Part shown: positions 1 to 64,000 of the stretch, one piece after another
Numbering within the stretch: the stretch's first letter is position 1
How the letters are laid out: each line of letters opens with the position of its first letter
Assembly: GCA_041661305.1 (NCBI GenBank)
Contig: JBAZUR010000001.1
Span: 313,986 to 377,985 of the forward strand
Origin: Minisyncoccota bacterium
GTDB lineage: Bacteria > Patescibacteriota > Minisyncoccia > Phycocordibacterales > VMEP01
Reading direction: 5' to 3'
Length of the DNA: 64,000 nt
Made by a program: the position numbers and the translations under genes
The notes under the pieces: generated by a model
Told to the model about the DNA's origin: nothing
Databases searched by the model: none
The model's input: the letters and a program-made list of their open reading frames with translations, nothing else

Positions 1-88
1 ACAAAAGAACTCCCAGAAACACCTGTGGCGGAACAAAGACTGAACCAATCCCGCCAACAGCTATTGCCACATCAGTTACCATTTTCAT
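1..88 (-). CDS. hypothetical protein, N-terminal fragment (gene continues beyond window start)
   Basis: ATG at 86-88 on the minus strand with an AGGGGA SD-like motif about 7 nt upstream. The frame MKMVTDVAIAVGGIGSVFVPPQVFLGVLL stays open to the left edge. Too short for the supplied ORF track. Confidence 0.3.
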   Translation of the reverse strand, partial: MKMVTDVAIAVGGIGSVFVPPQVFLGVLL

Positions 89-296
89 CAAAATCCCCTA
101 AACTTGAAACGACAAAATATCAATAATCGCTAGCGCAATTTATACCACTATTTAATACCCGCGTCAAATAAAATATTTTTTGCTTTTGCCCCTAAAAACG
201 CGCATAAAACTTTGCTAAGTTTTTGCTATGCTCGCGCCGTCGCGCTGCTCAATGTTTTTAACAGCAAAAGCTTTGGACTTAAAGAGAAGAAAAACT

Positions 297-911
297 TTAG
301 CTTTTCAGAAAACTTTGGCGGTGGATTTTGGTTGTTCCATATTTCTTGATAGCAAAATAGTGCGCTTTTGTACCATATCCCTTATGTGTTTGAAATCCAT
401 ATCGTGGGAATTTTTTAGCGTATCGCACCATCAACTTATCGCGAGTTACTTTGGCGACAACTGAAGCAATTGAAATAATCTGTATTAAATCGTCACCGTG
501 AATTATGGTTTTTTGATTTTTATATTCTTTCCCCGCCTTCAATCCCCCATCAAGAAATATGTGTGCTTGCTCTGGTTTAACCTTAAGATTTGAAAGAGAT
601 TTGTTTAAGGCGGTTTGTATAGAAAAAACTATTCCTTTTTTATCTATAATTGATGAGCTCACAAAAGAAACTGAAAATTTTATCTCGCCTTCCTTTTGTG
701 CTAGTTTTATTTTCTTAAACCATTCTTCCCTCTTTTTTTCTGAAAGTTTCTTAGAATCGCGAATTCCTTTAAATTCTTTTTTAAGTCTTAAACCATAAAT
801 TGCCGAATTAATGGCAACAGCACCGACAGCTACTGGTCCAGCCAACGGCCCTCGCCCCACCTCATCAACGCCGACAATCCATTTGTGCTTTTTAACCACG
901 ATTTTCTTCAT
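297..911 (-). CDS. rnhB: ribonuclease HII
   Basis: GVDEVGRGPLAGPV motif and overall RNase HII length and pattern. The ORF track extends to 1007, which would overlap the divergent dnaE start. The non-homologous N-terminal 32 aa suggest the real start is the internal Met (MKKIVVKKHKWIVGVDE) at 911. Confidence 0.8.
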   Translation of the reverse strand: MKKIVVKKHKWIVGVDEVGRGPLAGPVAVGAVAINSAIYGLRLKKEFKGIRDSKKLSEKKREEWFKKIKLAQKEGEIKFSVSFVSSSIIDKKGIVFSIQTALNKSLSNLKVKPEQAHIFLDGGLKAGKEYKNQKTIIHGDDLIQIISIASVVAKVTRDKLMVRYAKKFPRYGFQTHKGYGTKAHYFAIKKYGTTKIHRQSFLKS

Positions 912-968
912 ATCCACATGATAGCAGAGTCCCTGTTTGCCTCTGCTATAATAGGCGGAACATAAATC

Positions 969-3900
969 ATGGAGAAAAATTTCGTTCATCTTCATACGCA
1001 TTCCCACTACTCTCTCTTAGACGGGCTCACCAAAGTAGATGCCATGGTAAAACGGGCACAAGAGCTTAAAATGCCCGCCCTCGCTCTGACCGACCACGGC
1101 AATATGTATGGAGCAATAGAATTCTATAAACTCTGCAAAACACACGGAGTAAAACCCATTATTGGCGTTGAGGCATACATCGCCGAGCGAACACGTTTTG
1201 ATAAAGAGCCAAACGTTGATTCAAAGCGCTATCACCTCACCCTTCTCGCCAAAAACGTAACTGGTTATAAAAATCTTTTGAAACTTGTGAGTAAGGCAAA
1301 CCTTGAGGGTTATTACTACAAACCGAGAATGGACAAGGATTTGCTACGAGAACACAGCGAGGGAATCATTTGTCTTTCTGGTTGTTTTGGTGGTGAGCTT
1401 TCTCGTGCCCTCTCTGCACACAATGACGAAAAAGCACGTGCAATAATCGCCGAGTATCAAGATATTTTTGGTAAAGAAAATTATTTCCTTGAAATAATGG
1501 CTCACGTAAAAATGGATGGGGCGAAAGAAGTCCGCGATAAAATTGTTGCGCTTGGTCGTGAACTAAATATTCCTCTTGTTGCTACTCACGATTCGCACTA
1601 TTTAGACGAAGACGACCACAAAGCCCACGACACACTTCTTGCAGTACAAACCGGCTCAGATACCACCGACGCCAATCGCCTCACGTTCGGCAACGACAAC
1701 TTCTCTTTAATAGACGCAAAAAAAGCATATGAACTTTTTAAAGATATTCCCGATGCTGTAGAAAACACCCTCAAAATAGCCGATATGTGCGACATTGAAA
1801 TTGAACTTGGTAAGTGGGTTTTCCCTGACATTAAACTCCCCGAAAGAAGTGCTGACTACGACGAAGAATTAAAAAGTTTAACTTACGAAGGAATAGTTAG
1901 GCGTGAACTTGAAAAAACTACGGAAGTTGTTGAACGTATTGAGTACGAACTAAAAATTATTAAGGACAAAGGCTATGCTCCTTATTTCTTGGTTGTTGCA
2001 GATCTTCTGCGCTTTGCGGCGGAGAACAAAATCTTCACAAACATCAGAGGGTCTGTTGCAGGTTCCATTGTTACGTACCTGACTGGTATTACCAAGGTTA
2101 ATCCACTTGAATACAAACTCCCCTTTGAACGATTCTTAAACCCAGAACGTCCTTCTGCTCCCGATATCGATATGGACTTCGCCGACAATCGTCGCGACGA
2201 GATGATTGAGTATGTAAAACAAAAATATGGAGCTGATAAAGTTGCTCAAATTGGAACATTCGGAACAATGATGGCTCGTGGCGCTGTGCGTGATGTGGCA
2301 AGAGCGCTTGGGCATCCTTACGCAACGGGAGACCGTCTATCAAAACTAATCCCGATGGGTTCACAGGGTTTCCCAATGACAATTGAAAATGCTCTCAAGA
2401 TGACCCCAGAACTTAAGACTATTTATAAAAACGAAAAAGATTCAAAGGAAATTATAGACTTGGCAAAAAAACTTGAAGGGTGCGTGAGACACGTCTCTGT
2501 GCATGCCGCTGGTGTTGTTATTTCCCCTACCCCACTCACCGATTTTACTCCACTACAGTTTGACCCTAAGGGTGGAAAAATTATCACCCAGTACGATATG
2601 TATGTCGTTGAGGATGTTGGTCTTCTAAAGTTCGACTTTCTTGGAATTAGAAACCTTTCAATTCTAGGAAGAGCTGTCGACTTGGTAAAAAAACTCTACG
2701 ACGAAGACGTCGATATTGAACGCATTCCCTTAGATGACAAATTGACATTTGAACTTTTGGCACGAGGCGAGACCGAAGGCTTGTTTCAATTAAACGGCGA
2801 CGGAATGACCCGCTATTTGAAGGAACTTAAGCCAACAACAATTCACGACATTAATGCTATGGTCGCACTTTATCGCCCAGGGCCGATGATTTCTATCCCC
2901 GACTACATTGCCCGCAAACGTAACCCATCTTTAATCAAATACCCAGACCCACGACTAAAAGAGATATTGAAGGAATCCTATGGTGTTATAGCCTATCAAG
3001 ACGATGTTCTTCTAACCGCAATTACACTTGCTGGGTATTCTTGGCTTGAAGCCGACAAGCTCCGCAAGGCCATGGGTAAAAAAATTCCAAAAGAAATGGC
3101 TGCACAAGAAGAAAAGTTTATTTCTGGTTGTGTCGACAAAGGACTGAAGCCAGAGAAAGCTCTTGAAATTTGGAAGCTTATTGAGCCGTTCGCAGCGTAT
3201 GGGTTCAACAAAGCCCATGCAGCAAGCTATGGTCGTGTTTCCTATCAAACCGCATACATGAAGGCTCATTACCCTGCTCCTTATATGGCCGCTATTTTAT
3301 CCGCCGAATCTGGAGACGTTGATAAGGTTGCTGAAATAATTACTGAATGTAAGCACATGAACATAAACGTCTTACCTCCAGATGTAAATGAAAGTTTTGG
3401 CGATTTCACTGTTGTAAAAAACGAAGAAGGAAAAGAAGAAATTCGCTTTGGTTTGATTTCAACAAAAAATCTTGGTGTTGATATCGCAGAGGCAATCATT
3501 ACTGAACGTAAGCAAAACGGAAAATACACATCATTTGCAGATTTTCTAATGCGAGTTAAACACAAAAACTTAAACAAAAAATCTCTTGAAGCTCTAGTTA
3601 AATCTGGAAGTATGGATAAGCTCGGAGAACGTGGTCAATTGCTAGCAAACACGGAAGAAGCGTTAGAGTTTGCTCACGCGGCAAGCCACATAGACACCGC
3701 GCAAGATTCACTTTTTGGAGGAATGGCAGAAGCCCCGCTTGCAACAATCAATCTGAAGCCATCTGAGCCAGCAAAGAAAAGCGACATGTTGGCGTGGGAA
3801 AAAGAACTGCTTGGACTTTATGTTTCCGGACATCCACTTGATCCATGGAAAGAAAAATTAAATGGGCGTGAAATGACAGTAGAGAAATTAAAAGCCACAT

Positions 3901-4157
3901 ACAAAGAAGGAATGCTCGCCGTTGTTGCTGGAATCATTGAGGAATCAAAAGAAGTGATAACAAAAACAAACGACCGAATGGCATTCCTAAAAATATCAGA
4001 TTTTACTGGAACAATGGAAGCGGTTGTGTTCCCAAAACTATACAAAGATGTAAAAGATTTTTGTGTCTCAGATAAATGCGTAATTGCTCGCGGGCGTATA
4101 TCAAAAAGAAACGACGAAACGAGCTTAATCATAGAAGAGCTAAAAGAGCTCAAGTAG
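969..4157 (+). CDS. dnaE: DNA polymerase III alpha subunit (PHP-Pol3 core-OB)
   Basis: N-terminal PHP motif HLHTHSHYSLLDG and ALTDHGNMYG. 1062 aa with a C-terminal OB-fold region. Confidence 0.9.
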   Translation: MEKNFVHLHTHSHYSLLDGLTKVDAMVKRAQELKMPALALTDHGNMYGAIEFYKLCKTHGVKPIIGVEAYIAERTRFDKEPNVDSKRYHLTLLAKNVTGYKNLLKLVSKANLEGYYYKPRMDKDLLREHSEGIICLSGCFGGELSRALSAHNDEKARAIIAEYQDIFGKENYFLEIMAHVKMDGAKEVRDKIVALGRELNIPLVATHDSHYLDEDDHKAHDTLLAVQTGSDTTDANRLTFGNDNFSLIDAKKAYELFKDIPDAVENTLKIADMCDIEIELGKWVFPDIKLPERSADYDEELKSLTYEGIVRRELEKTTEVVERIEYELKIIKDKGYAPYFLVVADLLRFAAENKIFTNIRGSVAGSIVTYLTGITKVNPLEYKLPFERFLNPERPSAPDIDMDFADNRRDEMIEYVKQKYGADKVAQIGTFGTMMARGAVRDVARALGHPYATGDRLSKLIPMGSQGFPMTIENALKMTPELKTIYKNEKDSKEIIDLAKKLEGCVRHVSVHAAGVVISPTPLTDFTPLQFDPKGGKIITQYDMYVVEDVGLLKFDFLGIRNLSILGRAVDLVKKLYDEDVDIERIPLDDKLTFELLARGETEGLFQLNGDGMTRYLKELKPTTIHDINAMVALYRPGPMISIPDYIARKRNPSLIKYPDPRLKEILKESYGVIAYQDDVLLTAITLAGYSWLEADKLRKAMGKKIPKEMAAQEEKFISGCVDKGLKPEKALEIWKLIEPFAAYGFNKAHAASYGRVSYQTAYMKAHYPAPYMAAILSAESGDVDKVAEIITECKHMNINVLPPDVNESFGDFTVVKNEEGKEEIRFGLISTKNLGVDIAEAIITERKQNGKYTSFADFLMRVKHKNLNKKSLEALVKSGSMDKLGERGQLLANTEEALEFAHAASHIDTAQDSLFGGMAEAPLATINLKPSEPAKKSDMLAWEKELLGLYVSGHPLDPWKEKLNGREMTVEKLKATYKEGMLAVVAGIIEESKEVITKTNDRMAFLKISDFTGTMEAVVFPKLYKDVKDFCVSDKCVIARGRISKRNDETSLIIEELKELK

Positions 4158-4202
4158 AAGCCCCTGTTTGGTAAAATCAATAAAATTGCTATTATTGCCC
4201 TT

Positions 4203-5942
4203 ATGACAGAAGAACAATTACAAAGCCTAAGACATTCGCTCGCCCACCTTTTGGCAGCAGCAATTAAAGAGCTTTATCCTGACGCATTACCAGCAATCGG
4301 ACCTGCCATTGAAAATGGCTTCTATTATGACTTTGAGTTCAAAACTCCGATAAGCGACGCGGATCTTCCAAATATAGAAAATGAGATGCGCAAGATTTTA
4401 AAAGACTGGAGCGAGTTTTCTCCACACGAAGTTAGTAAAGACGAAGCACGTGAGGCTTTTTCGGGAAACCCATATAAACTTGAGTTGATCAATGAGATCG
4501 TAGAGCGTGGTGAAAAACTAACCCTTTACGCATCAGGTAATTTCACCGACCTTTGTCGTGGTGGACACGTTGATGATGCAAAAAAAATACACGCTGACGC
4601 ATTTGCTCTCACCCATACAGCTGGTGCCTATTGGCGTGGAAATGAAAAAAATAAAATGCTGACTCGTATCTATGGTCTCGCCTTTGCAAAAAAAGACGCA
4701 CTTGATTCATATCTTGTAATGCAAGAGGAGGCCAAAAAACGCGATCACCGTAAACTCGGTAAAGAACTTGAGCTCTTCACCTTGATTGAAGAAGTTGGTC
4801 AGGGCCTTCCTTTGTTTTACCCAAAAGGAGCAATCCTACGTCGGTTAATTGAAAACTACATAACCGAGGAACAAGAAAAACGTGGGTATTTGCCAATCTG
4901 GATTCCTCACATCACAAAAGGAAAGCTGTACGAAATATCAGGGCACTTGGACAAATACGACGCAATGTACAATCCAATGAAAGTTGATGATGTTGACTAC
5001 TATCTAAAGCCGATGAATTGCCCACACTTCATGATGCTCTACAAGTCGCTTCCTCATTCATACCGCGACTTACCTTTACGCTACACATCAACAACTACAA
5101 ACTACCGCTACGAAAAATCCGGTGAACTCTCCGGCCTCACAAGAGTGCGCTCCCTCACTCAAGACGATTGCCATGTCTTCTGCGAAAGCACCCAGATACA
5201 AGACGAAATAAGGACAATGGTTGAAATGATTGGCGAAACATATAAGGCTTTTGGTTTTAATGATTTTTGGGTTCGCATTTCACTTCGTGATTCTAAAAAT
5301 AAAGGAAAATATCTTGGGGACGATTCTGTTTGGGAAGAAGCAGAGAACGCACTACGTTCTGTCATTTCTAAAACAGGATGGAAATACAAAGAAGCAGAAA
5401 ACGAAGCCGCCTTTTATGGGCCTAAACTTGATTTTATGTTTAAGGATGTTCTAGGACGTGAATGGCAACTATCAACAATACAACTTGATTTTAATCTTCC
5501 TAAAAAATTTGAACTTGAATACACGGACAAGGAAGGTAAGAAATCCCAACCAGTCGTTATCCACCGCGCAATTTTGGGTTCAACCGAGCGTTTTATGGGA
5601 ATTTTAATCGAACACTACGGCGGTGCATTTCCAACGTGGCTCTCCCCTGTCCAAGCAATAATTGTCCCAATTGGAGAAAATCAAATTGACTACGCCAAAA
5701 ATATTGCGAGTTTAATGAGAGAATCCGGTATTAGAATCGAAATTGATTTAAGCAACGAAACACTCGGAAAGAAGATACGTAATGCCAAAACAAGCAAAAC
5801 CCCTTATTTCTTAGTGATTGGCGACAAAGAGGTGGCAAACAACACTGCAACACTTGAGAGCCGTGATGCTGGTCAGATAGGTGCATTTTCAGTTGAAGAA
5901 ATAATTCAAAAACTACAAGCCCAAATAAAGGATAAGAGTTAA
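4203..5942 (+). CDS. thrS: threonyl-tRNA synthetase (lacks N-terminal TGS domain)
   Basis: RHSLAHLLAAAIKELYP (N2 editing-domain start), class II core with HRKLGKELELF. 579 aa. Confidence 0.85.
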   Translation: MTEEQLQSLRHSLAHLLAAAIKELYPDALPAIGPAIENGFYYDFEFKTPISDADLPNIENEMRKILKDWSEFSPHEVSKDEAREAFSGNPYKLELINEIVERGEKLTLYASGNFTDLCRGGHVDDAKKIHADAFALTHTAGAYWRGNEKNKMLTRIYGLAFAKKDALDSYLVMQEEAKKRDHRKLGKELELFTLIEEVGQGLPLFYPKGAILRRLIENYITEEQEKRGYLPIWIPHITKGKLYEISGHLDKYDAMYNPMKVDDVDYYLKPMNCPHFMMLYKSLPHSYRDLPLRYTSTTTNYRYEKSGELSGLTRVRSLTQDDCHVFCESTQIQDEIRTMVEMIGETYKAFGFNDFWVRISLRDSKNKGKYLGDDSVWEEAENALRSVISKTGWKYKEAENEAAFYGPKLDFMFKDVLGREWQLSTIQLDFNLPKKFELEYTDKEGKKSQPVVIHRAILGSTERFMGILIEHYGGAFPTWLSPVQAIIVPIGENQIDYAKNIASLMRESGIRIEIDLSNETLGKKIRNAKTSKTPYFLVIGDKEVANNTATLESRDAGQIGAFSVEEIIQKLQAQIKDKS

Positions 5943-6031
5943 AATATTTTAAATTGGGTTTTATTTTTTCTTAAACTAACCCCATTTTATTTTTTAAAAT
6001 ATTACGGAGCGCGACGGCGTGAGTATAGAAA

Positions 6032-6060
6032 TCCGCCAGCAGGCGGATATTCGCGTTTTT
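6032..6060. terminator. candidate bidirectional terminator between convergent thrS and gyrB
   Basis: Hairpin CCGCC-AGCA-GGCGG followed by T-rich and preceded by A-rich tracts. Lies in the 139-nt convergent gap. Confidence 0.35.
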
Positions 6061-6081
6061 AAAAATAAAAAGAAAAAGAAG

Positions 6082-8130
6082 CTACACGTCCAAATTGGCC
6101 ATCTTAGCGTTCGACTGAATGAATGATTTTCGTGACGGCACATCAGAACCCATGAGAGTCACGAACACCTTCTCTGCATCCTCAGCATCATCAACGGTAA
6201 CTTGCTTTAAGACACGTTTTTCTGGATCCATTGTTGTCTCCCACAACTCCTCTGGGTTCATTTCTCCAAGACCTTTATATCTTTGAATGGAAACCTTCGC
6301 TTCGCGCTTCTTTGTTTTTTCTTCAACTTCTTCTTCGGTTTCTACGTCACCTTCTTCTGTAATTTCTTCAATCTCCTCTAGGGAAACATCTTTACCAACT
6401 ATCTTTATTTTCTCAGCATCAGAGTATGCGTATTTTATATCTTTCCCTTTCTTAATTTTATAAAGAGGTGGCTGAGCAATATACAAAAATCCACCATCAA
6501 TAACTGGCTTAAAGTATCTAAAGAAAAGAGTTAGCAAAAGTGTACGGATATGGGCACCGTCAACGTCGGCATCTGTTGCGATTATTATTTTGTGATAGCG
6601 AAGTTTTGATAAATCAAAAGTATCACCAATCGCTGTACCCATTGCTATAACAAGCGCCCTGATTTCATTTGAAGTGAGCATTTTGTCTATACGAGAACGC
6701 TCTACGTTCAAAATCTTTCCTTTAAGTGGCAAAATTGCTTGCGTGCGACGGTCACGGCCCTGTTTCGAAGAACCACCCGCCGAGTCTCCCTCAACGATAA
6801 ATATTTCTGCCTCCTCAGCATTTCTGGTCTGACAATCAGCGAGCTTACCAGGTAAAGTCATTCCCTCAAGAGCACCCTTACGAAGCACGCTGTCCTTTGC
6901 GGCTTTTGCAGCCTTACGAGCTTTAAGAGCGAGCAAAACTTTATTCAAAATATCGCGAGCGTCATCAGGATTCTCCTCTAGAAAATAGTTGAATGCCTCG
7001 CCAAAAACAGAAGCCACCGCACCTTGCGCCTCCACGCTACCCAATTTACCCTTTGTTTGCCCTTCAAACTGAATTTCACGCAACTTAACAGAGATAACAG
7101 CGGTTATTCCTTCCAAAACATCTTCACCAGTGAGATTTTCTTCTTTCTCTTTGATTATGTTGTTTTTTCGTCCGTATGTGTTTAATACGCGAGTAAGAGC
7201 GGTCTTAAAACCAGTGACGTGAGTTCCACCCTCTACGTTGTAAGTATTGTTTGCGTATGGAATTATTTTTGGAGTTATGTCATCAACATACTGAAGCGCC
7301 ACCTCAACTTGTACTCCGTCTGCCTCTTTCTCAACATAAAAAATATTCTTATGTATCGGCTTTTGTGTCTGGTTATGAAATTTGACCAAAGAGAGCAGTC
7401 CTCCCTCAAAGTAGAAACTCATTGATGGCACCTCAAGACCAAGTTCAGAAAAATAAAACACATTGCTGTCATCAATTTTCCCTTCATACATGCGAGCATC
7501 AATAACACCGATGCGAAGACCCTTCACTAAGTAGGCCTGACCGCGCATGTGATTAACAACCGTGTTCCATTCAAATTTTATTTCTTTAAAAATTTCTTGA
7601 TCAGGTTCAAATGTAACGATGGTTCCGTTTAGTTTTGATGTACCAAATTTTTTAACTGCAGCCTTTTTAACACCTTGTTTGTATTCCTGAAAATGTTTTG
7701 CTCCATCACGATGCACTTCAACTTTTGCATAAAGAGAAAGGGCGTTTACAACTGAGGCCCCAACACCGTGCAAACCTCCAGAAACTTTGTATCCTTCACC
7801 ACCAAACTTACCCCCAGCGTGAAGTGTGGTCATAACAGTCTCGAGCGCAGATACTTTTGTTTTCTTGTGAATCTCGACTGGAATACCGCGACCGTTATCT
7901 GCCACGCGGATACGGTTACCAGGGAGTAAAACAATTTCAATATGATCGGCAAAACCACCCATCGCTTCGTCGCGTGAGTTATCAAAAATTTCCCAAATTA
8001 GATGATGTAGTCCATCAATACCGGTCGTACCGATATACATTCCAGGGCGCTTTCGTACCGGTTCGAGCCCCTCTAAGACTGTAATATCTTGAGCGTCGTA
8101 GTGATGTCCGTTTCCTTTCTTTTCAGCCAT
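6082..8130 (-). CDS. gyrB: DNA gyrase subunit B (type IIA topoisomerase B subunit)
   Basis: HATPase N-terminus (GLHHLIWEIFDNSRDE), TOPRIM motif EGDSAGGSSKQGRDRRTQAILPLKGKILNVE, acidic C-terminal tail. ParE cannot be fully excluded. Confidence 0.8.
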   Translation of the reverse strand: MAEKKGNGHHYDAQDITVLEGLEPVRKRPGMYIGTTGIDGLHHLIWEIFDNSRDEAMGGFADHIEIVLLPGNRIRVADNGRGIPVEIHKKTKVSALETVMTTLHAGGKFGGEGYKVSGGLHGVGASVVNALSLYAKVEVHRDGAKHFQEYKQGVKKAAVKKFGTSKLNGTIVTFEPDQEIFKEIKFEWNTVVNHMRGQAYLVKGLRIGVIDARMYEGKIDDSNVFYFSELGLEVPSMSFYFEGGLLSLVKFHNQTQKPIHKNIFYVEKEADGVQVEVALQYVDDITPKIIPYANNTYNVEGGTHVTGFKTALTRVLNTYGRKNNIIKEKEENLTGEDVLEGITAVISVKLREIQFEGQTKGKLGSVEAQGAVASVFGEAFNYFLEENPDDARDILNKVLLALKARKAAKAAKDSVLRKGALEGMTLPGKLADCQTRNAEEAEIFIVEGDSAGGSSKQGRDRRTQAILPLKGKILNVERSRIDKMLTSNEIRALVIAMGTAIGDTFDLSKLRYHKIIIATDADVDGAHIRTLLLTLFFRYFKPVIDGGFLYIAQPPLYKIKKGKDIKYAYSDAEKIKIVGKDVSLEEIEEITEEGDVETEEEVEEKTKKREAKVSIQRYKGLGEMNPEELWETTMDPEKRVLKQVTVDDAEDAEKVFVTLMGSDVPSRKSFIQSNAKMANLDV

Positions 8131-8230
8131 ATTTTAAGGGTTAAATCAAAAAAGCGCCTTCGCTTTGTTAGAGAAAGTATAGCAGAAAACGACCCAAAAC
8201 GAAAGCTTTTTTACGAGAAAATATAGTGAA

Positions 8231-8788
8231 TTATGGCTTGAAAAATATAGCCATTCTGCGCCAATCATGCTTAAAGGATTTGATATCAACAAACAGGTCT
8301 TTACCTTGCTCTTTTGATAAAGATTCAGGCTCATTAAAGTAAAACCCCGTAAGTTGTCCTTTCCTCTCTGGAAACTCAATTCCATCATTTTCTTCGTAGC
8401 CAGTTAGGACAACCATGTGGAACTTTGTCTGACCAAGCGTATATTTCGAAACAGAAACAATCACGGGTCGCCCATCTTTGAGTTCATCGTGTATTTTTTG
8501 TAATCCCAAAATTTCTCCTATCTTCTCCCCCCTTTCAGAATTTAAACCATATTCCTTGGCGGTCTTCACAAAGTAATCATGGAACCAGCCAGATGGTCCA
8601 TACCCACCATCTTTCTTTCCCCTTTCACACATCTCTAAAAGTGGTGGAGTTTTTTTACTATCAACCTTCGAAGAAAGGTGATAATCAAGAACCATTTTCA
8701 AACACACCATTCCACAAGCCCGTGGCATCCAATAAGGATCGTTGTTTACATCCAGAAATTGTGAGTAATATGGAACGTTTAATTTCAT
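8231..8788 (-). CDS. Peptidase_C39_2-like cysteine peptidase (papain fold), cytoplasmic
   Basis: VPYYSQ...PRACGMVCLKMVL (Cys) and FHMVVLTGYEEND (His) match the C39_2 pattern. No signal peptide or TM segment. Confidence 0.6.
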   Translation of the reverse strand: MKLNVPYYSQFLDVNNDPYWMPRACGMVCLKMVLDYHLSSKVDSKKTPPLLEMCERGKKDGGYGPSGWFHDYFVKTAKEYGLNSERGEKIGEILGLQKIHDELKDGRPVIVSVSKYTLGQTKFHMVVLTGYEENDGIEFPERKGQLTGFYFNEPESLSKEQGKDLFVDIKSFKHDWRRMAIFFKP

Positions 8789-8804
8789 TAGAATATTATT
8801 TTTA

Positions 8805-11150
8805 TTAACGCACCGTCCAGTTATCTTTACTGTTTAGCACCCTTGTCACTCGATTCATAATTTCATCAAGCTCTACATCACTTAATGTTTTTTCTTCGGA
8901 AAGAAAGACGAGATGAAATGCATATGAAATCTTTCCATTTTTTTCAAATCTATCAAACAAATCTATTCGCACAAGCAATTCCCCTGCCTCTTTTTTAATA
9001 ACCCCTAGAACTTCCTCTTCGCTTACTCCGCCCCCCACAAACACAGCAATATCACGAAGCGCGAACGGATAAGGGGAAACATTTTTATAATTTACCGCCG
9101 GCAAAGAAATCTTTGTTGGAACATTATCGCTTGTTGGTTCAGATAATTTTGCAATAAACGCATCAAAGTCTAGCTCAACAATGCATGGCTTTTCGTTAAC
9201 TATGAAATTATCGACGATACTAACTCCGAGGGATTCTTCTATTTCTGCGATAATACTTTTTGCCTCACCAACAAAACTACTCTTCTTTATTCCATCATCA
9301 ATTGCAAAAGATAATTTCCTAACCTCTGTGTTCTTTGTAAACACATTGCCAAATTCAAAAATCTTAATTACTTTTTGCCCAAGAAGAGGAGCATTGTGAA
9401 TGTTTAATTTAAGAGATTCTTCAATCCCCGAAGCAATATTTGAACGTAGTTTTTCTTTATCATCGGCAAGCCCTTTTACGATTGCGACCTCACCTTTATT
9501 GCCAAAAGTGTAAGTCATTACCTCAGAAAACTCGCGAGCAAGTAGTATTTCGCGAATTTTGTTCTCATAATACATACGCTTATGAATTGCTCCGGTATGA
9601 GAAAGCTTTGGTAGGCTTGGCACAAGTTTGTCATAACCCAAAATACGCCCTATTTCTTCGGCCACGTCTTCTTTAATACGGATATCTAAACGTTCAGAAG
9701 GAACATTTATCACATATCGTTCTTCGCTTAAGTCGTCTACCACCCTTCCGTATCCAACTATTTTTCTTGTTGTCGAAAATTCTTCGATTGTTTCTATTAT
9801 AACTTTTCCATGTACTCTTGTAGAGTGAACAATCTTCCCGTCTCCAAGATACATACCAACATGATCAACTCCGCTAGGAACTTTCTCCCCTTTCAAGAAA
9901 TCCACTGATTCAAAATAAATTTTTCCCTCGCCTGAATTAGCAAACACTAAATCTCCGAACCTTAACTCTTCTAAAGTTACTTTTTTTGAAAAAACGTATT
10001 TATCGACAGAAATACTTGGCATCCAAATACCTTTGTATAAATAACTAATCAAGGAAGAGCAGTTAAAAGCAGAAGGTGCGTCTTCGCGCATAATTGAAGG
10101 ATTTTTGTATGGCACCCCGACAACAGCTTTATATGTTCCTGTTATGTAGTCCTGTGGAATTATTTTTTCAAAAGAAAAAGAAAGACGCTTCAATGTACTT
10201 TCTATATCACTATCAGTATATGTAGTTCCTAAAATCAGGTTGAGTTCCGGAAGCGAAATTCCGACATAATATTCTGTATCTTTGCGTGGATATACATCAA
10301 CGACTTCGCTTGCCATTACTTCACCACAAATTTCTTTAATTAAATTCGCTGTCATATAAAGACCTTCTTCCACAAGTGAGTTCGCAATACCGTTTTCAAA
10401 GCGCTTAGATGCATCAGTTCGAAGGTCATATTTTTGTGCTGTTTGGCGAATTAAACTTGGATTAAAGTTGGCACTCTCAAGAACAACACTAGTCGTGTCT
10501 TTGCTTATACCGCTATACTTACCGCCTTTTATGCCAGCAAGGCCGAGTACTTTTTCGTCATCAGCAATTACAAGAGTCTCTCCATCGAGGTTCAAGGTCT
10601 TTTCATCAAGCGTAGTAAACACCTCCCCGTTCTTAGCAAAACGAGTACAGAGCGCACCCTTAATACTTCGTGTGTCATACGCATGCATCGGCTTATTAAG
10701 CGCAAATTGCACGTAATTAGTGGCATCAACTATGTTGTTGATACTTCGCTGTCCAATCGCCTCAAGACGCGATTTTAGCCATTCTGGGCTGTCGCCAACA
10801 AACACACCGTCAATACGCATACTCATAAATCGTGTACAAAACTTTGCATCACCAATTGCGACAATGGGAGCAACTACTGAATCGCCCAAAAAATTATTGT
10901 CTTTTTGAACACGCTCGTCTTCTTTAAAAGTGAGGCTCAAGTCCGCACAGATTTCGCGTGCCAAACCACGATGCCCTAATGCGTCGTGCGCACGGTTTGG
11001 AAGAATTTTAATATCGTAAACTGTATCGTTCGGCAAAGAAATTACCTCCTCTACTTCAAACGACTTTTTGTTTAAAGTATCAGCAATAACAACATCACTT
11101 GGAAGAGTTTCAATAATATAATCTTGTAGCCATTGTTTAGAGAATTTCAT
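8805..11150 (-). CDS. pheT: phenylalanyl-tRNA synthetase beta subunit with an inserted NlpC/P60-like domain; lacks the B2 tRNA-binding domain
   Basis: B1 (ILPNRAHDALGHRGLAREI), B3/B4, B5 (LKRLSFSFEKI), B6/7 (ERLDIRIKEDVAEEIGRILGYDKL) and B8 are recognisable. About 140 aa between B5 and B6 carry an NlpC/P60 signature (FNCSSLISYLY ... FGDLVF ... VDHVGMYLGDGKIVHST). Confidence 0.85.
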   Translation of the reverse strand: MKFSKQWLQDYIIETLPSDVVIADTLNKKSFEVEEVISLPNDTVYDIKILPNRAHDALGHRGLAREICADLSLTFKEDERVQKDNNFLGDSVVAPIVAIGDAKFCTRFMSMRIDGVFVGDSPEWLKSRLEAIGQRSINNIVDATNYVQFALNKPMHAYDTRSIKGALCTRFAKNGEVFTTLDEKTLNLDGETLVIADDEKVLGLAGIKGGKYSGISKDTTSVVLESANFNPSLIRQTAQKYDLRTDASKRFENGIANSLVEEGLYMTANLIKEICGEVMASEVVDVYPRKDTEYYVGISLPELNLILGTTYTDSDIESTLKRLSFSFEKIIPQDYITGTYKAVVGVPYKNPSIMREDAPSAFNCSSLISYLYKGIWMPSISVDKYVFSKKVTLEELRFGDLVFANSGEGKIYFESVDFLKGEKVPSGVDHVGMYLGDGKIVHSTRVHGKVIIETIEEFSTTRKIVGYGRVVDDLSEERYVINVPSERLDIRIKEDVAEEIGRILGYDKLVPSLPKLSHTGAIHKRMYYENKIREILLAREFSEVMTYTFGNKGEVAIVKGLADDKEKLRSNIASGIEESLKLNIHNAPLLGQKVIKIFEFGNVFTKNTEVRKLSFAIDDGIKKSSFVGEAKSIIAEIEESLGVSIVDNFIVNEKPCIVELDFDAFIAKLSEPTSDNVPTKISLPAVNYKNVSPYPFALRDIAVFVGGGVSEEEVLGVIKKEAGELLVRIDLFDRFEKNGKISYAFHLVFLSEEKTLSDVELDEIMNRVTRVLNSKDNWTVR

Positions 11151-11152
11151 AT

Positions 11153-11929
11153 CTAAAATTGATTCACTACCCGAAGATCGCCATTGTATAAAAGTCTCAC
11201 ATCATCAATGCCATATTTGAGCATTACCATACGGTCGATACCACAACCGAAAGCAAAACCACGATATTCCCTCGGATTAATTCCACCCGCTTCAAGTACT
11301 CGTGGATGTACCATTCCTGCTCCACCTATTTCTATCCACCCTGTTTGCTTGCAAATATTGCATCCGCCCCCCTTACACTTAAAACATTGCATATCAAATT
11401 CGTTACCGGGCTCAACAAACGGAAAGTACGACGAGCGTAATCTAATTACGATATCTGTCTCAAAAAAATCTGAGAAAAGTTTTTGCATAACCCCCACCAT
11501 CATTGAAAGCGATGTGTCTTTGCCAACATAAAATCCTTCTATTTGAAAAAACTGAGCCTCGTGAGTCGCGTCTGTCGCCTCGTTGCGAAATACTTTTCCT
11601 GGACACCCGATAGCCAATGGAAACTCGCGACCTTCTGCGACATGTTTCTCCATCGCGCGAATCTGCATATTACTTGTGTGGGTACGCAAAACATAGCCAA
11701 CATCTTCGCCATACTTATTTACACCCCTTTTATCTTTAATCCAAAAAGTGTCCTGCATATCCCTAGCAGGATGATCTCCGGGGATATTTAAAGCATCAAA
11801 ATTATGCCATTCATCTTCAAGCTCTGGCCCATCAACAGTATCGAAGCCCATCCTCGAAAAAATGTCCGAAATACGCATAACAGCTAGCGTTATTGGATGA
11901 ATGTGGCCACTTTTTTCCGGAGACAACAT
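11153..11929 (-). CDS. pheS: phenylalanyl-tRNA synthetase alpha subunit (short form, no N-terminal coiled coil)
   Basis: Class II motifs: FRNEATDATHEAQFFQIEG, GAGMVHPRVLEAGGI, GFAFGCGIDRMVML. CxxC-x5-CxxC knuckle. Ends 3 nt before pheT. Confidence 0.9.
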   Translation of the reverse strand: MLSPEKSGHIHPITLAVMRISDIFSRMGFDTVDGPELEDEWHNFDALNIPGDHPARDMQDTFWIKDKRGVNKYGEDVGYVLRTHTSNMQIRAMEKHVAEGREFPLAIGCPGKVFRNEATDATHEAQFFQIEGFYVGKDTSLSMMVGVMQKLFSDFFETDIVIRLRSSYFPFVEPGNEFDMQCFKCKGGGCNICKQTGWIEIGGAGMVHPRVLEAGGINPREYRGFAFGCGIDRMVMLKYGIDDVRLLYNGDLRVVNQF

Positions 11930-11971
11930 AGTCCTCTGATTATAGCCAAATGAGGCCCTTAAACAAAGTTT

Positions 11972-12910
11972 TTATGGTAATTCTAGGCGATAAAATCTAC
12001 CGTCCACGCCTTTTATAAAATAAGCTCCATTTGAGGCAACGCGAATTTTTGAATCTCGCTCTTTAAAAACCGGGCGTAAATCTGCTTCCCTTGATCCAAT
12101 ATTAAGCTGTAAGGCAACAATCCCAGATGGCCTCTCTATTAAAACAACATCTGTTCGGTCTGGGTAAAATTCAATATTAGAAATTTTTTCCTCACTTTTA
12201 AAAATATCAGTTGTCGTTGCTACAGTACTAGTAGAAACACGGAAAAAATATGGGGCATCTAAAACGTTACCAATCCATAAAGCCGAGATTGTATTATTGT
12301 TTAAATAAACAGCACTCTTACCTGAAATTAAAATGTCGTCAGTTTCATCAAGATCAAATCTTTTATGAATATCGAGAGACTCTTCAAGCTCTTTTTTTTC
12401 TTCTGCTTTAGTTAATTTTCTTTTTTCAAATAAACTTTTAACGGCTAGATATTCTTCCGTACTTGTTGCCACCCTCACGACTTCTTTTGTTGTCGTAGAA
12501 GTGCCTTCTTTTAGCTTACCGAACTGCAACACTTCGTCCAATATAAATTTTTCTGGAGCAAGAAATGCGTAATTCTCAGTAACAATTTTGGGGTATACCA
12601 CAATATTTTTTGCCCAAGGATAATACCCTTCCTTTTTGACCTCAATAAAATAATTACCAATTTTTAAATCCTGAACAAAAAACGACCTAGATAAAAAGCC
12701 GAGCGTATCTCCGGCCCTATTGTTTATATATAAAGTAGAACCCGCTGGACTTAAATAAACAGAAACGCCACCTGTTTCAGAAACAATCCCCTCTCCAAAG
12801 CGATAGCCTGATGTGTATAAAACCAAAATTGGGGAGGCAATAAAAAACACAGCTATCAGCAAATAAAAAAATCTATTTCTGCTCTTAGTTGAAAGTGGTT
12901 TTATTGGCAT
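11972..12910 (-). CDS. PEGA-domain membrane-anchored protein
   Basis: N-terminal TM (FFYLLIAVFFIASPILVLY). PEGA-like segment GGVSVYLSPAGSTLYINNRAGDT...IEVKKEGYYPWAKNIVVYPK. Start taken at the internal Met (MPIKPL), which overlaps the stop of the upstream GT2 gene. The ORF track extends to 12973. Confidence 0.55.
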   Translation of the reverse strand: MPIKPLSTKSRNRFFYLLIAVFFIASPILVLYTSGYRFGEGIVSETGGVSVYLSPAGSTLYINNRAGDTLGFLSRSFFVQDLKIGNYFIEVKKEGYYPWAKNIVVYPKIVTENYAFLAPEKFILDEVLQFGKLKEGTSTTTKEVVRVATSTEEYLAVKSLFEKRKLTKAEEKKELEESLDIHKRFDLDETDDILISGKSAVYLNNNTISALWIGNVLDAPYFFRVSTSTVATTTDIFKSEEKISNIEFYPDRTDVVLIERPSGIVALQLNIGSREADLRPVFKERDSKIRVASNGAYFIKGVDGRFYRLELP

Positions 12911-12912
12911 AT

Positions 12913-14553
12913 TTAAATATTTTTCGTTTTGGCAAAAACTGTTGTTTCTCCTCTGTGTTTTGGTGTTACCCAAAAACCCATATAACGACCAAACATCAAT
13001 CTGGTCTGAGCATCAAGTCCTGGTATGGCACCAAAAATGGTGATAGTAACTGGAACCAAAACCCATTGAATAATCATAAAAAAATTATCTCGCCATGTTC
13101 TATTTGACGGACGCGGTGGCAAAAAAGAATAAGAAATCGCGGCGGTAAGAAAAAGACCAAGCATTGAGATAATCATCAAGTTCCTTGTCATGATTGGAAG
13201 ATTATAAGAAAGAACAGTTTGGTTAAAGATGCTCCCACCTATTATAACTGGTAACCAGCCAAGTAAAAATATAATTAGCGGGTTTGTTGAAAGAGACCAA
13301 TAGCCTTCAAGCTGGACCAAAGAAATTCTTATTTTTTGCAATAATGGAATTCTTTTATTTTTTAAAAAATTCATCAAAATATAAGGAACATTTTCTGATC
13401 CATATGCCCAACGTCTGTGTTGCTTGTACACATTCTTCATTGTTTGCCATAAACTTGAGTCGAGATTTGCATCCATCGAAACAGGATAAGCGATTGAAAC
13501 TATTTCATAGTTTCCATCGTGTGCCATTAAAAGATTCCAGAAAATTCTTGAATCTTCAGAAACCATATTCTTCTGCCAATACCCCACCTCATAAAGAGTT
13601 TTAAAAGAAACAGCGTGAGAAGAAAAAGTGACAAGCTTTTCTGGTCTTTCTTGTTGAATCATCTGCCAGAAAGTAGAAGACATGGCAGCGACGCGTGATG
13701 GCGCTGGGGCATCCCAAATATTGTTGTTATATAAAGGTACTGGCTGAAATGAAGATTGATATGGTTTTTCGCAAGTTAAAAAGTGCCAAGTAAGACAGGT
13801 AAAATAATCAGGATAAACTACCGTGTCACTATCAAAAGCAGAAACTAAAACATCTTCGTATGCAATATTTTTCGCATCCAAAATGAGCTTTCTGGCTTCT
13901 TCTGCCATATAAGAAATATTTGAACCTTTACCAGCCATCTCTCCGGGAATACCATCTCTATGTACAGTCAAAAGAACGTCAAAAAACTTTTCTTTATATT
14001 TTGAAAGTATTGCTTCTCCGCGTAGAATTGCATCTTCCCCGGCCCTTTTTTCTGCTCCTAATACAACGATTATTTTCTTCAAATCATATTTTGATTCAGC
14101 AAGTTTTTCGATTGTATTATTAAGCACGTGTTCGCTTTCGTCGTAGTACGGTAAAACAACCAAGTGGTAGATATGCTCATACTTAAGATTCTCAAGCATT
14201 GAAGACCAGTCTACTTTTAGATTATGCTTTATACGCTTCCAATTATGGCGAAGGTGATAAGAGAGATGTGCTGTTTTCAAAACCCAATACACATCAAAAG
14301 CAATTATGAACATTGCGGCAATAGTCGGAGCAAAAATAGACAATAATATTATTGTAATAATCGTCCCCCAAGCCATAAGGCCAGGAATCATTTCGAGAAA
14401 CCGGTACAAACGATAATCCCCCAAAGAAAGATCAGTGGCGCGGCCCACATGAAAATAAGGAGTACTTATTGACTCCTTATTCACCCAAGAAATATTATGT
14501 TTTTTATCTTCTCCTTCCATAAAGTTGTGCTGGTACAAAATACCGAATTTCAT
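12913..14553 (-). CDS. processive GT2-family glycosyltransferase (cellulose/chitin/hyaluronan synthase-like), multi-pass membrane
   Basis: QHRRWAYG matches the QxxRW motif of processive beta-glycosyltransferases. DSD-type motif (SAFDSDTVVYPDY). TM helices at both ends. Confidence 0.65.
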   Translation of the reverse strand: MKFGILYQHNFMEGEDKKHNISWVNKESISTPYFHVGRATDLSLGDYRLYRFLEMIPGLMAWGTIITIILLSIFAPTIAAMFIIAFDVYWVLKTAHLSYHLRHNWKRIKHNLKVDWSSMLENLKYEHIYHLVVLPYYDESEHVLNNTIEKLAESKYDLKKIIVVLGAEKRAGEDAILRGEAILSKYKEKFFDVLLTVHRDGIPGEMAGKGSNISYMAEEARKLILDAKNIAYEDVLVSAFDSDTVVYPDYFTCLTWHFLTCEKPYQSSFQPVPLYNNNIWDAPAPSRVAAMSSTFWQMIQQERPEKLVTFSSHAVSFKTLYEVGYWQKNMVSEDSRIFWNLLMAHDGNYEIVSIAYPVSMDANLDSSLWQTMKNVYKQHRRWAYGSENVPYILMNFLKNKRIPLLQKIRISLVQLEGYWSLSTNPLIIFLLGWLPVIIGGSIFNQTVLSYNLPIMTRNLMIISMLGLFLTAAISYSFLPPRPSNRTWRDNFFMIIQWVLVPVTITIFGAIPGLDAQTRLMFGRYMGFWVTPKHRGETTVFAKTKNI

Positions 14554-14659
14554 GCATCGGTTACGACACTGGGTGTCTCCTAGGCATTACTCGAGCCTAC
14601 TTTATCAAAAATTCACCACCAACGAAAGCCCCGGAAAACACTCCCCAAAAGGTCGGTAT

Positions 14660-15241
14660 TTAAACCTTATCAGCAAAAACAACAAGGCGATTGGAGTAGC
14701 TCTGCATCGTTTTATCCCATACGCCCTCGCAAGTAATCAGATTGAGATGCGCCTTTCCATCATTTGAACTAAATACATTTGGAGCAACTTCTTTCTCGTC
14801 GTATATCCGAATCTCACGCACCTCGAAAACAACACTGTTCCCCTTTCCATCCTCGACATAGATCTTGTCTCCCTTTTTTAGTCTGTTCAGATCGTCAAAG
14901 ACTGCAGGAATATTGTTTTTCCAACCAAAGTGTCCTGTAATAACCGCTGTTCCCTCTTCTCCCGGGCGTGGTCCAATTTTAAGCCACCCCGCGATGTCAG
15001 GCACTTTCGGTGTATCCATTACACCGTCTATAGCAATTCCTACTTCTTCAACAGACGCATCAACTTCAATGGCTGGAATGCGTAGGTTCATTGGCAACAA
15101 TTCTGGATATTCAATAAAAGATACCTTGCTGTCACCTGTTGAATTACGTGGTGTAAAGTAAGAATAAAGAACAGCCGAAACAATGAACCCTATAAGAAAT
15201 ACTATTGCGAGTGTTTGATTTGAAGAGATTTTTGATTTCAT
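14660..15241 (-). CDS. sortase (transpeptidase), N-terminally membrane-anchored
   Basis: N-terminal TM, conserved His (VITGHFGW), catalytic TLxTC-type motif LNLITCEG, conserved Arg near the C-terminus (YSNRLVVF). Confidence 0.8.
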   Translation of the reverse strand: MKSKISSNQTLAIVFLIGFIVSAVLYSYFTPRNSTGDSKVSFIEYPELLPMNLRIPAIEVDASVEEVGIAIDGVMDTPKVPDIAGWLKIGPRPGEEGTAVITGHFGWKNNIPAVFDDLNRLKKGDKIYVEDGKGNSVVFEVREIRIYDEKEVAPNVFSSNDGKAHLNLITCEGVWDKTMQSYSNRLVVFADKV

Positions 15242-15348
15242 AAACTTGAGAGGATTTAATCCTAAGGCGACATCCGTATCAAAACGGAACCATAAACATA
15301 AACTTCACAGTACACTTTTTAATCCTTCGCCAGAAATCTGGTGAGTAT

Positions 15349-17217
15349 TTAAACCGTGCGCTTTTTTAAGACCACCTTGAGTGTAGTTGAGACCAATGCG
15401 ATAACCCCTATCAATGTGGCAACAAACCATAAAGTATTTCCTCTTTCTGGTGGGAACCCTGCGTTAGGAAAACCAACGGTTGCTCCTAGAACTTCAGGTA
15501 CAACAACTGTAGCCGATGAAAAATCGACGGCTGTTAAGCCATTGGCGTAGCCCACGGCTGTGCCTATATTTGTCGTTGTTTGAGTAATATTTGTCTGACA
15601 AGTAAACGACCATGTTTCGTTACTCTCAAGCAAGTTATTACTGTTGATGTCTCCAGGGTGTCCCGTAACGCGTCCTGGTAGACCAGTACACTTGTCGTCG
15701 GTAATGCTGACGTTCGACAATGGCGCTGTTCCTGGATTAGTTACTGTATACGCATAAGTGACAGCTCCTCCGCCAATCGGCAAAACTGATACGCTTGGCT
15801 TTTTTACTAAATGTATTAATGGTGGTGTTACAGCCGAACCAACAACGACAGTTGCATTCGCAGTGTCATATGTGTCCCATCCGTTATAGAAACCACGAGC
15901 AGTTGCTGTGTTTGTTTCAGTTTGAGAAACTGTTTTAGTACAACGGTATATCCATGCTTCAGACAAGTCGAGCCACGAGTTATTATTTGTATCTCCCGAA
16001 ACAAAATTTACCTGACTACACTTGTTATCCTTAACCCATACATTACTCATCGCAACTGGACCTATATTTGTTGCTGTGTAAGTGTAGTTGACTACCCCAG
16101 CACCAAGAGGTAACGCAACAGGACTTGGTATTTTTGTAATGTTAATAAGTGGCAATGGAGAGAAGGTGCTACCGCCCGTAGATGATGGTGTTGGAGGTGG
16201 TGGTGTATCTGTGTTGGTAATAGTACAAGTTTTACTATCGCCCAAAGCAAGAGTCACGCTGCCACTTGAATTACAGTCTCCGCTAAAAATTGCTGTATAT
16301 GATGGGTTCACGTTTTCGCTCACCACATAAGTACCAGCTGAGAGTGAGTAGGCGGTCCCTGGTGTTACAGCTCCAAGCTGTGGACTACCAGAAACATCAA
16401 CACCCGCACTCTTCACATGTATTGTAAAGTCAGAAGAAACGGCCGTCCCTCCACTCGTGTTAATGACAGTCTTAATAACACGGAGAGTGGTTGGCACAGT
16501 AATTGTGTTTGAGTCAGTTGTAACGGTATGACCAAAAGCCAACACTCTTCCTAAGAGGTGTGCAAAATGCCCCAAAGTAACCCCTGTAGAGCCGAGAGTA
16601 TCGGCAATTATATTACCAACAAAGGTTGGTGTCGGTGATGTTGCAGAGTTCGCTCCAATTGAGGCAAGCCCTGTTGGTGTCCAAAACACATCTGAAGCGC
16701 TCGCACCATTTATCAAAACAACCTTGGAGTTAGCTCCTGTTGTAAGCGCACCACCTGATCTGAAAATATATGTCCCAGGACCATCGAGGGTCACAGTGGT
16801 ACTTAGTGCTATATCCATTGTCCCACTACTAGAGTAACAACCTGGAGTATATGTTCCAGACAAAACAACGTTGGCACCAAGAGATGTACACGCCTGACTA
16901 TTTAAATTTGCCAAAGCCGTTGATTGAGCCGCCCCATTTATACATGGCACAACAGCTTGGCTTAGTGGCGTAACGGTAATCCCATTAATTGATATCGGAG
17001 CTGTGTCTGGTGGTGTGGTATAACAAACATTTCCATTAATAGCTGTCTCAAGTCCAGCATTCAAGGAGTTTGTCCAAGTATCAGAAACAATACCGAATGT
17101 ACTGGCAGTACCAAGTGTTGGTGTAGATGCTGCGGAAACGACAACGGGATTGGCAAATCCTGCAACAAACGCGACTGCTACTGCGACTGCTATTAAATTG
17201 TTTTTGAGTTTTTTCAT
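15349..17217 (-). CDS. secreted DUF3494 (ice-binding-like) / DUF11-repeat surface protein with C-terminal TM-plus-basic-tail anchor (candidate sortase substrate)
   Basis: Signal peptide MKKLKNNLIAVAVAVAFVAGFANPVVVSAAS (the track ORF starts at an upstream GTG; the ATG at 17217 is preferred). DUF3494-like LGTASTFGIVS...GNV. Pro-rich linker TPPPPTPS. Two DUF11-like repeats (xxGxxVTYTYTxTNxGxxxxSNV). C-terminus GFPNAGFPPERGNTLWFVATLIGVIALVSTTLKVVLKKRTV. Confidence 0.65.
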   Translation of the reverse strand: MKKLKNNLIAVAVAVAFVAGFANPVVVSAASTPTLGTASTFGIVSDTWTNSLNAGLETAINGNVCYTTPPDTAPISINGITVTPLSQAVVPCINGAAQSTALANLNSQACTSLGANVVLSGTYTPGCYSSSGTMDIALSTTVTLDGPGTYIFRSGGALTTGANSKVVLINGASASDVFWTPTGLASIGANSATSPTPTFVGNIIADTLGSTGVTLGHFAHLLGRVLAFGHTVTTDSNTITVPTTLRVIKTVINTSGGTAVSSDFTIHVKSAGVDVSGSPQLGAVTPGTAYSLSAGTYVVSENVNPSYTAIFSGDCNSSGSVTLALGDSKTCTITNTDTPPPPTPSSTGGSTFSPLPLINITKIPSPVALPLGAGVVNYTYTATNIGPVAMSNVWVKDNKCSQVNFVSGDTNNNSWLDLSEAWIYRCTKTVSQTETNTATARGFYNGWDTYDTANATVVVGSAVTPPLIHLVKKPSVSVLPIGGGAVTYAYTVTNPGTAPLSNVSITDDKCTGLPGRVTGHPGDINSNNLLESNETWSFTCQTNITQTTTNIGTAVGYANGLTAVDFSSATVVVPEVLGATVGFPNAGFPPERGNTLWFVATLIGVIALVSTTLKVVLKKRTV

Positions 17218-17242
17218 TTTTTTATAATATTTAATTATTGCT

Positions 17243-18565
17243 TTAATAATGCTCACTTATAAATCCGCGTGTTATTGTTCCAAAATTTCCCAAAGCCGGA
17301 CTAATCCCTACCCTTGCTTGAAATTCAGCCAAAGCCTCACGAGTCAAGACTCCAAAGTAAGACGTGGCACCAACTCTAGACAGAGCCACAGCAGCCGAAC
17401 CTTTGTTTTCTGAAATCAAAAACTGTTGAAGAGCTAATACATCACTACCTCTACCACCCTCCCTAAGGTTGGCTGTAATTGCTCGGACTTCTTGTCCAAT
17501 GCCACGGGAAGAAGCTCCGGGGATACAGGCAGTGCCCGTTGTTATGCTGAATTTATTTCCCGAAAAACATCCTGAGTCATTCATAGTGGTCACACTTGAA
17601 GAAACGCAATTGCGACCAGTTGTTATGCTAAATTTATTTCCAGAAAAACATCCAGAGTCGGTTTCGTTAACTGAAGATTGAGTTGTATAGGTTGTAGTTA
17701 CAGATGAAGCTGGGGTTGCAGGCACAGCAGGTGTAGCAGAAACCGTAGGAGTCACTGTTGTAACAGCTGGAATTGCTGGTGTAGCGGGAGTAGTGGAAAT
17801 AGAAACCGAAGGAATATTAACGGAATTCGCATCAAGAGTAACCGCGGTCTGTGCAAGTGCTCTACCATTTAACGTTGCGCCAGTATTCAGCACAATCGCT
17901 GTCTGGTCCAAAATATTTCCATTAAAAACGGCTCCTGTGCCGATAGTTGTCTGACCTGCTACTACCCAGAAAATATTACTGGATTGCGCTCCTCCACTTA
18001 AAATAATTTTAACGTTTGAACTAATCTCAAGATTCTGTGCTATCTGAAAAATCCAGACATCATTCGCACCACCTGAAATGGTAACGTCAGATGGTATTGT
18101 TACGCCTGTACCCCATTTGTATAATCCGGGAACAAGTGTCATTCCGCCTATGTTTCCGGCACCTAATTCAGTCGCGGTAGGATTTGTTCTACCCGCACCG
18201 TCAGTGTAGGCAGTTTCCATATTACTGATTGAGGTAGTCATATTAGATGGTGTTGGAACAGCATAATCAGAGGCATACACTTTCCCGGTAACTTGTACTG
18301 ATGTAGAAAATGCTGATGCAGAAGGAAGAATCAACCCGAATCCGGTTATAAGTGTTGCGGCTGCTGGACTAACCCCAATATCACCAACAACTAAAGTGGT
18401 GCCTGTAGTCGATATTCCAGATTTTGCCAAAATAGCAAAATTTCCAGCTGACCCAAGATTAATCACTTCAGGTCCTGCTGCAAGCACAGCTATTGGCGCT
18501 GTTCCTACAAAAACAAGGGAGACAGCCAACGCTACTGCTGATAAGTTTTCATTAATTTTTTTCAT
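17243..18565 (-). CDS. secreted DUF3494 (ice-binding-like) protein with Cys-containing tandem repeats and C-terminal PG_binding_1 domain
   Basis: Signal peptide. AGNFAILAKSGISTTGTTLVVGDIGVSPAAATLITGF matches the DUF3494 start. Two copies of DSGCFSGNKFSITTG. C-terminal LQQFLISENKG...GVLTREALAEFQ peptidoglycan-binding fold. Its stop overlaps the upstream GTG-ORF of the next gene. Confidence 0.65.
   Translation of the reverse strand: MKKINENLSAVALAVSLVFVGTAPIAVLAAGPEVINLGSAGNFAILAKSGISTTGTTLVVGDIGVSPAAATLITGFGLILPSASAFSTSVQVTGKVYASDYAVPTPSNMTTSISNMETAYTDGAGRTNPTATELGAGNIGGMTLVPGLYKWGTGVTIPSDVTISGGANDVWIFQIAQNLEISSNVKIILSGGAQSSNIFWVVAGQTTIGTGAVFNGNILDQTAIVLNTGATLNGRALAQTAVTLDANSVNIPSVSISTTPATPAIPAVTTVTPTVSATPAVPATPASSVTTTYTTQSSVNETDSGCFSGNKFSITTGRNCVSSSVTTMNDSGCFSGNKFSITTGTACIPGASSRGIGQEVRAITANLREGGRGSDVLALQQFLISENKGSAAVALSRVGATSYFGVLTREALAEFQARVGISPALGNFGTITRGFISEHY
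17530..17660 (-). repeat. tandem ~72-nt coding repeat (2 copies) inside the DUF3494 gene
   Basis: gttgttatgct(g/a)aatttatttcc(c/a)gaaaaacatcc(t/a)gagtc seen at about 17540 and 17612. Encodes DSGCFSGNKFSITTG twice. Confidence 0.6.
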
Positions 18566-18771
18566 ATATTATTTTTAAAAAAATGCTTTATTGCTTATTA
18601 AATTTGCACCATTTTTTTATTTCTATTGTTTAAAATAGTTATCTTACGCAGTGATGCCGTTTTAAACGGAAAACCATTACAGTTAATTTTACAGTTGATT
18701 TTTCGTGGCCACATAGAAAAACAGACCTTGGGCTAGGCGTAAAATTAGCCCTTTAGCAAAAGGTTAATTTA

Positions 18772-19275
18772 TTACTTAAATGATTTTAGTAATAAATTTA
18801 TATCTTCAATGATTTCATCAAGACGATGGTTAGATTTAACGTAATACTTGCTTACACCGGAATCAATATATGACTTTATTGTTTTAGGACTTGCGGCATT
18901 AGAAACAACAAAAACGGGTATTTTATTCCACCTTCCACCGTTTGCTTTAAATTTTTTAACAAAAGCAAGACCATCTTCTTCTCCTAGGAGATGATGGTCG
19001 AGCCAAACCGCATCAACTCTCTCCAAGCTTTCGATATATTTAAGAGCTTGTTCAATACTGAGCACAGTAATCGCCTTAGGAGAATTTTTTTCGAGTTTTG
19101 CATTAAAAGCTTCTTCAACACTCCGAGCAGAGATAACTCCAAAACCGCTTTTCTCAAGTTTTGCGTTTATCACCTCGAGCAAAGGTCGATCATCTTCTAT
19201 AACCAAGATTGTTTTCTTTTTACTAGAAATATCTTTTTTTTTGCTGTTAATTTCTTTTAAAGCTTTTTTAATCAT
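18772..19275 (-). CDS. single-domain response regulator (CheY-like receiver)
   Basis: KKTILVIEDDRPLLEV ... VDAVWLDHHLLGEEDGLAFVKKFK ... IPVFVVSN. No output domain. Confidence 0.7.
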   Translation of the reverse strand: MIKKALKEINSKKKDISSKKKTILVIEDDRPLLEVINAKLEKSGFGVISARSVEEAFNAKLEKNSPKAITVLSIEQALKYIESLERVDAVWLDHHLLGEEDGLAFVKKFKANGGRWNKIPVFVVSNAASPKTIKSYIDSGVSKYYVKSNHRLDEIIEDINLLLKSFK

Positions 19276-19310
19276 GTGTTTTTGTATACTGAGTTATGAA
19301 TATTGATAAT

Positions 19311-21092
19311 TTATTTTGCATACCTATTCCCCCTTTTTTTAGCTCCTAGTAATGGTAGTGTTACATAAAAAGTAGTACCGCTATCTCCTACCCCTAAAGA
19401 TTTAAACCAAATCTTTCCTCCAGAATTTTCAACAATAGATTTTGCAATATAAAGACCGAGCCCTGTTCCATCAGTATCCTTATTTCTAACATTATCTGCC
19501 CTAAACAACTTGGTGAATATCTTGTCTTGTTGATTCTTTGGAATGCCATAACCTGTGTCGAGAATTTTTAAAAGAATATTTCCTTTCCCTGACCAAGAAA
19601 GAGACATTGCAATTTTTCCTCCATCTGGTGTGTACTTCACAGCGTTTGATAAAATATTTTGCACCACCATTCGCAAATGCTTTGGATCTGCCTGTATAAC
19701 TCCGACATTCTTCTCTGAAGAGAAAGAGAATGATATTTTTTTTATATTAATCTGTGGTTTTTGTTCATCTATGACACTTTGAGCAAGTTTACTTATATCT
19801 ACTGATTCTGGTTCGACGATAAACGTACCGAGTTCCAAAGAAGAAACGTCTAAGAGTGCATTTACCAACTCAACCATGCGTTGATTACTTTTATAAACCT
19901 CATCAAGATATTTTTTTTGTTTATCATTTAATTCTCCTACGTCACCCGCCAAAAGCATTTCAGCATACCAATTAACAGTAGATAACGGCGTGCGAAGCTG
20001 GTGACTAGCAAGAGAGACGAACTCCGTCTTAGCTTTATCTATTTCTCTCTCAGATGTTATGTCCCTAAAAATTTTAATTGCGCCTATCACCTTTCCTTTG
20101 AGAATAACGGGGGTCGCCATAACAGACATGGGAAATTTTGTTTTATCCTTTCTCCTATAATAATAAGTGGAAACGGAGGTAGTTGTGTTATCGTCCAAAA
20201 TTGTTTTTGCCTGATATTGCTCTAAAAAAACAAGAAATCCTTTTTCGTTCTCAAGGAGAATAGTATCGGAAAAAATTTTTCCAATAGTCTCCTCTCTCTT
20301 TTTGCCAAACAGCTTTTCGGCTGTTTTGTTCATTATTATAATAATTCCCTTCTCGTCGGTAACAAGAAGACCGTCACCAATTGACAGTAATATTGCTTCC
20401 TCTTTCACTCTAGCCATTTCTAAATCTTTAGTACGCTCGAGAACTTTATGTTCTAGTGTTTCGTGTGATTTTTTAAGCTTTTTAGCAATCACCGCGAGTT
20501 TACGTCTAGCGTCTTCTTTTTCCTTTGCTGTTACGGCGAGTTTACGTCTAACGCTTTCCCTCTCCTCAGCTGTTGCAGCAAGTTTAGTGGCTGTTACCAA
20601 AAGATTACGGCGAACGTCTTCTTTCTCTTCGGCGGTCACTGCGAGTTTACGGCGAACGTCTTCTTTCTCTTCGGCGGTCACTGCGAGCTTCCCTGCTGTT
20701 ATTGCTAACTTCGCCGCAGTTACTACTAGTTTTGCGGCTGTAACTTCTAGTTTTCTTCGAACAACCTCTTTTTCTTTTGCTGTTGCAGCGAGTTCTTTTG
20801 CTGTGACAGCTAATTTTTCTGCTGTTATTTCTAGTTTGCGCCGAACAACCTCTTTTTCCTTTGCTGTTGCAGCGAGTTTTTCTGCTGTTGCAGCGAGTTC
20901 TTTTGCTGTTATCTCTAGTTTACGTCGAACAATTTCCCTCTCCCTAGCTGTTGTGGCAAGTTTCTTGGCCGTCTCGGCGAGCTCCTTTGCCGTTATCTCC
21001 AGTTTACGTCGAACAACCTCTTTTTCCTTGGCTAGAACCTTAAGGTTTCGAATTATTTCATTGGATACTGAGGTTATAACTTTTTTTTTCAT
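19311..21092 (-). CDS. sensor histidine kinase (cytoplasmic), N-terminal repeat-rich coiled coil plus PAS, HisKA and HATPase_c
   Basis: About 200 aa of tandem KEKEVVRRKLEITAKELAATA-type repeats. PAS (ILLSIGDGLLVTDEKGIIIIMN). H-box VSLASHQLRTPLSTV. N and G boxes (QNILSNAVKYTPDGG, DTGYGI...GTGLGLYIAKSIVE). No TM segment. Confidence 0.8.
   Translation of the reverse strand: MKKKVITSVSNEIIRNLKVLAKEKEVVRRKLEITAKELAETAKKLATTAREREIVRRKLEITAKELAATAEKLAATAKEKEVVRRKLEITAEKLAVTAKELAATAKEKEVVRRKLEVTAAKLVVTAAKLAITAGKLAVTAEEKEDVRRKLAVTAEEKEDVRRNLLVTATKLAATAEERESVRRKLAVTAKEKEDARRKLAVIAKKLKKSHETLEHKVLERTKDLEMARVKEEAILLSIGDGLLVTDEKGIIIIMNKTAEKLFGKKREETIGKIFSDTILLENEKGFLVFLEQYQAKTILDDNTTTSVSTYYYRRKDKTKFPMSVMATPVILKGKVIGAIKIFRDITSEREIDKAKTEFVSLASHQLRTPLSTVNWYAEMLLAGDVGELNDKQKKYLDEVYKSNQRMVELVNALLDVSSLELGTFIVEPESVDISKLAQSVIDEQKPQINIKKISFSFSSEKNVGVIQADPKHLRMVVQNILSNAVKYTPDGGKIAMSLSWSGKGNILLKILDTGYGIPKNQQDKIFTKLFRADNVRNKDTDGTGLGLYIAKSIVENSGGKIWFKSLGVGDSGTTFYVTLPLLGAKKRGNRYAK
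20440..21060 (-). repeat. degenerate tandem coding repeat array in the HK gene, including a perfect 42-nt x2 duplication (20606-20689)
   Basis: ttacggcgaacgtcttctttctcttcggcggtcactgcgagt repeats exactly at 20606 and 20648. Surrounding units run at 80-90% identity. Confidence 0.7.
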
Positions 21093-21099
21093 AAAATTT

Positions 21100-21483
21100 T
21101 TAAATTTCCAGTATTTCTTCTATTTTCTTCACAATAGCATGGAGCTTCCAGTCAGATTTTATTAAATAATGTGTTAATTTATGAACTAGTAAATCGTCTA
21201 CAAACTGTTCGTTGGGGCCACTTAAATTGGTTAAAATAATAATTGGCACCTTCTCTCCCCATTTATCTTTTCTGATGTTCTTTAAGGCCGTTATGCCGTC
21301 CATTTCAGGCATAATAAGATCGAGTAAGATAAGGTCTGGGTGTTTTGAGAGCGCCAAAACCACACCTTCTTTTCCATTTCTAGCCTCAATTGATAGAAAA
21401 TTTTTAATATGAAGAATATCAACTATTGCGCTGCGGAGACTTTTTTCATCCTCGATTATTAGTATCGTTTTTTGTTTTTTCAT
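21100..21483 (-). CDS. single-domain response regulator (CheY-like receiver)
   Basis: MKKQKTILIIEDEKSLRS...LILLDLIMPEMDGITALKNIRK...VPIIILTN. Start taken at the internal Met. The ORF track extends to 21609 with a non-homologous leader. Confidence 0.7.
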   Translation of the reverse strand: MKKQKTILIIEDEKSLRSAIVDILHIKNFLSIEARNGKEGVVLALSKHPDLILLDLIMPEMDGITALKNIRKDKWGEKVPIIILTNLSGPNEQFVDDLLVHKLTHYLIKSDWKLHAIVKKIEEILEI

Positions 21484-21611
21484 AATATTTTCTCTATACA
21501 CATGAGCCGAACAAGAACGAAAACCATTACAACAAAACAAAGAGGGCGCAAAAAAACCTTTTTGGTAATTTTCCAAAAAGATTTTTTTGTTTAACCTAAA
21601 TCTCTCCAATA

Positions 21612-22301
21612 CTATTGATTAGTATAAAAAGAAGAAGGTGGGGTTATACTTGCGTTGTTTGACGAATCTAGTACTTCAACCAAGTAATAATACCTAGTAT
21701 TTGGACTAAGACCGTTTATGTTTACGTTATGATACGTTTTTGAGGCGCCATCATATTGTGCCAAGATACCACTTACACCAGGCTCAACAGAATGAATGCC
21801 GGTCTGGTCAAAGGTGTTACTTAGCATAATTGGTGAAGTGCTGTAGTAAACCTTCCCACGAGCCAGACTGTCGGTATTCCAACTGACAGAGGCACTTGTA
21901 TTAGTGGTGGTGATGTTTAAGCTGGTAATAAGTGGTGCAACTAAGTCTGCCCCAACACTTATACCACCAACCATCTGAGCATTAAGGACCGAAAGCGTTA
22001 TCGGACCAACTCTACCGACAGTATCAATGCCGTTACGCGCCTGGAAATTCGATACGGCAGACTTTGTTAGAGGACCAAAATACCCAGTCACGAGACCTTG
22101 GGGGTAAATAGTTTGATCCAAAGCCAAGAATGTCTGAAGGGCGGAAACATCCGACCCACTCATTCCAATTTCCAACTGACGGTTTAGCGTTTCTGCTTGC
22201 GCAAACAAAGGCGTGCTGATAATTACTGCTGCTGACAAAATTATTCCCGCCTCCAAAAGAAAGCGATTCAATATTTCTGTGTAATTTATAGTTTTAGACA
22301 T
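21612..22301 (-). CDS. secreted protein with PG_binding_1 and fibronectin-III-like domains
   Basis: Signal peptide. MSGSDVSALQTFLALDQ...GYFGPLTKSAVSNFQ (PG-binding). SVSWNTDSLARGKVYY...GLSPNTRYYYLVEV (FN3-like). Confidence 0.6.
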   Translation of the reverse strand: MSKTINYTEILNRFLLEAGIILSAAVIISTPLFAQAETLNRQLEIGMSGSDVSALQTFLALDQTIYPQGLVTGYFGPLTKSAVSNFQARNGIDTVGRVGPITLSVLNAQMVGGISVGADLVAPLITSLNITTTNTSASVSWNTDSLARGKVYYSTSPIMLSNTFDQTGIHSVEPGVSGILAQYDGASKTYHNVNINGLSPNTRYYYLVEVLDSSNNASITPPSSFYTNQ

Positions 22302-22444
22302 ATTTTTTTTATTATTGTTATTAATTTAAGCTTCTAAATAATCGTTCGACCTGAAAACTACCCTCACTACAATAATTGCCGTTTATATATCTAACCGATT
22401 ACAGGTTGTACTGATTAAAAAATAAATAAACTAGCAAATTAATG

Positions 22445-22789
22445 TTACAGATGCTTTTTAATATGGTTCCATGAACGCTTTGCCTCCTTAACAAGAATCT
22501 TTTCTTCTGCAATGGAAAGTTTTTTTGCTTTGGCATATTTCTTAACACTTTGATCAACAAGAGTGTTGTATTCTGACTCGCCAAGATTTTTTAACTTCTT
22601 CACTTGCGGTGCCATATAACGATAGAAATCTCCGGAAAGTTTCTTGATATCAGTTCCTATTTTCTTCCCTGCTTCTGACGTTATAAGTATTCCAGCCACA
22701 ACACCGAGCACTGCCCCTACCAAAGCCCCTTCTAAAAGTTTTCCACTATTTCCTTTTGTGTTTTTTTTATTAACTATTTTTTTGTTCAT
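22445..22789 (-). CDS. YtxH-like small membrane protein
   Basis: GALVGAVLGVVAGILITSEAGKKIGTDIKK glycine-zipper TM followed by a Lys-rich helix. YtxH/DUF948 pattern. Confidence 0.5.
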   Translation of the reverse strand: MNKKIVNKKNTKGNSGKLLEGALVGAVLGVVAGILITSEAGKKIGTDIKKLSGDFYRYMAPQVKKLKNLGESEYNTLVDQSVKKYAKAKKLSIAEEKILVKEAKRSWNHIKKHL

Positions 22790-22795
22790 TTTTTA

Positions 22796-23092
22796 TTATT
22801 TACTATATTTCTTATTAATTACTTTTACACGACCTTCCTTTACGTATTTTGACGGACGCTTCCTAAAAAAATATGAAAGTACTGGCAGTTCTGAAAGTCT
22901 TTCTAGGGCTTCGCTTATCCTCTCCCCCACTTCCGACGAAACATTAGTAATGTTGTCGGAAATCTTTTTAAGATCTTGGGCTACGCTTACTAGGTGATAC
23001 GCAATAACAGTCATCAAAACTCCAACTACCATTACGGCCAAAGAAATTGTTAGATTGAAAACTATTTCGGAGAAAATAAGTACTGTTTCCAT
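22796..23092 (-). CDS. hypothetical small membrane protein (DUF948-like)
   Basis: Single N-terminal TM (LTISLAVMVVGVLMTVIAYHL) followed by a coiled-coil-like segment. Adjacent to the YtxH-like gene. Confidence 0.4.
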   Translation of the reverse strand: METVLIFSEIVFNLTISLAVMVVGVLMTVIAYHLVSVAQDLKKISDNITNVSSEVGERISEALERLSELPVLSYFFRKRPSKYVKEGRVKVINKKYSK

Positions 23093-23327
23093 GTTAACAA
23101 TGCCGACCAAACCGCCTACTTGTTACACTTGATATAATCAACACAACGTGGTACTATTTGGGTAAGATATTCTATTCCACTGGGTGCCATGTAATGTCAC
23201 ACAGCTATCGTTTCCACAAAAAGAACTGGCCCGCAACCAAACACGACAACAAACTCAGTACCCGTCGTAATCTTGATGTAATGAAACAAACCAAGAAACG
23301 TCATAGGTTGTAACTACTTAAACTAAA

Positions 23328-23843
23328 ATGAATAAAAAGGAAACAGCCCAACAACAAAGAGCGCTAACTTTAGCGCATGGAGAATACGAGAAAGGTCTTA
23401 ACTCGCATGCGTTTTTTAAAACGCATAGCCATGAGATTGGCGAGGATTTAGTTCAAGACACCTTCATGAAGACGTGGGCGTATCTGGTTAAAGGGGGAAA
23501 AATTGATGTGATGAAGGCCTTCCTTTACCACGTCCTAAATAATCTAATAGTAGACGAGTATCGCAAACATAAAACAACTTCTCTTGATGTTCTCACGGAA
23601 AAAGGTTTTGACCCAGGAAACAATGACTCAGCAGAACTTCTTGCAAATGCACTAGACGGTAAGGCGGCGCTTTTACTAATACAACTACTCCCAGAAACAT
23701 ATCGAAAAGTTATGAACATGAGGTATGTGCAAGATCTTTCACTTGAAGAAATATCCATCCTAACCGGAAAAACGAAAAATGCTGTTGCTGTTCAGTTACA
23801 TCGTGGCCTTGAAAAATTTAAAATACTATATGGCCACGCCTAA
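23328..23843 (+). CDS. ECF-type sigma-70 family RNA polymerase sigma factor
   Basis: Region 2 (DLVQDTFMKTWAYL) and region 4 HTH (LSLEEISILTGKTKNAVAVQLHRGLEKFK). 171 aa. No obvious anti-sigma partner. Confidence 0.7.
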   Translation: MNKKETAQQQRALTLAHGEYEKGLNSHAFFKTHSHEIGEDLVQDTFMKTWAYLVKGGKIDVMKAFLYHVLNNLIVDEYRKHKTTSLDVLTEKGFDPGNNDSAELLANALDGKAALLLIQLLPETYRKVMNMRYVQDLSLEEISILTGKTKNAVAVQLHRGLEKFKILYGHA

Positions 23844-23920
23844 TTTATATTTTTACAAATATCGTGTAATGAATTAACTAGGGACACGTCATTAGTGTAT
23901 TACCGATAATTTTTTTAAAT

Positions 23921-24055
23921 ATGCTTCAAACAACTATAATCGTTTTACTCATTCTCTGGTTACTTGGCTTCAGTTTTAATCTAGGTGGCGACCTTATTCA
24001 CACACTCCTTGTCATCGCAATCATTGCTTTTATTGTTCGCTTACTTTCAAATTAA
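23921..24055 (+). CDS. lmo0937-family small hydrophobic membrane protein (44 aa)
   Basis: MLQTTIIVLLILWLLGFSFNLGGDLIHTLLVIAIIAFIVRLLSN. Two-TM mini-protein pattern (WLLG ... GGxLIHxLLViAii). Below the ORF-track size cut-off. Followed by a strong terminator. Confidence 0.5.
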   Translation: MLQTTIIVLLILWLLGFSFNLGGDLIHTLLVIAIIAFIVRLLSN

Positions 24056-24076
24056 ACTCTTCGTTAGAATTTCATT

Positions 24077-24116
24077 ACAACAAAAAACTAGCACAATTTG
24101 TGCTAGTTTTTTGTTG
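24077..24116. terminator. rho-independent (bidirectional) terminator
   Basis: A-tract, perfect stem CTAGCAC/GTGCTAG, then T-tract (acaacaaaaaaCTAGCACaatttGTGCTAGttttttgttgt). Confidence 0.6.
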
Positions 24117-24128
24117 TAAATTTATTGG

Positions 24129-24166
24129 AGCCGCCTCTCGGATTTGAACCGAGGACCCTCGCTTTA
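24129..24166 (-). repeat. partial duplicate of the tRNA-Thr 3' half (T-arm plus acceptor 3' strand, with encoded CCA)
   Basis: 38-nt identity with 24229-24266, exactly 100 bp away. No matching 5' half. Confidence 0.7.
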
Positions 24167-24228
24167 TCCCGGTAGTAAAAATTATTTACAACGGGACAAG
24201 CAAACGCTAATTCTGTTCACTCCATCAG

Positions 24229-24300
24229 AGCCGCCTCTCGGATTTGAACCGAGGACCCTCGCTTTACAAAAGCGACGCTCTACCACTGAGCTAAGGCGGC
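24229..24300 (-). tRNA. tRNA-Thr (anticodon UGU)
   Basis: Manual fold: GCCGCCT-TA-GCTC-AGTGGTA-GAGC-G-TCGCT-TTTGTAA-AGCGA-GGGTC-CTCGG-TTCAAAT-CCGAG-AGGCGGC-T. 72 nt. CCA not encoded. Confidence 0.85.
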
Positions 24301-24349
24301 TCTGATGGAACCAACTGCCTGCCCCGTAGCGAGTCTTCTCTGCTACTGG

Positions 24350-24363
24350 GGAGCTAAGGCGGC
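24350..24363 (-). repeat. partial duplicate of the tRNA-Thr 5' end (14 nt) followed by a 9-bp hairpin (24306-24346)
   Basis: gagctaaggcggct repeats the tRNA 5' end. Adjacent CCCCAGTAGC-loop-GCTACGGGG hairpin. Confidence 0.5.
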
Positions 24364-24435
24364 TAATGCAATCACTAGGCTTGTTTGCCCAAACATTTTT
24401 ACACACAAAATGTTTTAGAGCAATTGTCTAAAAAA

Positions 24436-24825
24436 CTACTTCAATTCTCCGTTACGGAAACTATCCCTATGATTGGATATATCCTTAAGAAAAAATGAAG
24501 CTGACCCCCTTTCTCCATCTTCTCCGCTAACTGGCGGAATAGACATCGAAAAGTGTTCTACTCTCTCTTCAATAAACTTTTTCGCTATGTGATAAAAGTT
24601 TATTGAAATTCGAGAAAAAGCAGATGACATCTTTTGTAACTTACCAAGGATAAATGCTGAAAAACTTTCCCAGGCTTTTTCCCATTCAAACACCGACAAA
24701 AGATCTTCAACTCTACATTCTTCACCACTTAATATTTTACCCCTCCTAATGCTCCACACCCTAAAAAGAACCATCCCCGAGATGGCGGAAGCAAAAACCA
24801 AAGAAAATATAGCCGGTAAAATCAT
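24436..24825 (-). CDS. hypothetical small membrane protein
   Basis: N-terminal TM (ILPAIFSLVFASAISGMVLF). No recognisable motifs. Confidence 0.35.
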   Translation of the reverse strand: MILPAIFSLVFASAISGMVLFRVWSIRRGKILSGEECRVEDLLSVFEWEKAWESFSAFILGKLQKMSSAFSRISINFYHIAKKFIEERVEHFSMSIPPVSGEDGERGSASFFLKDISNHRDSFRNGELK

Positions 24826-24845
24826 ATATACCTATGTCAATAATA

Positions 24846-25439
24846 CTACCTAACTGTGGAAAAACGTGCAAAGCGTGCAATTTCAATACGCTCCCCAAAT
24901 TTCTGAACTGCCTCATCCACCAATGCTCCAACAGTAACATCACCATTCTTTACAAAAGGCTGTTCAAGTAGAGCCCTCTCTGCAAAGTATGTATTTAATT
25001 TACCCAAAACAACCTTCTCCTTAACAACAGGATCATTCTTACCAGCAGCTAGAGCCTCTTCAGTAAATACTTTTTTTAAGTCTTCGATAACTTCCTCGGA
25101 GATATCCTCACGTCGAACAAACTCTGGATTTGCTGCCGCAACATGCATTGCAATGTCATAGGCAAGTTTCTTAAACTCTTCGTTTTTTGAAACGAAGTCA
25201 GTTTCAGAAGAAAGCTCAACCATTGAACCAACAGAACCACCTAAGTGAATGTATGACTGAACAGTGCCAGAACCCAAAGTCCTGTCACCTTTCTTTCCGG
25301 CAATATCTTTACTTTTTCTTTTTAAGATTTCAATTGCCTTTTCTTTGTCTCCCTCTGCTTCCTCGAGAGCTTTTTTACACTGCATAACGGAAACACCTGT
25401 TATGTCGCGCAATTCCTTAACTTGATCCATTGTTACCAT
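24846..25439 (-). CDS. tsf: translation elongation factor Ts (short form)
   Basis: VKELRDITGVSVMQCKKALEEAEGDKEKAIEILKRK N-terminal UBA-like signature. Directly downstream of rpsB. Confidence 0.9.
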   Translation of the reverse strand: MVTMDQVKELRDITGVSVMQCKKALEEAEGDKEKAIEILKRKSKDIAGKKGDRTLGSGTVQSYIHLGGSVGSMVELSSETDFVSKNEEFKKLAYDIAMHVAAANPEFVRREDISEEVIEDLKKVFTEEALAAGKNDPVVKEKVVLGKLNTYFAERALLEQPFVKNGDVTVGALVDEAVQKFGERIEIARFARFSTVR

Positions 25440-25466
25440 GGTTTTAAAAAAGAACTTATGAGTAAA

Positions 25467-26183
25467 TTATTTAGCAACCTCTTCGCGCATCGATACCCCT
25501 TCTTGGTATGCATTCACGATGCTTTCAACAAAAAGTTTAATACTTGAAGTTGAAGCGTCGTTACCAACAATAGGATATGTAACCACTGAAACATCACAGT
25601 CAGAGTTTGAGACACTGATAACTGGAACTTTAACGTTTTTGGCTTCGACGATTGCAATGGCTTCTTTTTTAGAATCAATAACAAACATTGCACCAGGCAT
25701 ACTCTTTAGAGAAATCAAACCAAAGAAATATCGGTTGAGTCTTCCGAGCTCTAAGTCGATAATAAGACGTTCCTTTTTTGTATAACGTGCAATTGTACCT
25801 TTTTCTTTTTCGTCATTAATTTGCAAAAGTCTTTCTACTCGCTTTCTAATTTCTGAAAGATTAGTCAAAGTTCCTCCAATCCAACGCTCTGTGACAAAAG
25901 GCATATCGATTGATTGTGCTGCTTCTTTAACAATATCGCGAGCTTCTGGCTTAGAACCAACAAAGATAATCTGCTTGCCTTGTTTTCCAAGCTCTCTGAC
26001 AAAATCACAAGCTATCTCAAGCATTTCACTTGTTTTATCAAGATCTATGATATCAGCGTGATTTTTTGAACCTAAAAGTGACTTTTTTATTGATGGGTGA
26101 CGTCTTGTGCGGGAATAGCCGAAATGAGCGCCTGCCTTAAGTAGCGCTTCCATGCTTGGTATTTCTTTAGTATTTTTCTGCAT
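25467..26183 (-). CDS. rpsB: 30S ribosomal protein S2
   Basis: LLKAGAHFGYSRTRRHPSIKK, IIDLDKT, FVGSK, TERWIGGTLTN motifs. Confidence 0.9.
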   Translation of the reverse strand: MQKNTKEIPSMEALLKAGAHFGYSRTRRHPSIKKSLLGSKNHADIIDLDKTSEMLEIACDFVRELGKQGKQIIFVGSKPEARDIVKEAAQSIDMPFVTERWIGGTLTNLSEIRKRVERLLQINDEKEKGTIARYTKKERLIIDLELGRLNRYFFGLISLKSMPGAMFVIDSKKEAIAIVEAKNVKVPVISVSNSDCDVSVVTYPIVGNDASTSSIKLFVESIVNAYQEGVSMREEVAK

Positions 26184-26234
26184 ATTTTAAAATTATTATC
26201 CCACCCCACCCATATATAGAGGGTTAGAAGTTCA

Positions 26235-26264
26235 TATACTAACAAAAAGGCTTATTCTAAGCAA
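26235..26264 (-). promoter_or_regulatory. candidate sigma70 promoter for rpsB-tsf (TTGCTT-17-TAGTAT)
   Basis: Minus-strand reading TTGCTTagaataagcctttttgtTAGTAT, about 50 nt upstream of the rpsB start. Confidence 0.3.
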
Positions 26265-26270
26265 CCCGTA

Positions 26271-27260
26271 TTAGTCTTCGTCTTGTTCTCCCTCCCCTCC
26301 ACTAGGAATCACCCCGTTAAACCCCTCAAACGTCCTAATTATCGGATCTAAGCCCCCAGCGAGTATTCCCTCGATATTGTGCCATGTCTGCTTGATACGA
26401 TGGTCGGTGACACGATCTTGAAGAACATTATACGTGCGAATTTTTTCTGAACGGTCGCGAGTTCCAATCTGGCTCTTTTTTTCAGCAGAAAGCTTATTAA
26501 ACTCTTCTTCTTCTTTGAGCATTGAGAGGCGCGCGGAAAGCATTTCAAAAGCCTTCTCGCGATTTTTCAACTGACTTCTCTCGCTCTGGCAACGCACCGC
26601 AACCCCTGTTGGTTTGTGAATAAGGCGTACAGCCGTTTCAACTTTATTAACGTTTTGCCCACCAGCACCACCGGAACGAGAAAGTTCCATCTCCACATCA
26701 GCCGGAGATATTGTGTATGAAAAACGAGTACGAATCGGTAAAACCGAAACAGATGCTGTTGACGTGTGCACTCTACCTGATTTTTCCGTTGCAGGAATTC
26801 TCTGCACTCGATGAACCCCGGTTTCAAACTGAAGCGCTTCATAAGCTCCCTTTCCTTTTACTTCAAACGAAACTTCTTTATATCCACCAAGTTCACTTCG
26901 CGATTCATCAAGTCTAGTCACAGACCAATTACGAGATTCAGCATATCGCTGATACATAATAGAAAGCTCTTCCGCAAAAAGTGCAGCTTCTTCTCCCCCT
27001 ACACCCGCATACACTTCTAAAATGGCACCGGTTGGTTTTGCCACCTCCTCCTTCTCTGATTCAAAGATTGTCTCAATCTGCTTTTCGATTATTTCTTTTT
27101 GCTCAGAAATTCTTTTTAACTCCTCCTCTGCAATTTCGCCCATGGAAGAATCGCTCTCAACCATAGAGTTTATCTCTTCCTCTTCTTTCAGTAATTGCTC
27201 AAACTGAGTCGCCAGATAAGCGGTCTTTGAGTTCTTCTTCCAGTTTTCAAGATCCTGCAT
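26271..27260 (-). CDS. prfA: peptide chain release factor 1
   Basis: PAT tripeptide ([14 protein letters not shown]) is the RF1-type PxT. GGQ motif [18 protein letters not shown]. Confidence 0.8.
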
Positions 27261-27314
27261 AGTGGTAGAAAAAGAAAAAACAGCAATTGCATCGCTGTTT
27301 TTCCGTTTTATTAT

Positions 27315-27548
27315 CTAAGACTTTTTAACTGCTTTCTTAGTAGGTTCTGCGGCTGCCTTGCGCTTTTTGAAACGCTCAACACGTCCGGCGGTGTCGATAA
27401 CCTTTTCGTTGCCAGTATAGAATGGGTGGCAAGCACTACAGATTTCCACCTTAATTTCAGGCAAACCAGAAGAAACGACGTAAGTCGCTCCACAGGCGCA
27501 GGTAGCCTTAATTTCGTCGTTATATTTTGGGTGAATCTCTTTCTTCAT
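27315..27548 (-). CDS. rpmE: 50S ribosomal protein L31
   Basis: MKKEIHPKYNDEIKATCACGATYVV...CSACHPFYTG. Start taken at the internal Met. The ORF track extends to 27617. Confidence 0.85.
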   Translation of the reverse strand: MKKEIHPKYNDEIKATCACGATYVVSSGLPEIKVEICSACHPFYTGNEKVIDTAGRVERFKKRKAAAEPTKKAVKKS

Positions 27549-27713
27549 AAGCCTGTACTTTACTAGAAAGTGTTGAAATTTGCAAATGTTCATTTCTTCT
27601 CTATTTTTAAAATGCACGCCTAATTTTCTGCTGAAAATTGGCTATACTCACGCCGGTCGCGTTCCGTAATGCATTTTAAAAATAGATAAAGGGGGTATTT
27701 ATTCAAAAGCAAA

Positions 27714-29102
27714 TCAAACCCCTTTCAAAAACTCAATATTAGCTTGGATAGTTTCTGCTTTTTGTAAAACCTGCGTGCCATAAAAAGTGTTAACTGGTTT
27801 TCTGTTGTCACAACTTCTACCAGAATAATACCTACACGCCGCATTTCTTTCCGCGGTATAACTTCCACTCACGGCTCCAAGATCAGAGAGATATATCGCT
27901 GTTGCTATAAACGAATGTTCTGGATTCCAAGGATTTGCTTCATTTTGAGAAACACCAACCGAGCTCGCTATTCGTTTTTTAAAAATTTCCCAAGTTGATG
28001 GAATAAATTGTGAAGGTCCCATTCCCCCACCATAACCACGCGATGATGACCACTTCGCTGCTGGTGGACACGAAATGGGAGTAACCTTCCAGTCCATTCC
28101 GAGTCTATTGGTAATATCTTTAAATGGCTCTGTGTCTCTAGGGGACTTCATGACTTTCTCGAAAATCGTTCCAGTATTTTTTCCAACACCATCACCTGTA
28201 TCAATACTAGACAAAATACATGATCCAACATTTTTACCTAAGTCAGATTCCTGAGTAAGAATCGCCAAAATAAGCGCAGGTCGTATACCAGTTTTACTTC
28301 CAGCCAAAGTTGCGTATTCAAGTGCTTTCGCGAAAGAGATTCCATCTGTGTCACGAAGCTTAAACAACGCAGCCCTGATTTGAGCTGCCCTAGCTTGCCT
28401 TTCACTTAGCACAGCTTGATAACCGCTTGCTTCACTTTTTGTAGCCGCTAAAAGCTTCTTTTTTTCTGCTTCCGTTTGCGCAATGGTCTTCTTTTTTACC
28501 TCAACAACATATTTAGCGTCTGCTTCCTCATTTTTCTTTTGGTCCAATCTTTTACGCTCTTCCTCTGTTGTTGCCTTAACCTCTCTAACAAGAGTGAAGT
28601 GCTGTCTCATTTCATTTTTTATTGAACTAAACGAATCAATGTCCTGAAAGAACTCGGAAAGGTTCCTGTTGGACAACATAACTTCAACCACAGACTCTTC
28701 GTCTATCTCGTTTGTTTTTCTGATAATTTGCGCCAACGACTGACGCCCGTCGTCAAGTTTAACCTCAAGGTCTTTTATTTTTTTACTCTTCTCGTTAATC
28801 TGTTTTCCGAGCTGAGAAATAGCTAGATTTTTTTGCCTGATCATTAATTCTGCCTCTCTTATTTTAGCCGTGAGGATAGTGACGTCTCCCTGAATAGTAT
28901 TCGCCTTTTTACGCGTCTCGTCTAAAACCATCTGCCATGTATTAATTTCTTTTTGAAGTGCGTCGTATTCCGCTTGAAGCTTTGCTTCTTGCTGATTGAT
29001 AACATCTGCTGTTTGAGCATTAGCGCCCAGAGAAAAAAGTACCGAAAAAGATGTCGCCAAAAATACGACTAGGAATATTTTAAAAGGATGGCGAAGTATC
29101 AT
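27714..29102 (-). CDS. secreted coiled-coil protein with C-terminal lytic transglycosylase / lysozyme-like domain
   Basis: Signal peptide (MILRHPFKIFLVVFLATSFSVLFSLGANA, internal Met; track ORF extends to 29183). About 250 aa of coiled coil. C-terminal ILAILTQESDLG ... resembles an SLT/GEWL fold. Confidence 0.55.
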   Translation of the reverse strand: MILRHPFKIFLVVFLATSFSVLFSLGANAQTADVINQQEAKLQAEYDALQKEINTWQMVLDETRKKANTIQGDVTILTAKIREAELMIRQKNLAISQLGKQINEKSKKIKDLEVKLDDGRQSLAQIIRKTNEIDEESVVEVMLSNRNLSEFFQDIDSFSSIKNEMRQHFTLVREVKATTEEERKRLDQKKNEEADAKYVVEVKKKTIAQTEAEKKKLLAATKSEASGYQAVLSERQARAAQIRAALFKLRDTDGISFAKALEYATLAGSKTGIRPALILAILTQESDLGKNVGSCILSSIDTGDGVGKNTGTIFEKVMKSPRDTEPFKDITNRLGMDWKVTPISCPPAAKWSSSRGYGGGMGPSQFIPSTWEIFKKRIASSVGVSQNEANPWNPEHSFIATAIYLSDLGAVSGSYTAERNAACRYYSGRSCDNRKPVNTFYGTQVLQKAETIQANIEFLKGV

Positions 29103-29255
29103 AATAGCTAAAAAGAAAAACTGGTGTATTGATTTCAGGAAAATTACACCATCTATATATTCTATCTTACTGAATACTTTCAAGCCACACGACGAAAAAA
29201 TTAAAAAACAGAATGATTTGGCATTCTGTTTTTTGTGTTTACTTTGTAGATTGTC

Positions 29256-29900
29256 CTATTTTTCCTCTTCTTCTGCTCCGGACTCTTCTTTCTTACCTTT
29301 CTTTTCAACTTCAATTGCAGAAAGGTCAATTGCTGCAACCGGTGCCTCTTCTTCTTTGGCTGCTTCTGATACCAAAGCAACGATTTCGTCACCTTTTGTT
29401 AAGACGGTAACACCTTTTGGCATTTTAATGTCACTAACGGTAACGTGTCCGTCAATCGCAACAATAGAGGAAACATCAACAACAATGTTGTGTGGTAAAT
29501 CTTGTGGTAGAGCTTCAACCTCAATTTCGTGAAGAACCTTAACCAATATTCCACCAAAATCTTTAACTGCTGGAGAAACCCCTTCAAACTCTAGAGGAAC
29601 TTCAATCTGGGTCTTTTTATCTTTTTCAACAACATAAAAATCAACATGAATAGGCTCGTGGCGGATTGGGTCATACTGCACTTCGTGAACCAAAACATCA
29701 GTATTGCCATTTGATCCAGTTAGACGCACAAGTGATGATTCCCCTGCTTCTTTTAGTACTTTTTTAAACTGAACAGTATCAACAGAAAATGAAGTTGATT
29801 TTGCTTTTGGTCCGTAAAATACAGCGGGAATACGCCCGTTTTTTCGTACGGTGGCAAGATTTGCCTTCATGTCTCGTTCTTCTATTGCTAGTTCAAACAT
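29256..29900 (-). CDS. rplY: 50S ribosomal protein L25 / general stress protein Ctc (long form)
   Basis: KANLATVRKNGRIPAVFYG ... HVDFYVV. C-terminal beta-barrel domain and acidic tail. Confidence 0.8.
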   Translation of the reverse strand: MFELAIEERDMKANLATVRKNGRIPAVFYGPKAKSTSFSVDTVQFKKVLKEAGESSLVRLTGSNGNTDVLVHEVQYDPIRHEPIHVDFYVVEKDKKTQIEVPLEFEGVSPAVKDFGGILVKVLHEIEVEALPQDLPHNIVVDVSSIVAIDGHVTVSDIKMPKGVTVLTKGDEIVALVSEAAKEEEAPVAAIDLSAIEVEKKGKKEESGAEEEEK

Positions 29901-29966
29901 GGCGGACATTATACACAACCAAATAAAATTGTGAAGTCTTTGTAAGACAACACTTTTTTAAAGATA

Positions 29967-30833
29967 TTAAACACCACTAAACATTAAAATATATCTTTTT
30001 ACAAAATCCTTTAGGTCGTCAACCACAGCAGAGTCGTATTTATATGGAGCAACCTGATTCTCCTCAATACTTTTATCAACAGCCTCTTTGGTTGATTTTT
30101 GATACAGCACTCTCATCTCTGTACTTATATGGACAATTCTTATACCGGCACGAATAGCCTCCTTAAAATCTTCTTCTGAAATACCAGAACCACCGTGTAA
30201 GACTAGCGGTGTGTTAATTTTATTTTTTATATCTCTAATAGAAGAGATACTAAGAGCTGGGTTGCCAATACCTTTAATAAAACCGTGAATGTTGCCGACT
30301 GACGGTGCAAATAAATCAATTCCCGTGGAGTTTACAAAACTCTCTGCTTCCTCTGGCTTTGTAAAATTCTTAAGGTCAATTCCTTCTGGAACTGTATCAA
30401 TAACCTGTGAGGACATTCCGATATATCCAATCTCTGCTTCAATAAGAACATCTTTACCGCTCGCCTTAGCGTAATCAACACACTGCTTAGTAATTTGAGT
30501 ATTATCTCCAAGTAAAAGTTTTGCTCCGTCAAAAATAACAGCGTCAAAACCAGCATCGATTGCTTCTTTAACGCGCTCAAATGAATAGGAGTGGTCTGCA
30601 TTTAAAAAGATTGGAAAATCATGTTCTTCGCGCAAACTACGCACTAAAGCGACAATTTGCTCCACTCCAATATAATCCCTCTCCCCCTCAGAAACACCAA
30701 CAATAACCGGCTGATTTAGCTCTTTTGCGGCCTCAAAAACGCCTTTTAGCATCTCCAGATTTGAGACATTGAAGTGCCCAATCGCAACACCCTTCTCGTC
30801 AGCCTCCTTAATAACCTCTCTTAATGATTTCAT
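29967..30833 (-). CDS. fba: fructose-bisphosphate aldolase, class II
   Basis: VAIGHFNVSNLE, LNADHSYS, LVLHGGSGISEEDFKEAIRAGIRIVHISTE. Confidence 0.85.
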   Translation of the reverse strand: MKSLREVIKEADEKGVAIGHFNVSNLEMLKGVFEAAKELNQPVIVGVSEGERDYIGVEQIVALVRSLREEHDFPIFLNADHSYSFERVKEAIDAGFDAVIFDGAKLLLGDNTQITKQCVDYAKASGKDVLIEAEIGYIGMSSQVIDTVPEGIDLKNFTKPEEAESFVNSTGIDLFAPSVGNIHGFIKGIGNPALSISSIRDIKNKINTPLVLHGGSGISEEDFKEAIRAGIRIVHISTEMRVLYQKSTKEAVDKSIEENQVAPYKYDSAVVDDLKDFVKRYILMFSGV

Positions 30834-30882
30834 TTGAAAATATTATACCACGTGCTTCGAAAGCGTGTTAAAATATGTTTGT

Positions 30883-31869
30883 ATGAGTTTTGACATCATT
30901 GCAATTGGAGATACGGTCATCGACGATTTCATTCGCCTCGACGATTCTTCTGGCGGTTCTGTTAACGAAGAAAAAAATCTTCTTTGTATACCATTTCGAA
31001 ATAAGGTTCCTTTTGAGTTTTCAAAACTAGTCTCTGCTGTTGGCAATAGTCCAAACGCGGCCGTTGCCGCATCTAGACTCGGATTGAAGTCGGCCATAGT
31101 GACAAACGTTGGACATGATGCCAACGGAAAATTGTGTATTGATACACTTCGAAAAGAATTGGTCTCAACAGATTTTGTGCGTCAACATGATGGTAAAAAA
31201 ACAAACTATCACTACGTTTTGTGGTTTCAAAATGATCGCACCATTTTAATAAAACACGAAAATTTCCCATACGAACTACCTCACTTTGAAAACCCAAAAT
31301 GGCTTTATCTAAGTTCTCTTGGGGAACACTCTCTGTCTTTCCATGAAACTATAGCTGAATATTGTGCCGAGAACCCGCGCGTTAAACTCGCCTTTCAGCC
31401 AGGCACATATCAAATGAAATTTGGACGCGAATCACTTCGTCATATATATGCACGAACAGATTTTTTTATCTGTAACATAGAAGAAGCACAGCTCATACTA
31501 AACACTAACGAAAAAGACCCGAAGAAATTACTTGGAATGATGCGTGCGCTCGGACCAAAAATTGTTGTCCTAACAGATGGACCAAATGGCGCATATCTGT
31601 CGCACGCCGAAGACAATTGGTTTATTCCGCTTTATCCCGATCATCGTCCTGCTTACGAACGCACTGGCGCAGGAGATGCTTTCGCTTCTACGTTTGTTTC
31701 CGCACTCGCTTTAGGTAAAAGCCCTGTTGAAGCATTCACGTGGGCACCGGTAAATTCCATGTCTGTTGTACAAAAAATCGGCGCGCAAGAAGGACTTCTT
31801 TCTCGCGAAAAGCTTGAGGAATTATTAAAAGCTGCCTCCCCGGCAGAATATCTTCCCAAAAAAATCTAG
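30883..31869 (+). CDS. PfkB-family carbohydrate kinase (ribokinase / possible 6-phosphofructokinase)
   Basis: N-terminal GG-type motif IIAIGDTVIDDF. C-terminal anion hole GAGDAF. Embedded in the glycolysis/PPP cluster. Start at the internal Met MSFDII. Confidence 0.65.
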   Translation: MSFDIIAIGDTVIDDFIRLDDSSGGSVNEEKNLLCIPFRNKVPFEFSKLVSAVGNSPNAAVAASRLGLKSAIVTNVGHDANGKLCIDTLRKELVSTDFVRQHDGKKTNYHYVLWFQNDRTILIKHENFPYELPHFENPKWLYLSSLGEHSLSFHETIAEYCAENPRVKLAFQPGTYQMKFGRESLRHIYARTDFFICNIEEAQLILNTNEKDPKKLLGMMRALGPKIVVLTDGPNGAYLSHAEDNWFIPLYPDHRPAYERTGAGDAFASTFVSALALGKSPVEAFTWAPVNSMSVVQKIGAQEGLLSREKLEELLKAASPAEYLPKKI

Positions 31870-31877
31870 TTTTAAAA

Positions 31878-32891
31878 TTACGATTTCAAAAGACGAGCGA
31901 GCGAAAGAACCTCGTTGGCCGCTTTTTTGATTGAACCAACTCCCATTTCGTAATGTTCTATAAGCTCTTCTGGCTTACCAGATTGTCCAAATAAGTCTTT
32001 AACGCCAACGAATTTTATGGGTGTCGGCAATTCCGAAGACAAAAGTTCTGAAATAACACTTCCCATTCCTCCCGCAATTTGGTGTTCCTCTACTGTAACA
32101 ATTGCGTGATATTTGCGAGCAAAATTTAACACAGCTTCTTTATCGAGAGGTTTTATTGTCGCAAGATTCATAACCCCAACAGAAATTCCTTCTGTCTCAA
32201 GTTCACGCGCAGAAACAAGAGCTTTGTGAACAAGTGCTCCCGTAGCAATGATTCCAACTTTTTTATCATAAGAATTTTCCGTCTCGTAAAACACCTGCGC
32301 TTTACCAATTTCAAACGGAGTATCATCTCCCGTAATGATTGGAGTTTTTTCTCTTGCAAGACGAATATAAACTGGACCATTAAATTTTGCAGCAGCAATT
32401 GTCGCTTTCTTCGCTTCAATAGAATCACACGGAACAAGTACTGTCATTCTTGGAATAACACGAGTCAAAGCAATATCCTCAACAGCCTGATGAGTTCCAC
32501 CATCTGGACCAACAGAAATTCCCGCATGAGAGCCAACTATTTTGGCATTAACATTGTTATAGCAAATAGTCGTGCGAATCTGCTCCCAATTTCTTCCAGG
32601 AGAAAACATCGCGTATGACGTAAAGAACGGAATCTTTCCCATTACTGCCATTCCCGAGGCAACTGCCGCCAAATTTTGCTCAGCTACACCCATTTCAATA
32701 AATCGTGCAGGAAATCTCTCTTTAAACAGATGCATTTGTGTTGATTCTGTAAGATCAGCGCACAATCCAACAACTCTGTCATCTTGTGTTCCAGCAATTA
32801 ACAATCCTTCACCAAAACCCTTTCGTATTGGTAGCTGTTCAACGTCAACATCGAAAAGTTTTGGATTTAATTTTATATCTTTGTTTAACAT
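31878..32891 (-). CDS. transketolase, C-terminal subunit (pyrimidine-binding plus C-terminal domains)
   Basis: RKGFGEGLLIAG...GVAEQNLAAVASGMA... pyrimidine-binding pattern. Directly follows the N-terminal subunit gene with a 3-nt gap. Confidence 0.85.
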   Translation of the reverse strand: MLNKDIKLNPKLFDVDVEQLPIRKGFGEGLLIAGTQDDRVVGLCADLTESTQMHLFKERFPARFIEMGVAEQNLAAVASGMAVMGKIPFFTSYAMFSPGRNWEQIRTTICYNNVNAKIVGSHAGISVGPDGGTHQAVEDIALTRVIPRMTVLVPCDSIEAKKATIAAAKFNGPVYIRLAREKTPIITGDDTPFEIGKAQVFYETENSYDKKVGIIATGALVHKALVSARELETEGISVGVMNLATIKPLDKEAVLNFARKYHAIVTVEEHQIAGGMGSVISELLSSELPTPIKFVGVKDLFGQSGKPEELIEHYEMGVGSIKKAANEVLSLARLLKS

Positions 32892-32894
32892 ATT

Positions 32895-33758
32895 CTAATG
32901 TGCTTCACTTTCAATTTGTCCGTGTAAAGTGCGGAGTTCTTTTAAAGCCTGTGCTCCTTGCTCTTTATTTGGGGTAACGCCATGCCACCTAAAATCACGC
33001 TCAAACTCTGGTACTCCTTTTCCTGGAATTGTGTGCGCAATAATAACTGATGGTTTTTCAAAAATCGCACGAGCCTGTTCTACCGCCTCAATAATTCCCT
33101 GAAAATTATGTCCGTCTATTTCTTGCACGTGCCAACCAAATGATTCCCATTTTTCGTGAAGTGGTTCAAGGGGCATAATGTCTTCCGTAAATCCGTCTAT
33201 TTGAATGTTATTTCTATCTATAATTGCTATAACATTACGGAGTTTTTCTTTACCAGCAAGCATTATAGCCTCCCAGTTTTCACCAGCATCAAGCTCCCCA
33301 TCGCCCAATAAGCAGTAAAAAAAGTGTGGAGTGGAACGACCATGGTCTATTCTATCGGCAAGAGCCATACCGACCGTTTGTGAAAGTCCTGAACCAAGCG
33401 GTCCAGATGACGTTTCTACAAATGGAAGCCATTCACGGTGTGGATGACCCTGCAGTCGAGACCCAAACTTTCGAAGTGTTTTTAATTCCTCCACTGGAAA
33501 GTATCCAGCGTGAGCGAGTGTCGCATAAAGTACAGGACAAATGTGTCCGTTTGAAAGTATTAACCTATCGCGTTCATCCCAGTTGGGTCGCTTCGGGTCG
33601 TGCTGTAAAAAATGAAAATAGGCAGCAGTAAAAATGTCTGTCATACCAAGCGGTCCAGCTGTATGACCAGAACCAGCCTCCATAAGCATACCAATAATAG
33701 ACTGGCGAATTTCATTCGCCTTAAGTTCTAAAAATTTAATTTCTTTGTCAGATAGCAT
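32895..33758 (-). CDS. transketolase, N-terminal subunit (TPP-binding)
   Basis: GSGHTAGPLGMTDIF ... LSNGH ... CLLGDGELDAG. Confidence 0.85.
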   Translation of the reverse strand: MLSDKEIKFLELKANEIRQSIIGMLMEAGSGHTAGPLGMTDIFTAAYFHFLQHDPKRPNWDERDRLILSNGHICPVLYATLAHAGYFPVEELKTLRKFGSRLQGHPHREWLPFVETSSGPLGSGLSQTVGMALADRIDHGRSTPHFFYCLLGDGELDAGENWEAIMLAGKEKLRNVIAIIDRNNIQIDGFTEDIMPLEPLHEKWESFGWHVQEIDGHNFQGIIEAVEQARAIFEKPSVIIAHTIPGKGVPEFERDFRWHGVTPNKEQGAQALKELRTLHGQIESEAH

Positions 33759-34425
33759 TGTTTGCTGTGTTATAAAGATCTCCTATTGCACCGTGAGTAT
33801 TTTCATTTTTAAATATCGCAGATCCAGCAACCAAACGATTAGCGCCCGCGTTTACAAGATCTGAAACATTACTCATTCCCACTCCACCATCAACACTTAT
33901 TATAACATCAGGAAATTTTTTTCTAAATGAGGATATCTTTTCAATAACCCTTTTATCAAATGGTTCACCTTGAAGACCTATTGTCGCAATACCCATAAAC
34001 TGAACAAAATCTATATCGGTAATAAATTTTTCCAAAACTTCATTGGGTGTATCAATATTTAAAGCTAAACCAACTTCTAAATCTTTTTCTTTCGCAAGTG
34101 CAATCGCTTCACTTATTAATTCTGTACTTTCAACATGGAGTATTATTCTCGAAGCACCAATCATTACAAACCGGTCAATTTCTTTTTCGGGATTTTTAAT
34201 CATCAAATCAAATTCGTAATCAATTTCTTCCCAGTTTGGTAATCCTTCGAATTCAAACTCAAACGCTTTGGCATCAAAAGAAATATACGGCCATGTTTTA
34301 CCACGAACAAAAATTCCATCCATCACATCAATTTGCACCCATGGAGCAGAACCAACAACACGCGAAATGTGTTCTTCTAAATCGTTTAAACTTCGTGGCA
34401 TTACCGCCGGAATAATTTCAATCAT
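33748..34425 (-). CDS. rpe: ribulose-phosphate 3-epimerase family protein
   Basis: IDVMDGIFV, ILHVEST, VDGGVG...AGANRLVAGSAIF TIM-barrel motifs. Overlaps the tkt-N start by 11 nt. Confidence 0.7.
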   Translation of the reverse strand: MIEIIPAVMPRSLNDLEEHISRVVGSAPWVQIDVMDGIFVRGKTWPYISFDAKAFEFEFEGLPNWEEIDYEFDLMIKNPEKEIDRFVMIGASRIILHVESTELISEAIALAKEKDLEVGLALNIDTPNEVLEKFITDIDFVQFMGIATIGLQGEPFDKRVIEKISSFRKKFPDVIISVDGGVGMSNVSDLVNAGANRLVAGSAIFKNENTHGAIGDLYNTANNAI

Positions 34426-34438
34426 AGTGGATTAGCGA

Positions 34439-34810
34439 TTAGGCTTTAGGTGTTAGCTTATTAATACTAGAGATTAAACCATTCAACATTTTCATAACTT
34501 CATTGAGTAACTGCTCTACATCAGAATAATCTAGATTGGATGTTTTAGGAAGTTTCTTAGCCAGCTCAACTTGAGTTTCTAGTTCCCCACCAGAACCAAA
34601 AGCAATCAATAAAAAATGTCTAAATTCTTTACTACCGCCCCTAAGTTTTCCTTCAGCAATATTTGAAGGGATAGACACGACTGCCCGCCTCATTTGCGAA
34701 GTAAGCCCGTAAATCTCCTCTTTAGGAAAATTCTCCGTTAAACAGTACACCTTTACAGCCAAGTCCATCGCCTTGCTCCAAACTAATAAATCCTTGTACG
34801 TTTTACTCAT
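34439..34810 (-). CDS. four-helix-bundle protein (TIGR02436 / 23S rRNA-intervening-sequence protein family, Avd-like)
   Basis: DLLVWSKAMDLAVKVYCLTENFPKEEIYGLTSQMRRAVVSIPSNIAEG matches the family signature. Confidence 0.7.
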   Translation of the reverse strand: MSKTYKDLLVWSKAMDLAVKVYCLTENFPKEEIYGLTSQMRRAVVSIPSNIAEGKLRGGSKEFRHFLLIAFGSGGELETQVELAKKLPKTSNLDYSDVEQLLNEVMKMLNGLISSINKLTPKA

Positions 34811-34841
34811 AATTACTAGTGCCTAGAGCCTAACTGACCAA

Positions 34842-35294
34842 CTAATTATCTAGTTGGTCTAATTTGGCTATTCGCCTTTTGTGTCGTTCCTCACCAGAAA
34901 ATTCGGTCTCAAGCCACATTTTAACAGCCTGTTTAGCTTCTTCTTCGCTGACAAAGCGCGCGCCGATAGAAAGAACGTTTGCGTCGTTATGTTCACGAGA
35001 AAGACGCACGATAGTGCCCGCACCACCATAATAAACAACTGCGCGAACCCCCTTAAAACGGTTGGCAACGATTGCCTCCCCTTGTCCAGAACCACCAAGG
35101 ACAATCCCTTTAACTTCTCCTCCGCCATCCGCAACTTCTTTAGCTACTTCTGATACATGGTCGGGGTAATCGTCTTCTGGATCAAAAGAAAACGGTCCTT
35201 CGTCTGTTACTTCATACCCAAGGTCAATCAAAAACTGTAAAAGTTTTTCTTTCAAATCGTACCCTGCGTGATCAGAACCAATGAATATCTTCAT
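34842..35294 (-). CDS. rpiB: ribose-5-phosphate isomerase B (RpiB/LacAB family)
   Basis: MKIFIGSDHAGYDLKEKL ... GIVLGGSGQGEAIVANRFKGVRAVVYY. Confidence 0.85.
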   Translation of the reverse strand: MKIFIGSDHAGYDLKEKLLQFLIDLGYEVTDEGPFSFDPEDDYPDHVSEVAKEVADGGGEVKGIVLGGSGQGEAIVANRFKGVRAVVYYGGAGTIVRLSREHNDANVLSIGARFVSEEEAKQAVKMWLETEFSGEERHKRRIAKLDQLDN

Positions 35295-35343
35295 AGAAAA
35301 TTATAAATATTTAATTTCAAATTTTTAAATAATGTCATAATGT

Positions 35344-35691
35344 TTAATTTTTATCAGAACTGCTAAAAATTTTAGAAAAAATAAGCAATAATTCGTGGGA
35401 TTCTTTCCAAAGATTCTTACACTCATTAATCTTATCACTATTAGCTTTAGATATCATTCTAATCCAATATTTTGTCTCGTTAGCTTCTTTCCTGCAAATA
35501 CCCACCTTATTCCTAAAATCTTTTTTGGAACTTGCTTGATTTGCTTCCATGTAGTTGGCACCAATACTTGTAGCAGACCTAACAATCTGGTTAACAAATA
35601 TCTTGTTTACTTCATTCTTTGTTAAAGAATTAACGAAATCTATAATTTTTTCTCCAAATTTCGCAGTTCTCTCCTCAAGATCGTAATTCAT
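35344..35691 (-). CDS. four-helix-bundle protein (TIGR02436 / 23S-IVS protein family, Avd-like), second copy
   Basis: YDLEERTAKFGEKIIDF ... VNQIVRSATSIGANYMEANQASSKKDFRNKVGICRKEANETKYWIRM matches the family signature. Confidence 0.7.
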   Translation of the reverse strand: MNYDLEERTAKFGEKIIDFVNSLTKNEVNKIFVNQIVRSATSIGANYMEANQASSKKDFRNKVGICRKEANETKYWIRMISKANSDKINECKNLWKESHELLLIFSKIFSSSDKN

Positions 35692-35740
35692 TTCGTTACC
35701 TTAATACATTATTTTGAAATTAAAAATTTGAAATTTAAAA

Positions 35741-36784
35741 TTATACTATGTATGACGCCGCTTTAATTACGTGCTCAATAAGTGTTTTGGTATATCCCAT
35801 CTCGTTGTCATACCAAGCAAGAACCTTCACTAAATTTCCATCAACAACTTTAGTAAACGACAAATCAGCAATTGATGCGCGGGTATCGCCAATAATGTCA
35901 GCGGAAACAAGTGGCTCTTCTGTTATTGCGAAAATTCCTTTCCATCTCAACTCTTGCGCACCCTTTTTTAGTACTTCGTTTACCTCTTCAACAGTTGTCT
36001 CTCGTTTTGAGATAAAAGTAATATCAACTAAAGAACCCGCAACCACAGGGACTCTGATAGCAATACCATCAAATTTTCCACTTAAACCTTTAATCGCTTT
36101 TGTCACCGCAACAGCCGCGCCGGTCGTTGAAGGAATAATATTTTGCGCGCCAGCGCGACCACGACGAAAATCTTTTACATCTGGTAAATCAACAATACTT
36201 TGTGTTGCCGTGTAAGCATGCACTGTGTTTAAAACTGCTTTTTCTATTCCGATTGCATCATCTAAAATTTGCATAACCGGACCACCGGCGTTTGTGGTGC
36301 ATGAAGCATTTGAACTTACTTTGCAGGTTGATAACTCAACTTCGTTTACCCCCATAAGTACCGTTGCTCCATTTGGACCATTCTCTTCGCCATCTTTTGC
36401 TGGAGCAGAAATAACAACGCGCTTCGCGCCAGCATCAATATGCATTTTCGCTTTATCAAAGCTTTCAAATACTCCAGTTGATTCAACAACAACATCTATA
36501 TTTAAATTTCCCCACGGAAGTTTGGCTGGTTCACGCTCTGCGAGTAATAGAATTTCTTTGCTTCCAATCTTTAAATATTTCTCACTTCCTTTTTCTACGA
36601 TTTCAATCAATGTTCGCCCGCGACCATAAACAGTATCGTAACGCAAAAGATATGCGAGATTTTCCGCATCCCCTAAATCATTTATCGCAACAATAGTCAT
36701 CCGCGAGTCATTAAGTGCCAACTTCAAAAAGGCTCGCCCAATTCTCCCAAAACCATTTATCGCTACTCGTACATTTTTATCCAT
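35741..36784 (-). CDS. gap: glyceraldehyde-3-phosphate dehydrogenase, type I
   Basis: VAINGFGRIGR. Catalytic SNASCTTN. 347 aa. Confidence 0.9.
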   Translation of the reverse strand: MDKNVRVAINGFGRIGRAFLKLALNDSRMTIVAINDLGDAENLAYLLRYDTVYGRGRTLIEIVEKGSEKYLKIGSKEILLLAEREPAKLPWGNLNIDVVVESTGVFESFDKAKMHIDAGAKRVVISAPAKDGEENGPNGATVLMGVNEVELSTCKVSSNASCTTNAGGPVMQILDDAIGIEKAVLNTVHAYTATQSIVDLPDVKDFRRGRAGAQNIIPSTTGAAVAVTKAIKGLSGKFDGIAIRVPVVAGSLVDITFISKRETTVEEVNEVLKKGAQELRWKGIFAITEEPLVSADIIGDTRASIADLSFTKVVDGNLVKVLAWYDNEMGYTKTLIEHVIKAASYIV

Positions 36785-36794
36785 ATTGTTCTAT

Positions 36795-36802
36795 ATTATA
36801 CA
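36795..36802 (-). promoter_or_regulatory. extended -10 element (TGTATAAT) immediately upstream of gap; implies a leaderless or very short-leader transcript
   Basis: Minus-strand TTTTGTATAATATAGAACAATATG, with the -10 only about 10 nt from the ATG. Confidence 0.3.
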
Positions 36803-36895
36803 AAATTGCACACAAAATAAGAAGCAAATAAGGTGAATTTACTAGGTTTAATTTTACCTAAACAATATTCCATTTAATCTGTTATTTTTATTTAC

Positions 36896-36947
36896 CCCAT
36901 ACGTACACTATAATCTTGCTATAGCAAGATTATAGTGTACGTATGGG
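36896..36947. promoter_or_regulatory. perfect 52-nt palindrome (candidate operator; contains divergent TATAAT boxes)
   Basis: CCCATACGTACACTATAATCTTGCTATAGCAAGATTATAGTGTACGTATGGG is its own reverse complement. Lies between the PaaX-like gene 3' end and the gap operon start. Confidence 0.6.
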
Positions 36948-37010
36948 TCTGTATTTAATTTATTTAACTTACTCAATTATCATTGACTACTTATCTGATT
37001 AACTAAAAAG

Positions 37011-37589
37011 TTAGCTTAATCCAAATTTTTCTTTCAAACTTTCGTCTTGTTCAATCTTGTCTACTATCATATAGAGCACTTCCCTACCTATCTTAAAATC
37101 GGCTTTCATTAAAACTATTAAATCTTCACAATCATACGGATACACCCAAACACTATCTTGAAGTTTAGTGAATCCAAAACCAATCAAAGTAAGTCGTAGT
37201 TTTTCACGTAAGGATTTTTTATTTTCTTTTAGATCGTAAATTATTACGCGCCATTTGCCATCCCATCGCTTTGGTTTAACAATCAAACCTTTGTCGTATT
37301 GTTTGTATAAATGATGTTCCCCTGCTGGTGTTAAACAAACAAAAGTTCCTCTATCTGTTTTTTCAAAACGAACCAAACCGCCCTTAATTAGACTGTCTAT
37401 TGTTCTATTAACACGGTAATTTGTATTCTTTTTAATAACACCTAATTTATAGAGAGTGCCAACCGCGTTTGGTGCAAGTAAGGCCACACTTAATAACCCA
37501 GCACCTTTTATTGTATTTAAGACAATTTTTTGTATATTTTCTTTGCGACTTCTTTTCTTTGATTTTTCTTCAAGTTTTCCCATATACAA
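37011..37589 (-). CDS. PaaX-like transcriptional regulator (N-terminal winged helix plus Cas2-like C-terminal domain)
   Basis: N-terminus AGLLSVALLAPNAVGTLYKLGV...NYRVNRTIDSLIKGGLVRFEKTDRGTFVCLTPAG resembles PaaX_N. C-terminus RVIIYDLKENKKSLREKLRLTLIGFGFTKLQDSVWVY resembles the PaaX_C/Cas2-like fold. Confidence 0.5.
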   Translation of the reverse strand: MYMGKLEEKSKKRSRKENIQKIVLNTIKGAGLLSVALLAPNAVGTLYKLGVIKKNTNYRVNRTIDSLIKGGLVRFEKTDRGTFVCLTPAGEHHLYKQYDKGLIVKPKRWDGKWRVIIYDLKENKKSLREKLRLTLIGFGFTKLQDSVWVYPYDCEDLIVLMKADFKIGREVLYMIVDKIEQDESLKEKFGLS

Positions 37590-37631
37590 CTTTCTTTTCT
37601 ATAAGTATTTAAAAATTTACAGATAAATTAT

Positions 37632-37667
37632 TACACTATAATATTGCTATAGCAAGATTATAGTGTA
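37632..37667. promoter_or_regulatory. second, shorter copy of the same palindrome (1 mismatch) upstream of the PaaX-like gene
   Basis: TACACTATAATATTGCTATAGCAAGATTATAGTGTA, 43 nt upstream of the regulator start codon. Contains TATAAT. Confidence 0.55.
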
Positions 37668-37722
37668 CGTGTAGGAAAAGAAATATTGCAACTTTCCTTT
37701 TGGAGGCTTCGCCTCCAAGTGA

Positions 37723-39807
37723 CTAACGGCCCATATTGTAGAGTTGCTTAACTTCTGTGTCAGATAACACTCTATTGTAAAGTCTATAATCATCCATTAC
37801 CCCATCAAACCACCCTGGAGAATCCATCTGACAACAATCAGCAACAAATCTACCAAGTGTAAATTTATGAGAACCACCACTTGGGCTATATCCAGTGGTT
37901 GTTGTTTTTACCAATACTCCATTTTCATATAACTTATTCACCCCAGTTACTCCATCTCTAGTAAAAGATACGAGCAACCACCTACCGGCAACTGCGGTAT
38001 TGGGAGAATCCGCAAACCCGTTTGCGTAAATGTTATAACTTAATTTACCAAGATGAAAACCTATTAATCCTGTGCTCCACCCAACACTCTCGTTCATATT
38101 ATGAATAATTGTTCCACCAACCACTCTTGGTTTTACCCACACTGAAACCGAAAATGTGGCTGAGGCTTGCCCCAAAAAAGCCATTGCTGGAGTATTTAAA
38201 TATGTACTAACACCATTAAACTTAAGTCCTTGTCCGAGCTTTCCAGTGGCAGGACTAGACGTAGTACTGAAAGAAACTAAAGTAGCGTTGTTCCCCTGCC
38301 CACTCCTGTCGTAAGCAGTGTTTGAGCCCCAACTTATATCACCTCCGTTTAAACTAAAAACATAAACCAATCCATTATTTAAAAAATTATTAGTTGAAGC
38401 ATTTACTTGAGTCGCGTTTTGTTTATATAGTTGCTGAATTTCAGTTGCCGAAAGAGCGCGGTTGTATACACGTAATTCGTCAACTAAACCGTTGAAAAAT
38501 TCACTTGTTGCTGCGTTATACGCACGAGTTCCTATTGCCCAATTATTATTAGCACAAGTTGTCGTGGTGTTTACAGAAGTACCAACAGAAACACCGTTTA
38601 CAAAACCCTCCATTCCAGACGCACTATAAACCACGGCTACGTGTTGCCATTGATTAGCGACAATTGTTCCACCTAACGCATGATCATTTGTGGAATTTCG
38701 CCCACGTAACCCTGAACCAAAAATAACTATCCCATAATTAAAGCAACTACCACTTGCCCCCTTAGAGAAGATTGTGCCTTGTCCAACAACAGTATTTGGT
38801 TTTATCCACGCACTTAATGTCACATTGCCAGCCGTGCCAACATTAGGCAAAGCCGAGCCATTACCACTAAGATAAGTAGCGCCATTTAAGTTGACAGCCT
38901 TACCATTCTTACCCGCTACCCAAACCAAACTACTGGACGTTGTTGCCGCAGTATTTCCACTTCCACTCATATCATTTGCTTTAGAACCAGCGCCGTCGTT
39001 AAAAGGCCAATAACCAACCAATCCACTATTGCTTACAACTTTTGTTTGGGCCGAGCCAAATTGATAAAGAGTTTTTATTTCTGATGCAGATAAGGCTCGA
39101 CTGTAAATTCTGACGTCATCAATAGAGCCGTTAAAATATCTTGACAAGCCTGCGTCTTTCCCAATGTTAAGCTCATTAGTATCAGTGGTATTAATAATTC
39201 CACCGGGAACAGCGGTATTACACTGAGTACCGTTAATGTATGCTGTTAAATTTGTGCCATTCCATGTAAGTGTGTACAAATTCCAGTTAGTTATTGGAAC
39301 TGAGGGTGTGCAGGTTACTGCCACCCAGCCAGTAGTGTATATATAAAAATTAACAGAGGTAAGATTTTGAGCCGGATGTATTATGTACACATTTCTTTTA
39401 CTTACAATAAAACCATAATCATTCCAAGTACCAGTGGCGCTTTTTGCCCATGCGGATACTGTTAAATTAATCGGATTTAGCGAGCTACTGTTGGCAACCC
39501 TTATATATGAACTGGAACCGTTAAAACTGAGGGCTTTACCGATTTTACCAGACGTCCATAATGGAGTACTCATAAACGTTCCCGTATTTCCATTCCCACT
39601 CATATCGTTAGCTTTTGTTCCAGCTCCATCATTAAGTGGCCAGTACCCGACAAGGCCACTATTACCTACAGATTTAACAGTTGCTGCAGAAGTGATAGAA
39701 AAATAAAAAGAAAAAAATAAAAACGCAAACACAAAAAATATCCCCTTTTTGGAGGTTGAGCCTCCAAAATTACAGTTTTTGTTTTTTTGTATGGAAAGAT
39801 TTTTCAT
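37723..39807 (-). CDS. secreted multi-domain LamG (Laminin_G_3 / concanavalin-like lectin) protein, paralog 1 (694 aa)
   Basis: N-terminal NFGGSTSKK motif plus TM/signal. Repeated units GLVGYWPLNDGAGTKANDMSGNGNT...SAW...DDVRIYSRALSASEI. Ends QLYNMGR. Confidence 0.75.
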   Translation of the reverse strand: MKNLSIQKNKNCNFGGSTSKKGIFFVFAFLFFSFYFSITSAATVKSVGNSGLVGYWPLNDGAGTKANDMSGNGNTGTFMSTPLWTSGKIGKALSFNGSSSYIRVANSSSLNPINLTVSAWAKSATGTWNDYGFIVSKRNVYIIHPAQNLTSVNFYIYTTGWVAVTCTPSVPITNWNLYTLTWNGTNLTAYINGTQCNTAVPGGIINTTDTNELNIGKDAGLSRYFNGSIDDVRIYSRALSASEIKTLYQFGSAQTKVVSNSGLVGYWPFNDGAGSKANDMSGSGNTAATTSSSLVWVAGKNGKAVNLNGATYLSGNGSALPNVGTAGNVTLSAWIKPNTVVGQGTIFSKGASGSCFNYGIVIFGSGLRGRNSTNDHALGGTIVANQWQHVAVVYSASGMEGFVNGVSVGTSVNTTTTCANNNWAIGTRAYNAATSEFFNGLVDELRVYNRALSATEIQQLYKQNATQVNASTNNFLNNGLVYVFSLNGGDISWGSNTAYDRSGQGNNATLVSFSTTSSPATGKLGQGLKFNGVSTYLNTPAMAFLGQASATFSVSVWVKPRVVGGTIIHNMNESVGWSTGLIGFHLGKLSYNIYANGFADSPNTAVAGRWLLVSFTRDGVTGVNKLYENGVLVKTTTTGYSPSGGSHKFTLGRFVADCCQMDSPGWFDGVMDDYRLYNRVLSDTEVKQLYNMGR

Positions 39808-39815
39808 AAAATTTT

Positions 39816-41906
39816 CTAACGGCCCATGTTGTAGAGCTGTTTAAGTTCTGTTGCCGACAGCGCACGATTGTAAATTCGAACATCGTCAATTAAGCCAGAA
39901 AAATAATCTGGAAGATCCCACCTTTTGCCAATATTAATACCCGTACCGCTTGACTGTGGTGTTATCGGAGCATAAACAGATGTGGTGCTCGCGCCGTTTA
40001 TGTATAGGGTTAATATATTGTTATCAAAAGTAATAGAAACGTGAGTCCACTTATTTATTGGCAGTGTTGATGCTCCTGTCTGATACCATCCGGCATTATA
40101 TATACCTCCATAGACATTAGTTGTACCTGAGGTAAATGCAATTACGTAATTTACATAACTAGGATATTGGTCAGAAACAACGGCTGAATAACCTGTTTGA
40201 TTCCCACTTGGGTTTACCCACGCCGCCACTGTAAATTTCGGAAGACTTATTGGAGCTGTTGTAATATATTGACCATTTCCATTGAACTTCATCCCTTGCC
40301 CAATTTTTCCAATAACAGGAGATGATGTGGTGCTCATACCAACTAAAGTCCCATCATTTCCATTTCCGCTTCTATCAAGAGCCTTGTTGGTTCTCCAATT
40401 CATATCCTTACCATCAAAAGACCACAACCCTACAAGCCCGCGAGTAAGCACATTATTTCTAGACGCATTTAAAATACTCTGACCGCCAGATTTATATAAA
40501 TCTAAAATTTCAGAGACAGCTAAAGCACGGTTATAAATACGAAAATCATCCAACTTCCCAGCAAACGGGTATTGCACTCCACCACGCATCCCCATATAAA
40601 AAGCGTCATTACCAAAATTATTCGTATTATTGTTGTTGTGTACTGCGTATGTTGCCGGCGTTTGTAAAACTCCGTCTATATAAAAACTAACTTCGTTGGT
40701 TGCCTTACTTTTATCTAAAATCGCGACATAATGATGCCAAACCCCAGCCGACGGGCGATTGTAGTATGGAATTGAATAGCCAACATTTCCCCTTAACCCA
40801 ACTGCAAAGTATCCAGTATTATCATCTGGTCCAATAACCCACCCCGTGGTACTAACATTAAAATTTGGACTAGTTTCAGCGACAATACTAATACTATTAT
40901 GGAACGAACTTTTATACATCCACCAAGAAACCGAGACAACATTTGTTCCACTTGAGTCGATTGATGGAACACTTACATAATTATTTGTCCCATTAAAATT
41001 TAGTGCATTTCCCAATTTACCAGTCGCCCATGTGAAGCTATTTACAAGAGAACCGTTATTTTTATTTCCAGAAGAATCCCCCATTTGAGTTCCTGTTCCT
41101 TCGTTCATCGGCCAATATCCCACCAAGCCACTTTTCCCAGAAACAGCGGACTTAATTAACACAGCCCCCCCTGCTTTATATAAATCTGAAATTTCAGAGG
41201 CCGATAATGCGCGATTATAGATACGTACTTCGTCAATCACCCCTTTAAATGGGTATCCAGTAGAAGAAAAACTTCCGATTTCAATACCACCACCAGAAAT
41301 ATTTATACTTCCTGTTGCCGCACAAGTTTGTTTCAAAACCCCATCGACATACACTCTCATATTTGTTCCGTCGTATGTTGATACCGCATGATGCCATACA
41401 CCTTCAGACGGTTCTGTTGTCGCACAATCTTGCATAGCAGGATGTTCTATTCTCATCTTTAACCCGCCTTCAATAAACATCGAATAAGAGGTGTTCACTG
41501 TTGCTTTGTGAACCAGCCATTTGTTTGTACCACTGCCAACATCTTTTTTATACCAAGCAGAGAGTGTAATACTACTAGTAATATCAAAAATTGGTTTGTT
41601 GGGAACAGACACAGAACTATTTACACCGCCGAAATAAAGAGCCTTACCAAAACGTCCTTGTGTCCATGTTGCGTTCGAGACGGTTCCTGTATTTCCATTG
41701 CCTGAAATATCGCCTGTTTTAGTCCCTACACCATCATTAAAATTCCAATACCCCACCAATCCACTTTTACCAACATTTTTTATTGATGCAGAAAAAGTTA
41801 CAAGTGGCACAGATATAAAAAACAAAACCAAACACGCAACCAGAATTTTGGAGGCTTCGCCTCCAAAATTCTGGTTTATGTTTTTTTGTGTATAAGTGTT
41901 TTTCAT
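39816..41906 (-). CDS. secreted multi-domain LamG (Laminin_G_3) protein, paralog 2 (696 aa)
   Basis: Same architecture: NFGGEASKI N-terminus, three GLVGYW...RIYNRALS units, QLYNMGR end. 8-nt gap to paralog 1. Confidence 0.75.
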   Translation of the reverse strand: MKNTYTQKNINQNFGGEASKILVACLVLFFISVPLVTFSASIKNVGKSGLVGYWNFNDGVGTKTGDISGNGNTGTVSNATWTQGRFGKALYFGGVNSSVSVPNKPIFDITSSITLSAWYKKDVGSGTNKWLVHKATVNTSYSMFIEGGLKMRIEHPAMQDCATTEPSEGVWHHAVSTYDGTNMRVYVDGVLKQTCAATGSINISGGGIEIGSFSSTGYPFKGVIDEVRIYNRALSASEISDLYKAGGAVLIKSAVSGKSGLVGYWPMNEGTGTQMGDSSGNKNNGSLVNSFTWATGKLGNALNFNGTNNYVSVPSIDSSGTNVVSVSWWMYKSSFHNSISIVAETSPNFNVSTTGWVIGPDDNTGYFAVGLRGNVGYSIPYYNRPSAGVWHHYVAILDKSKATNEVSFYIDGVLQTPATYAVHNNNNTNNFGNDAFYMGMRGGVQYPFAGKLDDFRIYNRALAVSEILDLYKSGGQSILNASRNNVLTRGLVGLWSFDGKDMNWRTNKALDRSGNGNDGTLVGMSTTSSPVIGKIGQGMKFNGNGQYITTAPISLPKFTVAAWVNPSGNQTGYSAVVSDQYPSYVNYVIAFTSGTTNVYGGIYNAGWYQTGASTLPINKWTHVSITFDNNILTLYINGASTTSVYAPITPQSSGTGINIGKRWDLPDYFSGLIDDVRIYNRALSATELKQLYNMGR

Positions 41907-41914
41907 AAAATTTT

Positions 41915-44900
41915 CTAACGTCCTGAATTATACAATTGTTTTACTTCTGTCGCTGAAAGAGCCCGATTGTAATCACGAACGTCATCAATCTTCCCTTTAA
42001 ACAATCTGAAATTGTTAGCACCGCCAATACTAAAGCCCCCGCCAGAGCCCATAACGCCAGGCACGTTTGCGGTGCCGATTTGTACACCATCCAAGTACAC
42101 CCGGAGTGTAGTTTGGTCATATGTAAAGCCGAGGTGCATCCATGTATTTATTTTAATCCCCGCATTTGAGATGCTCACCCATTGTGGAGTATTAAATAAA
42201 TATCCATAGATGTTCACTGTGCCGTTACCAATCTCGAATAAGAAATTCCCAGCAATCATTGCTATCTCACACGTGTTCGGAGACGACCCAGGACACGTCC
42301 CTAGAAAATACGGGTTGACCCAAGCGAAAACGCTGGCTGAACCGTTTGCAGGAGATCCGCTGATCGAGACGTAGCTATCACCGTTTAAATTAAGCCCTTG
42401 TCCAATCTTCCCAACGACAGGAGAAGAACTAGTGCTCATCCCGACAAGTGTTCCATCATTTCCATTTCCACTCCTATCAAGTGCTTTATTGGTGCCCCAA
42501 TTCACATCTTTGCCATTAAAAGACCAAAGTCCAACAAGACCGTTTGTTAAAAAATTATTTTGAGACGTGTTTACTTGCGTTGCATTTTGTTTATACAGTT
42601 GTTGGATTTCAGCTACAGAAAGTGCACGGTTATAGATACGCAAATCATCCATTATTCCGTTAAAATAGCTACCAGAATAAAGCCCAATATTAAGTGCGTT
42701 GCCAGCCACTATTGAATTGCTTTGAGTAGAGCTGTCGTGTAATACACCATTAACGTAAATTTTAAAGTTGTTTGCCCCAGCATTTTTATCATAAGTTCCA
42801 ACAACGTGATACCACTGATTTGTGTTAAGTACACCTGAGTCCACAGTAACAATTCCTGTCGTGGCTAAAACAAGTTGAAATCTCAAAATATTGGAGCTTG
42901 GCCAAACATAAATCCCATATGAACTTTTATCCACGATTGCACGCCAAGAAGCTGTTGGGTGCCAATCGGGAGATTTTACCCAAACAGAAATAGTAATTGT
43001 GTCGCTAAGATTTAAACTTGAACTAGATCCTGCTGTTGCATAATTAGTGGACCCATTAAAATTTAGCGCCTTTCCTAATTTTCCTGTTATCCACGAAGGG
43101 CTTCCTACAAGTGTCGCGGTATTTCCATTACCAGAAATATCTCCCGCTTTAGCTCCAGCCCCATCATTGAAATTCCAGTAGCCGACGAGACCTGATTTAG
43201 GTGGTGTTTTTATTGTCGTCTTCGGTGCGATTGATTGTAGAGAAAAATATTCTGTATTTTTTGTCATACCAGTAAGCTGTGCGTCGGTCAAAGCCCTAGG
43301 CCATATTTTTACATTTTTAACATTAATACTTTGATTAGCGTCTACTGTGCCGGAATTGGCAATATAAATATAAGATGGAGAACCAGCCCAATTTAAAGTT
43401 TTAGCATTTCCGGAAACAGCATCGGCACTCTTTGCCCCATTTTTAAAAGAAGAAAATGTTGTAAGATTATTCGCCAGACGCAACGCAATTTTTGTTGGAG
43501 TATTGTATGTAATTGAAAATGGGTTTGATGCCACATCCCAAACTGTCCCAAAATCAACAAGAAGCGAGAGGTTTGTTCCGCTATATCCACCAAAATTTAT
43601 CATTGAATTGCTAGCATATGAACCAATTTGAATCGGCGACTTGCTTGGGTAAGAATCCCCATTGTTATTTTTTCTATTCATTTCTAAATAAAGAGAAAAC
43701 GCTCGTTCTCCTATATTTCCAGACGTAGGATATGCAAGTAAGTCTCCCGACCTAGCTACTGAAGCTGACGTCGTTGGAATATAAGATGATTCAAATGGAG
43801 CAGATTCAATTTGAGCACCCCATACATAAATTCCAGAAGAACCATCGCCTAAATATGCGTCGGTGCTTACGTGAGTATCATCAACAGGACCAAAAACAAC
43901 TGAAGTACTGTGAGAAGAAGGAATATCAAAACTACATCTATACCAACCATTACCAACACTTTGTATTGTTGGATTTAAATTTCCTGTCGCAGTAACAGTT
44001 GAAAGATTAAATGTTTGTTGTCCAGTATCGCCTCCGGCCCAAGACCAACCGCGTGCCTTCGTCCTACCAGCAGATTTCACATACACGGAAAAACGACGCA
44101 AAGTCCCAGCCGACGAAGCAATACTTTGCCCGCGACGATGTAGTGTTGTGTCTGCTGTTTCTACTAATTTTTCTGCCGTCATTGTTCCATTTGGCGCAAC
44201 AACATTGTCTACAGAAACTGTTAACCCTTCAGCGTTATTACTCCACGCCGCGTTATCAAACTGTTCAGAATACAAAGCTAAATTTGTTCGCGCACCTTCT
44301 GCTAAATAACCACGCAAAGTATTTGTAGAAATTTTTGCACCAGTATTAGCGGTCACAACATTAGACAAAACTGTATTTCCATTTTGTCTATCAAAATATT
44401 TCACGCCATCAACATTTGCTCCATGGTATGGCGAGGAAAGCACTCCTTTAGAAACATAATCGGACGGATTTTGGTTTGATTGCCCAGTAACATTTTCGGC
44501 TTGAGCTCCCCACACATACGCCGTGGCACCGGCACCATTAGCTACATTCTCATCAATATAGATATAAAAATAATGATTATTACCAGAAACCAGGTTCGTA
44601 GCTGTTACAGAAAAACGTTGCCACGACGTGGACAGTGTCACTTGCTGACCAATGCGGGTGGCGCCAGCGCTGGTATCATAGATAAGAAGCTTCGCGTTTG
44701 TCGCAGTTCCCCCTTTAATCCACACGCTATATGTTACTGCTGTGCCATTAACAGCACCAGCATTCTGCACAACGCGCTGTCCACCAACCCCGGATGTAGT
44801 AAATAAATCTGCGGTATTTGTTCCAATAGGAGATGTTGTTTGATTTGCGGTAACAGTGAGCGATACAGGAGTCCAGGAAGTACTAAAATCTTCCGTAGAA

Positions 44901-45190
44901 GATAGTAAATTTTCAACTCTTCTCGCTCCCTCAAAACGCACTTCCCCGCTTTTCGCTTGCCTAAACAAATTTTCCCAATCTTGCACATACGCCGTGGAAG
45001 CTCTTGAAAATACTGGATTTCCTCTACCTGTCTGAAGAATTATAGAATTCGTTAGATTAGCCTCAAAACTTGGTTGAAGAGAAGCTTGAACTGTCGCGGC
45101 AGCAGACACAGCGACGGGTGAGGTAATAAAAATTAAAAACAAAAAACAATTAGTAATTAATTTTATTTTATTTTTAAAATTTATTTTCAT
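41915..45190 (-). CDS. secreted multi-domain LamG (Laminin_G_3) protein, paralog 3 (1091 aa) with extra N-terminal beta-rich region
   Basis: Signal peptide MKINFKNKIKLITNCFLFLIFITSPVAVSAA. C-terminal two LamG units about 85% identical at the DNA level to paralog 2. QLYNSGR end. Confidence 0.75.
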   Translation of the reverse strand: MKINFKNKIKLITNCFLFLIFITSPVAVSAAATVQASLQPSFEANLTNSIILQTGRGNPVFSRASTAYVQDWENLFRQAKSGEVRFEGARRVENLLSSTEDFSTSWTPVSLTVTANQTTSPIGTNTADLFTTSGVGGQRVVQNAGAVNGTAVTYSVWIKGGTATNAKLLIYDTSAGATRIGQQVTLSTSWQRFSVTATNLVSGNNHYFYIYIDENVANGAGATAYVWGAQAENVTGQSNQNPSDYVSKGVLSSPYHGANVDGVKYFDRQNGNTVLSNVVTANTGAKISTNTLRGYLAEGARTNLALYSEQFDNAAWSNNAEGLTVSVDNVVAPNGTMTAEKLVETADTTLHRRGQSIASSAGTLRRFSVYVKSAGRTKARGWSWAGGDTGQQTFNLSTVTATGNLNPTIQSVGNGWYRCSFDIPSSHSTSVVFGPVDDTHVSTDAYLGDGSSGIYVWGAQIESAPFESSYIPTTSASVARSGDLLAYPTSGNIGERAFSLYLEMNRKNNNGDSYPSKSPIQIGSYASNSMINFGGYSGTNLSLLVDFGTVWDVASNPFSITYNTPTKIALRLANNLTTFSSFKNGAKSADAVSGNAKTLNWAGSPSYIYIANSGTVDANQSINVKNVKIWPRALTDAQLTGMTKNTEYFSLQSIAPKTTIKTPPKSGLVGYWNFNDGAGAKAGDISGNGNTATLVGSPSWITGKLGKALNFNGSTNYATAGSSSSLNLSDTITISVWVKSPDWHPTASWRAIVDKSSYGIYVWPSSNILRFQLVLATTGIVTVDSGVLNTNQWYHVVGTYDKNAGANNFKIYVNGVLHDSSTQSNSIVAGNALNIGLYSGSYFNGIMDDLRIYNRALSVAEIQQLYKQNATQVNTSQNNFLTNGLVGLWSFNGKDVNWGTNKALDRSGNGNDGTLVGMSTSSSPVVGKIGQGLNLNGDSYVSISGSPANGSASVFAWVNPYFLGTCPGSSPNTCEIAMIAGNFLFEIGNGTVNIYGYLFNTPQWVSISNAGIKINTWMHLGFTYDQTTLRVYLDGVQIGTANVPGVMGSGGGFSIGGANNFRLFKGKIDDVRDYNRALSATEVKQLYNSGR

Positions 45191-45204
45191 GAATTTAAAA
45201 TATT

Positions 45205-48200
45205 TTAAATAGCCGGAGTACTTGTTGCAACCGTATCTGTTGTTGTCGCTGTTTCTGTTGTAGTTGGTGCGACTGTTTCCACTGGTGTTGTGGTTGTTGT
45301 ATCAACGACAGGAGTCGTCGTTGTATCTGTCGTTGTCGTGGTGGTCTCTGTAGTTGGTGCGGTGTAGGTCGCAGTTGGTTCAGTGAGAGCATTCACACTT
45401 CCAGAAATCGCATCAACAATCGCTCCGACAACCGACGAGCTTGAAGTTTGTGTTGCTGTTGTTGCTCCACCGACCAAACACTCCCCTGACGTTGTTTTTG
45501 GAAGACCGCCGGAGATTGTTAGACAGTATGGCGTTCCAAACTCTTCGTCGTACATTGTAATTCCAGAACGTCTCTCTGGTGAACCAACCTTGATTCCACC
45601 ACGCACCTCAATATTGTCAGCCAATAATTTACCGCTTGCGTCGATGCTCCATGTGCCGGAGGACGAAGTGATTGCGCTAACATTTTCAACAGCAAATCCG
45701 GCCATATCAAGAACTCCTTGTGACAAAACTCGACCAGATACTGAATCAACGGCAAGTGTCGCAGAAGTTGATGTCGCGCTTGTCAAAGCCCCATCAAGTC
45801 GTGTCCAACCAACTGAAACAGCGACAGCAACCGAGCCCTGATAAACAAACGTGCCATCAACATTCACCGAGGTCACGGTCGAAGTTGCCGACTGAGTTCC
45901 GTCAAACAAACCAAGTGCTATACCTATTGTCTGTGATGATGTTGTCGCCTTCATACCAACACCAGGAACTGAAGATAGTGTGATGCGATCGCCCGGCTTG
46001 ATTACACCGCCCTCAGTTGAAACCTTAACGACAGTCTTTCCAGAAAATACGACTGATGGTGAAGTGCTTGTACTCGAGAACGTTAGTCCGGCAACGTTCG
46101 CGATTCCAACTATTGATGTTGCGTTTGTCTTGTCTGCGCGAACCAAAACGGCGGATGTTGTTGTTGCACCCATCTCACTTGGCGGTTCGACCGCCAAGTT
46201 GGTGGCTTGGGTTGTTGTGGCGCTCATTGCGACGATATCACCGGCCTCAACATCACTTGAGGAAAGGTCGGCAAAATGTTCTGCGATTCCTGATTCTGCG
46301 AGAGCAACTTTATCTGACGAGATTGTGCGTGAACCAAATGAGTCACAGAAAGATGCGACACAGATGCTGTCTGAAATAATTGCCTTGGCGGAAATAATAT
46401 TTGCTTTAATATCGCCAGCAAAAGTTAATACCGGTGTGCTTGTTGCGGAAATTGAAAGGTAGATATTTTCAGTAGAGCTTGAAGAATTATCAGAAGAACT
46501 AGAAACTTCACCGATTGAGAAGGTGCCATTTCTTGATTCAACAAACCAATCTTTTGTTGTTGTTCCGACCCCAACATTTCCACCACTAATTGAGTCGATA
46601 ACAGAAGCTGTGTCGGTGAGAGTCAAACGAGGAGAAGGAGCTGAAATTGATAGTGCTGATTTTGGTGCCGATGTGCCGATTCCAACACGACCATCGCCTG
46701 TAATTGCAAACGAAGTGTTACCAACAGCGTCAAGTGCGACGAAAGTCATCGTTTCTCCAATTTTGGAGGTTGAGCCTCCAAAATTGTTTTGGACGGTGAG
46801 GCGGGCGGTTGCGGTTGGTGCGATTCCTATCGCGCCGGTTGTTGAGCCGGTTGTTGCGATGCCGATGCCAACGTTGCCACTGAATACGGCGTCCGCGCCG
46901 ACGTTCAAATCTTTTGCAACGTAAATATCTTCTGTGTTTATTTTTTTAACCTCCACCGTGTCGCCAACAAATTTTCCATTCTCATCAACAGACCACTTTC
47001 CGTCAACACCGAGGATACTAGAAACTTCTTTTATAGAGCTACCTTTCAAATTAAGAACTGTCGTTGTTGAAAGGGTTGTTGCGCCTGTCGTCTTATCTAT
47101 GACCCAAGCATTTGTTGCAATTGTTGAAGTTGCCAAAGCGAGAGATGCGCTAATCTGAGTATCAAAATCTTTCATTGAATCAACTTTTGAAGCCAAGGTT
47201 TGTACGCCAGAGAGTGTGAAAGTTGCAAGTTTATACAAATCAACACCTTTTCCATCTGGGGAAAGAATTTCAGGGGCAACAACTTGCGCATCTTCAGCGA
47301 TAAAACCAAGACGAAGCGGTTCACTATTTTCCTCTGCGTTGTAACGATATGTCGCAGTCTTCAAATTAATGAGTTGATTAAACATGTCTTCCGCTGAAGA
47401 AGCAGTCGTGTAAGAAATATCTTTTTTCGCAGTCTTTGTTGATGTGTTCACGAAAGCGGTAGCGCCAACGTCTCCTGCAACAGAAAGCGCGCGATTTGGC
47501 GTCGTCGTGCCGATGCCGACGTTGCCGTTTACATCAACGGTTAGCACAGATGTTGTCGTGGCACTTGAAATAAAACTTGTGCGGGTGTTGAGTTCTTTCA
47601 CACCCTGCAATGCTAAGGCTCCTAACTTGCTGTAACTCACACCCCAAGCACCGCTATCTGTATCTTTTAGATTAGGGTCATCGTTATCGCTTCCTTTAAT
47701 TACAACCTCTGGAAATATTGGATACAATTCTTGAGCTATAACCCCAATATCATGTTTACCTGTTCCTTTCCAATCAAATGCTACGGCACGATAATTATCT
47801 AAACGATTAAGAACGGACAAACTTTCTATGTTTTTCTTAAGGCGAACATCTGATCCCGACACCCAGTCAACACCCTGATCTGCCACATACGGCCCTGCGG
47901 TAAATGTGATTGCATTTCCCGCCGTTCCAGATGGTGCGGTCATAACTCTTACGCCTATACCACCACCAGCACCATATCTAATTTGTGAAGCCTTATCACT
48001 AACATCGTAAAGATAAGAATCTGTGGTATCTGTGGTGCGGAAGTTGTAACCCGTAGACCCGTAGTTACCACCAGAATTTCCTATAGCCACCACTCCAACA
48101 CGCAACCCCGAACCAGCAGACCCAGATGGAATATTCAAAGAGTAATTTGCTGATGGAGTTGTCCCGATGCCAGTTTTTCCGTTAGTATCAATGGTCATTT

Positions 48201-51200
48201 GGCGATTCCCACCGTTAGTAGCGAATGTAATTGACCCTTGTGAGCGTAGGCCAAACAGAGAACTGTCGGCGGTGCCGAATAGAGTGGCGCCATAACCAAC
48301 ATATCCTCGAGCCCCATTAGCTGTACTATCATAAAACGTAGTGTAAGCTCCTGTTGATACATTAGACTCGAAGCGAGCTGTTTCACTTGTACCAGAATAA
48401 ACGTTCAAAACTGCTGATGGTGTTGTGGTACCAATACCGACGTTGCCACCAGTTGCTATCGTTATCCCATTACCACTACTGCCGAAAGTAGTTGTCGTAA
48501 TTCTAATTTTCCCAGTTGCTGAATGAGTACCAATGTAAGCCGTACCACTGGTTCTCAAGTACATTCCTGTATCATTTCCAAAGGTGTTTACATCGCCAAC
48601 TATGAATGCAGCAGAATTAGACCCTGAGTGACTAATATGTAGAGGGCCCGCCGGATTCGCCAGCCCAATACCCACACCTCCACCGTTCGTCACAATGAAG
48701 TCTGTCTTTGTTGATGAACCAATGACAAATGCAGGGCCGGTGATACCGTTTGGATTTACAGAAAGTTGACCCCAAGGTGTTGATGTACCAACTCCAAAAT
48801 TTCCACCATTGAAATATGAGTTTCCACTATTGTTGATTAAAATATTTCCGTTTGATGAACTGATACCTCCATCATTCATATACATCGAACCGGTGCCTGT
48901 GCGGAGTGTTCCTTTCACCCACAAGTTTGAAGCGAAGGTCGAGGTGGCATTTGTACCCGTGCCGTTCACGTCGATGAAGCCAGCGAAGGTTGAGGTGGCT
49001 GTTCCGCTAACAGTGAGGTTACCTGCGTTTGATACTGAGAATAGAGTTGATGTTGCGTATGCGGATGTTGAACTTCCTATTGAGAACAGTGTTGTGTTTG
49101 TCTCTCCTGCGTTTGCGTGAATAGAAAGTTTTGCATATGGCGAGGTGGTGCCGATGCCAACCTTATCAGCATAATCAGCCAAGAAAGATTGAACTCCGTC
49201 GTTTTGCCAACCACCAGCTGTTGCGTTGACTGGAGCAATGAGGGCGCCGGTGAAGGTTGAATTATTACCGAGTGTATGGTCACCACCACATGTATTATTA
49301 ATAATAAGGCTAAAATAATCAGTTGTTCCATTAGCATCTGCAACCACACTAAGCGAAGGTACTCCCACCACATACGAACCGTTACCAAGAAGAGCTGAAC
49401 TTGTTAATCCACCTCCATTCTTTGTGATATATACAGTAACACCATTTCCCACAGTACAAGTTGCAAAGGTATCTGTTGTGAGGTTTACAGTTAAAATGTA
49501 CTTGCCTGCTACCGTCGGCGTGAACCGTTCAGTAGTGAGGTCGAAGTTATTGTTGGTGTCAAACCTCTCCGCATCAAACGTAACGGTAGTATTACCTCCT
49601 CCTGCAGTAATGACCTGACTCGTCCCATTCTTATACACACTGAACGAAGGCCCAGTCGTCGCTGTATTCATTCCTTGCCATGTTCCATTTAGATTTTTGA
49701 ATTCAAGAGTGCCGGCATTGTCACGAAGACCGTAACCACCTGTGCCTGTTGATGTGCCGAAGTTTAGATAACGGCTCGTTCCATTGAGAAGTGTGTCGCC
49801 GTAGACAGTTAATTTAGCCGATGGGGTGGTGGTGCCAAAACCAACGTTGCCAGTTGAGTCAATACGTATACGTTCTGTGCCAGAAATAGTTATTCCGATA
49901 GCATTTGCAGAAGGTCTAAAGAAACCAGTGGTGGTATCATTTCCGACCGTAAGTGTCGGAATACTAGCCGACCCTGAAATCTGAATGGTTAATTGCGTGG
50001 GGTTCACTCTAGCTACTTCGATGCCATTAGCAACTAACCCTACGGTGTTGCCTGCGACCCTCGCAATACCAGTGTTTGTTGAATCGGCAAATGCAATAGA
50101 AGGTGCCGCCGTACTTCCATCAGGTATTATTATTTGTCCACTCCCAATAGTAAGTGCTGCGGTTGGGTTACTTGTGCCAATTCCAACCTTACCCCCATTC
50201 GTCACGATAAATTTAGTAGCAGTTGACGAACCAATTACAAACGCTGGGCCAGTGATACCGTTTGGGTTTACAGAAAGTTGACCCCATGGCGTCGTTGTAC
50301 CGATGCCGAGATAACCGTTATCATCAAGCCGCATCTTCTCAGAGAGCGAGTACCCGTTCAATGTGGAGAAGGTTAATGCAGAGGTGGTGGCAGTACCGCC
50401 AGCGTTAGTGAAAATAGCGCTGATACGACCGATGTTGGTGGTAGTGGCTGAGGTGTTACCGGCGGCAAAGAGGAGGCTGGTACTGATGCCGTTGGCTCCT
50501 GGAGTGGTAGTTGCCCACCCACCGTGAGTAATGGTAAGCACATCAGCATTAGATGAGGTGTTGCTGTCGAAGGTGCCCGCATAGAGCGCCGGGGAGAGTA
50601 CGAGGGAGGTGGAGGTAGATTGCATAAACGTTCCCGAACCATTACTGAAAAGACCCCCTTGACCGAGATTCAAACCACCTCTGACATAGAGGTTGTTTCC
50701 TATATCCATATTATCCCAAACCGTAACCGATGATGACTGCAAATTCCCCGTAAGGACTGTTGGTATTTCTATACCTGCAAGATTAACTACCGTAAGACGA
50801 CTCGTACCATAAGCTGTCACGTACGCATAACGACCGGAAACATAAACTGCGGCAGCGGAAGATAAGTTTGTGCTGTCTTTTAATGAACCGACGACGAATG
50901 GGTTAGTTGGAGTTGAAATATCAACCACAGTTAGGCGGTTACTACCGCTTAGTGTAGTTACGTACGCATAGCTCCCAGAAACAAACATCGACTGGGGAGC
51001 AGATAAATTATCTGCGTCAAATACAGACCCGACAACAACAGGGGTTGATGGGTTAGAAACATCAACTATAGTAAGACGGCTTGTACCGTTTGCGCCAACA
51101 TAAACATACCTACCGGAAGCATAAACGGAGATTGCACTGCCTAAATTTACAGCATCATTTACAGACCCTACAACAATAGGGGTTGTGGGGTTAGATATAT

Positions 51201-54200
51201 CAACTACAGTTAGGCGACTACTACCAGCCGCCGCTACGTATGCGTAACGACCAGAAACAGACAGACCAATTGCAATACTTAAATTTGTGGCATCATTTAC
51301 AGACCCAATAACAACAGGATTTGTTGGGTTAGATATATCAACCACAGTTAAGCGGGCACCGCCAGACGACGTTACATATGCGTAACGACCAGATACAGAT
51401 ACGGCTCGAGGAGCGTTTAATTTAGTGTTGTCTTTTACAGACCCCACAACAACAGGGGTTGTGGGATTTGATATGTCAACCACTGCTAAACCATTATTAT
51501 CTTGTGCCCCTACATAAGCATATCGCCCAGATACAGAAATAGAACGAGGAGCGTTTAAATTAATACTGTCTTTTACAGACCCGACAACAACAGGGGTTGA
51601 TGGGTTTGTAACATCAACAACAGTAAGTCTATCTCCACTATCTGATGTAACATAAGCGTAACGGCCAGAAACAGAGAGAGCCATAGCCCCAGGGAGATTA
51701 GTAGTGTCTGCAACACTACCCTTAACTGTCATGTGAAAATCACGAATGGATCCGAATTCAATCGGCGAAGCAGCGGGACCAGATGAAGTGGCAAAACCGT
51801 TAAGAAATGACATTAATGGTCCAGTTGCAGTTGTAGAGGTTGATTGCACAATCGCAAACGCCGGTAAAGTAGAAGAAGCGGAGATAGATAGTTTTGCGTA
51901 TGGAGAAGTGGTACCAACGCCGACGTTGCCGGTGGAGAGTGTGGAGCCTGTTCCGGTGATTCCCGTACCAAATATTATGTTTCCGATGTTGAGTTGACCG
52001 GAAGCGGTGGCTGATGGAAGTGAAATGTTATTACCGATAAGTATGTTTTGGCTACCAGTGGTGAGGTTTGCAATTGCAGTGGAGGAAGTTGCTGTTCCTA
52101 TCCAAATATTATTGGAACCAGTGGTGACACCATAACCAGACTGATAGCCGAGGAAGGTGTTGTAGTCGGAGTTGTTGCCAGCAGAGTAGCCAGACTGGTA
52201 GCCGACATAGGTGCCTCCTTGGTTGTAGTAAGAAGAAGGACCTCGAGCTGCGGAATAACCAACTGCAGTGGAGGAAGTGGCTGAGGTATTGTTGAAGAGA
52301 GCGTTCATGCCATTTGCTGTATTGTTGGTGCCGGTGATGTTGTTGTAGAGGGCTTGCGTGCCATTTGCGGTGTTTTGATAACCTGTGGTGTTTAAATAGA
52401 GTGCCTGTACTCCGCTTGCGACATTGTTATAACCGGTGGTGTTAAAATAGAGAGAATTAACACCACTAGCGGTGTTGTTATAACCAGTAGTATTCGCTAC
52501 AAGAGCTGCTGTACCACTTACGGTGTTGTAATAACCAGTAGTGTTAGCTAAAAGAGAATTCATGCCGATTGCAGTGTTGTAATAGCCAGTGGTGTTGGCT
52601 GTAAGTGCTTTTCCACCGACTGCAGTATTGTTAACACCGGTGGTGTTGGCGTAAAGAGCTTGATAACCATTTGCGGTGTTGTAATAACCTACTGTATTTG
52701 CTGTAAGGGCGTTATACCCAACAGCTGTATTATATTGTGCCGTAGAAATTGTCGGTGTCGTTGCGAGAGCGCCTTGACCAACGGCGACAGAATACCAAGG
52801 TGTTGATGATGCGCTCATCCATCCTGCGGCACTTGATGCTCCGACGGCGAGGGCATTGTTGGTGGTGCTTGCATAAAGGACGGTATTTCCATCTTGCTTG
52901 TATCCGCCGAACTGATCGGTGTTGATGAACCCAGCGACGTCTAGTTTGTATGATGGAGTTGCGTCGCCGATGCCAATATTTCCTGTTGAAAGAGTCGAGC
53001 CTGTGCCGTTGAGATTAACACCATAAATTAAATTTCCAATATTGAGCTGATTTGAAGCTGTTGCTGATGCGACTGCGACATCATTACCGATAGAAATGTT
53101 GTTTGAACCTGTGGTGACTTGGTTGTATGAAGCGGAGATAGTTGAGTTACCAAGGAAGACATTCCTTGCACCAGTGGTGACACCGTAGCCGGAGTTATAA
53201 CCGACGAATGTGTTGTAGTCGGAGCCAGTGGCGGCGCTAAAGCCAGCTGAATAACCAAGATACACGCCACCTTGATTTGAGTAGGAAGCGTTGCCTTCTG
53301 CGGCCGAATATCCAATCGCTATGGAGGAGGTAGCGGAAGCGTTGTTGTGGAGAGCACTGCGACCGATGGCGATGTTAGTATTACCGGTGGTATTGGAGTA
53401 GAGGGCATTCGCACCAATAGCGGTGTTGGAGGCGCCGGTGGTGTTGGAGTAGAGAGCATTCAAGCCATTAGCTGTGTTGGAGGAACCGGTGGTGTTGAAG
53501 TAGAGGGTGCTCATACCGTTAGCAGTGTTGAAAGAGCCGGTGGTGTTGGAGTAAAGGGCATCCACACCGATGGCGGTGTTTTTCTTGCTGGTAGTGTTAG
53601 AAGTAAGGGCGTTATACCCAACAGCTGTATTGTATTGTGCTGTGGCATTAGTAGGTGTCGTTGCAAGGGCGCCTTGACCAACGGCGACAGAATACCAAGG
53701 TGTTGATGATGCGCTCATCCATGAAGATGCTGAGGATGCGCCGACAGCTAATGAAGTATTAGTCGTGCTTGCGTACAATACTGTGTTCCCATCTTGCTTG
53801 TATCCAGAATATTTATCGGTATTGATAAAGCCTGCGACATCAAGTTTGTATGAAGGAGAGGTTGTGCCAACTCCAACATTTCCAGTTGGAGTAATTTTTA
53901 ATCTTTCAGTACCAGCACCAGATGTTCCTGTATAAAAAGACATTCCTCCTGTTGCTGACCCTGAAGACTGTAGATAAAGTTCTCCGGCGTTTAATCCTAT
54001 TGTTGACTTATAACCACCGTTATCCCAAAGCATTAACTTCTCGCCAGCGCCAACAACGCTAGGCGCAGCTGGGGCGGCATATCCAGAATTATTAAAAGTA
54101 ATTAAGGTGCCAGGACTTGCGGCAGCTCCTGTGTTTGCTCCAAGTTTTATATTTCCTAATACATCTAACGCAACGCTTGGATTACTTGTTCCAATTCCAA

Positions 54201-57200
54201 CATATCCATTACTTGCGACATGGAATGCGGTTGATGTTCCCGCACCGCTTGTTGATGATGCGATTGTGAATAAAGGAGTTGAACCACCTGCTGTTGCTTG
54301 GACTGAGAGTTTTGCGTATGGTGAAGTGGTGCCGATGCCGAGGTTGGTGCCAGTGCTGAGGTACGTGCTCGCACCAGAGTTGGTGAAGAAGTTGGTACCG
54401 CTGGATGAGCCCACACATACGCCATTTACTGCGAAACATCCGGTAGCGAGGTTGATACCATAGCCAAATGTCGAAGTTGCCGTGTTTGAGATATTGATTG
54501 TATTCGCGCCGGTGTTGCCAAGAGAGAGGAGTGTTCCTGGAGTTGTGGTGCCGATGCCGACATTACCACCACTTAATACTGTTAGGTATGTTGTCTGTGT
54601 TCCACCACCAGTATGTGTTCCGTAATTTAATGTGCCTCCAGAATAACTAAACTGACCAGCACTACTTCCGTCGTGCCACAATTCAAACTGTGGATTTGAT
54701 GCATCAATAACACGAGTTTTACCAAATGCTGCAGTGTAGCTGTTGGCAAATGAGTTGACGCTTGTTTGGTTACGAATATTTCCACTCACATCCAATCTCG
54801 CACCTGGTGAATTTGTCCCTATTCCAACATTTCCACCAACAAACAAATTAGTTGTTGACGCTGTGGTTGAATAGAAGTTTGTTGTTGTTGCACTTGTTCC
54901 AGTTGCATTTACGAATGTGAAGTTTTGGAATGATACTGTGCCGGTTGCTGTGATGTTTGTTGCTGTGAGTGTGCCGGCAAAGTATCCTGAACCGTTTACA
55001 GAAAGCATAGCGAATGGAGAGGTGGTGCCGATACCAACATTTCCAGAATTGTTTATTACAAACAATGTTGATGAAGCGGAGTTAACCGCTTGGAATACGT
55101 TTTCTGCTGTTGTGGTTGCTGACCATACTGTTAGTTTTGCGTATGGTGTTGATGTACCAATGCCGACGCGAGTGTTTGCCATACTGCCTGTGCCGTCTGC
55201 TTGGCCGTAGATTGTGAGGACGGGGTCACCGTTTAGTTGAGCAACATATCCTTCAACTGTACCCTGTGCGACGTTTGAACTCACGAGCATATCTGTCCAT
55301 GTGACCAAACCTGCATCAGCATCAAAATTGGTTGCACCTAGATTAAGATTTGAAATTGAAGTTATTCCACTTGTATAGTCGTATGCAAAATCACCGTTGT
55401 TCACATTCAAACTTCCAGCAAACGTGGAGGTACTTGTGTTGGTGACAATAAGATTTGTGAGTGTTGTTGTGCCGGCAGATACTGTGCCTGTCGCCGTGAA
55501 GTTGCCCCCAATATATGTATCACCCGCTACAGATAGTTTTGCGAATGGTGAGGTTGTGCCGATGCCGACGTTGCCTGTATTATCAATTCTCATTCGCTCA
55601 ACATTTGTTGCTGAAGTACCAGTGTAGAAAAACATCCCACCAGTAGAGTTAAGAATGCGGTTATATACCGAGGTTCCATTGTAAGAGGTGAAGTCCATGC
55701 CACCAGCCCAATTGTTATCACTAGAAGAACCAAGGATTCTAATTCCAGAGACTGATTGTGCGAGGGTCCCACCAGAATTAGCAGTTAAAAGCCCGGTCAT
55801 ACTTCCTGTGCCGTGAACACTAAGTGTTGTTGCCGGACTCGTCGTGCCGATGCCGACGTTGCCGGTGCTTGTAATTCTCATCGCTTCTACAGCAGATGCG
55901 TTTCGGAATATATTGTTTCCCGCATCAAAGTAATTGTTGGAGGTATTATTATATCCGATGATTAAATTAGCGACTCCACTATTTAACACATATAATTTTG
56001 AATTAACTGGATCCGTCGTCCCAATACCAACGTTGCCTTCTACCATAAGACCGTTTGTTGGGGCAGCGATATTGTAATTTGCACCGATGGATGCGCCGCC
56101 CGAAACTGCGAGTTTACTTGCCGGACTCGTCGTCCCGATGCCGACGTTGCCCCCGTTCGGTTGCAACACCAAATCCCCTGACGCGTGTATATCCAAATCG
56201 TTTGCTCGCGTAGAGTGAGTCGAATTGTATCGAATAAGATAAGCGGGTGTCGCGGACTGTCCCGTATCCTCTCCAAATGTCAAAATACTCTGTGCGCCCG
56301 TGCCGGTGCTAATGTTCGCAATTTTTATTCCCGCGATACCATTCCGAGATCCCGATAAGACACTGTAAAACGCCTGAGACACTACCCCAGCATCAAGAGT
56401 AAGAAGAGCACTCGGACTCGTTGTACCAATACCAACATTGCCGTTAGCCATTATTCTCATCTTCTCTCCAATAGTGCCACCAGTATGAAATGCTAGGTCA
56501 TATGAACCTGCGGAGACGACAGACTGAACACGTCCAACGGTAGTACCACCAACTCCGCTAGTAAATGCAAGTGATGCACCGTCGGCCACCGAACCACCGT
56601 GACCAGCAGAGTTTATTCTAATGAAATCAACATTTGCTCCAGCACTTCGTGCTCCATAAACATCGAGTAGCGACGTCGGTGTCGTTGTTCCAATACCAAC
56701 GAAACCTGTTTCGGCAATACGTGCAACTTCAACAGCTCCTGGTTTAAAAATTATGTCGTTATTATTCGCCGCAGAATTCCCTGTTTGAATTGTAAGAGGA
56801 GAACTATCCTGACTTGCAAGATTTTGAATTGTCACCCCACCAGAAGCATTTAATGTTAGTTGATTGTTACTTAGAACGGTCAAAGATGCGCCGAAATTAA
56901 CGATTGAACCAGAGCTTCCAAGGTCTAATTTATTTGAAGGAGAAAGTGTCCCCAAACCAACGCGACCCGTTGAATAATCGACAACGAATGAGTTCGTATC
57001 AACTATCATTCCTCCTGCAAACGTACTCGTCGCAGTGGTTGAAGTAGCAAAGATAGCAGAGACTTGTGGAGTTGATGATGCGACAAGAGCACCTGAACCG
57101 TCGGTTGTGATGACCATGTGTTTACCTAAAGATGAGAATGTTGGTGATGTAGAAGAAAAAATATTTGTAGCATAAATATTTTGCCACCTCATTGTTGGGC

Positions 57201-60200
57201 TACCTAAGTCATATGTATTATCAGCATCTGGGCCAACATTTCCCAACACTTGAAGTTTAAATGTTCCTGGTGTCGTAGTGCCTATTCCTACATACCCTGA
57301 ATTGTTTATTACAAACAATGTTGATGAAGCGGAGTTAACAACTTGAAATACATTTTCTGCTGTTGTGGTTGCAGACCATACTGTGAGTTTTGCATATGGA
57401 GTGCTTGTGCCTACACCAACACGTGTGTTTGCCATACTGCCTGTGCCGTCTGCTTGGCCGTAGATTGTGAGGACAGGATTGCTGTCTAATTGAGCGGTGT
57501 AACTTTGAACTGTTCCGTTTGCAGAAGAAGATGTGACTGGCATATCAACCCATGAGAGTATTCCCCCGTCGGTATCAAAATTCATTGAACCAAAATTAAG
57601 ATTTGAAATCGATGTTGAAGTGGTGGAAGCTTCGTAGAAAATATCGTAACCACCAATATTCATATCTCCATTGTCTGTGACTTGCAAGAGTGTTGTTGAG
57701 GCACTATTCACCAACGCAAATGTCTGCCCTGTTGTTGTGCCTGTCCCCCACACTGTTAGTTTTGAATATGGTGTTGATGTGCCGATGCCGACATTGCCTG
57801 CACTGGTAAGTCTCATTGCCTCAACGGAACTACCAGGACTCAACACAATCGCACCATTAGCGTTCATTGAAAGGAGTGAGAGAAGTGGGCTGCCAGAGTT
57901 GTAACTGTATTGTATCTGAGCACCAGCGTCATCAGCTGGAGTGCCAAATAAGATACGGGCAGGATTCGCATCTGGGCTGATGAAATGCATTCCTACATCA
58001 GAAGAATTCTCTATCACAAGGTCGTCAGCCGCTGTGTTAGCAATAATGGTTCCCGCACTTCCTGAGAATATGTTCAGCTTCCCTTCCGGCCCCGTCGTTC
58101 CGATACCGACGTTGCCACTTGTTTTTATTCTTACTTGTTCCGATGCTGTCCCTGCAGAATACGGCCTAAATACAATGTCGCCAGAATTATCCGCTCCATT
58201 TCTTACCGCACCTATATCTGCTATCGGATTTGATACTCCTGCAATATCTTGAATTGAAAAAGTTACGGCTGAGCCAAAACCATTTATCATATCACCTGTT
58301 GTTTTGTGTCTTACCATTAAACCTCGTGCAATAGAATCAATTGCGGCAGATGTTCTTTCTGAGGTGATCGTATAATCACTCCCGCTAGTCACATCTAACT
58401 TAACCCCTGGTGTTGATGTGCCAATGCCAACGTTGCCCGTCATAAACGCAAAGAGTGACGCATTAAATTCCATTGGCAAATAAACATTACCGGCATCGTT
58501 AAATGAACGAACTGAGGCCCCGGCCCCGGCAGTTAGTGCGCCGATAACGTCGACATTAACGTTAGTCCCCGCATGAGTACGAAATGTTCCCCAATTATCC
58601 AATTTATATGCTGGTGTTGCTGTCCCAATACCGACGTTGCTGCCGACAGGGTTCAAAAGCAACGGATATGTCTGATCACCGCTTCGCGCCGCCTGAATAA
58701 CACCGCGATTGTTCGTTGTGTCAATCATGAAAGAAAGTCGTTTGAGCGGATCTGTCGCACCGCTTATCGCCAATTGTGCACCGCCGTTGTTGTCGTAAGG
58801 ATAGGGCCCCGTTCCATCTGCTACGATTTGTGTCTTGAATCCAGGTGTCGTTGTCCCAATACCGACGTTGCCGGTTGTATCGATTGTAACGCGAGCAGAG
58901 TTATTAGTCGTAAGCGTAAGTGGGTCTGAAGTATACGTACCCATGAAAAGATCATCATTATTATCAACATATATACGCGAACGGAGACCAGCGAGACCCG
59001 TGCCTTTCGTAATCGCGAAACCAGCGTATCCAGTTAGGGCATCGTTATTAACCGCGGAGAGAGGGTAAGTGCCATAAGAACCGCTTGTGGTATTGCGTGA
59101 TACAACGAGTGCATTATCAGGGCTCGTTGTTCCAATACCGACATTGCCTCCAGATGGTTCTAAGACTAATGCGTCGTGTGTCACCCCCTCTGTAATTGCT
59201 CCAATATATCCGTATTTATTGGTTGTGTTGTAGCCAACATATACACCCTGTGTGTTTGCCGCGTAAAACTTTGCAATGGAATTTGCATATATAGTTCCAC
59301 TGCTACCAAGTACGTTCAGTTTCGCGTTCGGTGTCGTCGTGCCGATGCCGACGTTGCCGGAAGATAATAATGTCATCACATCAGTATCTGCATCACTACC
59401 ACTTGCATAGTTAAGAGAAATTGTTAGTGCTGTACGTGAATTGTTTGTTGCGTCCTGCCACCTTCCCATCCAAAAATCAGCCACCTGCTCGTAGGTTGAT
59501 TCTTGTGGAAGCATTAGACTAAACAATTTCTGATTTTTGATAACAGTTGAACCAGCAGAAACTGCGGTCCCGATAACATTCAACTTACCAGAAGGATTAG
59601 TAAACGAATCGTTTGTGCCAACATTCAAGTATCCTGCGAAAGTTGATGTTGCTGTTGTTGATGTAGCAAAGATAGCAGCGACTTGTGGAGTTGATGATGC
59701 AACAAGAGTACCTGAGCCATCAGTTGTGATAACCATGTGCTTACCTAGTGATGAGTAGACAGGAGCAGTGGTTCCATAGATTGTGCCGTCTACTTCTAGG
59801 TCACCTGCTATATATGCAGAGTTGTAGTAGTTAGTTGAAGCTATGCTGTCTGGTGTTGATGAACCGACTGTGAGTAATACTGTTGGTGAGGTGGTGCCGA
59901 TGCCGACTTTGCCATCGTAGCTCACTGTTAATATTGAAGCGTTGGTTGAACTTGAAACCTGGAATATAGGGCGAGTGGAACCGGATGTTCCCATTACAGA
60001 AAGTTTTGCAAATGGAGTTGATGAGCCGATACCAACGCCATAATTTTGAATACCACCTACCCCATCAGACTCACCATAAACAGTGAGCATTGAGTTGCCA
60101 TCAAGATGTGCTGTGTAGCTTTCCACTGTTCCGATTGCTGAATCAGAAGTAACAGGCATATCAATCCAAGAAAGTGCGCCTGCGTCAGAATCAAAACTTG

Positions 60201-63200
60201 TTGCACCAAGATTTAGATTTGAAACAGAAGTTATGCCGGATGAAAAATCATAAGTTAAATCACCCGAACCAACGTTCAAGCCTCCGGCGAATGTTGATGT
60301 TGCTGTTGTTGATGTTGCGTAGAAATAATCTGCGACAACAGGGCCGGCGACAGAAAGTTTTGCATATGGAGAAGTGGTGCCTATGCCGACGTTGCCAGTG
60401 CTTGTTATCCTCATCTTTTCTGTACCGCCTGTGATGAAGTTAATATCAGCGGAACCTGTTCCTGAAGTGTTGTTGTAAGCACGAATAGAACCAATATTAG
60501 AAGCGTAACTTATACCAAGACCTTGTCCTGTGCCCCAATATGAAGGCGAGCCAACAGCTTGAACAGATTGAGCGGTAACCCCCCCACCTTCTACGTGGAG
60601 TTTATCTGCCGGACTCGTCGTGCCGATGCCAACATTGCCGGCGTTGGTAATAATAAATTTAGTCGTTGTGTTATCGCCGACTTCAAGGATAGAATCCGAA
60701 ACATTGAAGTTACGACCAAGGAATGTTTCGTAGGTGCCTTGTTGGTTGACCCAACGTATCGTCGAGTTAGAGATATCGGCGTTCGTCGTCTTTAATATCA
60801 TCGCAACAGCCCCATAAAGATTAGAACCGGAATTCACACTCTCTGTGGCTACTGTAAGTGCTGACCCAGAAACAAGAGCCGTAGACGTCCCTACTACTGT
60901 GTTACCAAAGACACTGAGCTTTGCCGTTGGCGTCGTCGTTCCCACCCCGATATTTCCACCAAGTCTTTGCAAAATCAAGGGAAGTGATGTTTGGGCATAC
61001 TGAGTCACACCAATCTCACCAAATCCATTCGTGGTATCAACACCAATATGCATAAAACGATTACCAGCGATACTGTTTGTTTGTCCTATTCTTAATGTGT
61101 CGCTCACCGTACTCTCCACAGAAAGTTTTGCTTGCAAATCTGTAGTTCCAATACCAACCCTACTTGTTGAATAATCAACAACCAAAGAATTCGTATCAAC
61201 CGTTAAACCTCCAGCAAAAGTTGAAGTTGCGGTGGTTGATGTAGCAAAGATAGCAGAAACTTGTGGAGATGATGATGCGACAAGTGTGCCTGAGCCATCA
61301 GTGGTGATAACCATATGCTTACCAAGAGATGAGTAGACAGGAGCTGTTGTTCCATAGATTGTTCCATCTACTTCTAGATCACCTGATATGTATGCAGAGT
61401 TGTAGTAGTTTGTTGAAGCTATGCTGTCTGGTGTTGATGAGCCGACTGTGAGTAAGACTGTTGGTGTGGTGGTGCCGATGCCGACGAGGCCGTTTCCTTT
61501 CACGTTAAATAATACACTTGAACTTGAGTTCTGAACTTGAAAAATATCTGCAGTTTGTGATGATGCTCCTTGGAATACTGCTAGCGTTCTTGTGGGGGTG
61601 CTGGCATCTTGCGTAAACAACATTGCTTGTGGTGCTGAGTCATAGGCACTGTTCGAGACAGAGAACTTAAGTGTTCTGTTTGCTGAATAAATTTGATTTT
61701 GGACACCTGTTAGTTGCCCAATGGCCATCGTCCCCCCACCAGCATAAGACAAGTTGATACCTACTGTCCCTGCCCCAAGATTCTCCAGTGAAAGTGCATA
61801 CTTGTTTGTTATGTTTCCCTGATTGATTACGAATTTTGAGCTTGGATTTTCCGTACCAACTCCGACATTTCCGCTTGCAAGCACAGTCATTAAAGTAGTA
61901 GTGGAATTTCCAGCTGTTGTTGAAGCAATAGTGAATAGCGGTGTGTTTACAGCTGTGGTCGCAGAGTTTGAAATTGAAAGAACGGAATTCGGTGTCGTTG
62001 TGCCGATACCGACCAAACCATTACTATCTATTCTCATTCTTTCTACTATATTAGTGCCATTAGAAGTACCAAAACCAAGAGTTCTTTCTGCGATAGTAAC
62101 TACAGAAACCCCGTTGGTTTCCAAAGTACCAGTGCTTGACATCTTCATTGTCAAACCATTTACCATAGAAGGAGAACCACCGTTATATAACTGATAACGT
62201 GGACTTGCTTCACTGCTATAGTAATACGCAAACGTTCGGCCAGTCCCAATTCTCCAATTATCAGAAAGACTAGAGGTGATATGTAGTGGGGATTGCGGAT
62301 TACTTGTCCCAATTCCTACATTTCCACCGACAAACAAATTTGTCGTTGACGCTGTAGTTGAGTAGAAGTTTGTTGTTGTTGCACTTGTTCCTGTCGCATT
62401 TACGAATGTGAAGTTTTGAAGAGTTGATGAACCTGTTGCTAATAGATTTGCAAATGAAAGTGTGCCTGTCGCGGTAATGTTTGTTGCTGTGAGTGTGCCA
62501 CCAAAGAATCCTGAGCCGTTAACGGAGAGTGTGGTGAACGGTGATGAGGTCCCGATGCCGACATTACCGTCGTAACCAACAGTTAACATAGATGCGTTTG
62601 TTGAACTTGAAACTAGGAACACAGGACGAGTGGAACCAGATGTTCCCATTACGGAAAGTTTTGCCCAAGGAGTTGATGATCCGATTCCAACGCCATAATT
62701 TTGAATACCACCTACCCCATCAGACTCACTATAAACAGTGAGCAGAGCGTTGCCGTCTAGGTGTGCAGTGTAGCTTTCAACTGTTCCGATTGCTGAATCA
62801 GATGTCACTGGCATATCAATCCAAGAAAGAGCACCTGAGTCGGCATCAAAACTTGTTGCTCCAAGATTTAAACTTGAAATAGATGTGACTCCAGATGAAA
62901 AATCATAAACCAAACTATCTGAACCAACATTCAACCCGCCAGCAAACGTTGATGTTGCGGTGGTTGATGTTGCGTGGAAATAATCTGCGACAACAGCTCC
63001 GGCAACTGAAAGTTTTGCGTAAGGTGATGTGGTGCCGATGCCGACGTTGCCACCAAATATTGCGGTATCTGTTCCTCCTATTTGAGTCGTACCTCCAGAG
63101 AATGAACCAAATGCGACATTGTTCCCCTGGAAGCTCATCACCGGTGTTCCACTGGTAGTAAAATTGTAAGAAGTATATGCACCTCCTCCAGCACTAAGAC

Positions 63201-64000
63201 TCAAGTAGGTACCACCACCAATTCGTGCAATACGAAAATCACTTGATACACCAGACCCTGTGATGATTGTTGAACTAGCTGCAAGTGTGCCATTCACCCA
63301 CATTTGATATCCAGGATTCACCCCTGCTCCGACACTGACATTGCCACCAGCAGTTGCAAAGTATGCAGAACCAGATGAAGTGATAGCTGTGGTTGATGCG
63401 TATGGGAATGTTGAAGCTTGAGTGAGAGATGTCGCAGTGAAATATGGAGCTGTGATGGCACCTGTTACTGTGAGTGTGCCTGTTGCTGTGAGGTTTCCTC
63501 CGATATATGCATCACCTGCTACAGAGAGTTTGGCGAATGGTGAGGTTGTGCCGATGCCGACGTTGCCAGTTGAATCAATTCTTATTCTTTCAACTCCAGC
63601 TGTATTAAGTCCGATATTACTTGCCGATGGAGCATACATACCGCTTGCCAAGTCCGCGACAAATGCAAAACCAGGTGCACCAACGGATCCGTTACTTACG
63701 GCCCACCTTGCATCAGTTCCCATGGTGTTGGTCGTTACCTTGTAAACTCTGTCCACGTCATTGACTGCTGAGTTTGCAAAATATATTCCGTCATTGTCAG
63801 CCCCATGAATATATGTCCCCCCTACTATGGATAATTTGTAATTACCATTTGGGGTACTTGTACCTATACCTATTCTGCCACCATTATCAACAACGAAACT
63901 TGTCGCAGTTGAACTTCCGACAACGAAAGCAGGACCAGTGATGCCATTTGGGTTTACAGAAAGGAGTCCCCATGGGCTAGTGGTGCCGACACCAACATTG
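45205..64000 (-). CDS. giant repetitive surface/adhesin-like protein (more than 6,260 aa, 5' end beyond window) with tail-fibre-like repeats, LVIVD repeats, Hep_Hag-like modules and two Peptidase_S74 chaperone domains
   Basis: The track ORF starts at a GTG at 63756, but the same frame stays open with no stop through 64000 (...NVGVGTTSPWGLLSVNPNGITGPAFVVGSS...). Hundreds of GNVGIGTTSP-x-AKL(S/H)V units. Thr/Pro-rich C-terminal tail. Confidence 0.8.
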   Translation of the reverse strand, partial: NVGVGTTSPWGLLSVNPNGITGPAFVVGSSTATSFVVDNGGRIGIGTSTPNGNYKLSIVGGTYIHGADNDGIYFANSAVNDVDRVYKVTTNTMGTDARWAVSNGSVGAPGFAFVADLASGMYAPSASNIGLNTAGVERIRIDSTGNVGIGTTSPFAKLSVAGDAYIGGNLTATGTLTVTGAITAPYFTATSLTQASTFPYASTTAITSSGSAYFATAGGNVSVGAGVNPGYQMWVNGTLAASSTIITGSGVSSDFRIARIGGGTYLSLSAGGGAYTSYNFTTSGTPVMSFQGNNVAFGSFSGGTTQIGGTDTAIFGGNVGIGTTSPYAKLSVAGAVVADYFHATSTTATSTFAGGLNVGSDSLVYDFSSGVTSISSLNLGATSFDADSGALSWIDMPVTSDSAIGTVESYTAHLDGNALLTVYSESDGVGGIQNYGVGIGSSTPWAKLSVMGTSGSTRPVFLVSSSTNASMLTVGYDGNVGIGTSSPFTTLSVNGSGFFGGTLTATNITATGTLSFANLLATGSSTLQNFTFVNATGTSATTTNFYSTTASTTNLFVGGNVGIGTSNPQSPLHITSSLSDNWRIGTGRTFAYYYSSEASPRYQLYNGGSPSMVNGLTMKMSSTGTLETNGVSVVTIAERTLGFGTSNGTNIVERMRIDSNGLVGIGTTTPNSVLSISNSATTAVNTPLFTIASTTAGNSTTTLMTVLASGNVGVGTENPSSKFVINQGNITNKYALSLENLGAGTVGINLSYAGGGTMAIGQLTGVQNQIYSANRTLKFSVSNSAYDSAPQAMLFTQDASTPTRTLAVFQGASSQTADIFQVQNSSSSVLFNVKGNGLVGIGTTTPTVLLTVGSSTPDSIASTNYYNSAYISGDLEVDGTIYGTTAPVYSSLGKHMVITTDGSGTLVASSSPQVSAIFATSTTATSTFAGGLTVDTNSLVVDYSTSRVGIGTTDLQAKLSVESTVSDTLRIGQTNSIAGNRFMHIGVDTTNGFGEIGVTQYAQTSLPLILQRLGGNIGVGTTTPTAKLSVFGNTVVGTSTALVSGSALTVATESVNSGSNLYGAVAMILKTTNADISNSTIRWVNQQGTYETFLGRNFNVSDSILEVGDNTTTKFIITNAGNVGIGTTSPADKLHVEGGGVTAQSVQAVGSPSYWGTGQGLGISYASNIGSIRAYNNTSGTGSADINFITGGTEKMRITSTGNVGIGTTSPYAKLSVAGPVVADYFYATSTTATSTFAGGLNVGSGDLTYDFSSGITSVSNLNLGATSFDSDAGALSWIDMPVTSDSAIGTVESYTAHLDGNSMLTVYGESDGVGGIQNYGVGIGSSTPFAKLSVMGTSGSTRPIFQVSSSTNASILTVSYDGKVGIGTTSPTVLLTVGSSTPDSIASTNYYNSAYIAGDLEVDGTIYGTTAPVYSSLGKHMVITTDGSGTLVASSTPQVAAIFATSTTATSTFAGYLNVGTNDSFTNPSGKLNVIGTAVSAGSTVIKNQKLFSLMLPQESTYEQVADFWMGRWQDATNNSRTALTISLNYASGSDADTDVMTLLSSGNVGIGTTTPNAKLNVLGSSGTIYANSIAKFYAANTQGVYVGYNTTNKYGYIGAITEGVTHDALVLEPSGGNVGIGTTSPDNALVVSRNTTSGSYGTYPLSAVNNDALTGYAGFAITKGTGLAGLRSRIYVDNNDDLFMGTYTSDPLTLTTNNSARVTIDTTGNVGIGTTTPGFKTQIVADGTGPYPYDNNGGAQLAISGATDPLKRLSFMIDTTNNRGVIQAARSGDQTYPLLLNPVGSNVGIGTATPAYKLDNWGTFRTHAGTNVNVDVIGALTAGAGASVRSFNDAGNVYLPMEFNASLFAFMTGNVGIGTSTPGVKLDVTSGSDYTITSERTSAAIDSIARGLMVRHKTTGDMINGFGSAVTFSIQDIAGVSNPIADIGAVRNGADNSGDIVFRPYSAGTASEQVRIKTSGNVGIGTTGPEGKLNIFSGSAGTIIANTAADDLVIENSSDVGMHFISPDANPARILFGTPADDAGAQIQYSYNSGSPLLSLLSMNANGAIVLSPGSSVEAMRLTSAGNVGIGTSTPYSKLTVWGTGTTTGQTFALVNSASTTLLQVTDNGDMNIGGYDIFYEASTTSTSISNLNFGSMNFDTDGGILSWVDMPVTSSSANGTVQSYTAQLDSNPVLTIYGQADGTGSMANTRVGVGTSTPYAKLTVWSATTTAENVFQVVNSASSTLFVINNSGYVGIGTTTPGTFKLQVLGNVGPDADNTYDLGSPTMRWQNIYATNIFSSTSPTFSSLGKHMVITTDGSGALVASSTPQVSAIFATSTTATSTFAGGMIVDTNSFVVDYSTGRVGLGTLSPSNKLDLGSSGSIVNFGASLTVLSNNQLTLNASGGVTIQNLASQDSSPLTIQTGNSAANNNDIIFKPGAVEVARIAETGFVGIGTTTPTSLLDVYGARSAGANVDFIRINSAGHGGSVADGASLAFTSGVGGTTVGRVQSVVSAGSYDLAFHTGGTIGEKMRIMANGNVGIGTTSPSALLTLDAGVVSQAFYSVLSGSRNGIAGIKIANISTGTGAQSILTFGEDTGQSATPAYLIRYNSTHSTRANDLDIHASGDLVLQPNGGNVGIGTTSPASKLAVSGGASIGANYNIAAPTNGLMVEGNVGIGTTDPVNSKLYVLNSGVANLIIGYNNTSNNYFDAGNNIFRNASAVEAMRITSTGNVGIGTTSPATTLSVHGTGSMTGLLTANSGGTLAQSVSGIRILGSSSDNNWAGGMDFTSYNGTSVYNRILNSTGGMFFYTGTSATNVERMRIDNTGNVGIGTTSPFAKLSVAGDTYIGGNFTATGTVSAGTTTLTNLIVTNTSTSTFAGSLNVNNGDFAYDYTSGITSISNLNLGATNFDADAGLVTWTDMLVSSNVAQGTVEGYVAQLNGDPVLTIYGQADGTGSMANTRVGIGTSTPYAKLTVWSATTTAENVFQAVNSASSTLFVINNSGNVGIGTTSPFAMLSVNGSGYFAGTLTATNITATGTVSFQNFTFVNATGTSATTTNFYSTTASTTNLFVGGNVGIGTNSPGARLDVSGNIRNQTSVNSFANSYTAAFGKTRVIDASNPQFELWHDGSSAGQFSYSGGTLNYGTHTGGGTQTTYLTVLSGGNVGIGTTTPGTLLSLGNTGANTINISNTATSTFGYGINLATGCFAVNGVCVGSSSGTNFFTNSGASTYLSTGTNLGIGTTSPYAKLSVQATAGGSTPLFTIASSTSGAGTSTAFHVASNGYVGIGTSNPSVALDVLGNIKLGANTGAAASPGTLITFNNSGYAAPAAPSVVGAGEKLMLWDNGGYKSTIGLNAGELYLQSSGSATGGMSFYTGTSGAGTERLKITPTGNVGVGTTSPSYKLDVAGFINTDKYSGYKQDGNTVLYASTTNTSLAVGASSASSWMSASSTPWYSVAVGQGALATTPTNATAQYNTAVGYNALTSNTTSKKNTAIGVDALYSNTTGSFNTANGMSTLYFNTTGSSNTANGLNALYSNTTGASNTAIGANALYSNTTGNTNIAIGRSALHNNASATSSIAIGYSAAEGNASYSNQGGVYLGYSAGFSAATGSDYNTFVGYNSGYGVTTGARNVFLGNSTISASYNQVTTGSNNISIGNDVAVASATASNQLNIGNLIYGVNLNGTGSTLSTGNIGIGDATPSYKLDVAGFINTDQFGGYKQDGNTVLYASTTNNALAVGASSAAGWMSASSTPWYSVAVGQGALATTPTISTAQYNTAVGYNALTANTVGYYNTANGYQALYANTTGVNNTAVGGKALTANTTGYYNTAIGMNSLLANTTGYYNTVSGTAALVANTTGYNNTASGVNSLYFNTTGYNNVASGVQALYLNTTGYQNTANGTQALYNNITGTNNTANGMNALFNNTSATSSTAVGYSAARGPSSYYNQGGTYVGYQSGYSAGNNSDYNTFLGYQSGYGVTTGSNNIWIGTATSSTAIANLTTGSQNILIGNNISLPSATASGQLNIGNIIFGTGITGTGSTLSTGNVGVGTTSPYAKLSISASSTLPAFAIVQSTSTTATGPLMSFLNGFATSSGPAASPIEFGSIRDFHMTVKGSVADTTNLPGAMALSVSGRYAYVTSDSGDRLTVVDVTNPSTPVVVGSVKDSINLNAPRSISVSGRYAYVGAQDNNGLAVVDISNPTTPVVVGSVKDNTKLNAPRAVSVSGRYAYVTSSGGARLTVVDISNPTNPVVIGSVNDATNLSIAIGLSVSGRYAYVAAAGSSRLTVVDISNPTTPIVVGSVNDAVNLGSAISVYASGRYVYVGANGTSRLTIVDVSNPSTPVVVGSVFDADNLSAPQSMFVSGSYAYVTTLSGSNRLTVVDISTPTNPFVVGSLKDSTNLSSAAAVYVSGRYAYVTAYGTSRLTVVNLAGIEIPTVLTGNLQSSSVTVWDNMDIGNNLYVRGGLNLGQGGLFSNGSGTFMQSTSTSLVLSPALYAGTFDSNTSSNADVLTITHGGWATTTPGANGISTSLLFAAGNTSATTTNIGRISAIFTNAGGTATTSALTFSTLNGYSLSEKMRLDDNGYLGIGTTTPWGQLSVNPNGITGPAFVIGSSTATKFIVTNGGKVGIGTSNPTAALTIGSGQIIIPDGSTAAPSIAFADSTNTGIARVAGNTVGLVANGIEVARVNPTQLTIQISGSASIPTLTVGNDTTTGFFRPSANAIGITISGTERIRIDSTGNVGFGTTTPSAKLTVYGDTLLNGTSRYLNFGTSTGTGGYGLRDNAGTLEFKNLNGTWQGMNTATTGPSFSVYKNGTSQVITAGGGNTTVTFDAERFDTNNNFDLTTERFTPTVAGKYILTVNLTTDTFATCTVGNGVTVYITKNGGGLTSSALLGNGSYVVGVPSLSVVADANGTTDYFSLIINNTCGGDHTLGNNSTFTGALIAPVNATAGGWQNDGVQSFLADYADKVGIGTTSPYAKLSIHANAGETNTTLFSIGSSTSAYATSTLFSVSNAGNLTVSGTATSTFAGFIDVNGTGTNATSTFASNLWVKGTLRTGTGSMYMNDGGISSSNGNILINNSGNSYFNGGNFGVGTSTPWGQLSVNPNGITGPAFVIGSSTKTDFIVTNGGGVGIGLANPAGPLHISHSGSNSAAFIVGDVNTFGNDTGMYLRTSGTAYIGTHSATGKIRITTTTFGSSGNGITIATGGNVGIGTTTPSAVLNVYSGTSETARFESNVSTGAYTTFYDSTANGARGYVGYGATLFGTADSSLFGLRSQGSITFATNGGNRQMTIDTNGKTGIGTTPSANYSLNIPSGSAGSGLRVGVVAIGNSGGNYGSTGYNFRTTDTTDSYLYDVSDKASQIRYGAGGGIGVRVMTAPSGTAGNAITFTAGPYVADQGVDWVSGSDVRLKKNIESLSVLNRLDNYRAVAFDWKGTGKHDIGVIAQELYPIFPEVVIKGSDNDDPNLKDTDSGAWGVSYSKLGALALQGVKELNTRTSFISSATTTSVLTVDVNGNVGIGTTTPNRALSVAGDVGATAFVNTSTKTAKKDISYTTASSAEDMFNQLINLKTATYRYNAEENSEPLRLGFIAEDAQVVAPEILSPDGKGVDLYKLATFTLSGVQTLASKVDSMKDFDTQISASLALATSTIATNAWVIDKTTGATTLSTTTVLNLKGSSIKEVSSILGVDGKWSVDENGKFVGDTVEVKKINTEDIYVAKDLNVGADAVFSGNVGIGIATTGSTTGAIGIAPTATARLTVQNNFGGSTSKIGETMTFVALDAVGNTSFAITGDGRVGIGTSAPKSALSISAPSPRLTLTDTASVIDSISGGNVGVGTTTKDWFVESRNGTFSIGEVSSSSDNSSSSTENIYLSISATSTPVLTFAGDIKANIISAKAIISDSICVASFCDSFGSRTISSDKVALAESGIAEHFADLSSSDVEAGDIVAMSATTTQATNLAVEPPSEMGATTTSAVLVRADKTNATSIVGIANVAGLTFSSTSTSPSVVFSGKTVVKVSTEGGVIKPGDRITLSSVPGVGMKATTSSQTIGIALGLFDGTQSATSTVTSVNVDGTFVYQGSVAVAVSVGWTRLDGALTSATSTSATLAVDSVSGRVLSQGVLDMAGFAVENVSAITSSSGTWSIDASGKLLADNIEVRGGIKVGSPERRSGITMYDEEFGTPYCLTISGGLPKTTSGECLVGGATTATQTSSSSVVGAIVDAISGSVNALTEPTATYTAPTTETTTTTTDTTTTPVVDTTTTTPVETVAPTTTETATTTDTVATSTPAI
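47170..47880 (-). other. two tandem Peptidase_S74 (endosialidase-chaperone-like, autoproteolytic intramolecular chaperone) domains inside the giant ORF
   Basis: SDVRLKKNIESLSVLNRLDNYRAVAFDWKGTGKHDIGVIAQELYPIFPEVV...ALQGVKEL and TAKKDISYTTASSAEDMFNQLINLKTATYRYNAEENSEPLRLGFIAEDAQVVAPEIL...LSGVQTL. Confidence 0.7.
50775..51700 (-). repeat. eight tandem LVIVD-type repeats (beta-propeller blades) inside the giant ORF
   Basis: SGRYAYVTSDSGDRLTVVDVTNPSTPVVVGSVKD ... repeated 8 times with about 40-aa period. DNA units of about 120 nt are visible. Confidence 0.7.
52030..53960 (-). repeat. two tandem ~330-aa modules of NTAxG / ALxSNTTG deca-peptide repeats (Hep_Hag / YadA-head-like or tail-fibre-like)
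   Basis: YKLDVAGFINTD(K/Q)...NTAIGVDALYSNTTGSFNTANG... then a second copy ...YNTANGYQALYANTTGVNNTAVG... Confidence 0.6.

What the first reader, a model, noticed from the sequence alone, without database searches (positions are those of the whole stretch)
45205..64000. Giant (more than 6,260 aa, 5' end outside window) tail-fibre/adhesin-like protein combining phage-tail-fibre-type GNVGIGTT repeats, LVIVD propeller blades, Hep_Hag-like head modules and two S74 autoproteolytic chaperone domains
This is a single open frame of at least 18.8 kb. The supplied ORF begins at a GTG at 63756, but the frame has no stop up to the window edge. Hundreds of copies of S/T-GNVGIGTTSP-x-AKL-S/H-V and Y-A-T-S-T-T-A-T-S-T-F-A-G-G units resemble the beta-helical/fibre repeats of phage tail fibres and tailspikes. 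The combination with Peptidase_S74 domains (see separate finding) points to a trimeric, self-processing fibre. There is no sortase signal, and the C-terminus is a Thr/Pro-rich (possibly glycosylated) tail. The fibre sits at the head of the LamG array. This is the most likely candidate in the window for a large extracellular attachment or predation structure.
Basis: partly seen in the sequence, partly recalled or inferred. Interest (0 to 1): 0.7.

Follow-up and report, generated by a model that had tools for sequence, protein, structure and literature searches.

The report
Giant phage-tail-fibre-like surface fibre gene
An ultra-small Parcubacteria (CPR) bacterium spends at least 18.8 kb of its tiny chromosome on one gene. 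The gene encodes a very long fibre built from phage tail-fibre parts, which most likely lets the cell reach and hold other microbes. It is one of a large family that has been annotated but never studied.

Summary
The open frame is real. It has 6,264 codons on the minus strand (45205-63999) and is still open at the window edge. The sequence is cellular and comes from a Parcubacteria/CPR chromosome.

Confirmed:
- Phage-tail-fibre and Bdellovibrio-MAT-type shaft modules, joined by the GNVGIGT 'capping loop'. There are about 43 copies, not hundreds.
- A 7-blade LVIVD propeller.
- Two divergent Peptidase_S74 chaperone-protease domains, both with the Ser-Lys dyad.
- A Thr/Pro-rich tail.
- Three co-directional secreted LamG genes downstream.

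Not confirmed: Hep_Hag membership. That region consists of 17-residue repeats that match phage tailspike profiles.

New findings:
- The C-terminal module is a phi29-gp12/Peptidase_G2-type auto-chaperone that has lost its cleavage-site Asp.
- A complete 7,920-aa orthologue sits at the same locus in a distant relative. It starts with an HTH_17-like domain and one membrane helix, not a signal peptide.
- A closer relative keeps only the last ~520 aa (dN/dS 0.13) and has different modules upstream.
- Giant homologues of 3,000-7,900 aa are common, and LamG genes often follow them.

Best reading: a membrane-anchored, trimeric, self-processing mosaic adhesin fibre about 0.2-0.4 µm long. I rate it a new variant of a known kind. 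Its function is inferred, not shown.

The parts
45205..64000 (-). Giant fibre gene. It is 5'-truncated by the window edge: 6,264 codons plus a stop at 45205-45207. Amino-acid numbering here starts at nt 63999.
53815..63999 (-). Shaft region 1 (aa 1-3395). About 31 beta-helix-type modules are delimited by GNVGIGTTSPxAKL 'capping-loop' motifs, with several diverged internal duplications (48-87% aa identity).
51940..53814 (-). Two blocks of 17-residue NTAxG-xxAL-xNTTG repeats (aa 3396-3660 and 3696-4020). They match phage tailspike and virion-protein PHROGs, not Hep_Hag.
50755..51717 (-). Seven-blade LVIVD beta-propeller (aa 4095-4415).
49720..50754 (-). Shaft region 2 (aa 4416-4760).
49120..49692 (-). 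Possible C1q/TNF-like globular domain (aa 4770-4960) with one Cys pair. The assignment is below threshold and tentative.
47875..49119 (-). Shaft region 3 (aa 4961-5375). This would be the distal tip after S74 cleavage.
47560..47874 (-). Peptidase_S74 domain 1 (aa 5376-5480). The predicted nucleophile Ser5383 is at codon 47851-47853, in the motif S-DVRL-K.
47464..47559 (-). Short capping-loop module between the two S74 domains (aa 5481-5512).
47164..47463 (-). Peptidase_S74 domain 2 (aa 5513-5612). Ser5520 is at codon 47440-47442, in the motif S-TKTA-K with Asp replaced by Thr. The same change is present in the orthologue P0246.
46315..47163 (-). Short shaft of the C-terminal unit (aa 5613-5895). 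From about aa 5705 it is conserved with the LiPW_30 orthologue.
45640..46314 (-). phi29-gp12/Peptidase_G2-type auto-chaperone-like module (aa 5896-6120). Its motif reads S-G-IAEHF where 65 of 68 homologues have D-x-A-E.
45460..45639 (-). Conserved Cys-pair terminal element GITxYDxxxGxPYCL...GEC (aa 6121-6180).
45208..45459 (-). Thr/Pro-rich low-complexity tail (aa 6181-6264).
41915..45190 (-). LamG gene 1 (1,091 aa). It has an N-terminal signal peptide and starts 14 nt after the giant gene's stop.
39816..41906 (-). LamG gene 2 (696 aa), with a signal peptide.
37723..39807 (-). LamG gene 3 (694 aa), with a signal peptide.

Best explanation
This is a chromosomal gene of a Parcubacteria/CPR bacterium. 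It encodes a giant, membrane-anchored, homotrimeric surface fibre assembled from phage tail-fibre parts. It is a very large relative of the Bdellovibrio 'mosaic adhesive trimer' (MAT) fibres.

Proposed mechanism, with shown and inferred steps marked:
1. The N-terminus lies outside the window. By analogy with the complete positional orthologue, it holds the chain in the membrane with an HTH_17-like cytoplasmic domain and one transmembrane helix, N-in and C-out. (Inferred.)
2. The exported chain folds as an intertwined trimeric beta-helix. The fold is nucleated from the C-terminal side by the intramolecular chaperone domains. (Inferred from what is known of the S74 and G2 families.)
3. The shaft is a chain of about 40 modules capped by GNVGIGTTSPxAKL loops. 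It is interrupted by side-displayed binding domains: two 17-residue-repeat blocks, a 7-blade LVIVD propeller and possibly a C1q/TNF-like knob. (The domains are shown. Their display on the fibre is inferred.)
4. S74 domain 1 cuts before Ser5383, and S74 domain 2 possibly cuts before Ser5520, using Ser-Lys dyads. This would free a mature fibre of at least 5,382 aa per chain, about 0.2-0.4 µm long, from a C-terminal piece of about 880 aa. (The motifs are shown. Cleavage is inferred.)
5. The terminal G2-like module has lost its cleavage Asp. It probably acts only as a permanent trimerising cap or chaperone. (Inferred.)
6. The fibre, together with the three secreted LamG lectin-fold proteins encoded directly downstream, binds surface glycans of a host or partner cell. 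(Inferred.)
7. The gene evolves by cassette exchange at a fixed chromosomal locus. (Shown by comparing three genomes.)
For: Reality of the gene:
- The frame is open for 6,264 codons.
- The longest exact internal repeat is 54 nt.
- dN/dS is 0.13 over the 540 codons shared with the LiPW_30 orthologue, against 0.06 for GAPDH.

Cellular context:
- Neighbours include GAPDH, RpiB, Rpe, split transketolase, DnaE, GyrB, PheST, ribosomal protein S2 and EF-Ts.
- Homologues are overwhelmingly from Patescibacteria.

Fibre nature:
- PHROG tail-fibre families 9942 and 18345 hit with E values down to 1e-39.
- Cyanophage and pelagiphage tail fibres hit with E values down to 4e-19.
- The solved MAT fibres hit: 8OND Bd2133 at E 4.6e-10, plus 8OML and 8OJN, aligned across the ERMRIxxxGNVGIGT-P-KL motif.
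- The MAT paper describes trimeric beta-helices with a V-G-G/N-x-x-x-P-x-x-x-L capping loop and an S74 SDxxxK motif (PMC10769870).

Chaperone domains:
- S74 passes Pfam at 72.8-77.2 bits, with Ser and Lys present in both copies.
- For the G2-like module, a family profile hits phi29 gp12 (3GQH, E 2e-4) and Dpo31 D4 (E 1e-4).
- Four homologues pass Pfam PF11962.

Extracellular location:
- The 8 Cys fall into 4 close pairs.
- The LamG partners carry signal peptides.

Anchor:
- Orthologue P0246 (7,920 aa) has an HTH_17-like N-terminus and a transmembrane helix at aa 330-352, in the same synteny.
- Of 55 giant homologues, 27 share this N-terminus and 14 have an N-terminal hydrophobic segment.

Mosaicism:
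- The close relative LiPW_30 shares only aa 5705-6207 (76% identity) and has FG-GAP, Kelch-like and canonical G2 modules upstream.
- The distant L003 shares the LVIVD and tandem-S74 modules.

LamG linkage:
- LamG genes follow the giant gene in L002, L003, L005 and L006.
Against: - No experiment or expression data exist. Trimerisation, cleavage, surface location and any ligand are all inferred.
- The N-terminus of this particular protein is not in the window. Exact-match scans of two collections could not extend it.
- The S74 domains are internal. This leaves unexplained why a conserved piece of about 880 aa would be cut off.
- The Foldseek PDB search did not confirm the G2-like fold (best E 0.095), and Pfam does not call PF11962 on this protein itself.
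- Only the last 1.7 kb of the gene is confirmed by an independent assembly.
- One giant homologue locus (L004) shows no LamG neighbour.
Confidence: 0.7

Rival explanations
1. The gene is the tail fibre of a prophage, tailocin or extracellular contractile injection system. On this view it is a particle component, not a cell-surface protein.
For: - PHROG and phage tblastn matches are to tail fibres and tailspikes.
- S74 and G2 chaperones are classic phage parts.
- The upstream side of the gene is not visible.
Against: - The 45 kb downstream is housekeeping, with no phage or sheath/tube genes.
- The same giant-LamG-GAPDH-RpiB-Rpe-Tkt synteny holds in genomes as far apart as 65% GAPDH identity. 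In L003, signal peptidase I, ribosomal protein L21 and RmuC lie upstream.
- The orthologue carries its own membrane anchor.
- A chain of 6,000-8,000 aa is far beyond known phage fibres such as T5 pb1, which is 1,396 aa (PMC4690869 abstract).
Confidence: 0.04
2. The 18.8-kb frame is an assembly artefact, a chimeric join of several fibre genes or strains. Alternatively it is a decaying pseudogene that is not expressed.
For: - The gene is repetitive.
- The Logan assembly of the same sample breaks at 46902, and the LiPW_30 contig ends inside its orthologue, which also carries a frameshift.
- The Logan break falls within 6 aa of a conserved/variable boundary.
Against: - The frame is uninterrupted for 6,264 codons.
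- Internal repeats are diverged: at most 86% nt identity, with a longest exact repeat of 54 nt.
- A complete 7,920-aa orthologue with the same module order (LVIVD ... S74-S74 ... Cys element ... T-rich tail) exists on a 406-kb contig.
- Dozens of homologues of 3,000-7,900 aa exist in independent assemblies.
- The comparable part is under purifying selection.
Confidence: 0.07
3. The protein is a real surface fibre but not a host-binding adhesin. It might be a structural coat or spacer, a matrix or biofilm fibre, or a decoy for phages that use similar fibres.
For: - No ligand is known.
- Sequence composition (T/S/G/N-rich) and extreme length also fit a passive envelope or matrix polymer.
- The family is huge and diverse.
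Against: - Lectin-type and propeller binding domains are embedded in the fibre, and secreted LamG partners are encoded next to it.
- Rapid cassette turnover at a fixed locus is typical of receptor-binding proteins.
- The characterised relatives, MAT fibres and phage fibres, are adhesins (PMC10769870).
Confidence: 0.17

Closest known systems
Bdellovibrio bacteriovorus MAT (mosaic adhesive trimer) fibres, e.g. Bd2133 (8OND), Bd3182 and Bd1334 (Caulton et al. 2024, PMC10769870)
   Same: - The shaft modules show direct sequence similarity, including the ERMRIxxxGNVGIGT-P-x-x-KL capping-loop region (E 4.6e-10).
- Both are encoded by a bacterium, not a phage.
- Both are mosaic, with swapped binding domains.
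- Many members end in an S74 SDxxxK chaperone-protease.
   Different: - MAT fibres are about 600-1,150 aa. This one is at least 6,264 aa, and the orthologue is 7,920 aa.
- MATs have a signal peptide and a conserved ~130-aa beta-rich N-domain. The orthologue here has an HTH_17-like domain plus a transmembrane anchor.
- In MATs the conserved end is the N-terminus and the variable end is the C-terminal tip. Here a conserved ~520-aa unit sits at the C-terminus, downstream of the S74 sites.
- This protein has tandem internal S74 domains plus a G2-like module.
- The organism is a monoderm-like CPR bacterium, not a diderm predator.
Phage tail fibres and tailspikes with a C-terminal S74 intramolecular chaperone (K1F endosialidase 3GW6, T5 pb1 4UW8; cyanophage and pelagiphage fibres)
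   Same: - The S74 domain has a Ser-Lys dyad.
- The shaft is homologous to annotated phage fibres at 26-32% identity and to PHROG tail-fibre families.
   Different: - This is a chromosomal cellular gene.
- It is 5-10 times longer.
- The S74 domains are duplicated and internal, not terminal.
- No virion genes are nearby.
phi29 gp12 pre-neck appendage auto-chaperone (Peptidase_G2, PF11962; 3GQH) and Dpo31 domain D4
   Same: - The family profile of the C-terminal module hits both (E 1e-4 to 2e-4).
- The module sits at the C-terminal end of a fibre.
   Different: - This protein does not itself reach Pfam significance.
- The Asp that starts the released phi29 fragment (D-F-A-E-Y-F), present in 65 of 68 homologues, is Gly here.
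- The module is followed by an extra Cys-pair element and a T/P-rich tail.
- Foldseek did not confirm the fold.
Myelin regulatory factor (MyRF) ICA domain (7DC3)
   Same: - The S74 domain is internal rather than terminal, and is preceded by the same capping-loop motif. The alignment is weak (E 0.36) but places Ser and Lys in register.
- The protein combines a DNA-binding-type domain, a membrane helix and S74. Here that combination is seen only in the orthologues.
   Different: - MyRF is eukaryotic.
- The domain order differs: in MyRF the DNA-binding domain and S74 are on the same side of the membrane, so cleavage releases the transcription factor. Here the HTH would be cytoplasmic and S74 extracellular.
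- There is no evidence of signalling.
Trimeric autotransporter adhesin heads (YadA_head/Hep_Hag)
   Same: Both have short Asn/Gly/Ala-rich beta-strand repeats in a trimeric adhesin. One small homologue (P0055) has a precomputed PF05658 hit.
   Different: - The repeat period is 17 residues rather than about 14 (the 14 is from my own knowledge).
- Pfam gives no hit at E<=5 and PDB sequence searches give none at E<=10.
- There is no autotransporter beta-barrel anchor.
Giant proteins of Omnitrophota and other predatory or episymbiotic bacteria (West-Roberts et al. 2023 preprint, 10.1101/2023.11.21.568195)
   Same: Both are a very long single ORF in an ultra-small, probably host-dependent bacterium, and both are suspected to act in cell-cell interaction.
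   Different: - The building blocks differ. That paper's text contains neither 'tail fiber' nor 'S74', and it mentions CPR only in passing.
- Its abstract points to proteins larger than the ~40,000-aa titin.

Membership tests
Peptidase_S74 (intramolecular chaperone of endosialidase / tail fibres) | Match to PF13884 above the gathering threshold | tested here: met
   The score is 72.8-77.2 bits against a cut-off of 22, in two separate stretches (aa ~5383-5433 and ~5522-5577).
Peptidase_S74 (intramolecular chaperone of endosialidase / tail fibres) | Catalytic Ser-Lys dyad in an S-D-x-x-x-K motif (PMC10769870) | tested here: met
   Copy 1 reads S5383-D-V-R-L-K. Copy 2 reads S5520-T-K-T-A-K, with Ser and Lys kept and Asp replaced by Thr. 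The same change is in orthologue P0246.
Peptidase_S74 (intramolecular chaperone of endosialidase / tail fibres) | Trimerisation-dependent autoproteolysis that releases the domain | not testable with these tools
   This needs expression of aa ~5100-5700 with and without S5383A and S5520A.
Peptidase_S74 (intramolecular chaperone of endosialidase / tail fibres) | Domain located at the C-terminus of the precursor | tested here: not met
   About 780 aa follow copy 1 and 650 aa follow copy 2. The orthologue and some homologues also have tandem or internal S74 domains.
Bdellovibrio MAT superfamily | Fibre shaft of beta-helix modules with the V-G-G/N-x-x-x-P-x-x-x-L capping loop | tested here: met
   phmmer hits 8OND (E 4.6e-10), 8OML (1.9e-6) and 8OJN (3.9e-3), aligned over the motif. 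There are 43 motif copies.
Bdellovibrio MAT superfamily | Signal peptide followed by the conserved ~130-aa beta-rich N-terminal domain | not testable with these tools
   The N-terminus is outside the window. The positional orthologue instead starts with an HTH_17-like domain and a transmembrane helix at aa 330-352, which argues against strict membership.
Bdellovibrio MAT superfamily | Homotrimeric fibre displayed on the cell surface | not testable with these tools
   This is inferred from homology only.
Peptidase_G2 (phi29 gp12 auto-chaperone, PF11962) | Match to PF11962 above threshold | tested here: not met
   Pfam gives no hit on the window protein at E<=5 or E<=1. Homologues P0172, P0189, P0193 and P0235 pass (28-32 bits against a cut-off of 25), and P0123 is below threshold at 17.3 bits.
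Peptidase_G2 (phi29 gp12 auto-chaperone, PF11962) | Fold and profile similarity to the gp12 C-terminal fragment | tested here: met
Peptidase_G2 (phi29 gp12 auto-chaperone, PF11962) | Asp at the cleavage site in the D-x-A-E motif. The released phi29 fragment starts with DFAEYF. | tested here: not met
   The window protein and the LiPW_30 orthologue have S-G-I-A-E-H-F. Asp is present in 65 of 68 homologous motifs.
LVIVD repeat beta-propeller (PF08309) | Repeated LVIVD units above the Pfam threshold | tested here: met
   The score is 198-203 bits against a cut-off of 20.2. There are 7 blades at a 46-aa period.
YadA_head / Hep_Hag | Match to the Hep_Hag/YadA head profile | tested here: not met
   Pfam gives no hit at E<=5 and PDB sequence searches give none at E<=10. 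The repeat period is 17 residues.
C1q/TNF-like domain (PF00386) | Match above the Pfam threshold | tested here: inconclusive
   The score is 17.3 bits against a cut-off of 23.7 (E 0.0057) over 47 residues. PDB C1q chains hit only at E 0.15-0.29.
Sortase-anchored (LPxTG) surface protein | C-terminal LPxTG motif, hydrophobic segment and charged tail | tested here: not met
   There is no [LIV]Px[TSA][GAS] motif anywhere and no hydrophobic stretch (maximum 19-residue Kyte-Doolittle mean 1.37). A sortase gene does exist at 14660-15241.

The most novel reading that the evidence does not exclude
The giant fibre could be more than an adhesin: a single-chain contact sensor. In the complete orthologue and in about half of the giant homologues, a cytoplasmic HTH_17-type DNA-binding domain is tethered by one membrane helix to a sub-micron extracellular fibre that carries self-cleaving S74 modules. 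Host contact or fibre processing might then be coupled to release or activation of the HTH domain. This would be a bacterial, inside-out analogue of MyRF, and would link attachment to gene regulation in an episymbiont that has very few regulators. In addition, the tandem S74 domains plus the G2-like chaperone could make the precursor a 'polyfibre' that is cut into several separate trimeric products.
Probability: 0.1. Interest if true: 0.85.

Novelty: new variant of a known kind. Interest (0 to 1): 0.55.

Why it matters
How CPR/Patescibacteria find and hold their hosts is a central open question for a group thought to make up a large share of bacterial diversity. So far only type IV pili and a few adhesins have been implicated, and only in Saccharibacteria (PMC10633639 and PMC12206443).

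This locus is a concrete, testable candidate. If the genome is about 0.7 Mb, as the related LiPW_30 contig suggests, then at least 2.8% of it is spent on one fibre built from phage receptor-binding parts. The locus is conserved in position across distant relatives, its modules turn over quickly, and it is linked to lectin-fold partner genes.

Four full-text searches of the paper library found no paper describing S74-type fibres in Patescibacteria. Yet thousands of homologues, many of them giant, sit unannotated in public data.

The protein also extends the Bdellovibrio MAT concept, described in 2024, to another lifestyle and envelope type. It shows unusual combinations of intramolecular chaperones (S74 x2 plus a degenerate G2) in one chain.

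Tried and rejected
- Extending the gene beyond the window: exact 60-mer scans of genome contigs and metagenome contigs found nothing. Neither the protein searches (best 39% identity) nor the Logan contig, which covers only 36918-46902, recovered the protein's own upstream part.
- Whole-protein or 4,333-aa homology queries failed: too long, then a time-out.
- Hep_Hag/YadA head: rejected after Pfam at E<=5 and PDB at E<=10 gave nothing.
- First structure model of the C-terminal module, from 8 sequences: pLDDT 41, unusable. The 121-sequence alignment gave pLDDT 77.
- C1q/TNF-like knob: only sub-threshold signals, so it is kept as tentative.
It was not repeated, because the look-up of encoding contigs gave the syntenic loci.
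- Recent tandem duplication of the two S74 domains: rejected, because BLASTP finds no similarity between them.
- An intra-window repeat as the cause of the Logan contig break at 46902: rejected, because there is no shared k-mer of 21 nt or more.
- Homologue sizes from the search for homologous proteins were not used. Its hits never exceeded about 1.75 times the query length. Sizes come from the representative search.
- Literature: four searches for Patescibacteria plus tail fibre, S74, giant or HTH terms found no description of this family.


Full report
OBSERVATION.

On the minus strand one frame is open from the window edge (nt 63999) to a stop codon at 45205-45207, a run of 6,264 codons. 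The ORF lister reports a GTG start at 63756, but translating 63400-63999 shows the frame continues upstream without a stop. The gene is therefore truncated at its 5' end by the window.

The protein is rich in Thr, Gly, Ser, Ala, Val and Asn.

The motif GNVG[IV]GT occurs 26 times, against 0.0007 expected from composition. A looser pattern finds 43 copies, spaced 37-538 aa apart and mostly 80-180 aa. The exact unit ATSTTATSTFAG occurs 5 times, or 8 times loosely. The motifs are real but number in the tens, not the hundreds. They punctuate modules of roughly 100 aa rather than forming a short tandem repeat.

Internal duplications exist, for example aa 301-450 against 1190-1335 (83%) and aa 830-937 against 1356-1463 (87%). 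They are diverged: DNA copies are at most 86% identical, and the longest exact repeat in the gene is 54 nt. That argues against a collapsed or concatenated assembly.

An independent Logan assembly of run SRR18595301 is 100% identical to window 36918-46902 and ends there. Only the last 1.7 kb of the gene has independent support.

WHERE IT SITS.

The rest of the window is ordinary chromosome:
- RNase HII, DnaE, ThrRS, GyrB and PheST.
- A sortase, two-component regulators, a sigma factor, ribosomal protein S2 and EF-Ts.
- A release factor, L25, FBA, PfkB, split transketolase, Rpe, RpiB and GAPDH.

Directly downstream of the giant gene, after gaps of 14 and 8 nt, lie three co-directional Laminin_G_3 genes. 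All three have N-terminal signal peptides.

Homologues come overwhelmingly from Patescibacteria/Parcubacteria metagenome-assembled genomes, where NCBI often names them 'tail fiber domain-containing protein'.

The nearest genome found is Parcubacteria group bacterium LiPW_30 (GCA_007375595.1). Its housekeeping proteins are 88-94% identical to those of the window, and it has the same order: giant gene, LamG genes, GAPDH, RpiB, Rpe, transketolase.

ANATOMY (aa numbered from nt 63999).

(a) aa 1-3395, 4416-4760 and 4961-5375: shaft.
- PHROG tail-fibre families 9942 and 18345 match repeatedly, with E values down to 1e-39.
- tblastn finds cyanophage and pelagiphage tail-fibre genes at 26-32% identity, with E values down to 4e-19.
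- phmmer against PDB sequences finds the Bdellovibrio MAT fibres 8OND (Bd2133, E 4.6e-10), 8OML and 8OJN. The alignments run across '...ERMRIxxxGNVGIGTxxPxxKLxV'.
- The MAT paper shows these are intertwined trimeric beta-helices. Their edges are closed by a capping loop with consensus V-G-G/N-x-x-x-P-x-x-x-L, a feature also seen in MyRF (PMC10769870).

(b) aa 3396-4020: two blocks of 17-residue NTAxG...NTTG repeats, with 6 and 9 strict copies.
- They match phage tailspike and virion-structural PHROGs 23837, 4636 and 6002.
- They match no Pfam family, including Hep_Hag, at E<=5, and no PDB sequence at E<=10.

(c) aa 4095-4415: a 7-blade LVIVD propeller, at about 200 bits in Pfam.

(d) aa ~4770-4960: a possible C1q/TNF-like knob, below threshold at 17.3 bits against a cut-off of 23.7.

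(e) aa 5376-5480 and 5513-5612: two Peptidase_S74 domains.
- They are so diverged that BLASTP does not align them to each other.
- Both keep the Ser...Lys dyad: S5383-DVRL-K and S5520-TKTA-K.
- They are separated by one capping-loop module.

(f) aa 5613-6264: a C-terminal unit. It consists of a short shaft, a module at aa ~5896-6120, a Cys-pair element (GITMYDEEFGTPYCL...GEC) and a Thr/Pro-rich tail.

The visible part has no LPxTG motif and no membrane helix. Its 8 cysteines fall in 4 close pairs, as expected for an extracellular protein.

THE C-TERMINAL MODULE IS A THIRD, DIFFERENT AUTO-CHAPERONE.

- Searching with the post-S74 region, and then with a family profile, gathered 121 sequences. 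Four of them pass Pfam Peptidase_G2 (PF11962), and one more is below threshold.
- The profile hits the phi29 gp12 C-terminal fragment (3GQH, E 2e-4) and the Dpo31 D4 chaperone domain (E 1e-4).
- Foldseek gave nothing significant, and Pfam does not call the window protein itself. The link is therefore good but transitive.
- The released phi29 fragment starts D-F-A-E-Y-F, and 65 of 68 homologous motifs have that Asp. The window protein and its LiPW_30 orthologue have Gly instead (S-G-I-A-E-H-F). I infer that this module still folds and trimerises but no longer cuts.

COMPARATIVE EVIDENCE.

1. LiPW_30.
   - Only giant aa 5705-6207 is collinear, at 76% aa identity. dN/dS there is 0.13, against 0.06 for GAPDH.
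   - Upstream of that point the LiPW_30 gene has different content: shaft modules, FG-GAP/VCBS repeats, Kelch-like repeats and a canonical A-D-I-A-E-Y-F G2 domain where the window has two S74 domains. Its contig ends inside the gene.

2. The representative search (aa 1-1200 against 1.84 billion cluster representatives).
   - It found 31,807 relatives at E<=1e-3 and 634 at E<=1e-30.
   - Of the 123 newly returned sequences among the best hits, 55 exceed 3,000 aa and 8 exceed 5,000 aa.

3. P0246 (7,920 aa, complete).
   - It lies on a 406-kb contig in the order signal peptidase I, giant gene, two LamG genes, GAPDH, RpiB, Rpe, transketolase. This is the same locus, although GAPDH is only 65% identical.
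   - It shares the LVIVD propeller (48-60% identity), the S74-linker-S74 cassette (43%, including the S-T-x-x-x-K variant in the second copy), the terminal Cys element and a Thr-rich tail. It lacks the G2-like module.
   - Its N-terminus is an HTH_17-like domain (weak, 17.6 bits; clear in P0244 at 56.5 bits). A single transmembrane helix follows at aa 330-352, with Arg/Lys on the N-terminal side.
   - The same HTH-like start occurs in 27 of 55 giant homologues, and 14 of 55 have an N-terminal hydrophobic segment.

4. LamG neighbours. LamG genes also follow the giant genes P0260 and P0262, but none is seen after P0244.

5. Chaperone combinations. Tandem S74 domains or G2+S74 combinations recur in other giant homologues.

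HOW IT MOST LIKELY WORKS.

Shown:
- The domain content.
- Intact S74 dyads.
- Homology of the shaft to structurally solved trimeric fibres.
- Cellular context, conserved synteny, cassette turnover and purifying selection on the shared part.

Inferred:
- The chain is anchored by its N-terminus and exported.
- It folds as a trimer from the C-terminal chaperones backwards, as S74 and G2 chaperones do in phage fibres.
- It is cut before Ser5383, and perhaps also before Ser5520. This leaves a fibre of at least 5,382 residues per chain whose new C-terminus is the distal tip.

MAT fibres run at 0.4-0.7 Å per residue: 150 Å for the 370-aa Bd2133 tip and about 550 Å for Bd3182. Scaling from those figures gives roughly 0.2-0.4 µm, which is my extrapolation.

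The propeller, the 17-residue-repeat blocks, the possible C1q-like knob and the secreted LamG partners would provide multivalent glycan or protein binding to a host cell.

Two points remain unexplained:
- A conserved piece of about 880 aa lies beyond the cleavage site.
- The closer relative carries different cassettes from those of the more distant one.

RIVALS.

- Prophage or injection-system fibre: unlikely, given the housekeeping context and deep synteny.
- Assembly artefact or pseudogene: unlikely, given the diverged repeats, the uninterrupted frame and the complete orthologue. It is not excluded for 46902-64000.
- A non-adhesive structural role cannot be excluded.

COMPARISON AND NOVELTY.

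The protein works like a MAT or phage tail fibre and is homologous to both. It is not a strict member of the Bdellovibrio MAT family as that family is defined, for three reasons:
- The N-terminal architecture differs in the orthologue.
- It is 6-8 times larger.
- It has internal tandem S74 domains plus a degenerate G2 chaperone.

It is one of many database relatives, most labelled hypothetical and some 'tail fiber domain-containing'. It is therefore not categorically new.

Four full-text searches found no paper describing this family in Patescibacteria. I rate it a new variant of a known kind, with moderate-to-good interest as a testable candidate for CPR host attachment.

Noticed in passing
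L003:8001-31763 (ENA ERZ27250632 k141_139112), protein P0246: This is a complete 7,920-aa positional orthologue. It starts with an HTH_17-like domain and has a single transmembrane helix at aa 330-352. 27 of 55 giant homologues share this N-terminus. A DNA-binding-type domain tethered to a sub-micron extracellular fibre is an odd architecture with no explanation so far.
   Followed up: partly
window 46902 (giant aa ~5699): The independent Logan contig from the same run ends here. That is within 6 aa of the point where similarity to the LiPW_30 orthologue begins (aa 5705). No repeat of 21 nt or more in the window explains the break. It may reflect strain-level cassette heterogeneity in the sample.
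   Followed up: partly
L002:1-8968 (Parcubacteria bacterium LiPW_30, VMEP01000001.1): The orthologous giant gene is cut by the contig end and split by one frameshift into pieces of 1,984 and 1,016 aa that overlap by 38 nt. It carries FG-GAP/VCBS repeats, Kelch-like repeats and a canonical G2 domain in place of the window's LVIVD and S74 modules. The LamG genes downstream are also fragmented (466, 224, 491 and 199 aa).
   Followed up: partly
window 8805-11150 (-): The phenylalanyl-tRNA synthetase beta chain carries an NlpC/P60 peptidase-like segment (aa 359-466, E 1.4e-10) between its B3/4 and B5 domains.
   Followed up: no
window 14660-18565 (-): A sortase gene sits next to two Ice_binding-like (PF11999) surface proteins, one of which also has DUF7507/DUF11 repeats. 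This is probably a separate sortase-dependent surface system. The giant fibre has no LPxTG motif.
   Followed up: no
window 34439-34810 (-): A 23S_rRNA_IVP / bAvd-like four-helix-bundle gene is inserted between rpiB and rpe. It is absent at that position in L002. Genes of the same family lie just downstream of the giant gene in L004 and about 5 kb downstream in L005. None of the window ORFs scanned matched a reverse transcriptase.
   Followed up: no
P0051, P0074 (homologues): Some small S74 fibre homologues in Patescibacteria start with a type IV prepilin-like N_methyl segment (for example MINKSNKGFTLIEVLIY...). This suggests that fibre modules are also fused to pilins.
   Followed up: no
L003 contig (405,985 bp): P0246 (7,920 aa) and P0249 (4,735 aa; G2 plus S74) are each reported on a longest contig of the same length, 405,985 bp. 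One genome may therefore carry at least two giant fibre genes.
   Followed up: no
window 37011-37589 (-): A PaaX_M (Cas2-like middle domain) protein lies between the LamG array and GAPDH. The same arrangement is seen in the Logan contig. This gene is absent at this position in L002 and L003.
   Followed up: no

Follow-up and report, generated by a model that had tools for sequence, protein, structure and literature searches.

Two consecutive Peptidase_S74 domains in a giant fibre protein of a Patescibacteria-like bacterium, a probable C-terminal maturation cassette

The giant fibre gene and its genomic context

The window analysed here, a stretch of 64,000 nucleotides, belongs to the chromosome of a Patescibacteria-like bacterium and not to a phage. 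Patescibacteria are ultra-small, mostly uncultivated bacteria that are believed to live on other cells. The gene under study encodes a giant fibre protein (Table 1). Its reading frame is unbroken up to the edge of the window, so that the protein exceeds 6264 aa and its true N-terminus lies outside. About 41 fibre motifs of the 'GxVGIGTTxP' type are found along the ORF, and LVIVD and S74 are the sole Pfam matches. Within the window, no transmembrane-like segment was observed in the giant fibre (maximum Kyte-Doolittle mean of 1.37 over 19 aa), and neither a Pfam match to an NDT80-type DNA-binding domain nor a transmembrane helix downstream of the S74 copies was found. A plus-strand reading of the coordinates given in the initial annotation was rejected, as the translation gave stops only; the feature lies on the minus strand.

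Housekeeping genes (DnaE, ThrRS, GyrB, PheST, RpsB, Tsf, RF, GAPDH, transketolase) occupy the 45 kb that lie downstream, where no phage gene is found. In one related genome, the giant fibre gene was found at a syntenic housekeeping locus.

Table 1. Position of the giant fibre ORF, of its two S74 domains with their predicted catalytic residues, and of the flanking regions.
Feature	Position in the window	Strand	Details
Giant fibre ORF	45205..63999	minus	listed as 6183 aa (45205..63756), GTG start at 63756
S74 copy 1	47551..47874	minus	aa 5295-5402; canonical SDVRLKKNI type; short helix at aa ~5375-5399
Ser5302 codon, predicted nucleophile of copy 1	47851..47853	minus	predicted scissile bond Gly5301-Ser5302
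Lys5307 codon, predicted general base of copy 1	47836..47838	minus	conserved column
Linker, aa 5403-5438	47443..47550	minus	one fibre rung 'VNGNVGIGTTTPNRALSVAGDVGATAFVNT'
S74 copy 2	47104..47442	minus	aa 5439-5551; divergent STKTAKKDI subtype; 45-residue C-terminal helix, aa 5507-5551
Ser5439 codon, predicted nucleophile of copy 2	47440..47442	minus	predicted scissile bond Thr5438-Ser5439
Lys5444 codon, predicted general base of copy 2	47425..47427	minus	conserved column
C-terminal region, aa 5552-6183	45208..47103	minus	no Pfam or NCBIfam family match
Conserved beta-rich module, aa ~5823-5982	~45811-46290	minus	

Two S74 domains and their catalytic residues

Two consecutive Peptidase_S74 domains had been placed at 47170-47880 by the initial annotation, and both are present above the Pfam cut-off. 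In a Pfam hmmscan (PF13884, gathering cut-off of 22 bits), copy 1 scored 52.1 bits (E 8e-14, model positions 1-57 of 58) and copy 2 scored 29.4 bits (E 1e-6, positions 3-55 of 58). An HMM of our own, built from 37 S74 segments, delimited copy 1 at aa 5295-5402 (99.7 bits) and copy 2 at aa 5428-5537 (91.2 bits), that is 47551-47874 and 47146-47475, to which the annotated span corresponds nearly exactly; the peptides quoted for the domains were also found in the translated ORF. Their distance from the C-terminus had been set too low: it amounts to 882 and 745 aa (from Ser5302 and Ser5439) instead of 450-700 aa, and 646 aa rather than about 450 extend beyond copy 2.

When the Ser-Lys dyad was compared with the S74 alignment, as had been suggested at the outset, both copies were positive, with S5302/K5307 in SDVRLK and S5439/K5444 in STKTAK. 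Only four columns are invariant among the 37 segments (Ser, Lys at +5, a Gly and an Ala), and both copies carry all of these residues, while S5439 and K5444 were the sole invariant columns of a 72-sequence alignment. The cleavage positions are predicted ones, placed by likeness to P586-S587 of MyRF and T1263-S1264 of T5.

Copy 2 lacks the Asp and the Arg of the canonical SDxRLK. This is not disqualifying, because T5 pb1, whose motif reads SGIEYK, self-cleaves at Thr1263-Ser1264, and a Thr-Ser bond is also found in copy 2. In MyRF, the S587A and K592A mutants remain uncut and R590A is only partly impaired, but S587A still crystallised as a trimer. In the same way, T5 pb1 S1264A folds and keeps its chaperone attached. 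Ser and Lys are thus needed for cutting and dispensable for folding in these two proteins, yet strictly conserved here, which argues for retained catalysis. The Tyr-x-Tyr pair Y615/Y617, required for correct cleavage of mouse MyRF, has its positional counterpart in a Y-R-Y of copy 2, whereas F-D-W stands there in copy 1.

The two copies are only 21% identical to each other, whereas copy 1 reaches up to 55% identity with terminal S74 domains of other proteins. The pair thus results from the fusion of two subtypes, not from the decay of a duplicate. Copy 2 is a member of a distinct and widespread S74 subtype rather than a decayed duplicate of copy 1.

Predicted structures

The AF2 monomer model of copy 2 was of high confidence (pLDDT >90), and its top Foldseek match was the ICA domain of MyRF (7dc3, E 1.4e-5, TM 0.66 normalised to the target), followed by the T5, endoNF and GA-1 chaperones. 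The predicted fold of copy 2 is thus MyRF-ICA-like. For copy 1 the confidence of the model was low (pLDDT 40-58), probably as a result of most homologues being stacked on copy 2 in the alignment. Only a short helix follows copy 1, without a long coiled coil of the kind that drives trimerisation of MyRF. In endoNF and T5, the folding sensor is an Arg from the upstream beta-helix of the neighbouring chain, and no equivalent of it was identified in the giant fibre.

Conservation of the pair across homologues

A first homologue search gave only proteins of at most 471 aa, mostly fragments, and full-length architectures were drawn from genome loci as well as from a representative library. Our own S74 HMM was run on the 138 best representatives of clusters at 50% identity or less. 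Two copies were counted in 80 of them, three in 2 and five in 1 (representative P0146, with domains about 1,100 aa apart and Ser and Lys in each), and 54 single internal domains were also present. The adjacent pairs numbered 76, or 77 with the giant fibre. Ser and Lys were found in 77 of 77 first copies and in as many second copies, and the Ser-Ser spacing had a median of 135 aa (range 118-177; 137 aa in the giant fibre). Positions conserved at 95% or more were 13 in copy 2 versus 5 in copy 1. These are two bona fide S74 domains with all invariant residues of the family, and the pair, its spacing and both dyads are conserved family-wide.

The alignments delineate a tandem-S74 family made of a canonical S74 domain, a stalk rung, a STRxAKKDI-type S74 domain about 135 aa later and an extension of 130-750 aa, and the giant fibre fits it with 137 and 745 aa. 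STRxAKKDI...YRY...GKGVDLYKLATF may serve as a sequence signature for finding such cassettes. The named members are Patescibacteria MAGs, taxon names being available for a minority of homologues only. A conserved internal two-domain version of S74 is found in the largest surface proteins of such bacteria. The homologues start with an HTH and a membrane anchor or with a signal peptide: a hydrophobic segment is found at the N-terminus in 37 of 67 long homologues, often behind an HTH, and the last 400 aa are free of such a segment in all of them.

Two processing events or one degenerate copy had been envisaged for the locus. Ser and Lys are kept in every first and every second copy, and two processing events, though predicted, are favoured over one degenerate copy. 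A related possibility, which we hold to be rather unlikely, is that a single copy cuts while the other, be it the short-helix copy 1 or the divergent copy 2, forms a non-cleaving trimerisation or registration knot in the fibre. The absence of the canonical Asp and Arg from copy 2 and that of a long coiled coil from copy 1 would fit such a division of labour, and non-cleaved auto-chaperone domains are known, for example the P22 tailspike fin. Nevertheless, the dyads are complete at both positions in clusters that share half of their residues or less, neither Ser nor Lys is required for folding in MyRF and T5, T5 cleaves with SGIEYK, and copy 2 is the more conserved of the two.

The pair could also be a by-product of module shuffling without any function as a pair, in which a '[stalk rung]-copy 2-C-terminal module' recombined at the common GNVGIGTTTP onto a fibre gene ending in S74. 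Relatives carrying the copy-2 block without copy 1 (L005, L007-L009), the single internal domains among the best representatives, the terminal position of copy-1-type domains in other proteins and the low identity between the copies are all in line with it. This scenario accounts for the origin of the pair but not for its maintenance in 76 other divergent clusters, with a narrow spacing and both dyads intact, while loss of Ser or Lys would be expected in at least some lineages if one copy were redundant. As an explanation of the tandem it is therefore considered quite improbable.

Comparison with viral S74 proteins

Phages are the best-known source of the S74 family, and tail-fibre families of PHROG match the S74 regions, copy 1 being matched by their C-terminal ends. 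Viral contigs were scanned with a tandem profile, followed by an HMM scan of the matched ORFs. Each of the 71 S74 ORFs that this profile recovered from IMG/VR contains a single, terminal domain that starts 74-214 aa from the ORF end. Apparent two-copy viral matches ('19-242') were rejected, one viral domain having aligned to both query copies; by HMM scan all were single. No GenBank phage record covered 80% or more of the tandem query. The phage-type architecture, one domain at the extreme C-terminus, is not that of the giant fibre, whose two domains are internal.

Taken as a tail fibre of a prophage, a tailocin or a contractile-injection system, the gene would owe its S74 domains to ordinary phage features, as its PHROG matches might suggest. 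This origin is very improbable given the housekeeping surroundings, the synteny in the related genome, the N-termini of the homologues and the uniformly single viral domains. The gene lies on a bacterial chromosome and has homologues anchored in the membrane, a setting for which the phage tailspike framing of the initial annotation is wrong.

The region downstream of copy 2

Beyond copy 2, four further GxVGIG-type motifs (aa 5627-5726) and a Thr-rich tail (aa ~6130-6183) were found around the beta-rich module. These fibre-type motifs recur without a chaperone of their own, which the simple picture of a discarded module leaves unexplained. The region had been described as Ig-like or beta-rich with a Thr-rich tail; the beta-rich character (AF2) and the tail were borne out, but no Ig-like Pfam domain was detected in it, although PF16403 is carried by homologues in their C-terminal tail. 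The NFGGSTSK motif (aa 5658-5665) lies downstream of both domains, as had been noticed, and would sit in the predicted released C-terminal fragment.

The AF2 model of the C-terminal 587 aa had a mean pLDDT of 53.6 and was treated as uninformative; Foldseek gave no significant match for it in the PDB, the best being phage capsid decoration proteins (E 0.12). The conserved C-terminal motif AEYF..GDIV...GRVPVKVS.EGG.I..GD.IT.SS.PG.GMKAT was considered as a phi29-type Peptidase_G2 autochaperone and rejected, on the basis of Pfam searches at E<=10 with the region and three homologues and of NCBIfam, which returned nothing relevant.

Proposed maturation of the fibre

The two S74 domains probably constitute a conserved cassette for the C-terminal maturation of a giant fibre that is trimeric and anchored to the cell, in which two autoproteolytic cuts would remove a C-terminal assembly module. 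Three exported chains would be put in register at their C-terminal ends by this module and the long copy-2 helix. Folding would then spread N-ward, first via the one-rung stalk and next through copy 1, until it reaches the fibre, as it does in the intramolecular chaperones of phages. In each S74 trimer once formed, the Ser-Lys dyad would cut just before its Ser (G5301-S5302 and T5438-S5439), yielding a mature fibre of at least 5301 aa, a copy-1 piece of 137 aa (14.5 kDa) and a C-terminal piece of 745 aa (75.4 kDa) that starts with copy 2. For the giant fibre, we infer trimerisation, the folding order, either cut and the fate of the fragments.

If both sites are cut, these fibres mature by programmed double cleavage, and termini at S5302 and S5439 as well as fragments of 14.5 and 75.4 kDa could be sought by metaproteomics. 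The cassette would also help to understand how the chains of a trimeric fibre exceeding 6,000 residues get into register. The catalytic residues kept in both copies, and the recurrence of the pair in at least 76 further giant proteins of distant relationship, point to a two-cut maturation of such fibres. Literature searches on tandem or CPR-associated S74 domains returned no relevant paper describing it.

A bolder and unlikely proposal is that these giant fibres process themselves as polyproteins, with every S74 domain acting as an autonomous cut site, so that one polypeptide gives several separate trimers. The 75-kDa trimer released by copy 2 might then act independently, be it as a shed adhesin, as a signal or as a factor directed at the host. 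It would in that case be an extracellular prokaryotic counterpart of MyRF release and not a discarded scaffolding.

Comparison with known systems

In the literature, S74 chaperone domains are described as single terminal caps that phage fibres discard; MyRF, whose domain is internal, is the one exception. The endosialidase of phage K1F, endoNF (MEROPS S74, PF13884, PDB 3GW6), belongs to the same Pfam family as both copies and likewise carries its S74 domain behind a fibre or beta-helix region. The Ser...Lys(+5) spacing is common to all and the full SDxRLKxNI signature is found in copy 1, while the predicted fold of copy 2 is weakly related to 3gw6 (Foldseek E 0.73). EndoNF has one discarded domain at its extreme C-terminus, whereas in the giant fibre, which is cellular and exceeds 6,200 aa, two domains lie at a distance of 137 aa and 646 residues follow.

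The L-shaped tail fibre pb1 of T5 (PDB 4UW8, 8HQZ) is matched by the S74 profile (E 2e-13). Its SGIEYK after Thr1263 parallels the STKTAK after Thr5438 of copy 2, both being devoid of the Asp and Arg of SDxRLK. In T5, a single terminal domain (133 aa) caps the receptor-binding tip; unlike it, copy 2 has one stalk rung and another S74 domain upstream and a large module downstream.

The trimeric fibres Bd3182, Bd2439, Bd1334 and Bd2133 of Bdellovibrio bacteriovorus (PDB 8OJN, 8ONB, 8ONC, 8ONF, 8OML, 8OND) are also chromosomal and share the 'GxVGxGTTxPxxxLxV' beta-helix motif with the giant fibre, a likeness that does not extend beyond the fibre rung, where identity is 28-46% over 26-70 columns.

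Finally, MyRF is a eukaryotic membrane-bound transcription factor with one ICA domain, whereas the giant fibre is bacterial and extracellular, with neither an NDT80 domain nor a downstream transmembrane helix, and is thus not a transcription factor of the MyRF type. The sequence alignment with its ICA domain (PDB 7DC3) spans the stalk motif (one side reading GNVGIGTTTPNRALSVAGDV), the Ser-Lys motif and the Y-R-Y pair, and the linker of the giant fibre aligns with the beta-helical stalk immediately upstream of the MyRF domain. Both the MyRF ICA domain and copy 2 are internal, and copy 2 would part the N-terminal from the C-terminal portion of its protein.

Location and fold of the two domains

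Translated on the plus strand, the interval 47170-47880, in which two tandem S74 domains had been proposed, is full of stops, and the pair is in fact encoded on the minus strand within an ORF listed as 6183 aa. From its GTG start, the same frame continues for 243 nt to the window edge with no stop and encodes a further fibre repeat of the same kind ('NVGVGTTSPWGLLSV...'). As the frame is open to the edge, the giant protein exceeds 6264 aa and its N-terminus lies beyond the window. All the peptides quoted in the initial annotation were found in this ORF. Its distances have to be corrected: counted from the C-terminus, the serines of the two copies are 882 and 745 aa away instead of about 450-700 aa, and 646 aa rather than some 450 follow copy 2.

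Features of the giant fibre and its downstream neighbours (~, approximate)
Feature	Residues (aa)	Window (nt)	Strand	Remark
Giant ORF as listed		45205-63756	minus	6183 aa
Open frame upstream of GTG		63757-63999	minus	fibre repeat
'NTAxGxxAL' repeats	~3330-3900			long runs
LVIVD repeats	~3990-4340	~50737-51789		six
Copy 1	5295-5402			S74 HMM
SDVRLKKNIESL peptide	5302-5313	47818-47853	minus	quoted initially, present
Copy 2	5428-5537			S74 HMM
YRYNAEENSEPLRLGFIAEDAQVVAPEIL stretch	5470-5498		minus	quoted initially, present
GxVGIG-type motifs	5627-5726			four
NFGGSTSK	5658-5665	46762-46785	minus	quoted initially, present; hairpin
Beta-rich core of C-terminal module	~5823-5982	~45811-46290		
LamG-like paralogues		37723-45190	minus	694, 696, 1091 aa
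Second hairpin copy		~39757-39780		in ORF 37723-39807

As had been claimed, both domains belong to the S74 family. Each exceeds the curated cut-off of 22 bits for Pfam PF13884: copy 1 reaches 52.1 bits (E 8e-14) over model positions 1-57 of 58, and copy 2 reaches 29.4 bits (E 1e-6) over positions 3-55. Beyond these matches, the last 983 aa gave no Pfam match at E<=1, and an NCBIfam search of the same region returned none. An HMM derived from an alignment of 37 S74 segments scored the copies at 99.7 and 91.2 bits, respectively. Copy 1 corresponds to the C-terminal ends of PHROG tail-fibre profiles (295-422 of 449, 887-987 of 1000 and 1439-1550 of 1567), and copy 2 matches a different PHROG family, 'tail protein'. 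In an AlphaFold2 model of aa 5286-5576 based on 72 aligned sequences, copy 2 is confidently predicted (pLDDT >90 over aa ~5405-5545) and ends in a 45-residue helix. Copy 1 is poorly modelled (pLDDT 40-58), likely because the alignment supplied few partners for it.

The helix is followed by four further fibre motifs, a module ('AEHF..GDIVA...GKTVVKVSTEGGVIKPGDRITLSSVPGVGMKAT..IGIAL') conserved in 22 homologues with near-invariant residues around '...GKTVVKVSTEGGVIKPGDRITLSSVPGVGMKAT...IGIAL', and a Thr-rich tail. This module has no Pfam or NCBIfam family, its AlphaFold2 model is confident only in the beta-rich core, and a structure search gave no significant neighbour (best E 0.12, phage decoration proteins). 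It is present in two copies in the homologue P0122 and in one in several Parcubacteria, Sungbacteria and Vogelbacteria proteins.

Other elements were observed along the fibre. The LVIVD repeats (PF08309, E 4e-58) are preceded by 'NTAxGxxAL' repeats that recall trimeric-autotransporter heads and are without Pfam match. The DNA encoding NFGGSTSK is a perfect hairpin, TTTTGGAGG-CTCAA-CCTCCAAAA. An identical stretch of 24 nt is found close to the 5' end of a downstream LamG-like ORF, and a variant encoding NFGGEASK (GGAGGCGAAGCCTCC) lies in ORF 39816-41906. The hairpin is a repeated palindromic element within coding sequence.

Catalytic residues

The only invariant columns of the 37-segment alignment are Ser, Lys(+5), one Gly and one Ala, and each copy carries all four; the Ser-Lys dyad, suggested initially as the feature to check, is thus kept in both. 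In the 72-sequence alignment of whole homologues, for which MAFFT stacked the homologues' S74 domains on copy 2, S5439 and K5444 are the sole invariant columns. The motif reads S-D-V-R-L-K-K-N-I in copy 1 and S-T-K-T-A-K-K-D-I in copy 2. The lack of canonical Asp and Arg in copy 2 would not in itself exclude catalysis, since the phage protein T5 pb1 cleaves itself at Thr1263|Ser1264 with Lys1269 (PMC4690869) in a motif that the S74 profile aligns as S-G-I-E-Y-K, and since cleavage of the mouse transcription factor MyRF is abolished by S587A and K592A but only lowered by R590A (PMC8326128). MyRF also requires Y615 and Y617 for cutting at the correct site (PMC8326128); the aligned positions are Y-R-Y in copy 2 and F-D-W in copy 1.

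The tandem as a family trait

A word-indexed search returned mostly fragments, three of which (P0001, P0006 and P0010) contain the same pair. Among species-representative genomes, four Patescibacteria loci hold it, in ORFs of at least 4192 (L002), 2738 (L003), at least 1190 (L004) and at least 872 aa (L006), and L005 and L007-L009 contain the copy-2 block alone. In L007 (ORF 3554-5569), L008 (ORF 711-2663) and P0011, an intein-like C-terminal block, 'VGREQVYDIEVEGTHNFVGNDIFAHNT', lies directly upstream of rungs and a copy-2-type S74; P0011 also has a Pfam Intein_splicing match.

When 1.84 billion cluster representatives were searched exhaustively, 28,980 matched at E<=1e-3, and 169 of them reached E<=1e-30. 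Among 138 new sequences from the best 150 matches, the S74 HMM found two domains in 80, three in two and five in one. The latter, P0146 (5473 aa), has S74 domains starting at aa 1483, 2647, 3741, 4924 and 5052; each of the first three closes a fibre unit of ~1,100 aa, followed by a repeated 'GNGTATTTN...CLGGDCRSSWPTIAS' junction, a layout that resembles a polyprotein of fibres.

These representatives contributed 76 adjacent pairs, 77 with the window's protein, in carriers of up to 7,920 aa. From one Ser to the next, the pairs measure 118-177 aa (median 135; 137 here), and 132-744 aa (median 362) separate the second Ser from the C-terminus. The copies share only 21% identity. Against copy 1, terminal S74 domains from other proteins reach 55% identity, and in many bacteria the 'SSRxxK' variant of copy 2 serves as a conventional terminal chaperone ~95 aa long. 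As the copies are so divergent and each type occurs as a terminal domain elsewhere, the pair is a fusion of two S74 subtypes and not a recent duplication. That it is a shuffling by-product devoid of joint function is quite improbable in view of the conserved arrangement and spacing.

Ser and Lys were kept in all 77 first and all 77 second copies. MyRF and T5 proteins with Ala in place of the Ser still fold and crystallise (PMC8326128, PMC4690869), and the main argument for cutting by both copies, putatively at G5301|S5302 and T5438|S5439, is that residues dispensable for folding were lost in none of these divergent pairs. Conservation of at least 95% concerns 13 positions in the second copy (both Tyr included) versus 5 in the first. 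A single active copy is unlikely, given the dyads retained on both sides.

Genomic context and viral counterparts

The window is bacterial chromosome of Patescibacteria/CPR type (41% G+C) with housekeeping genes including DnaE, ThrRS, GyrB, PheS/T, RpsB, Tsf, a release factor, GAPDH and a split transketolase. The 45 kb that follow the fibre gene contain no phage genes, and in a related metagenomic contig the homologous gene adjoins the same GAPDH, RpiB, Rpe and transketolase block. In this contig (L001, 1042-8499), the fibre gene appears to be split into many short ORFs (130-591 aa), and a 470-aa protein is predicted for the tandem S74 part, reflecting either a degraded gene or assembly frameshift errors.

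When the tandem region (291 aa) was compared by tblastn with 50,697 GenBank phage records, 238 records matched, none of which covered 80% of the query; among the matches listed, the alignment was to one copy only. In an IMG/VR set (80 loci retrieved by a profile of eight tandem regions, plus one earlier locus), each of the 71 S74 domains was the only one in its ORF, and they began 74-145 aa from the ORF end, except for one at 214 aa. In viruses, the classical architecture is therefore single and terminal, whereas that of the giant fibre is double and internal. Despite the PHROG matches, a phage or tailocin fibre is most improbable.

A hydrophobic segment was found in the first 400 aa of 37 of 67 long homologues and in the last 400 aa of none. 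It is often preceded by a 'SGYxSDYLxRLxRxGKI...GRxW'-type HTH, other homologues having a classical signal peptide instead. No TM-like segment occurs in the window's part of the protein, for which the homologues point to a likely N-terminal anchor, extracellular fibre and distal C-terminus. The L003 ORF (3470-11683) and many representatives (for example P0145, P0147, P0154 and P0157) start with one or two excisionase-like HTH followed by the hydrophobic segment, which implies that the giant extracellular fibre has a DNA-binding-like head in the cytoplasm. Directly downstream of the giant gene, three successive paralogous secreted proteins carry repeated 'GLVGYWxFNDGxGTKAxDxSGNGNTG...DDVRIYNRALSAxEIxQLY' units, LamG/lectin-like in appearance, and may be functionally linked to the fibre.

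Possible mechanism and relation to known systems

S74 domains trimerise, nucleate folding of the upstream fibre from its C-terminal side and, only as trimers, cut the bond before Ser with Lys as base (PMC8326128, PMC4690869). The giant fibre has two such domains, each with every invariant residue, in a conserved arrangement. A double cut would free two fragments, an excised one of 14.5 kDa and a C-terminal one of 75.4 kDa. Plausibly, the C-terminal module and long copy-2 helix would clamp three very long anchored chains in register and copy 1 would chaperone the real fibre tip, which the two cuts would then clear.

The papers searched describe neither a conserved S74 tandem, placed internally and found in giant chromosomal Patescibacteria fibres, nor proteins that contain as many as five S74 domains, although proteins with several S74 domains may already be listed in database architecture tables. 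In the PDB, the top Foldseek match was the MyRF ICA domain (7dc3, E 1.4e-5, TM 0.66 normalised to target), followed by Bdellovibrio fibre beta-helix domains, T5 pb1 with its chaperone (4uw8) and the endoNF (3gw6) and GA-1 (3gud) chaperones. The stalk rung before copy 2 (GNVGIGTTTPNRALSVAGDV) aligns in a PDB sequence search with the MyRF stalk and also with a Bdellovibrio fibre. What is already known comprises the S74 family and its chemistry, with MyRF as one internal example.
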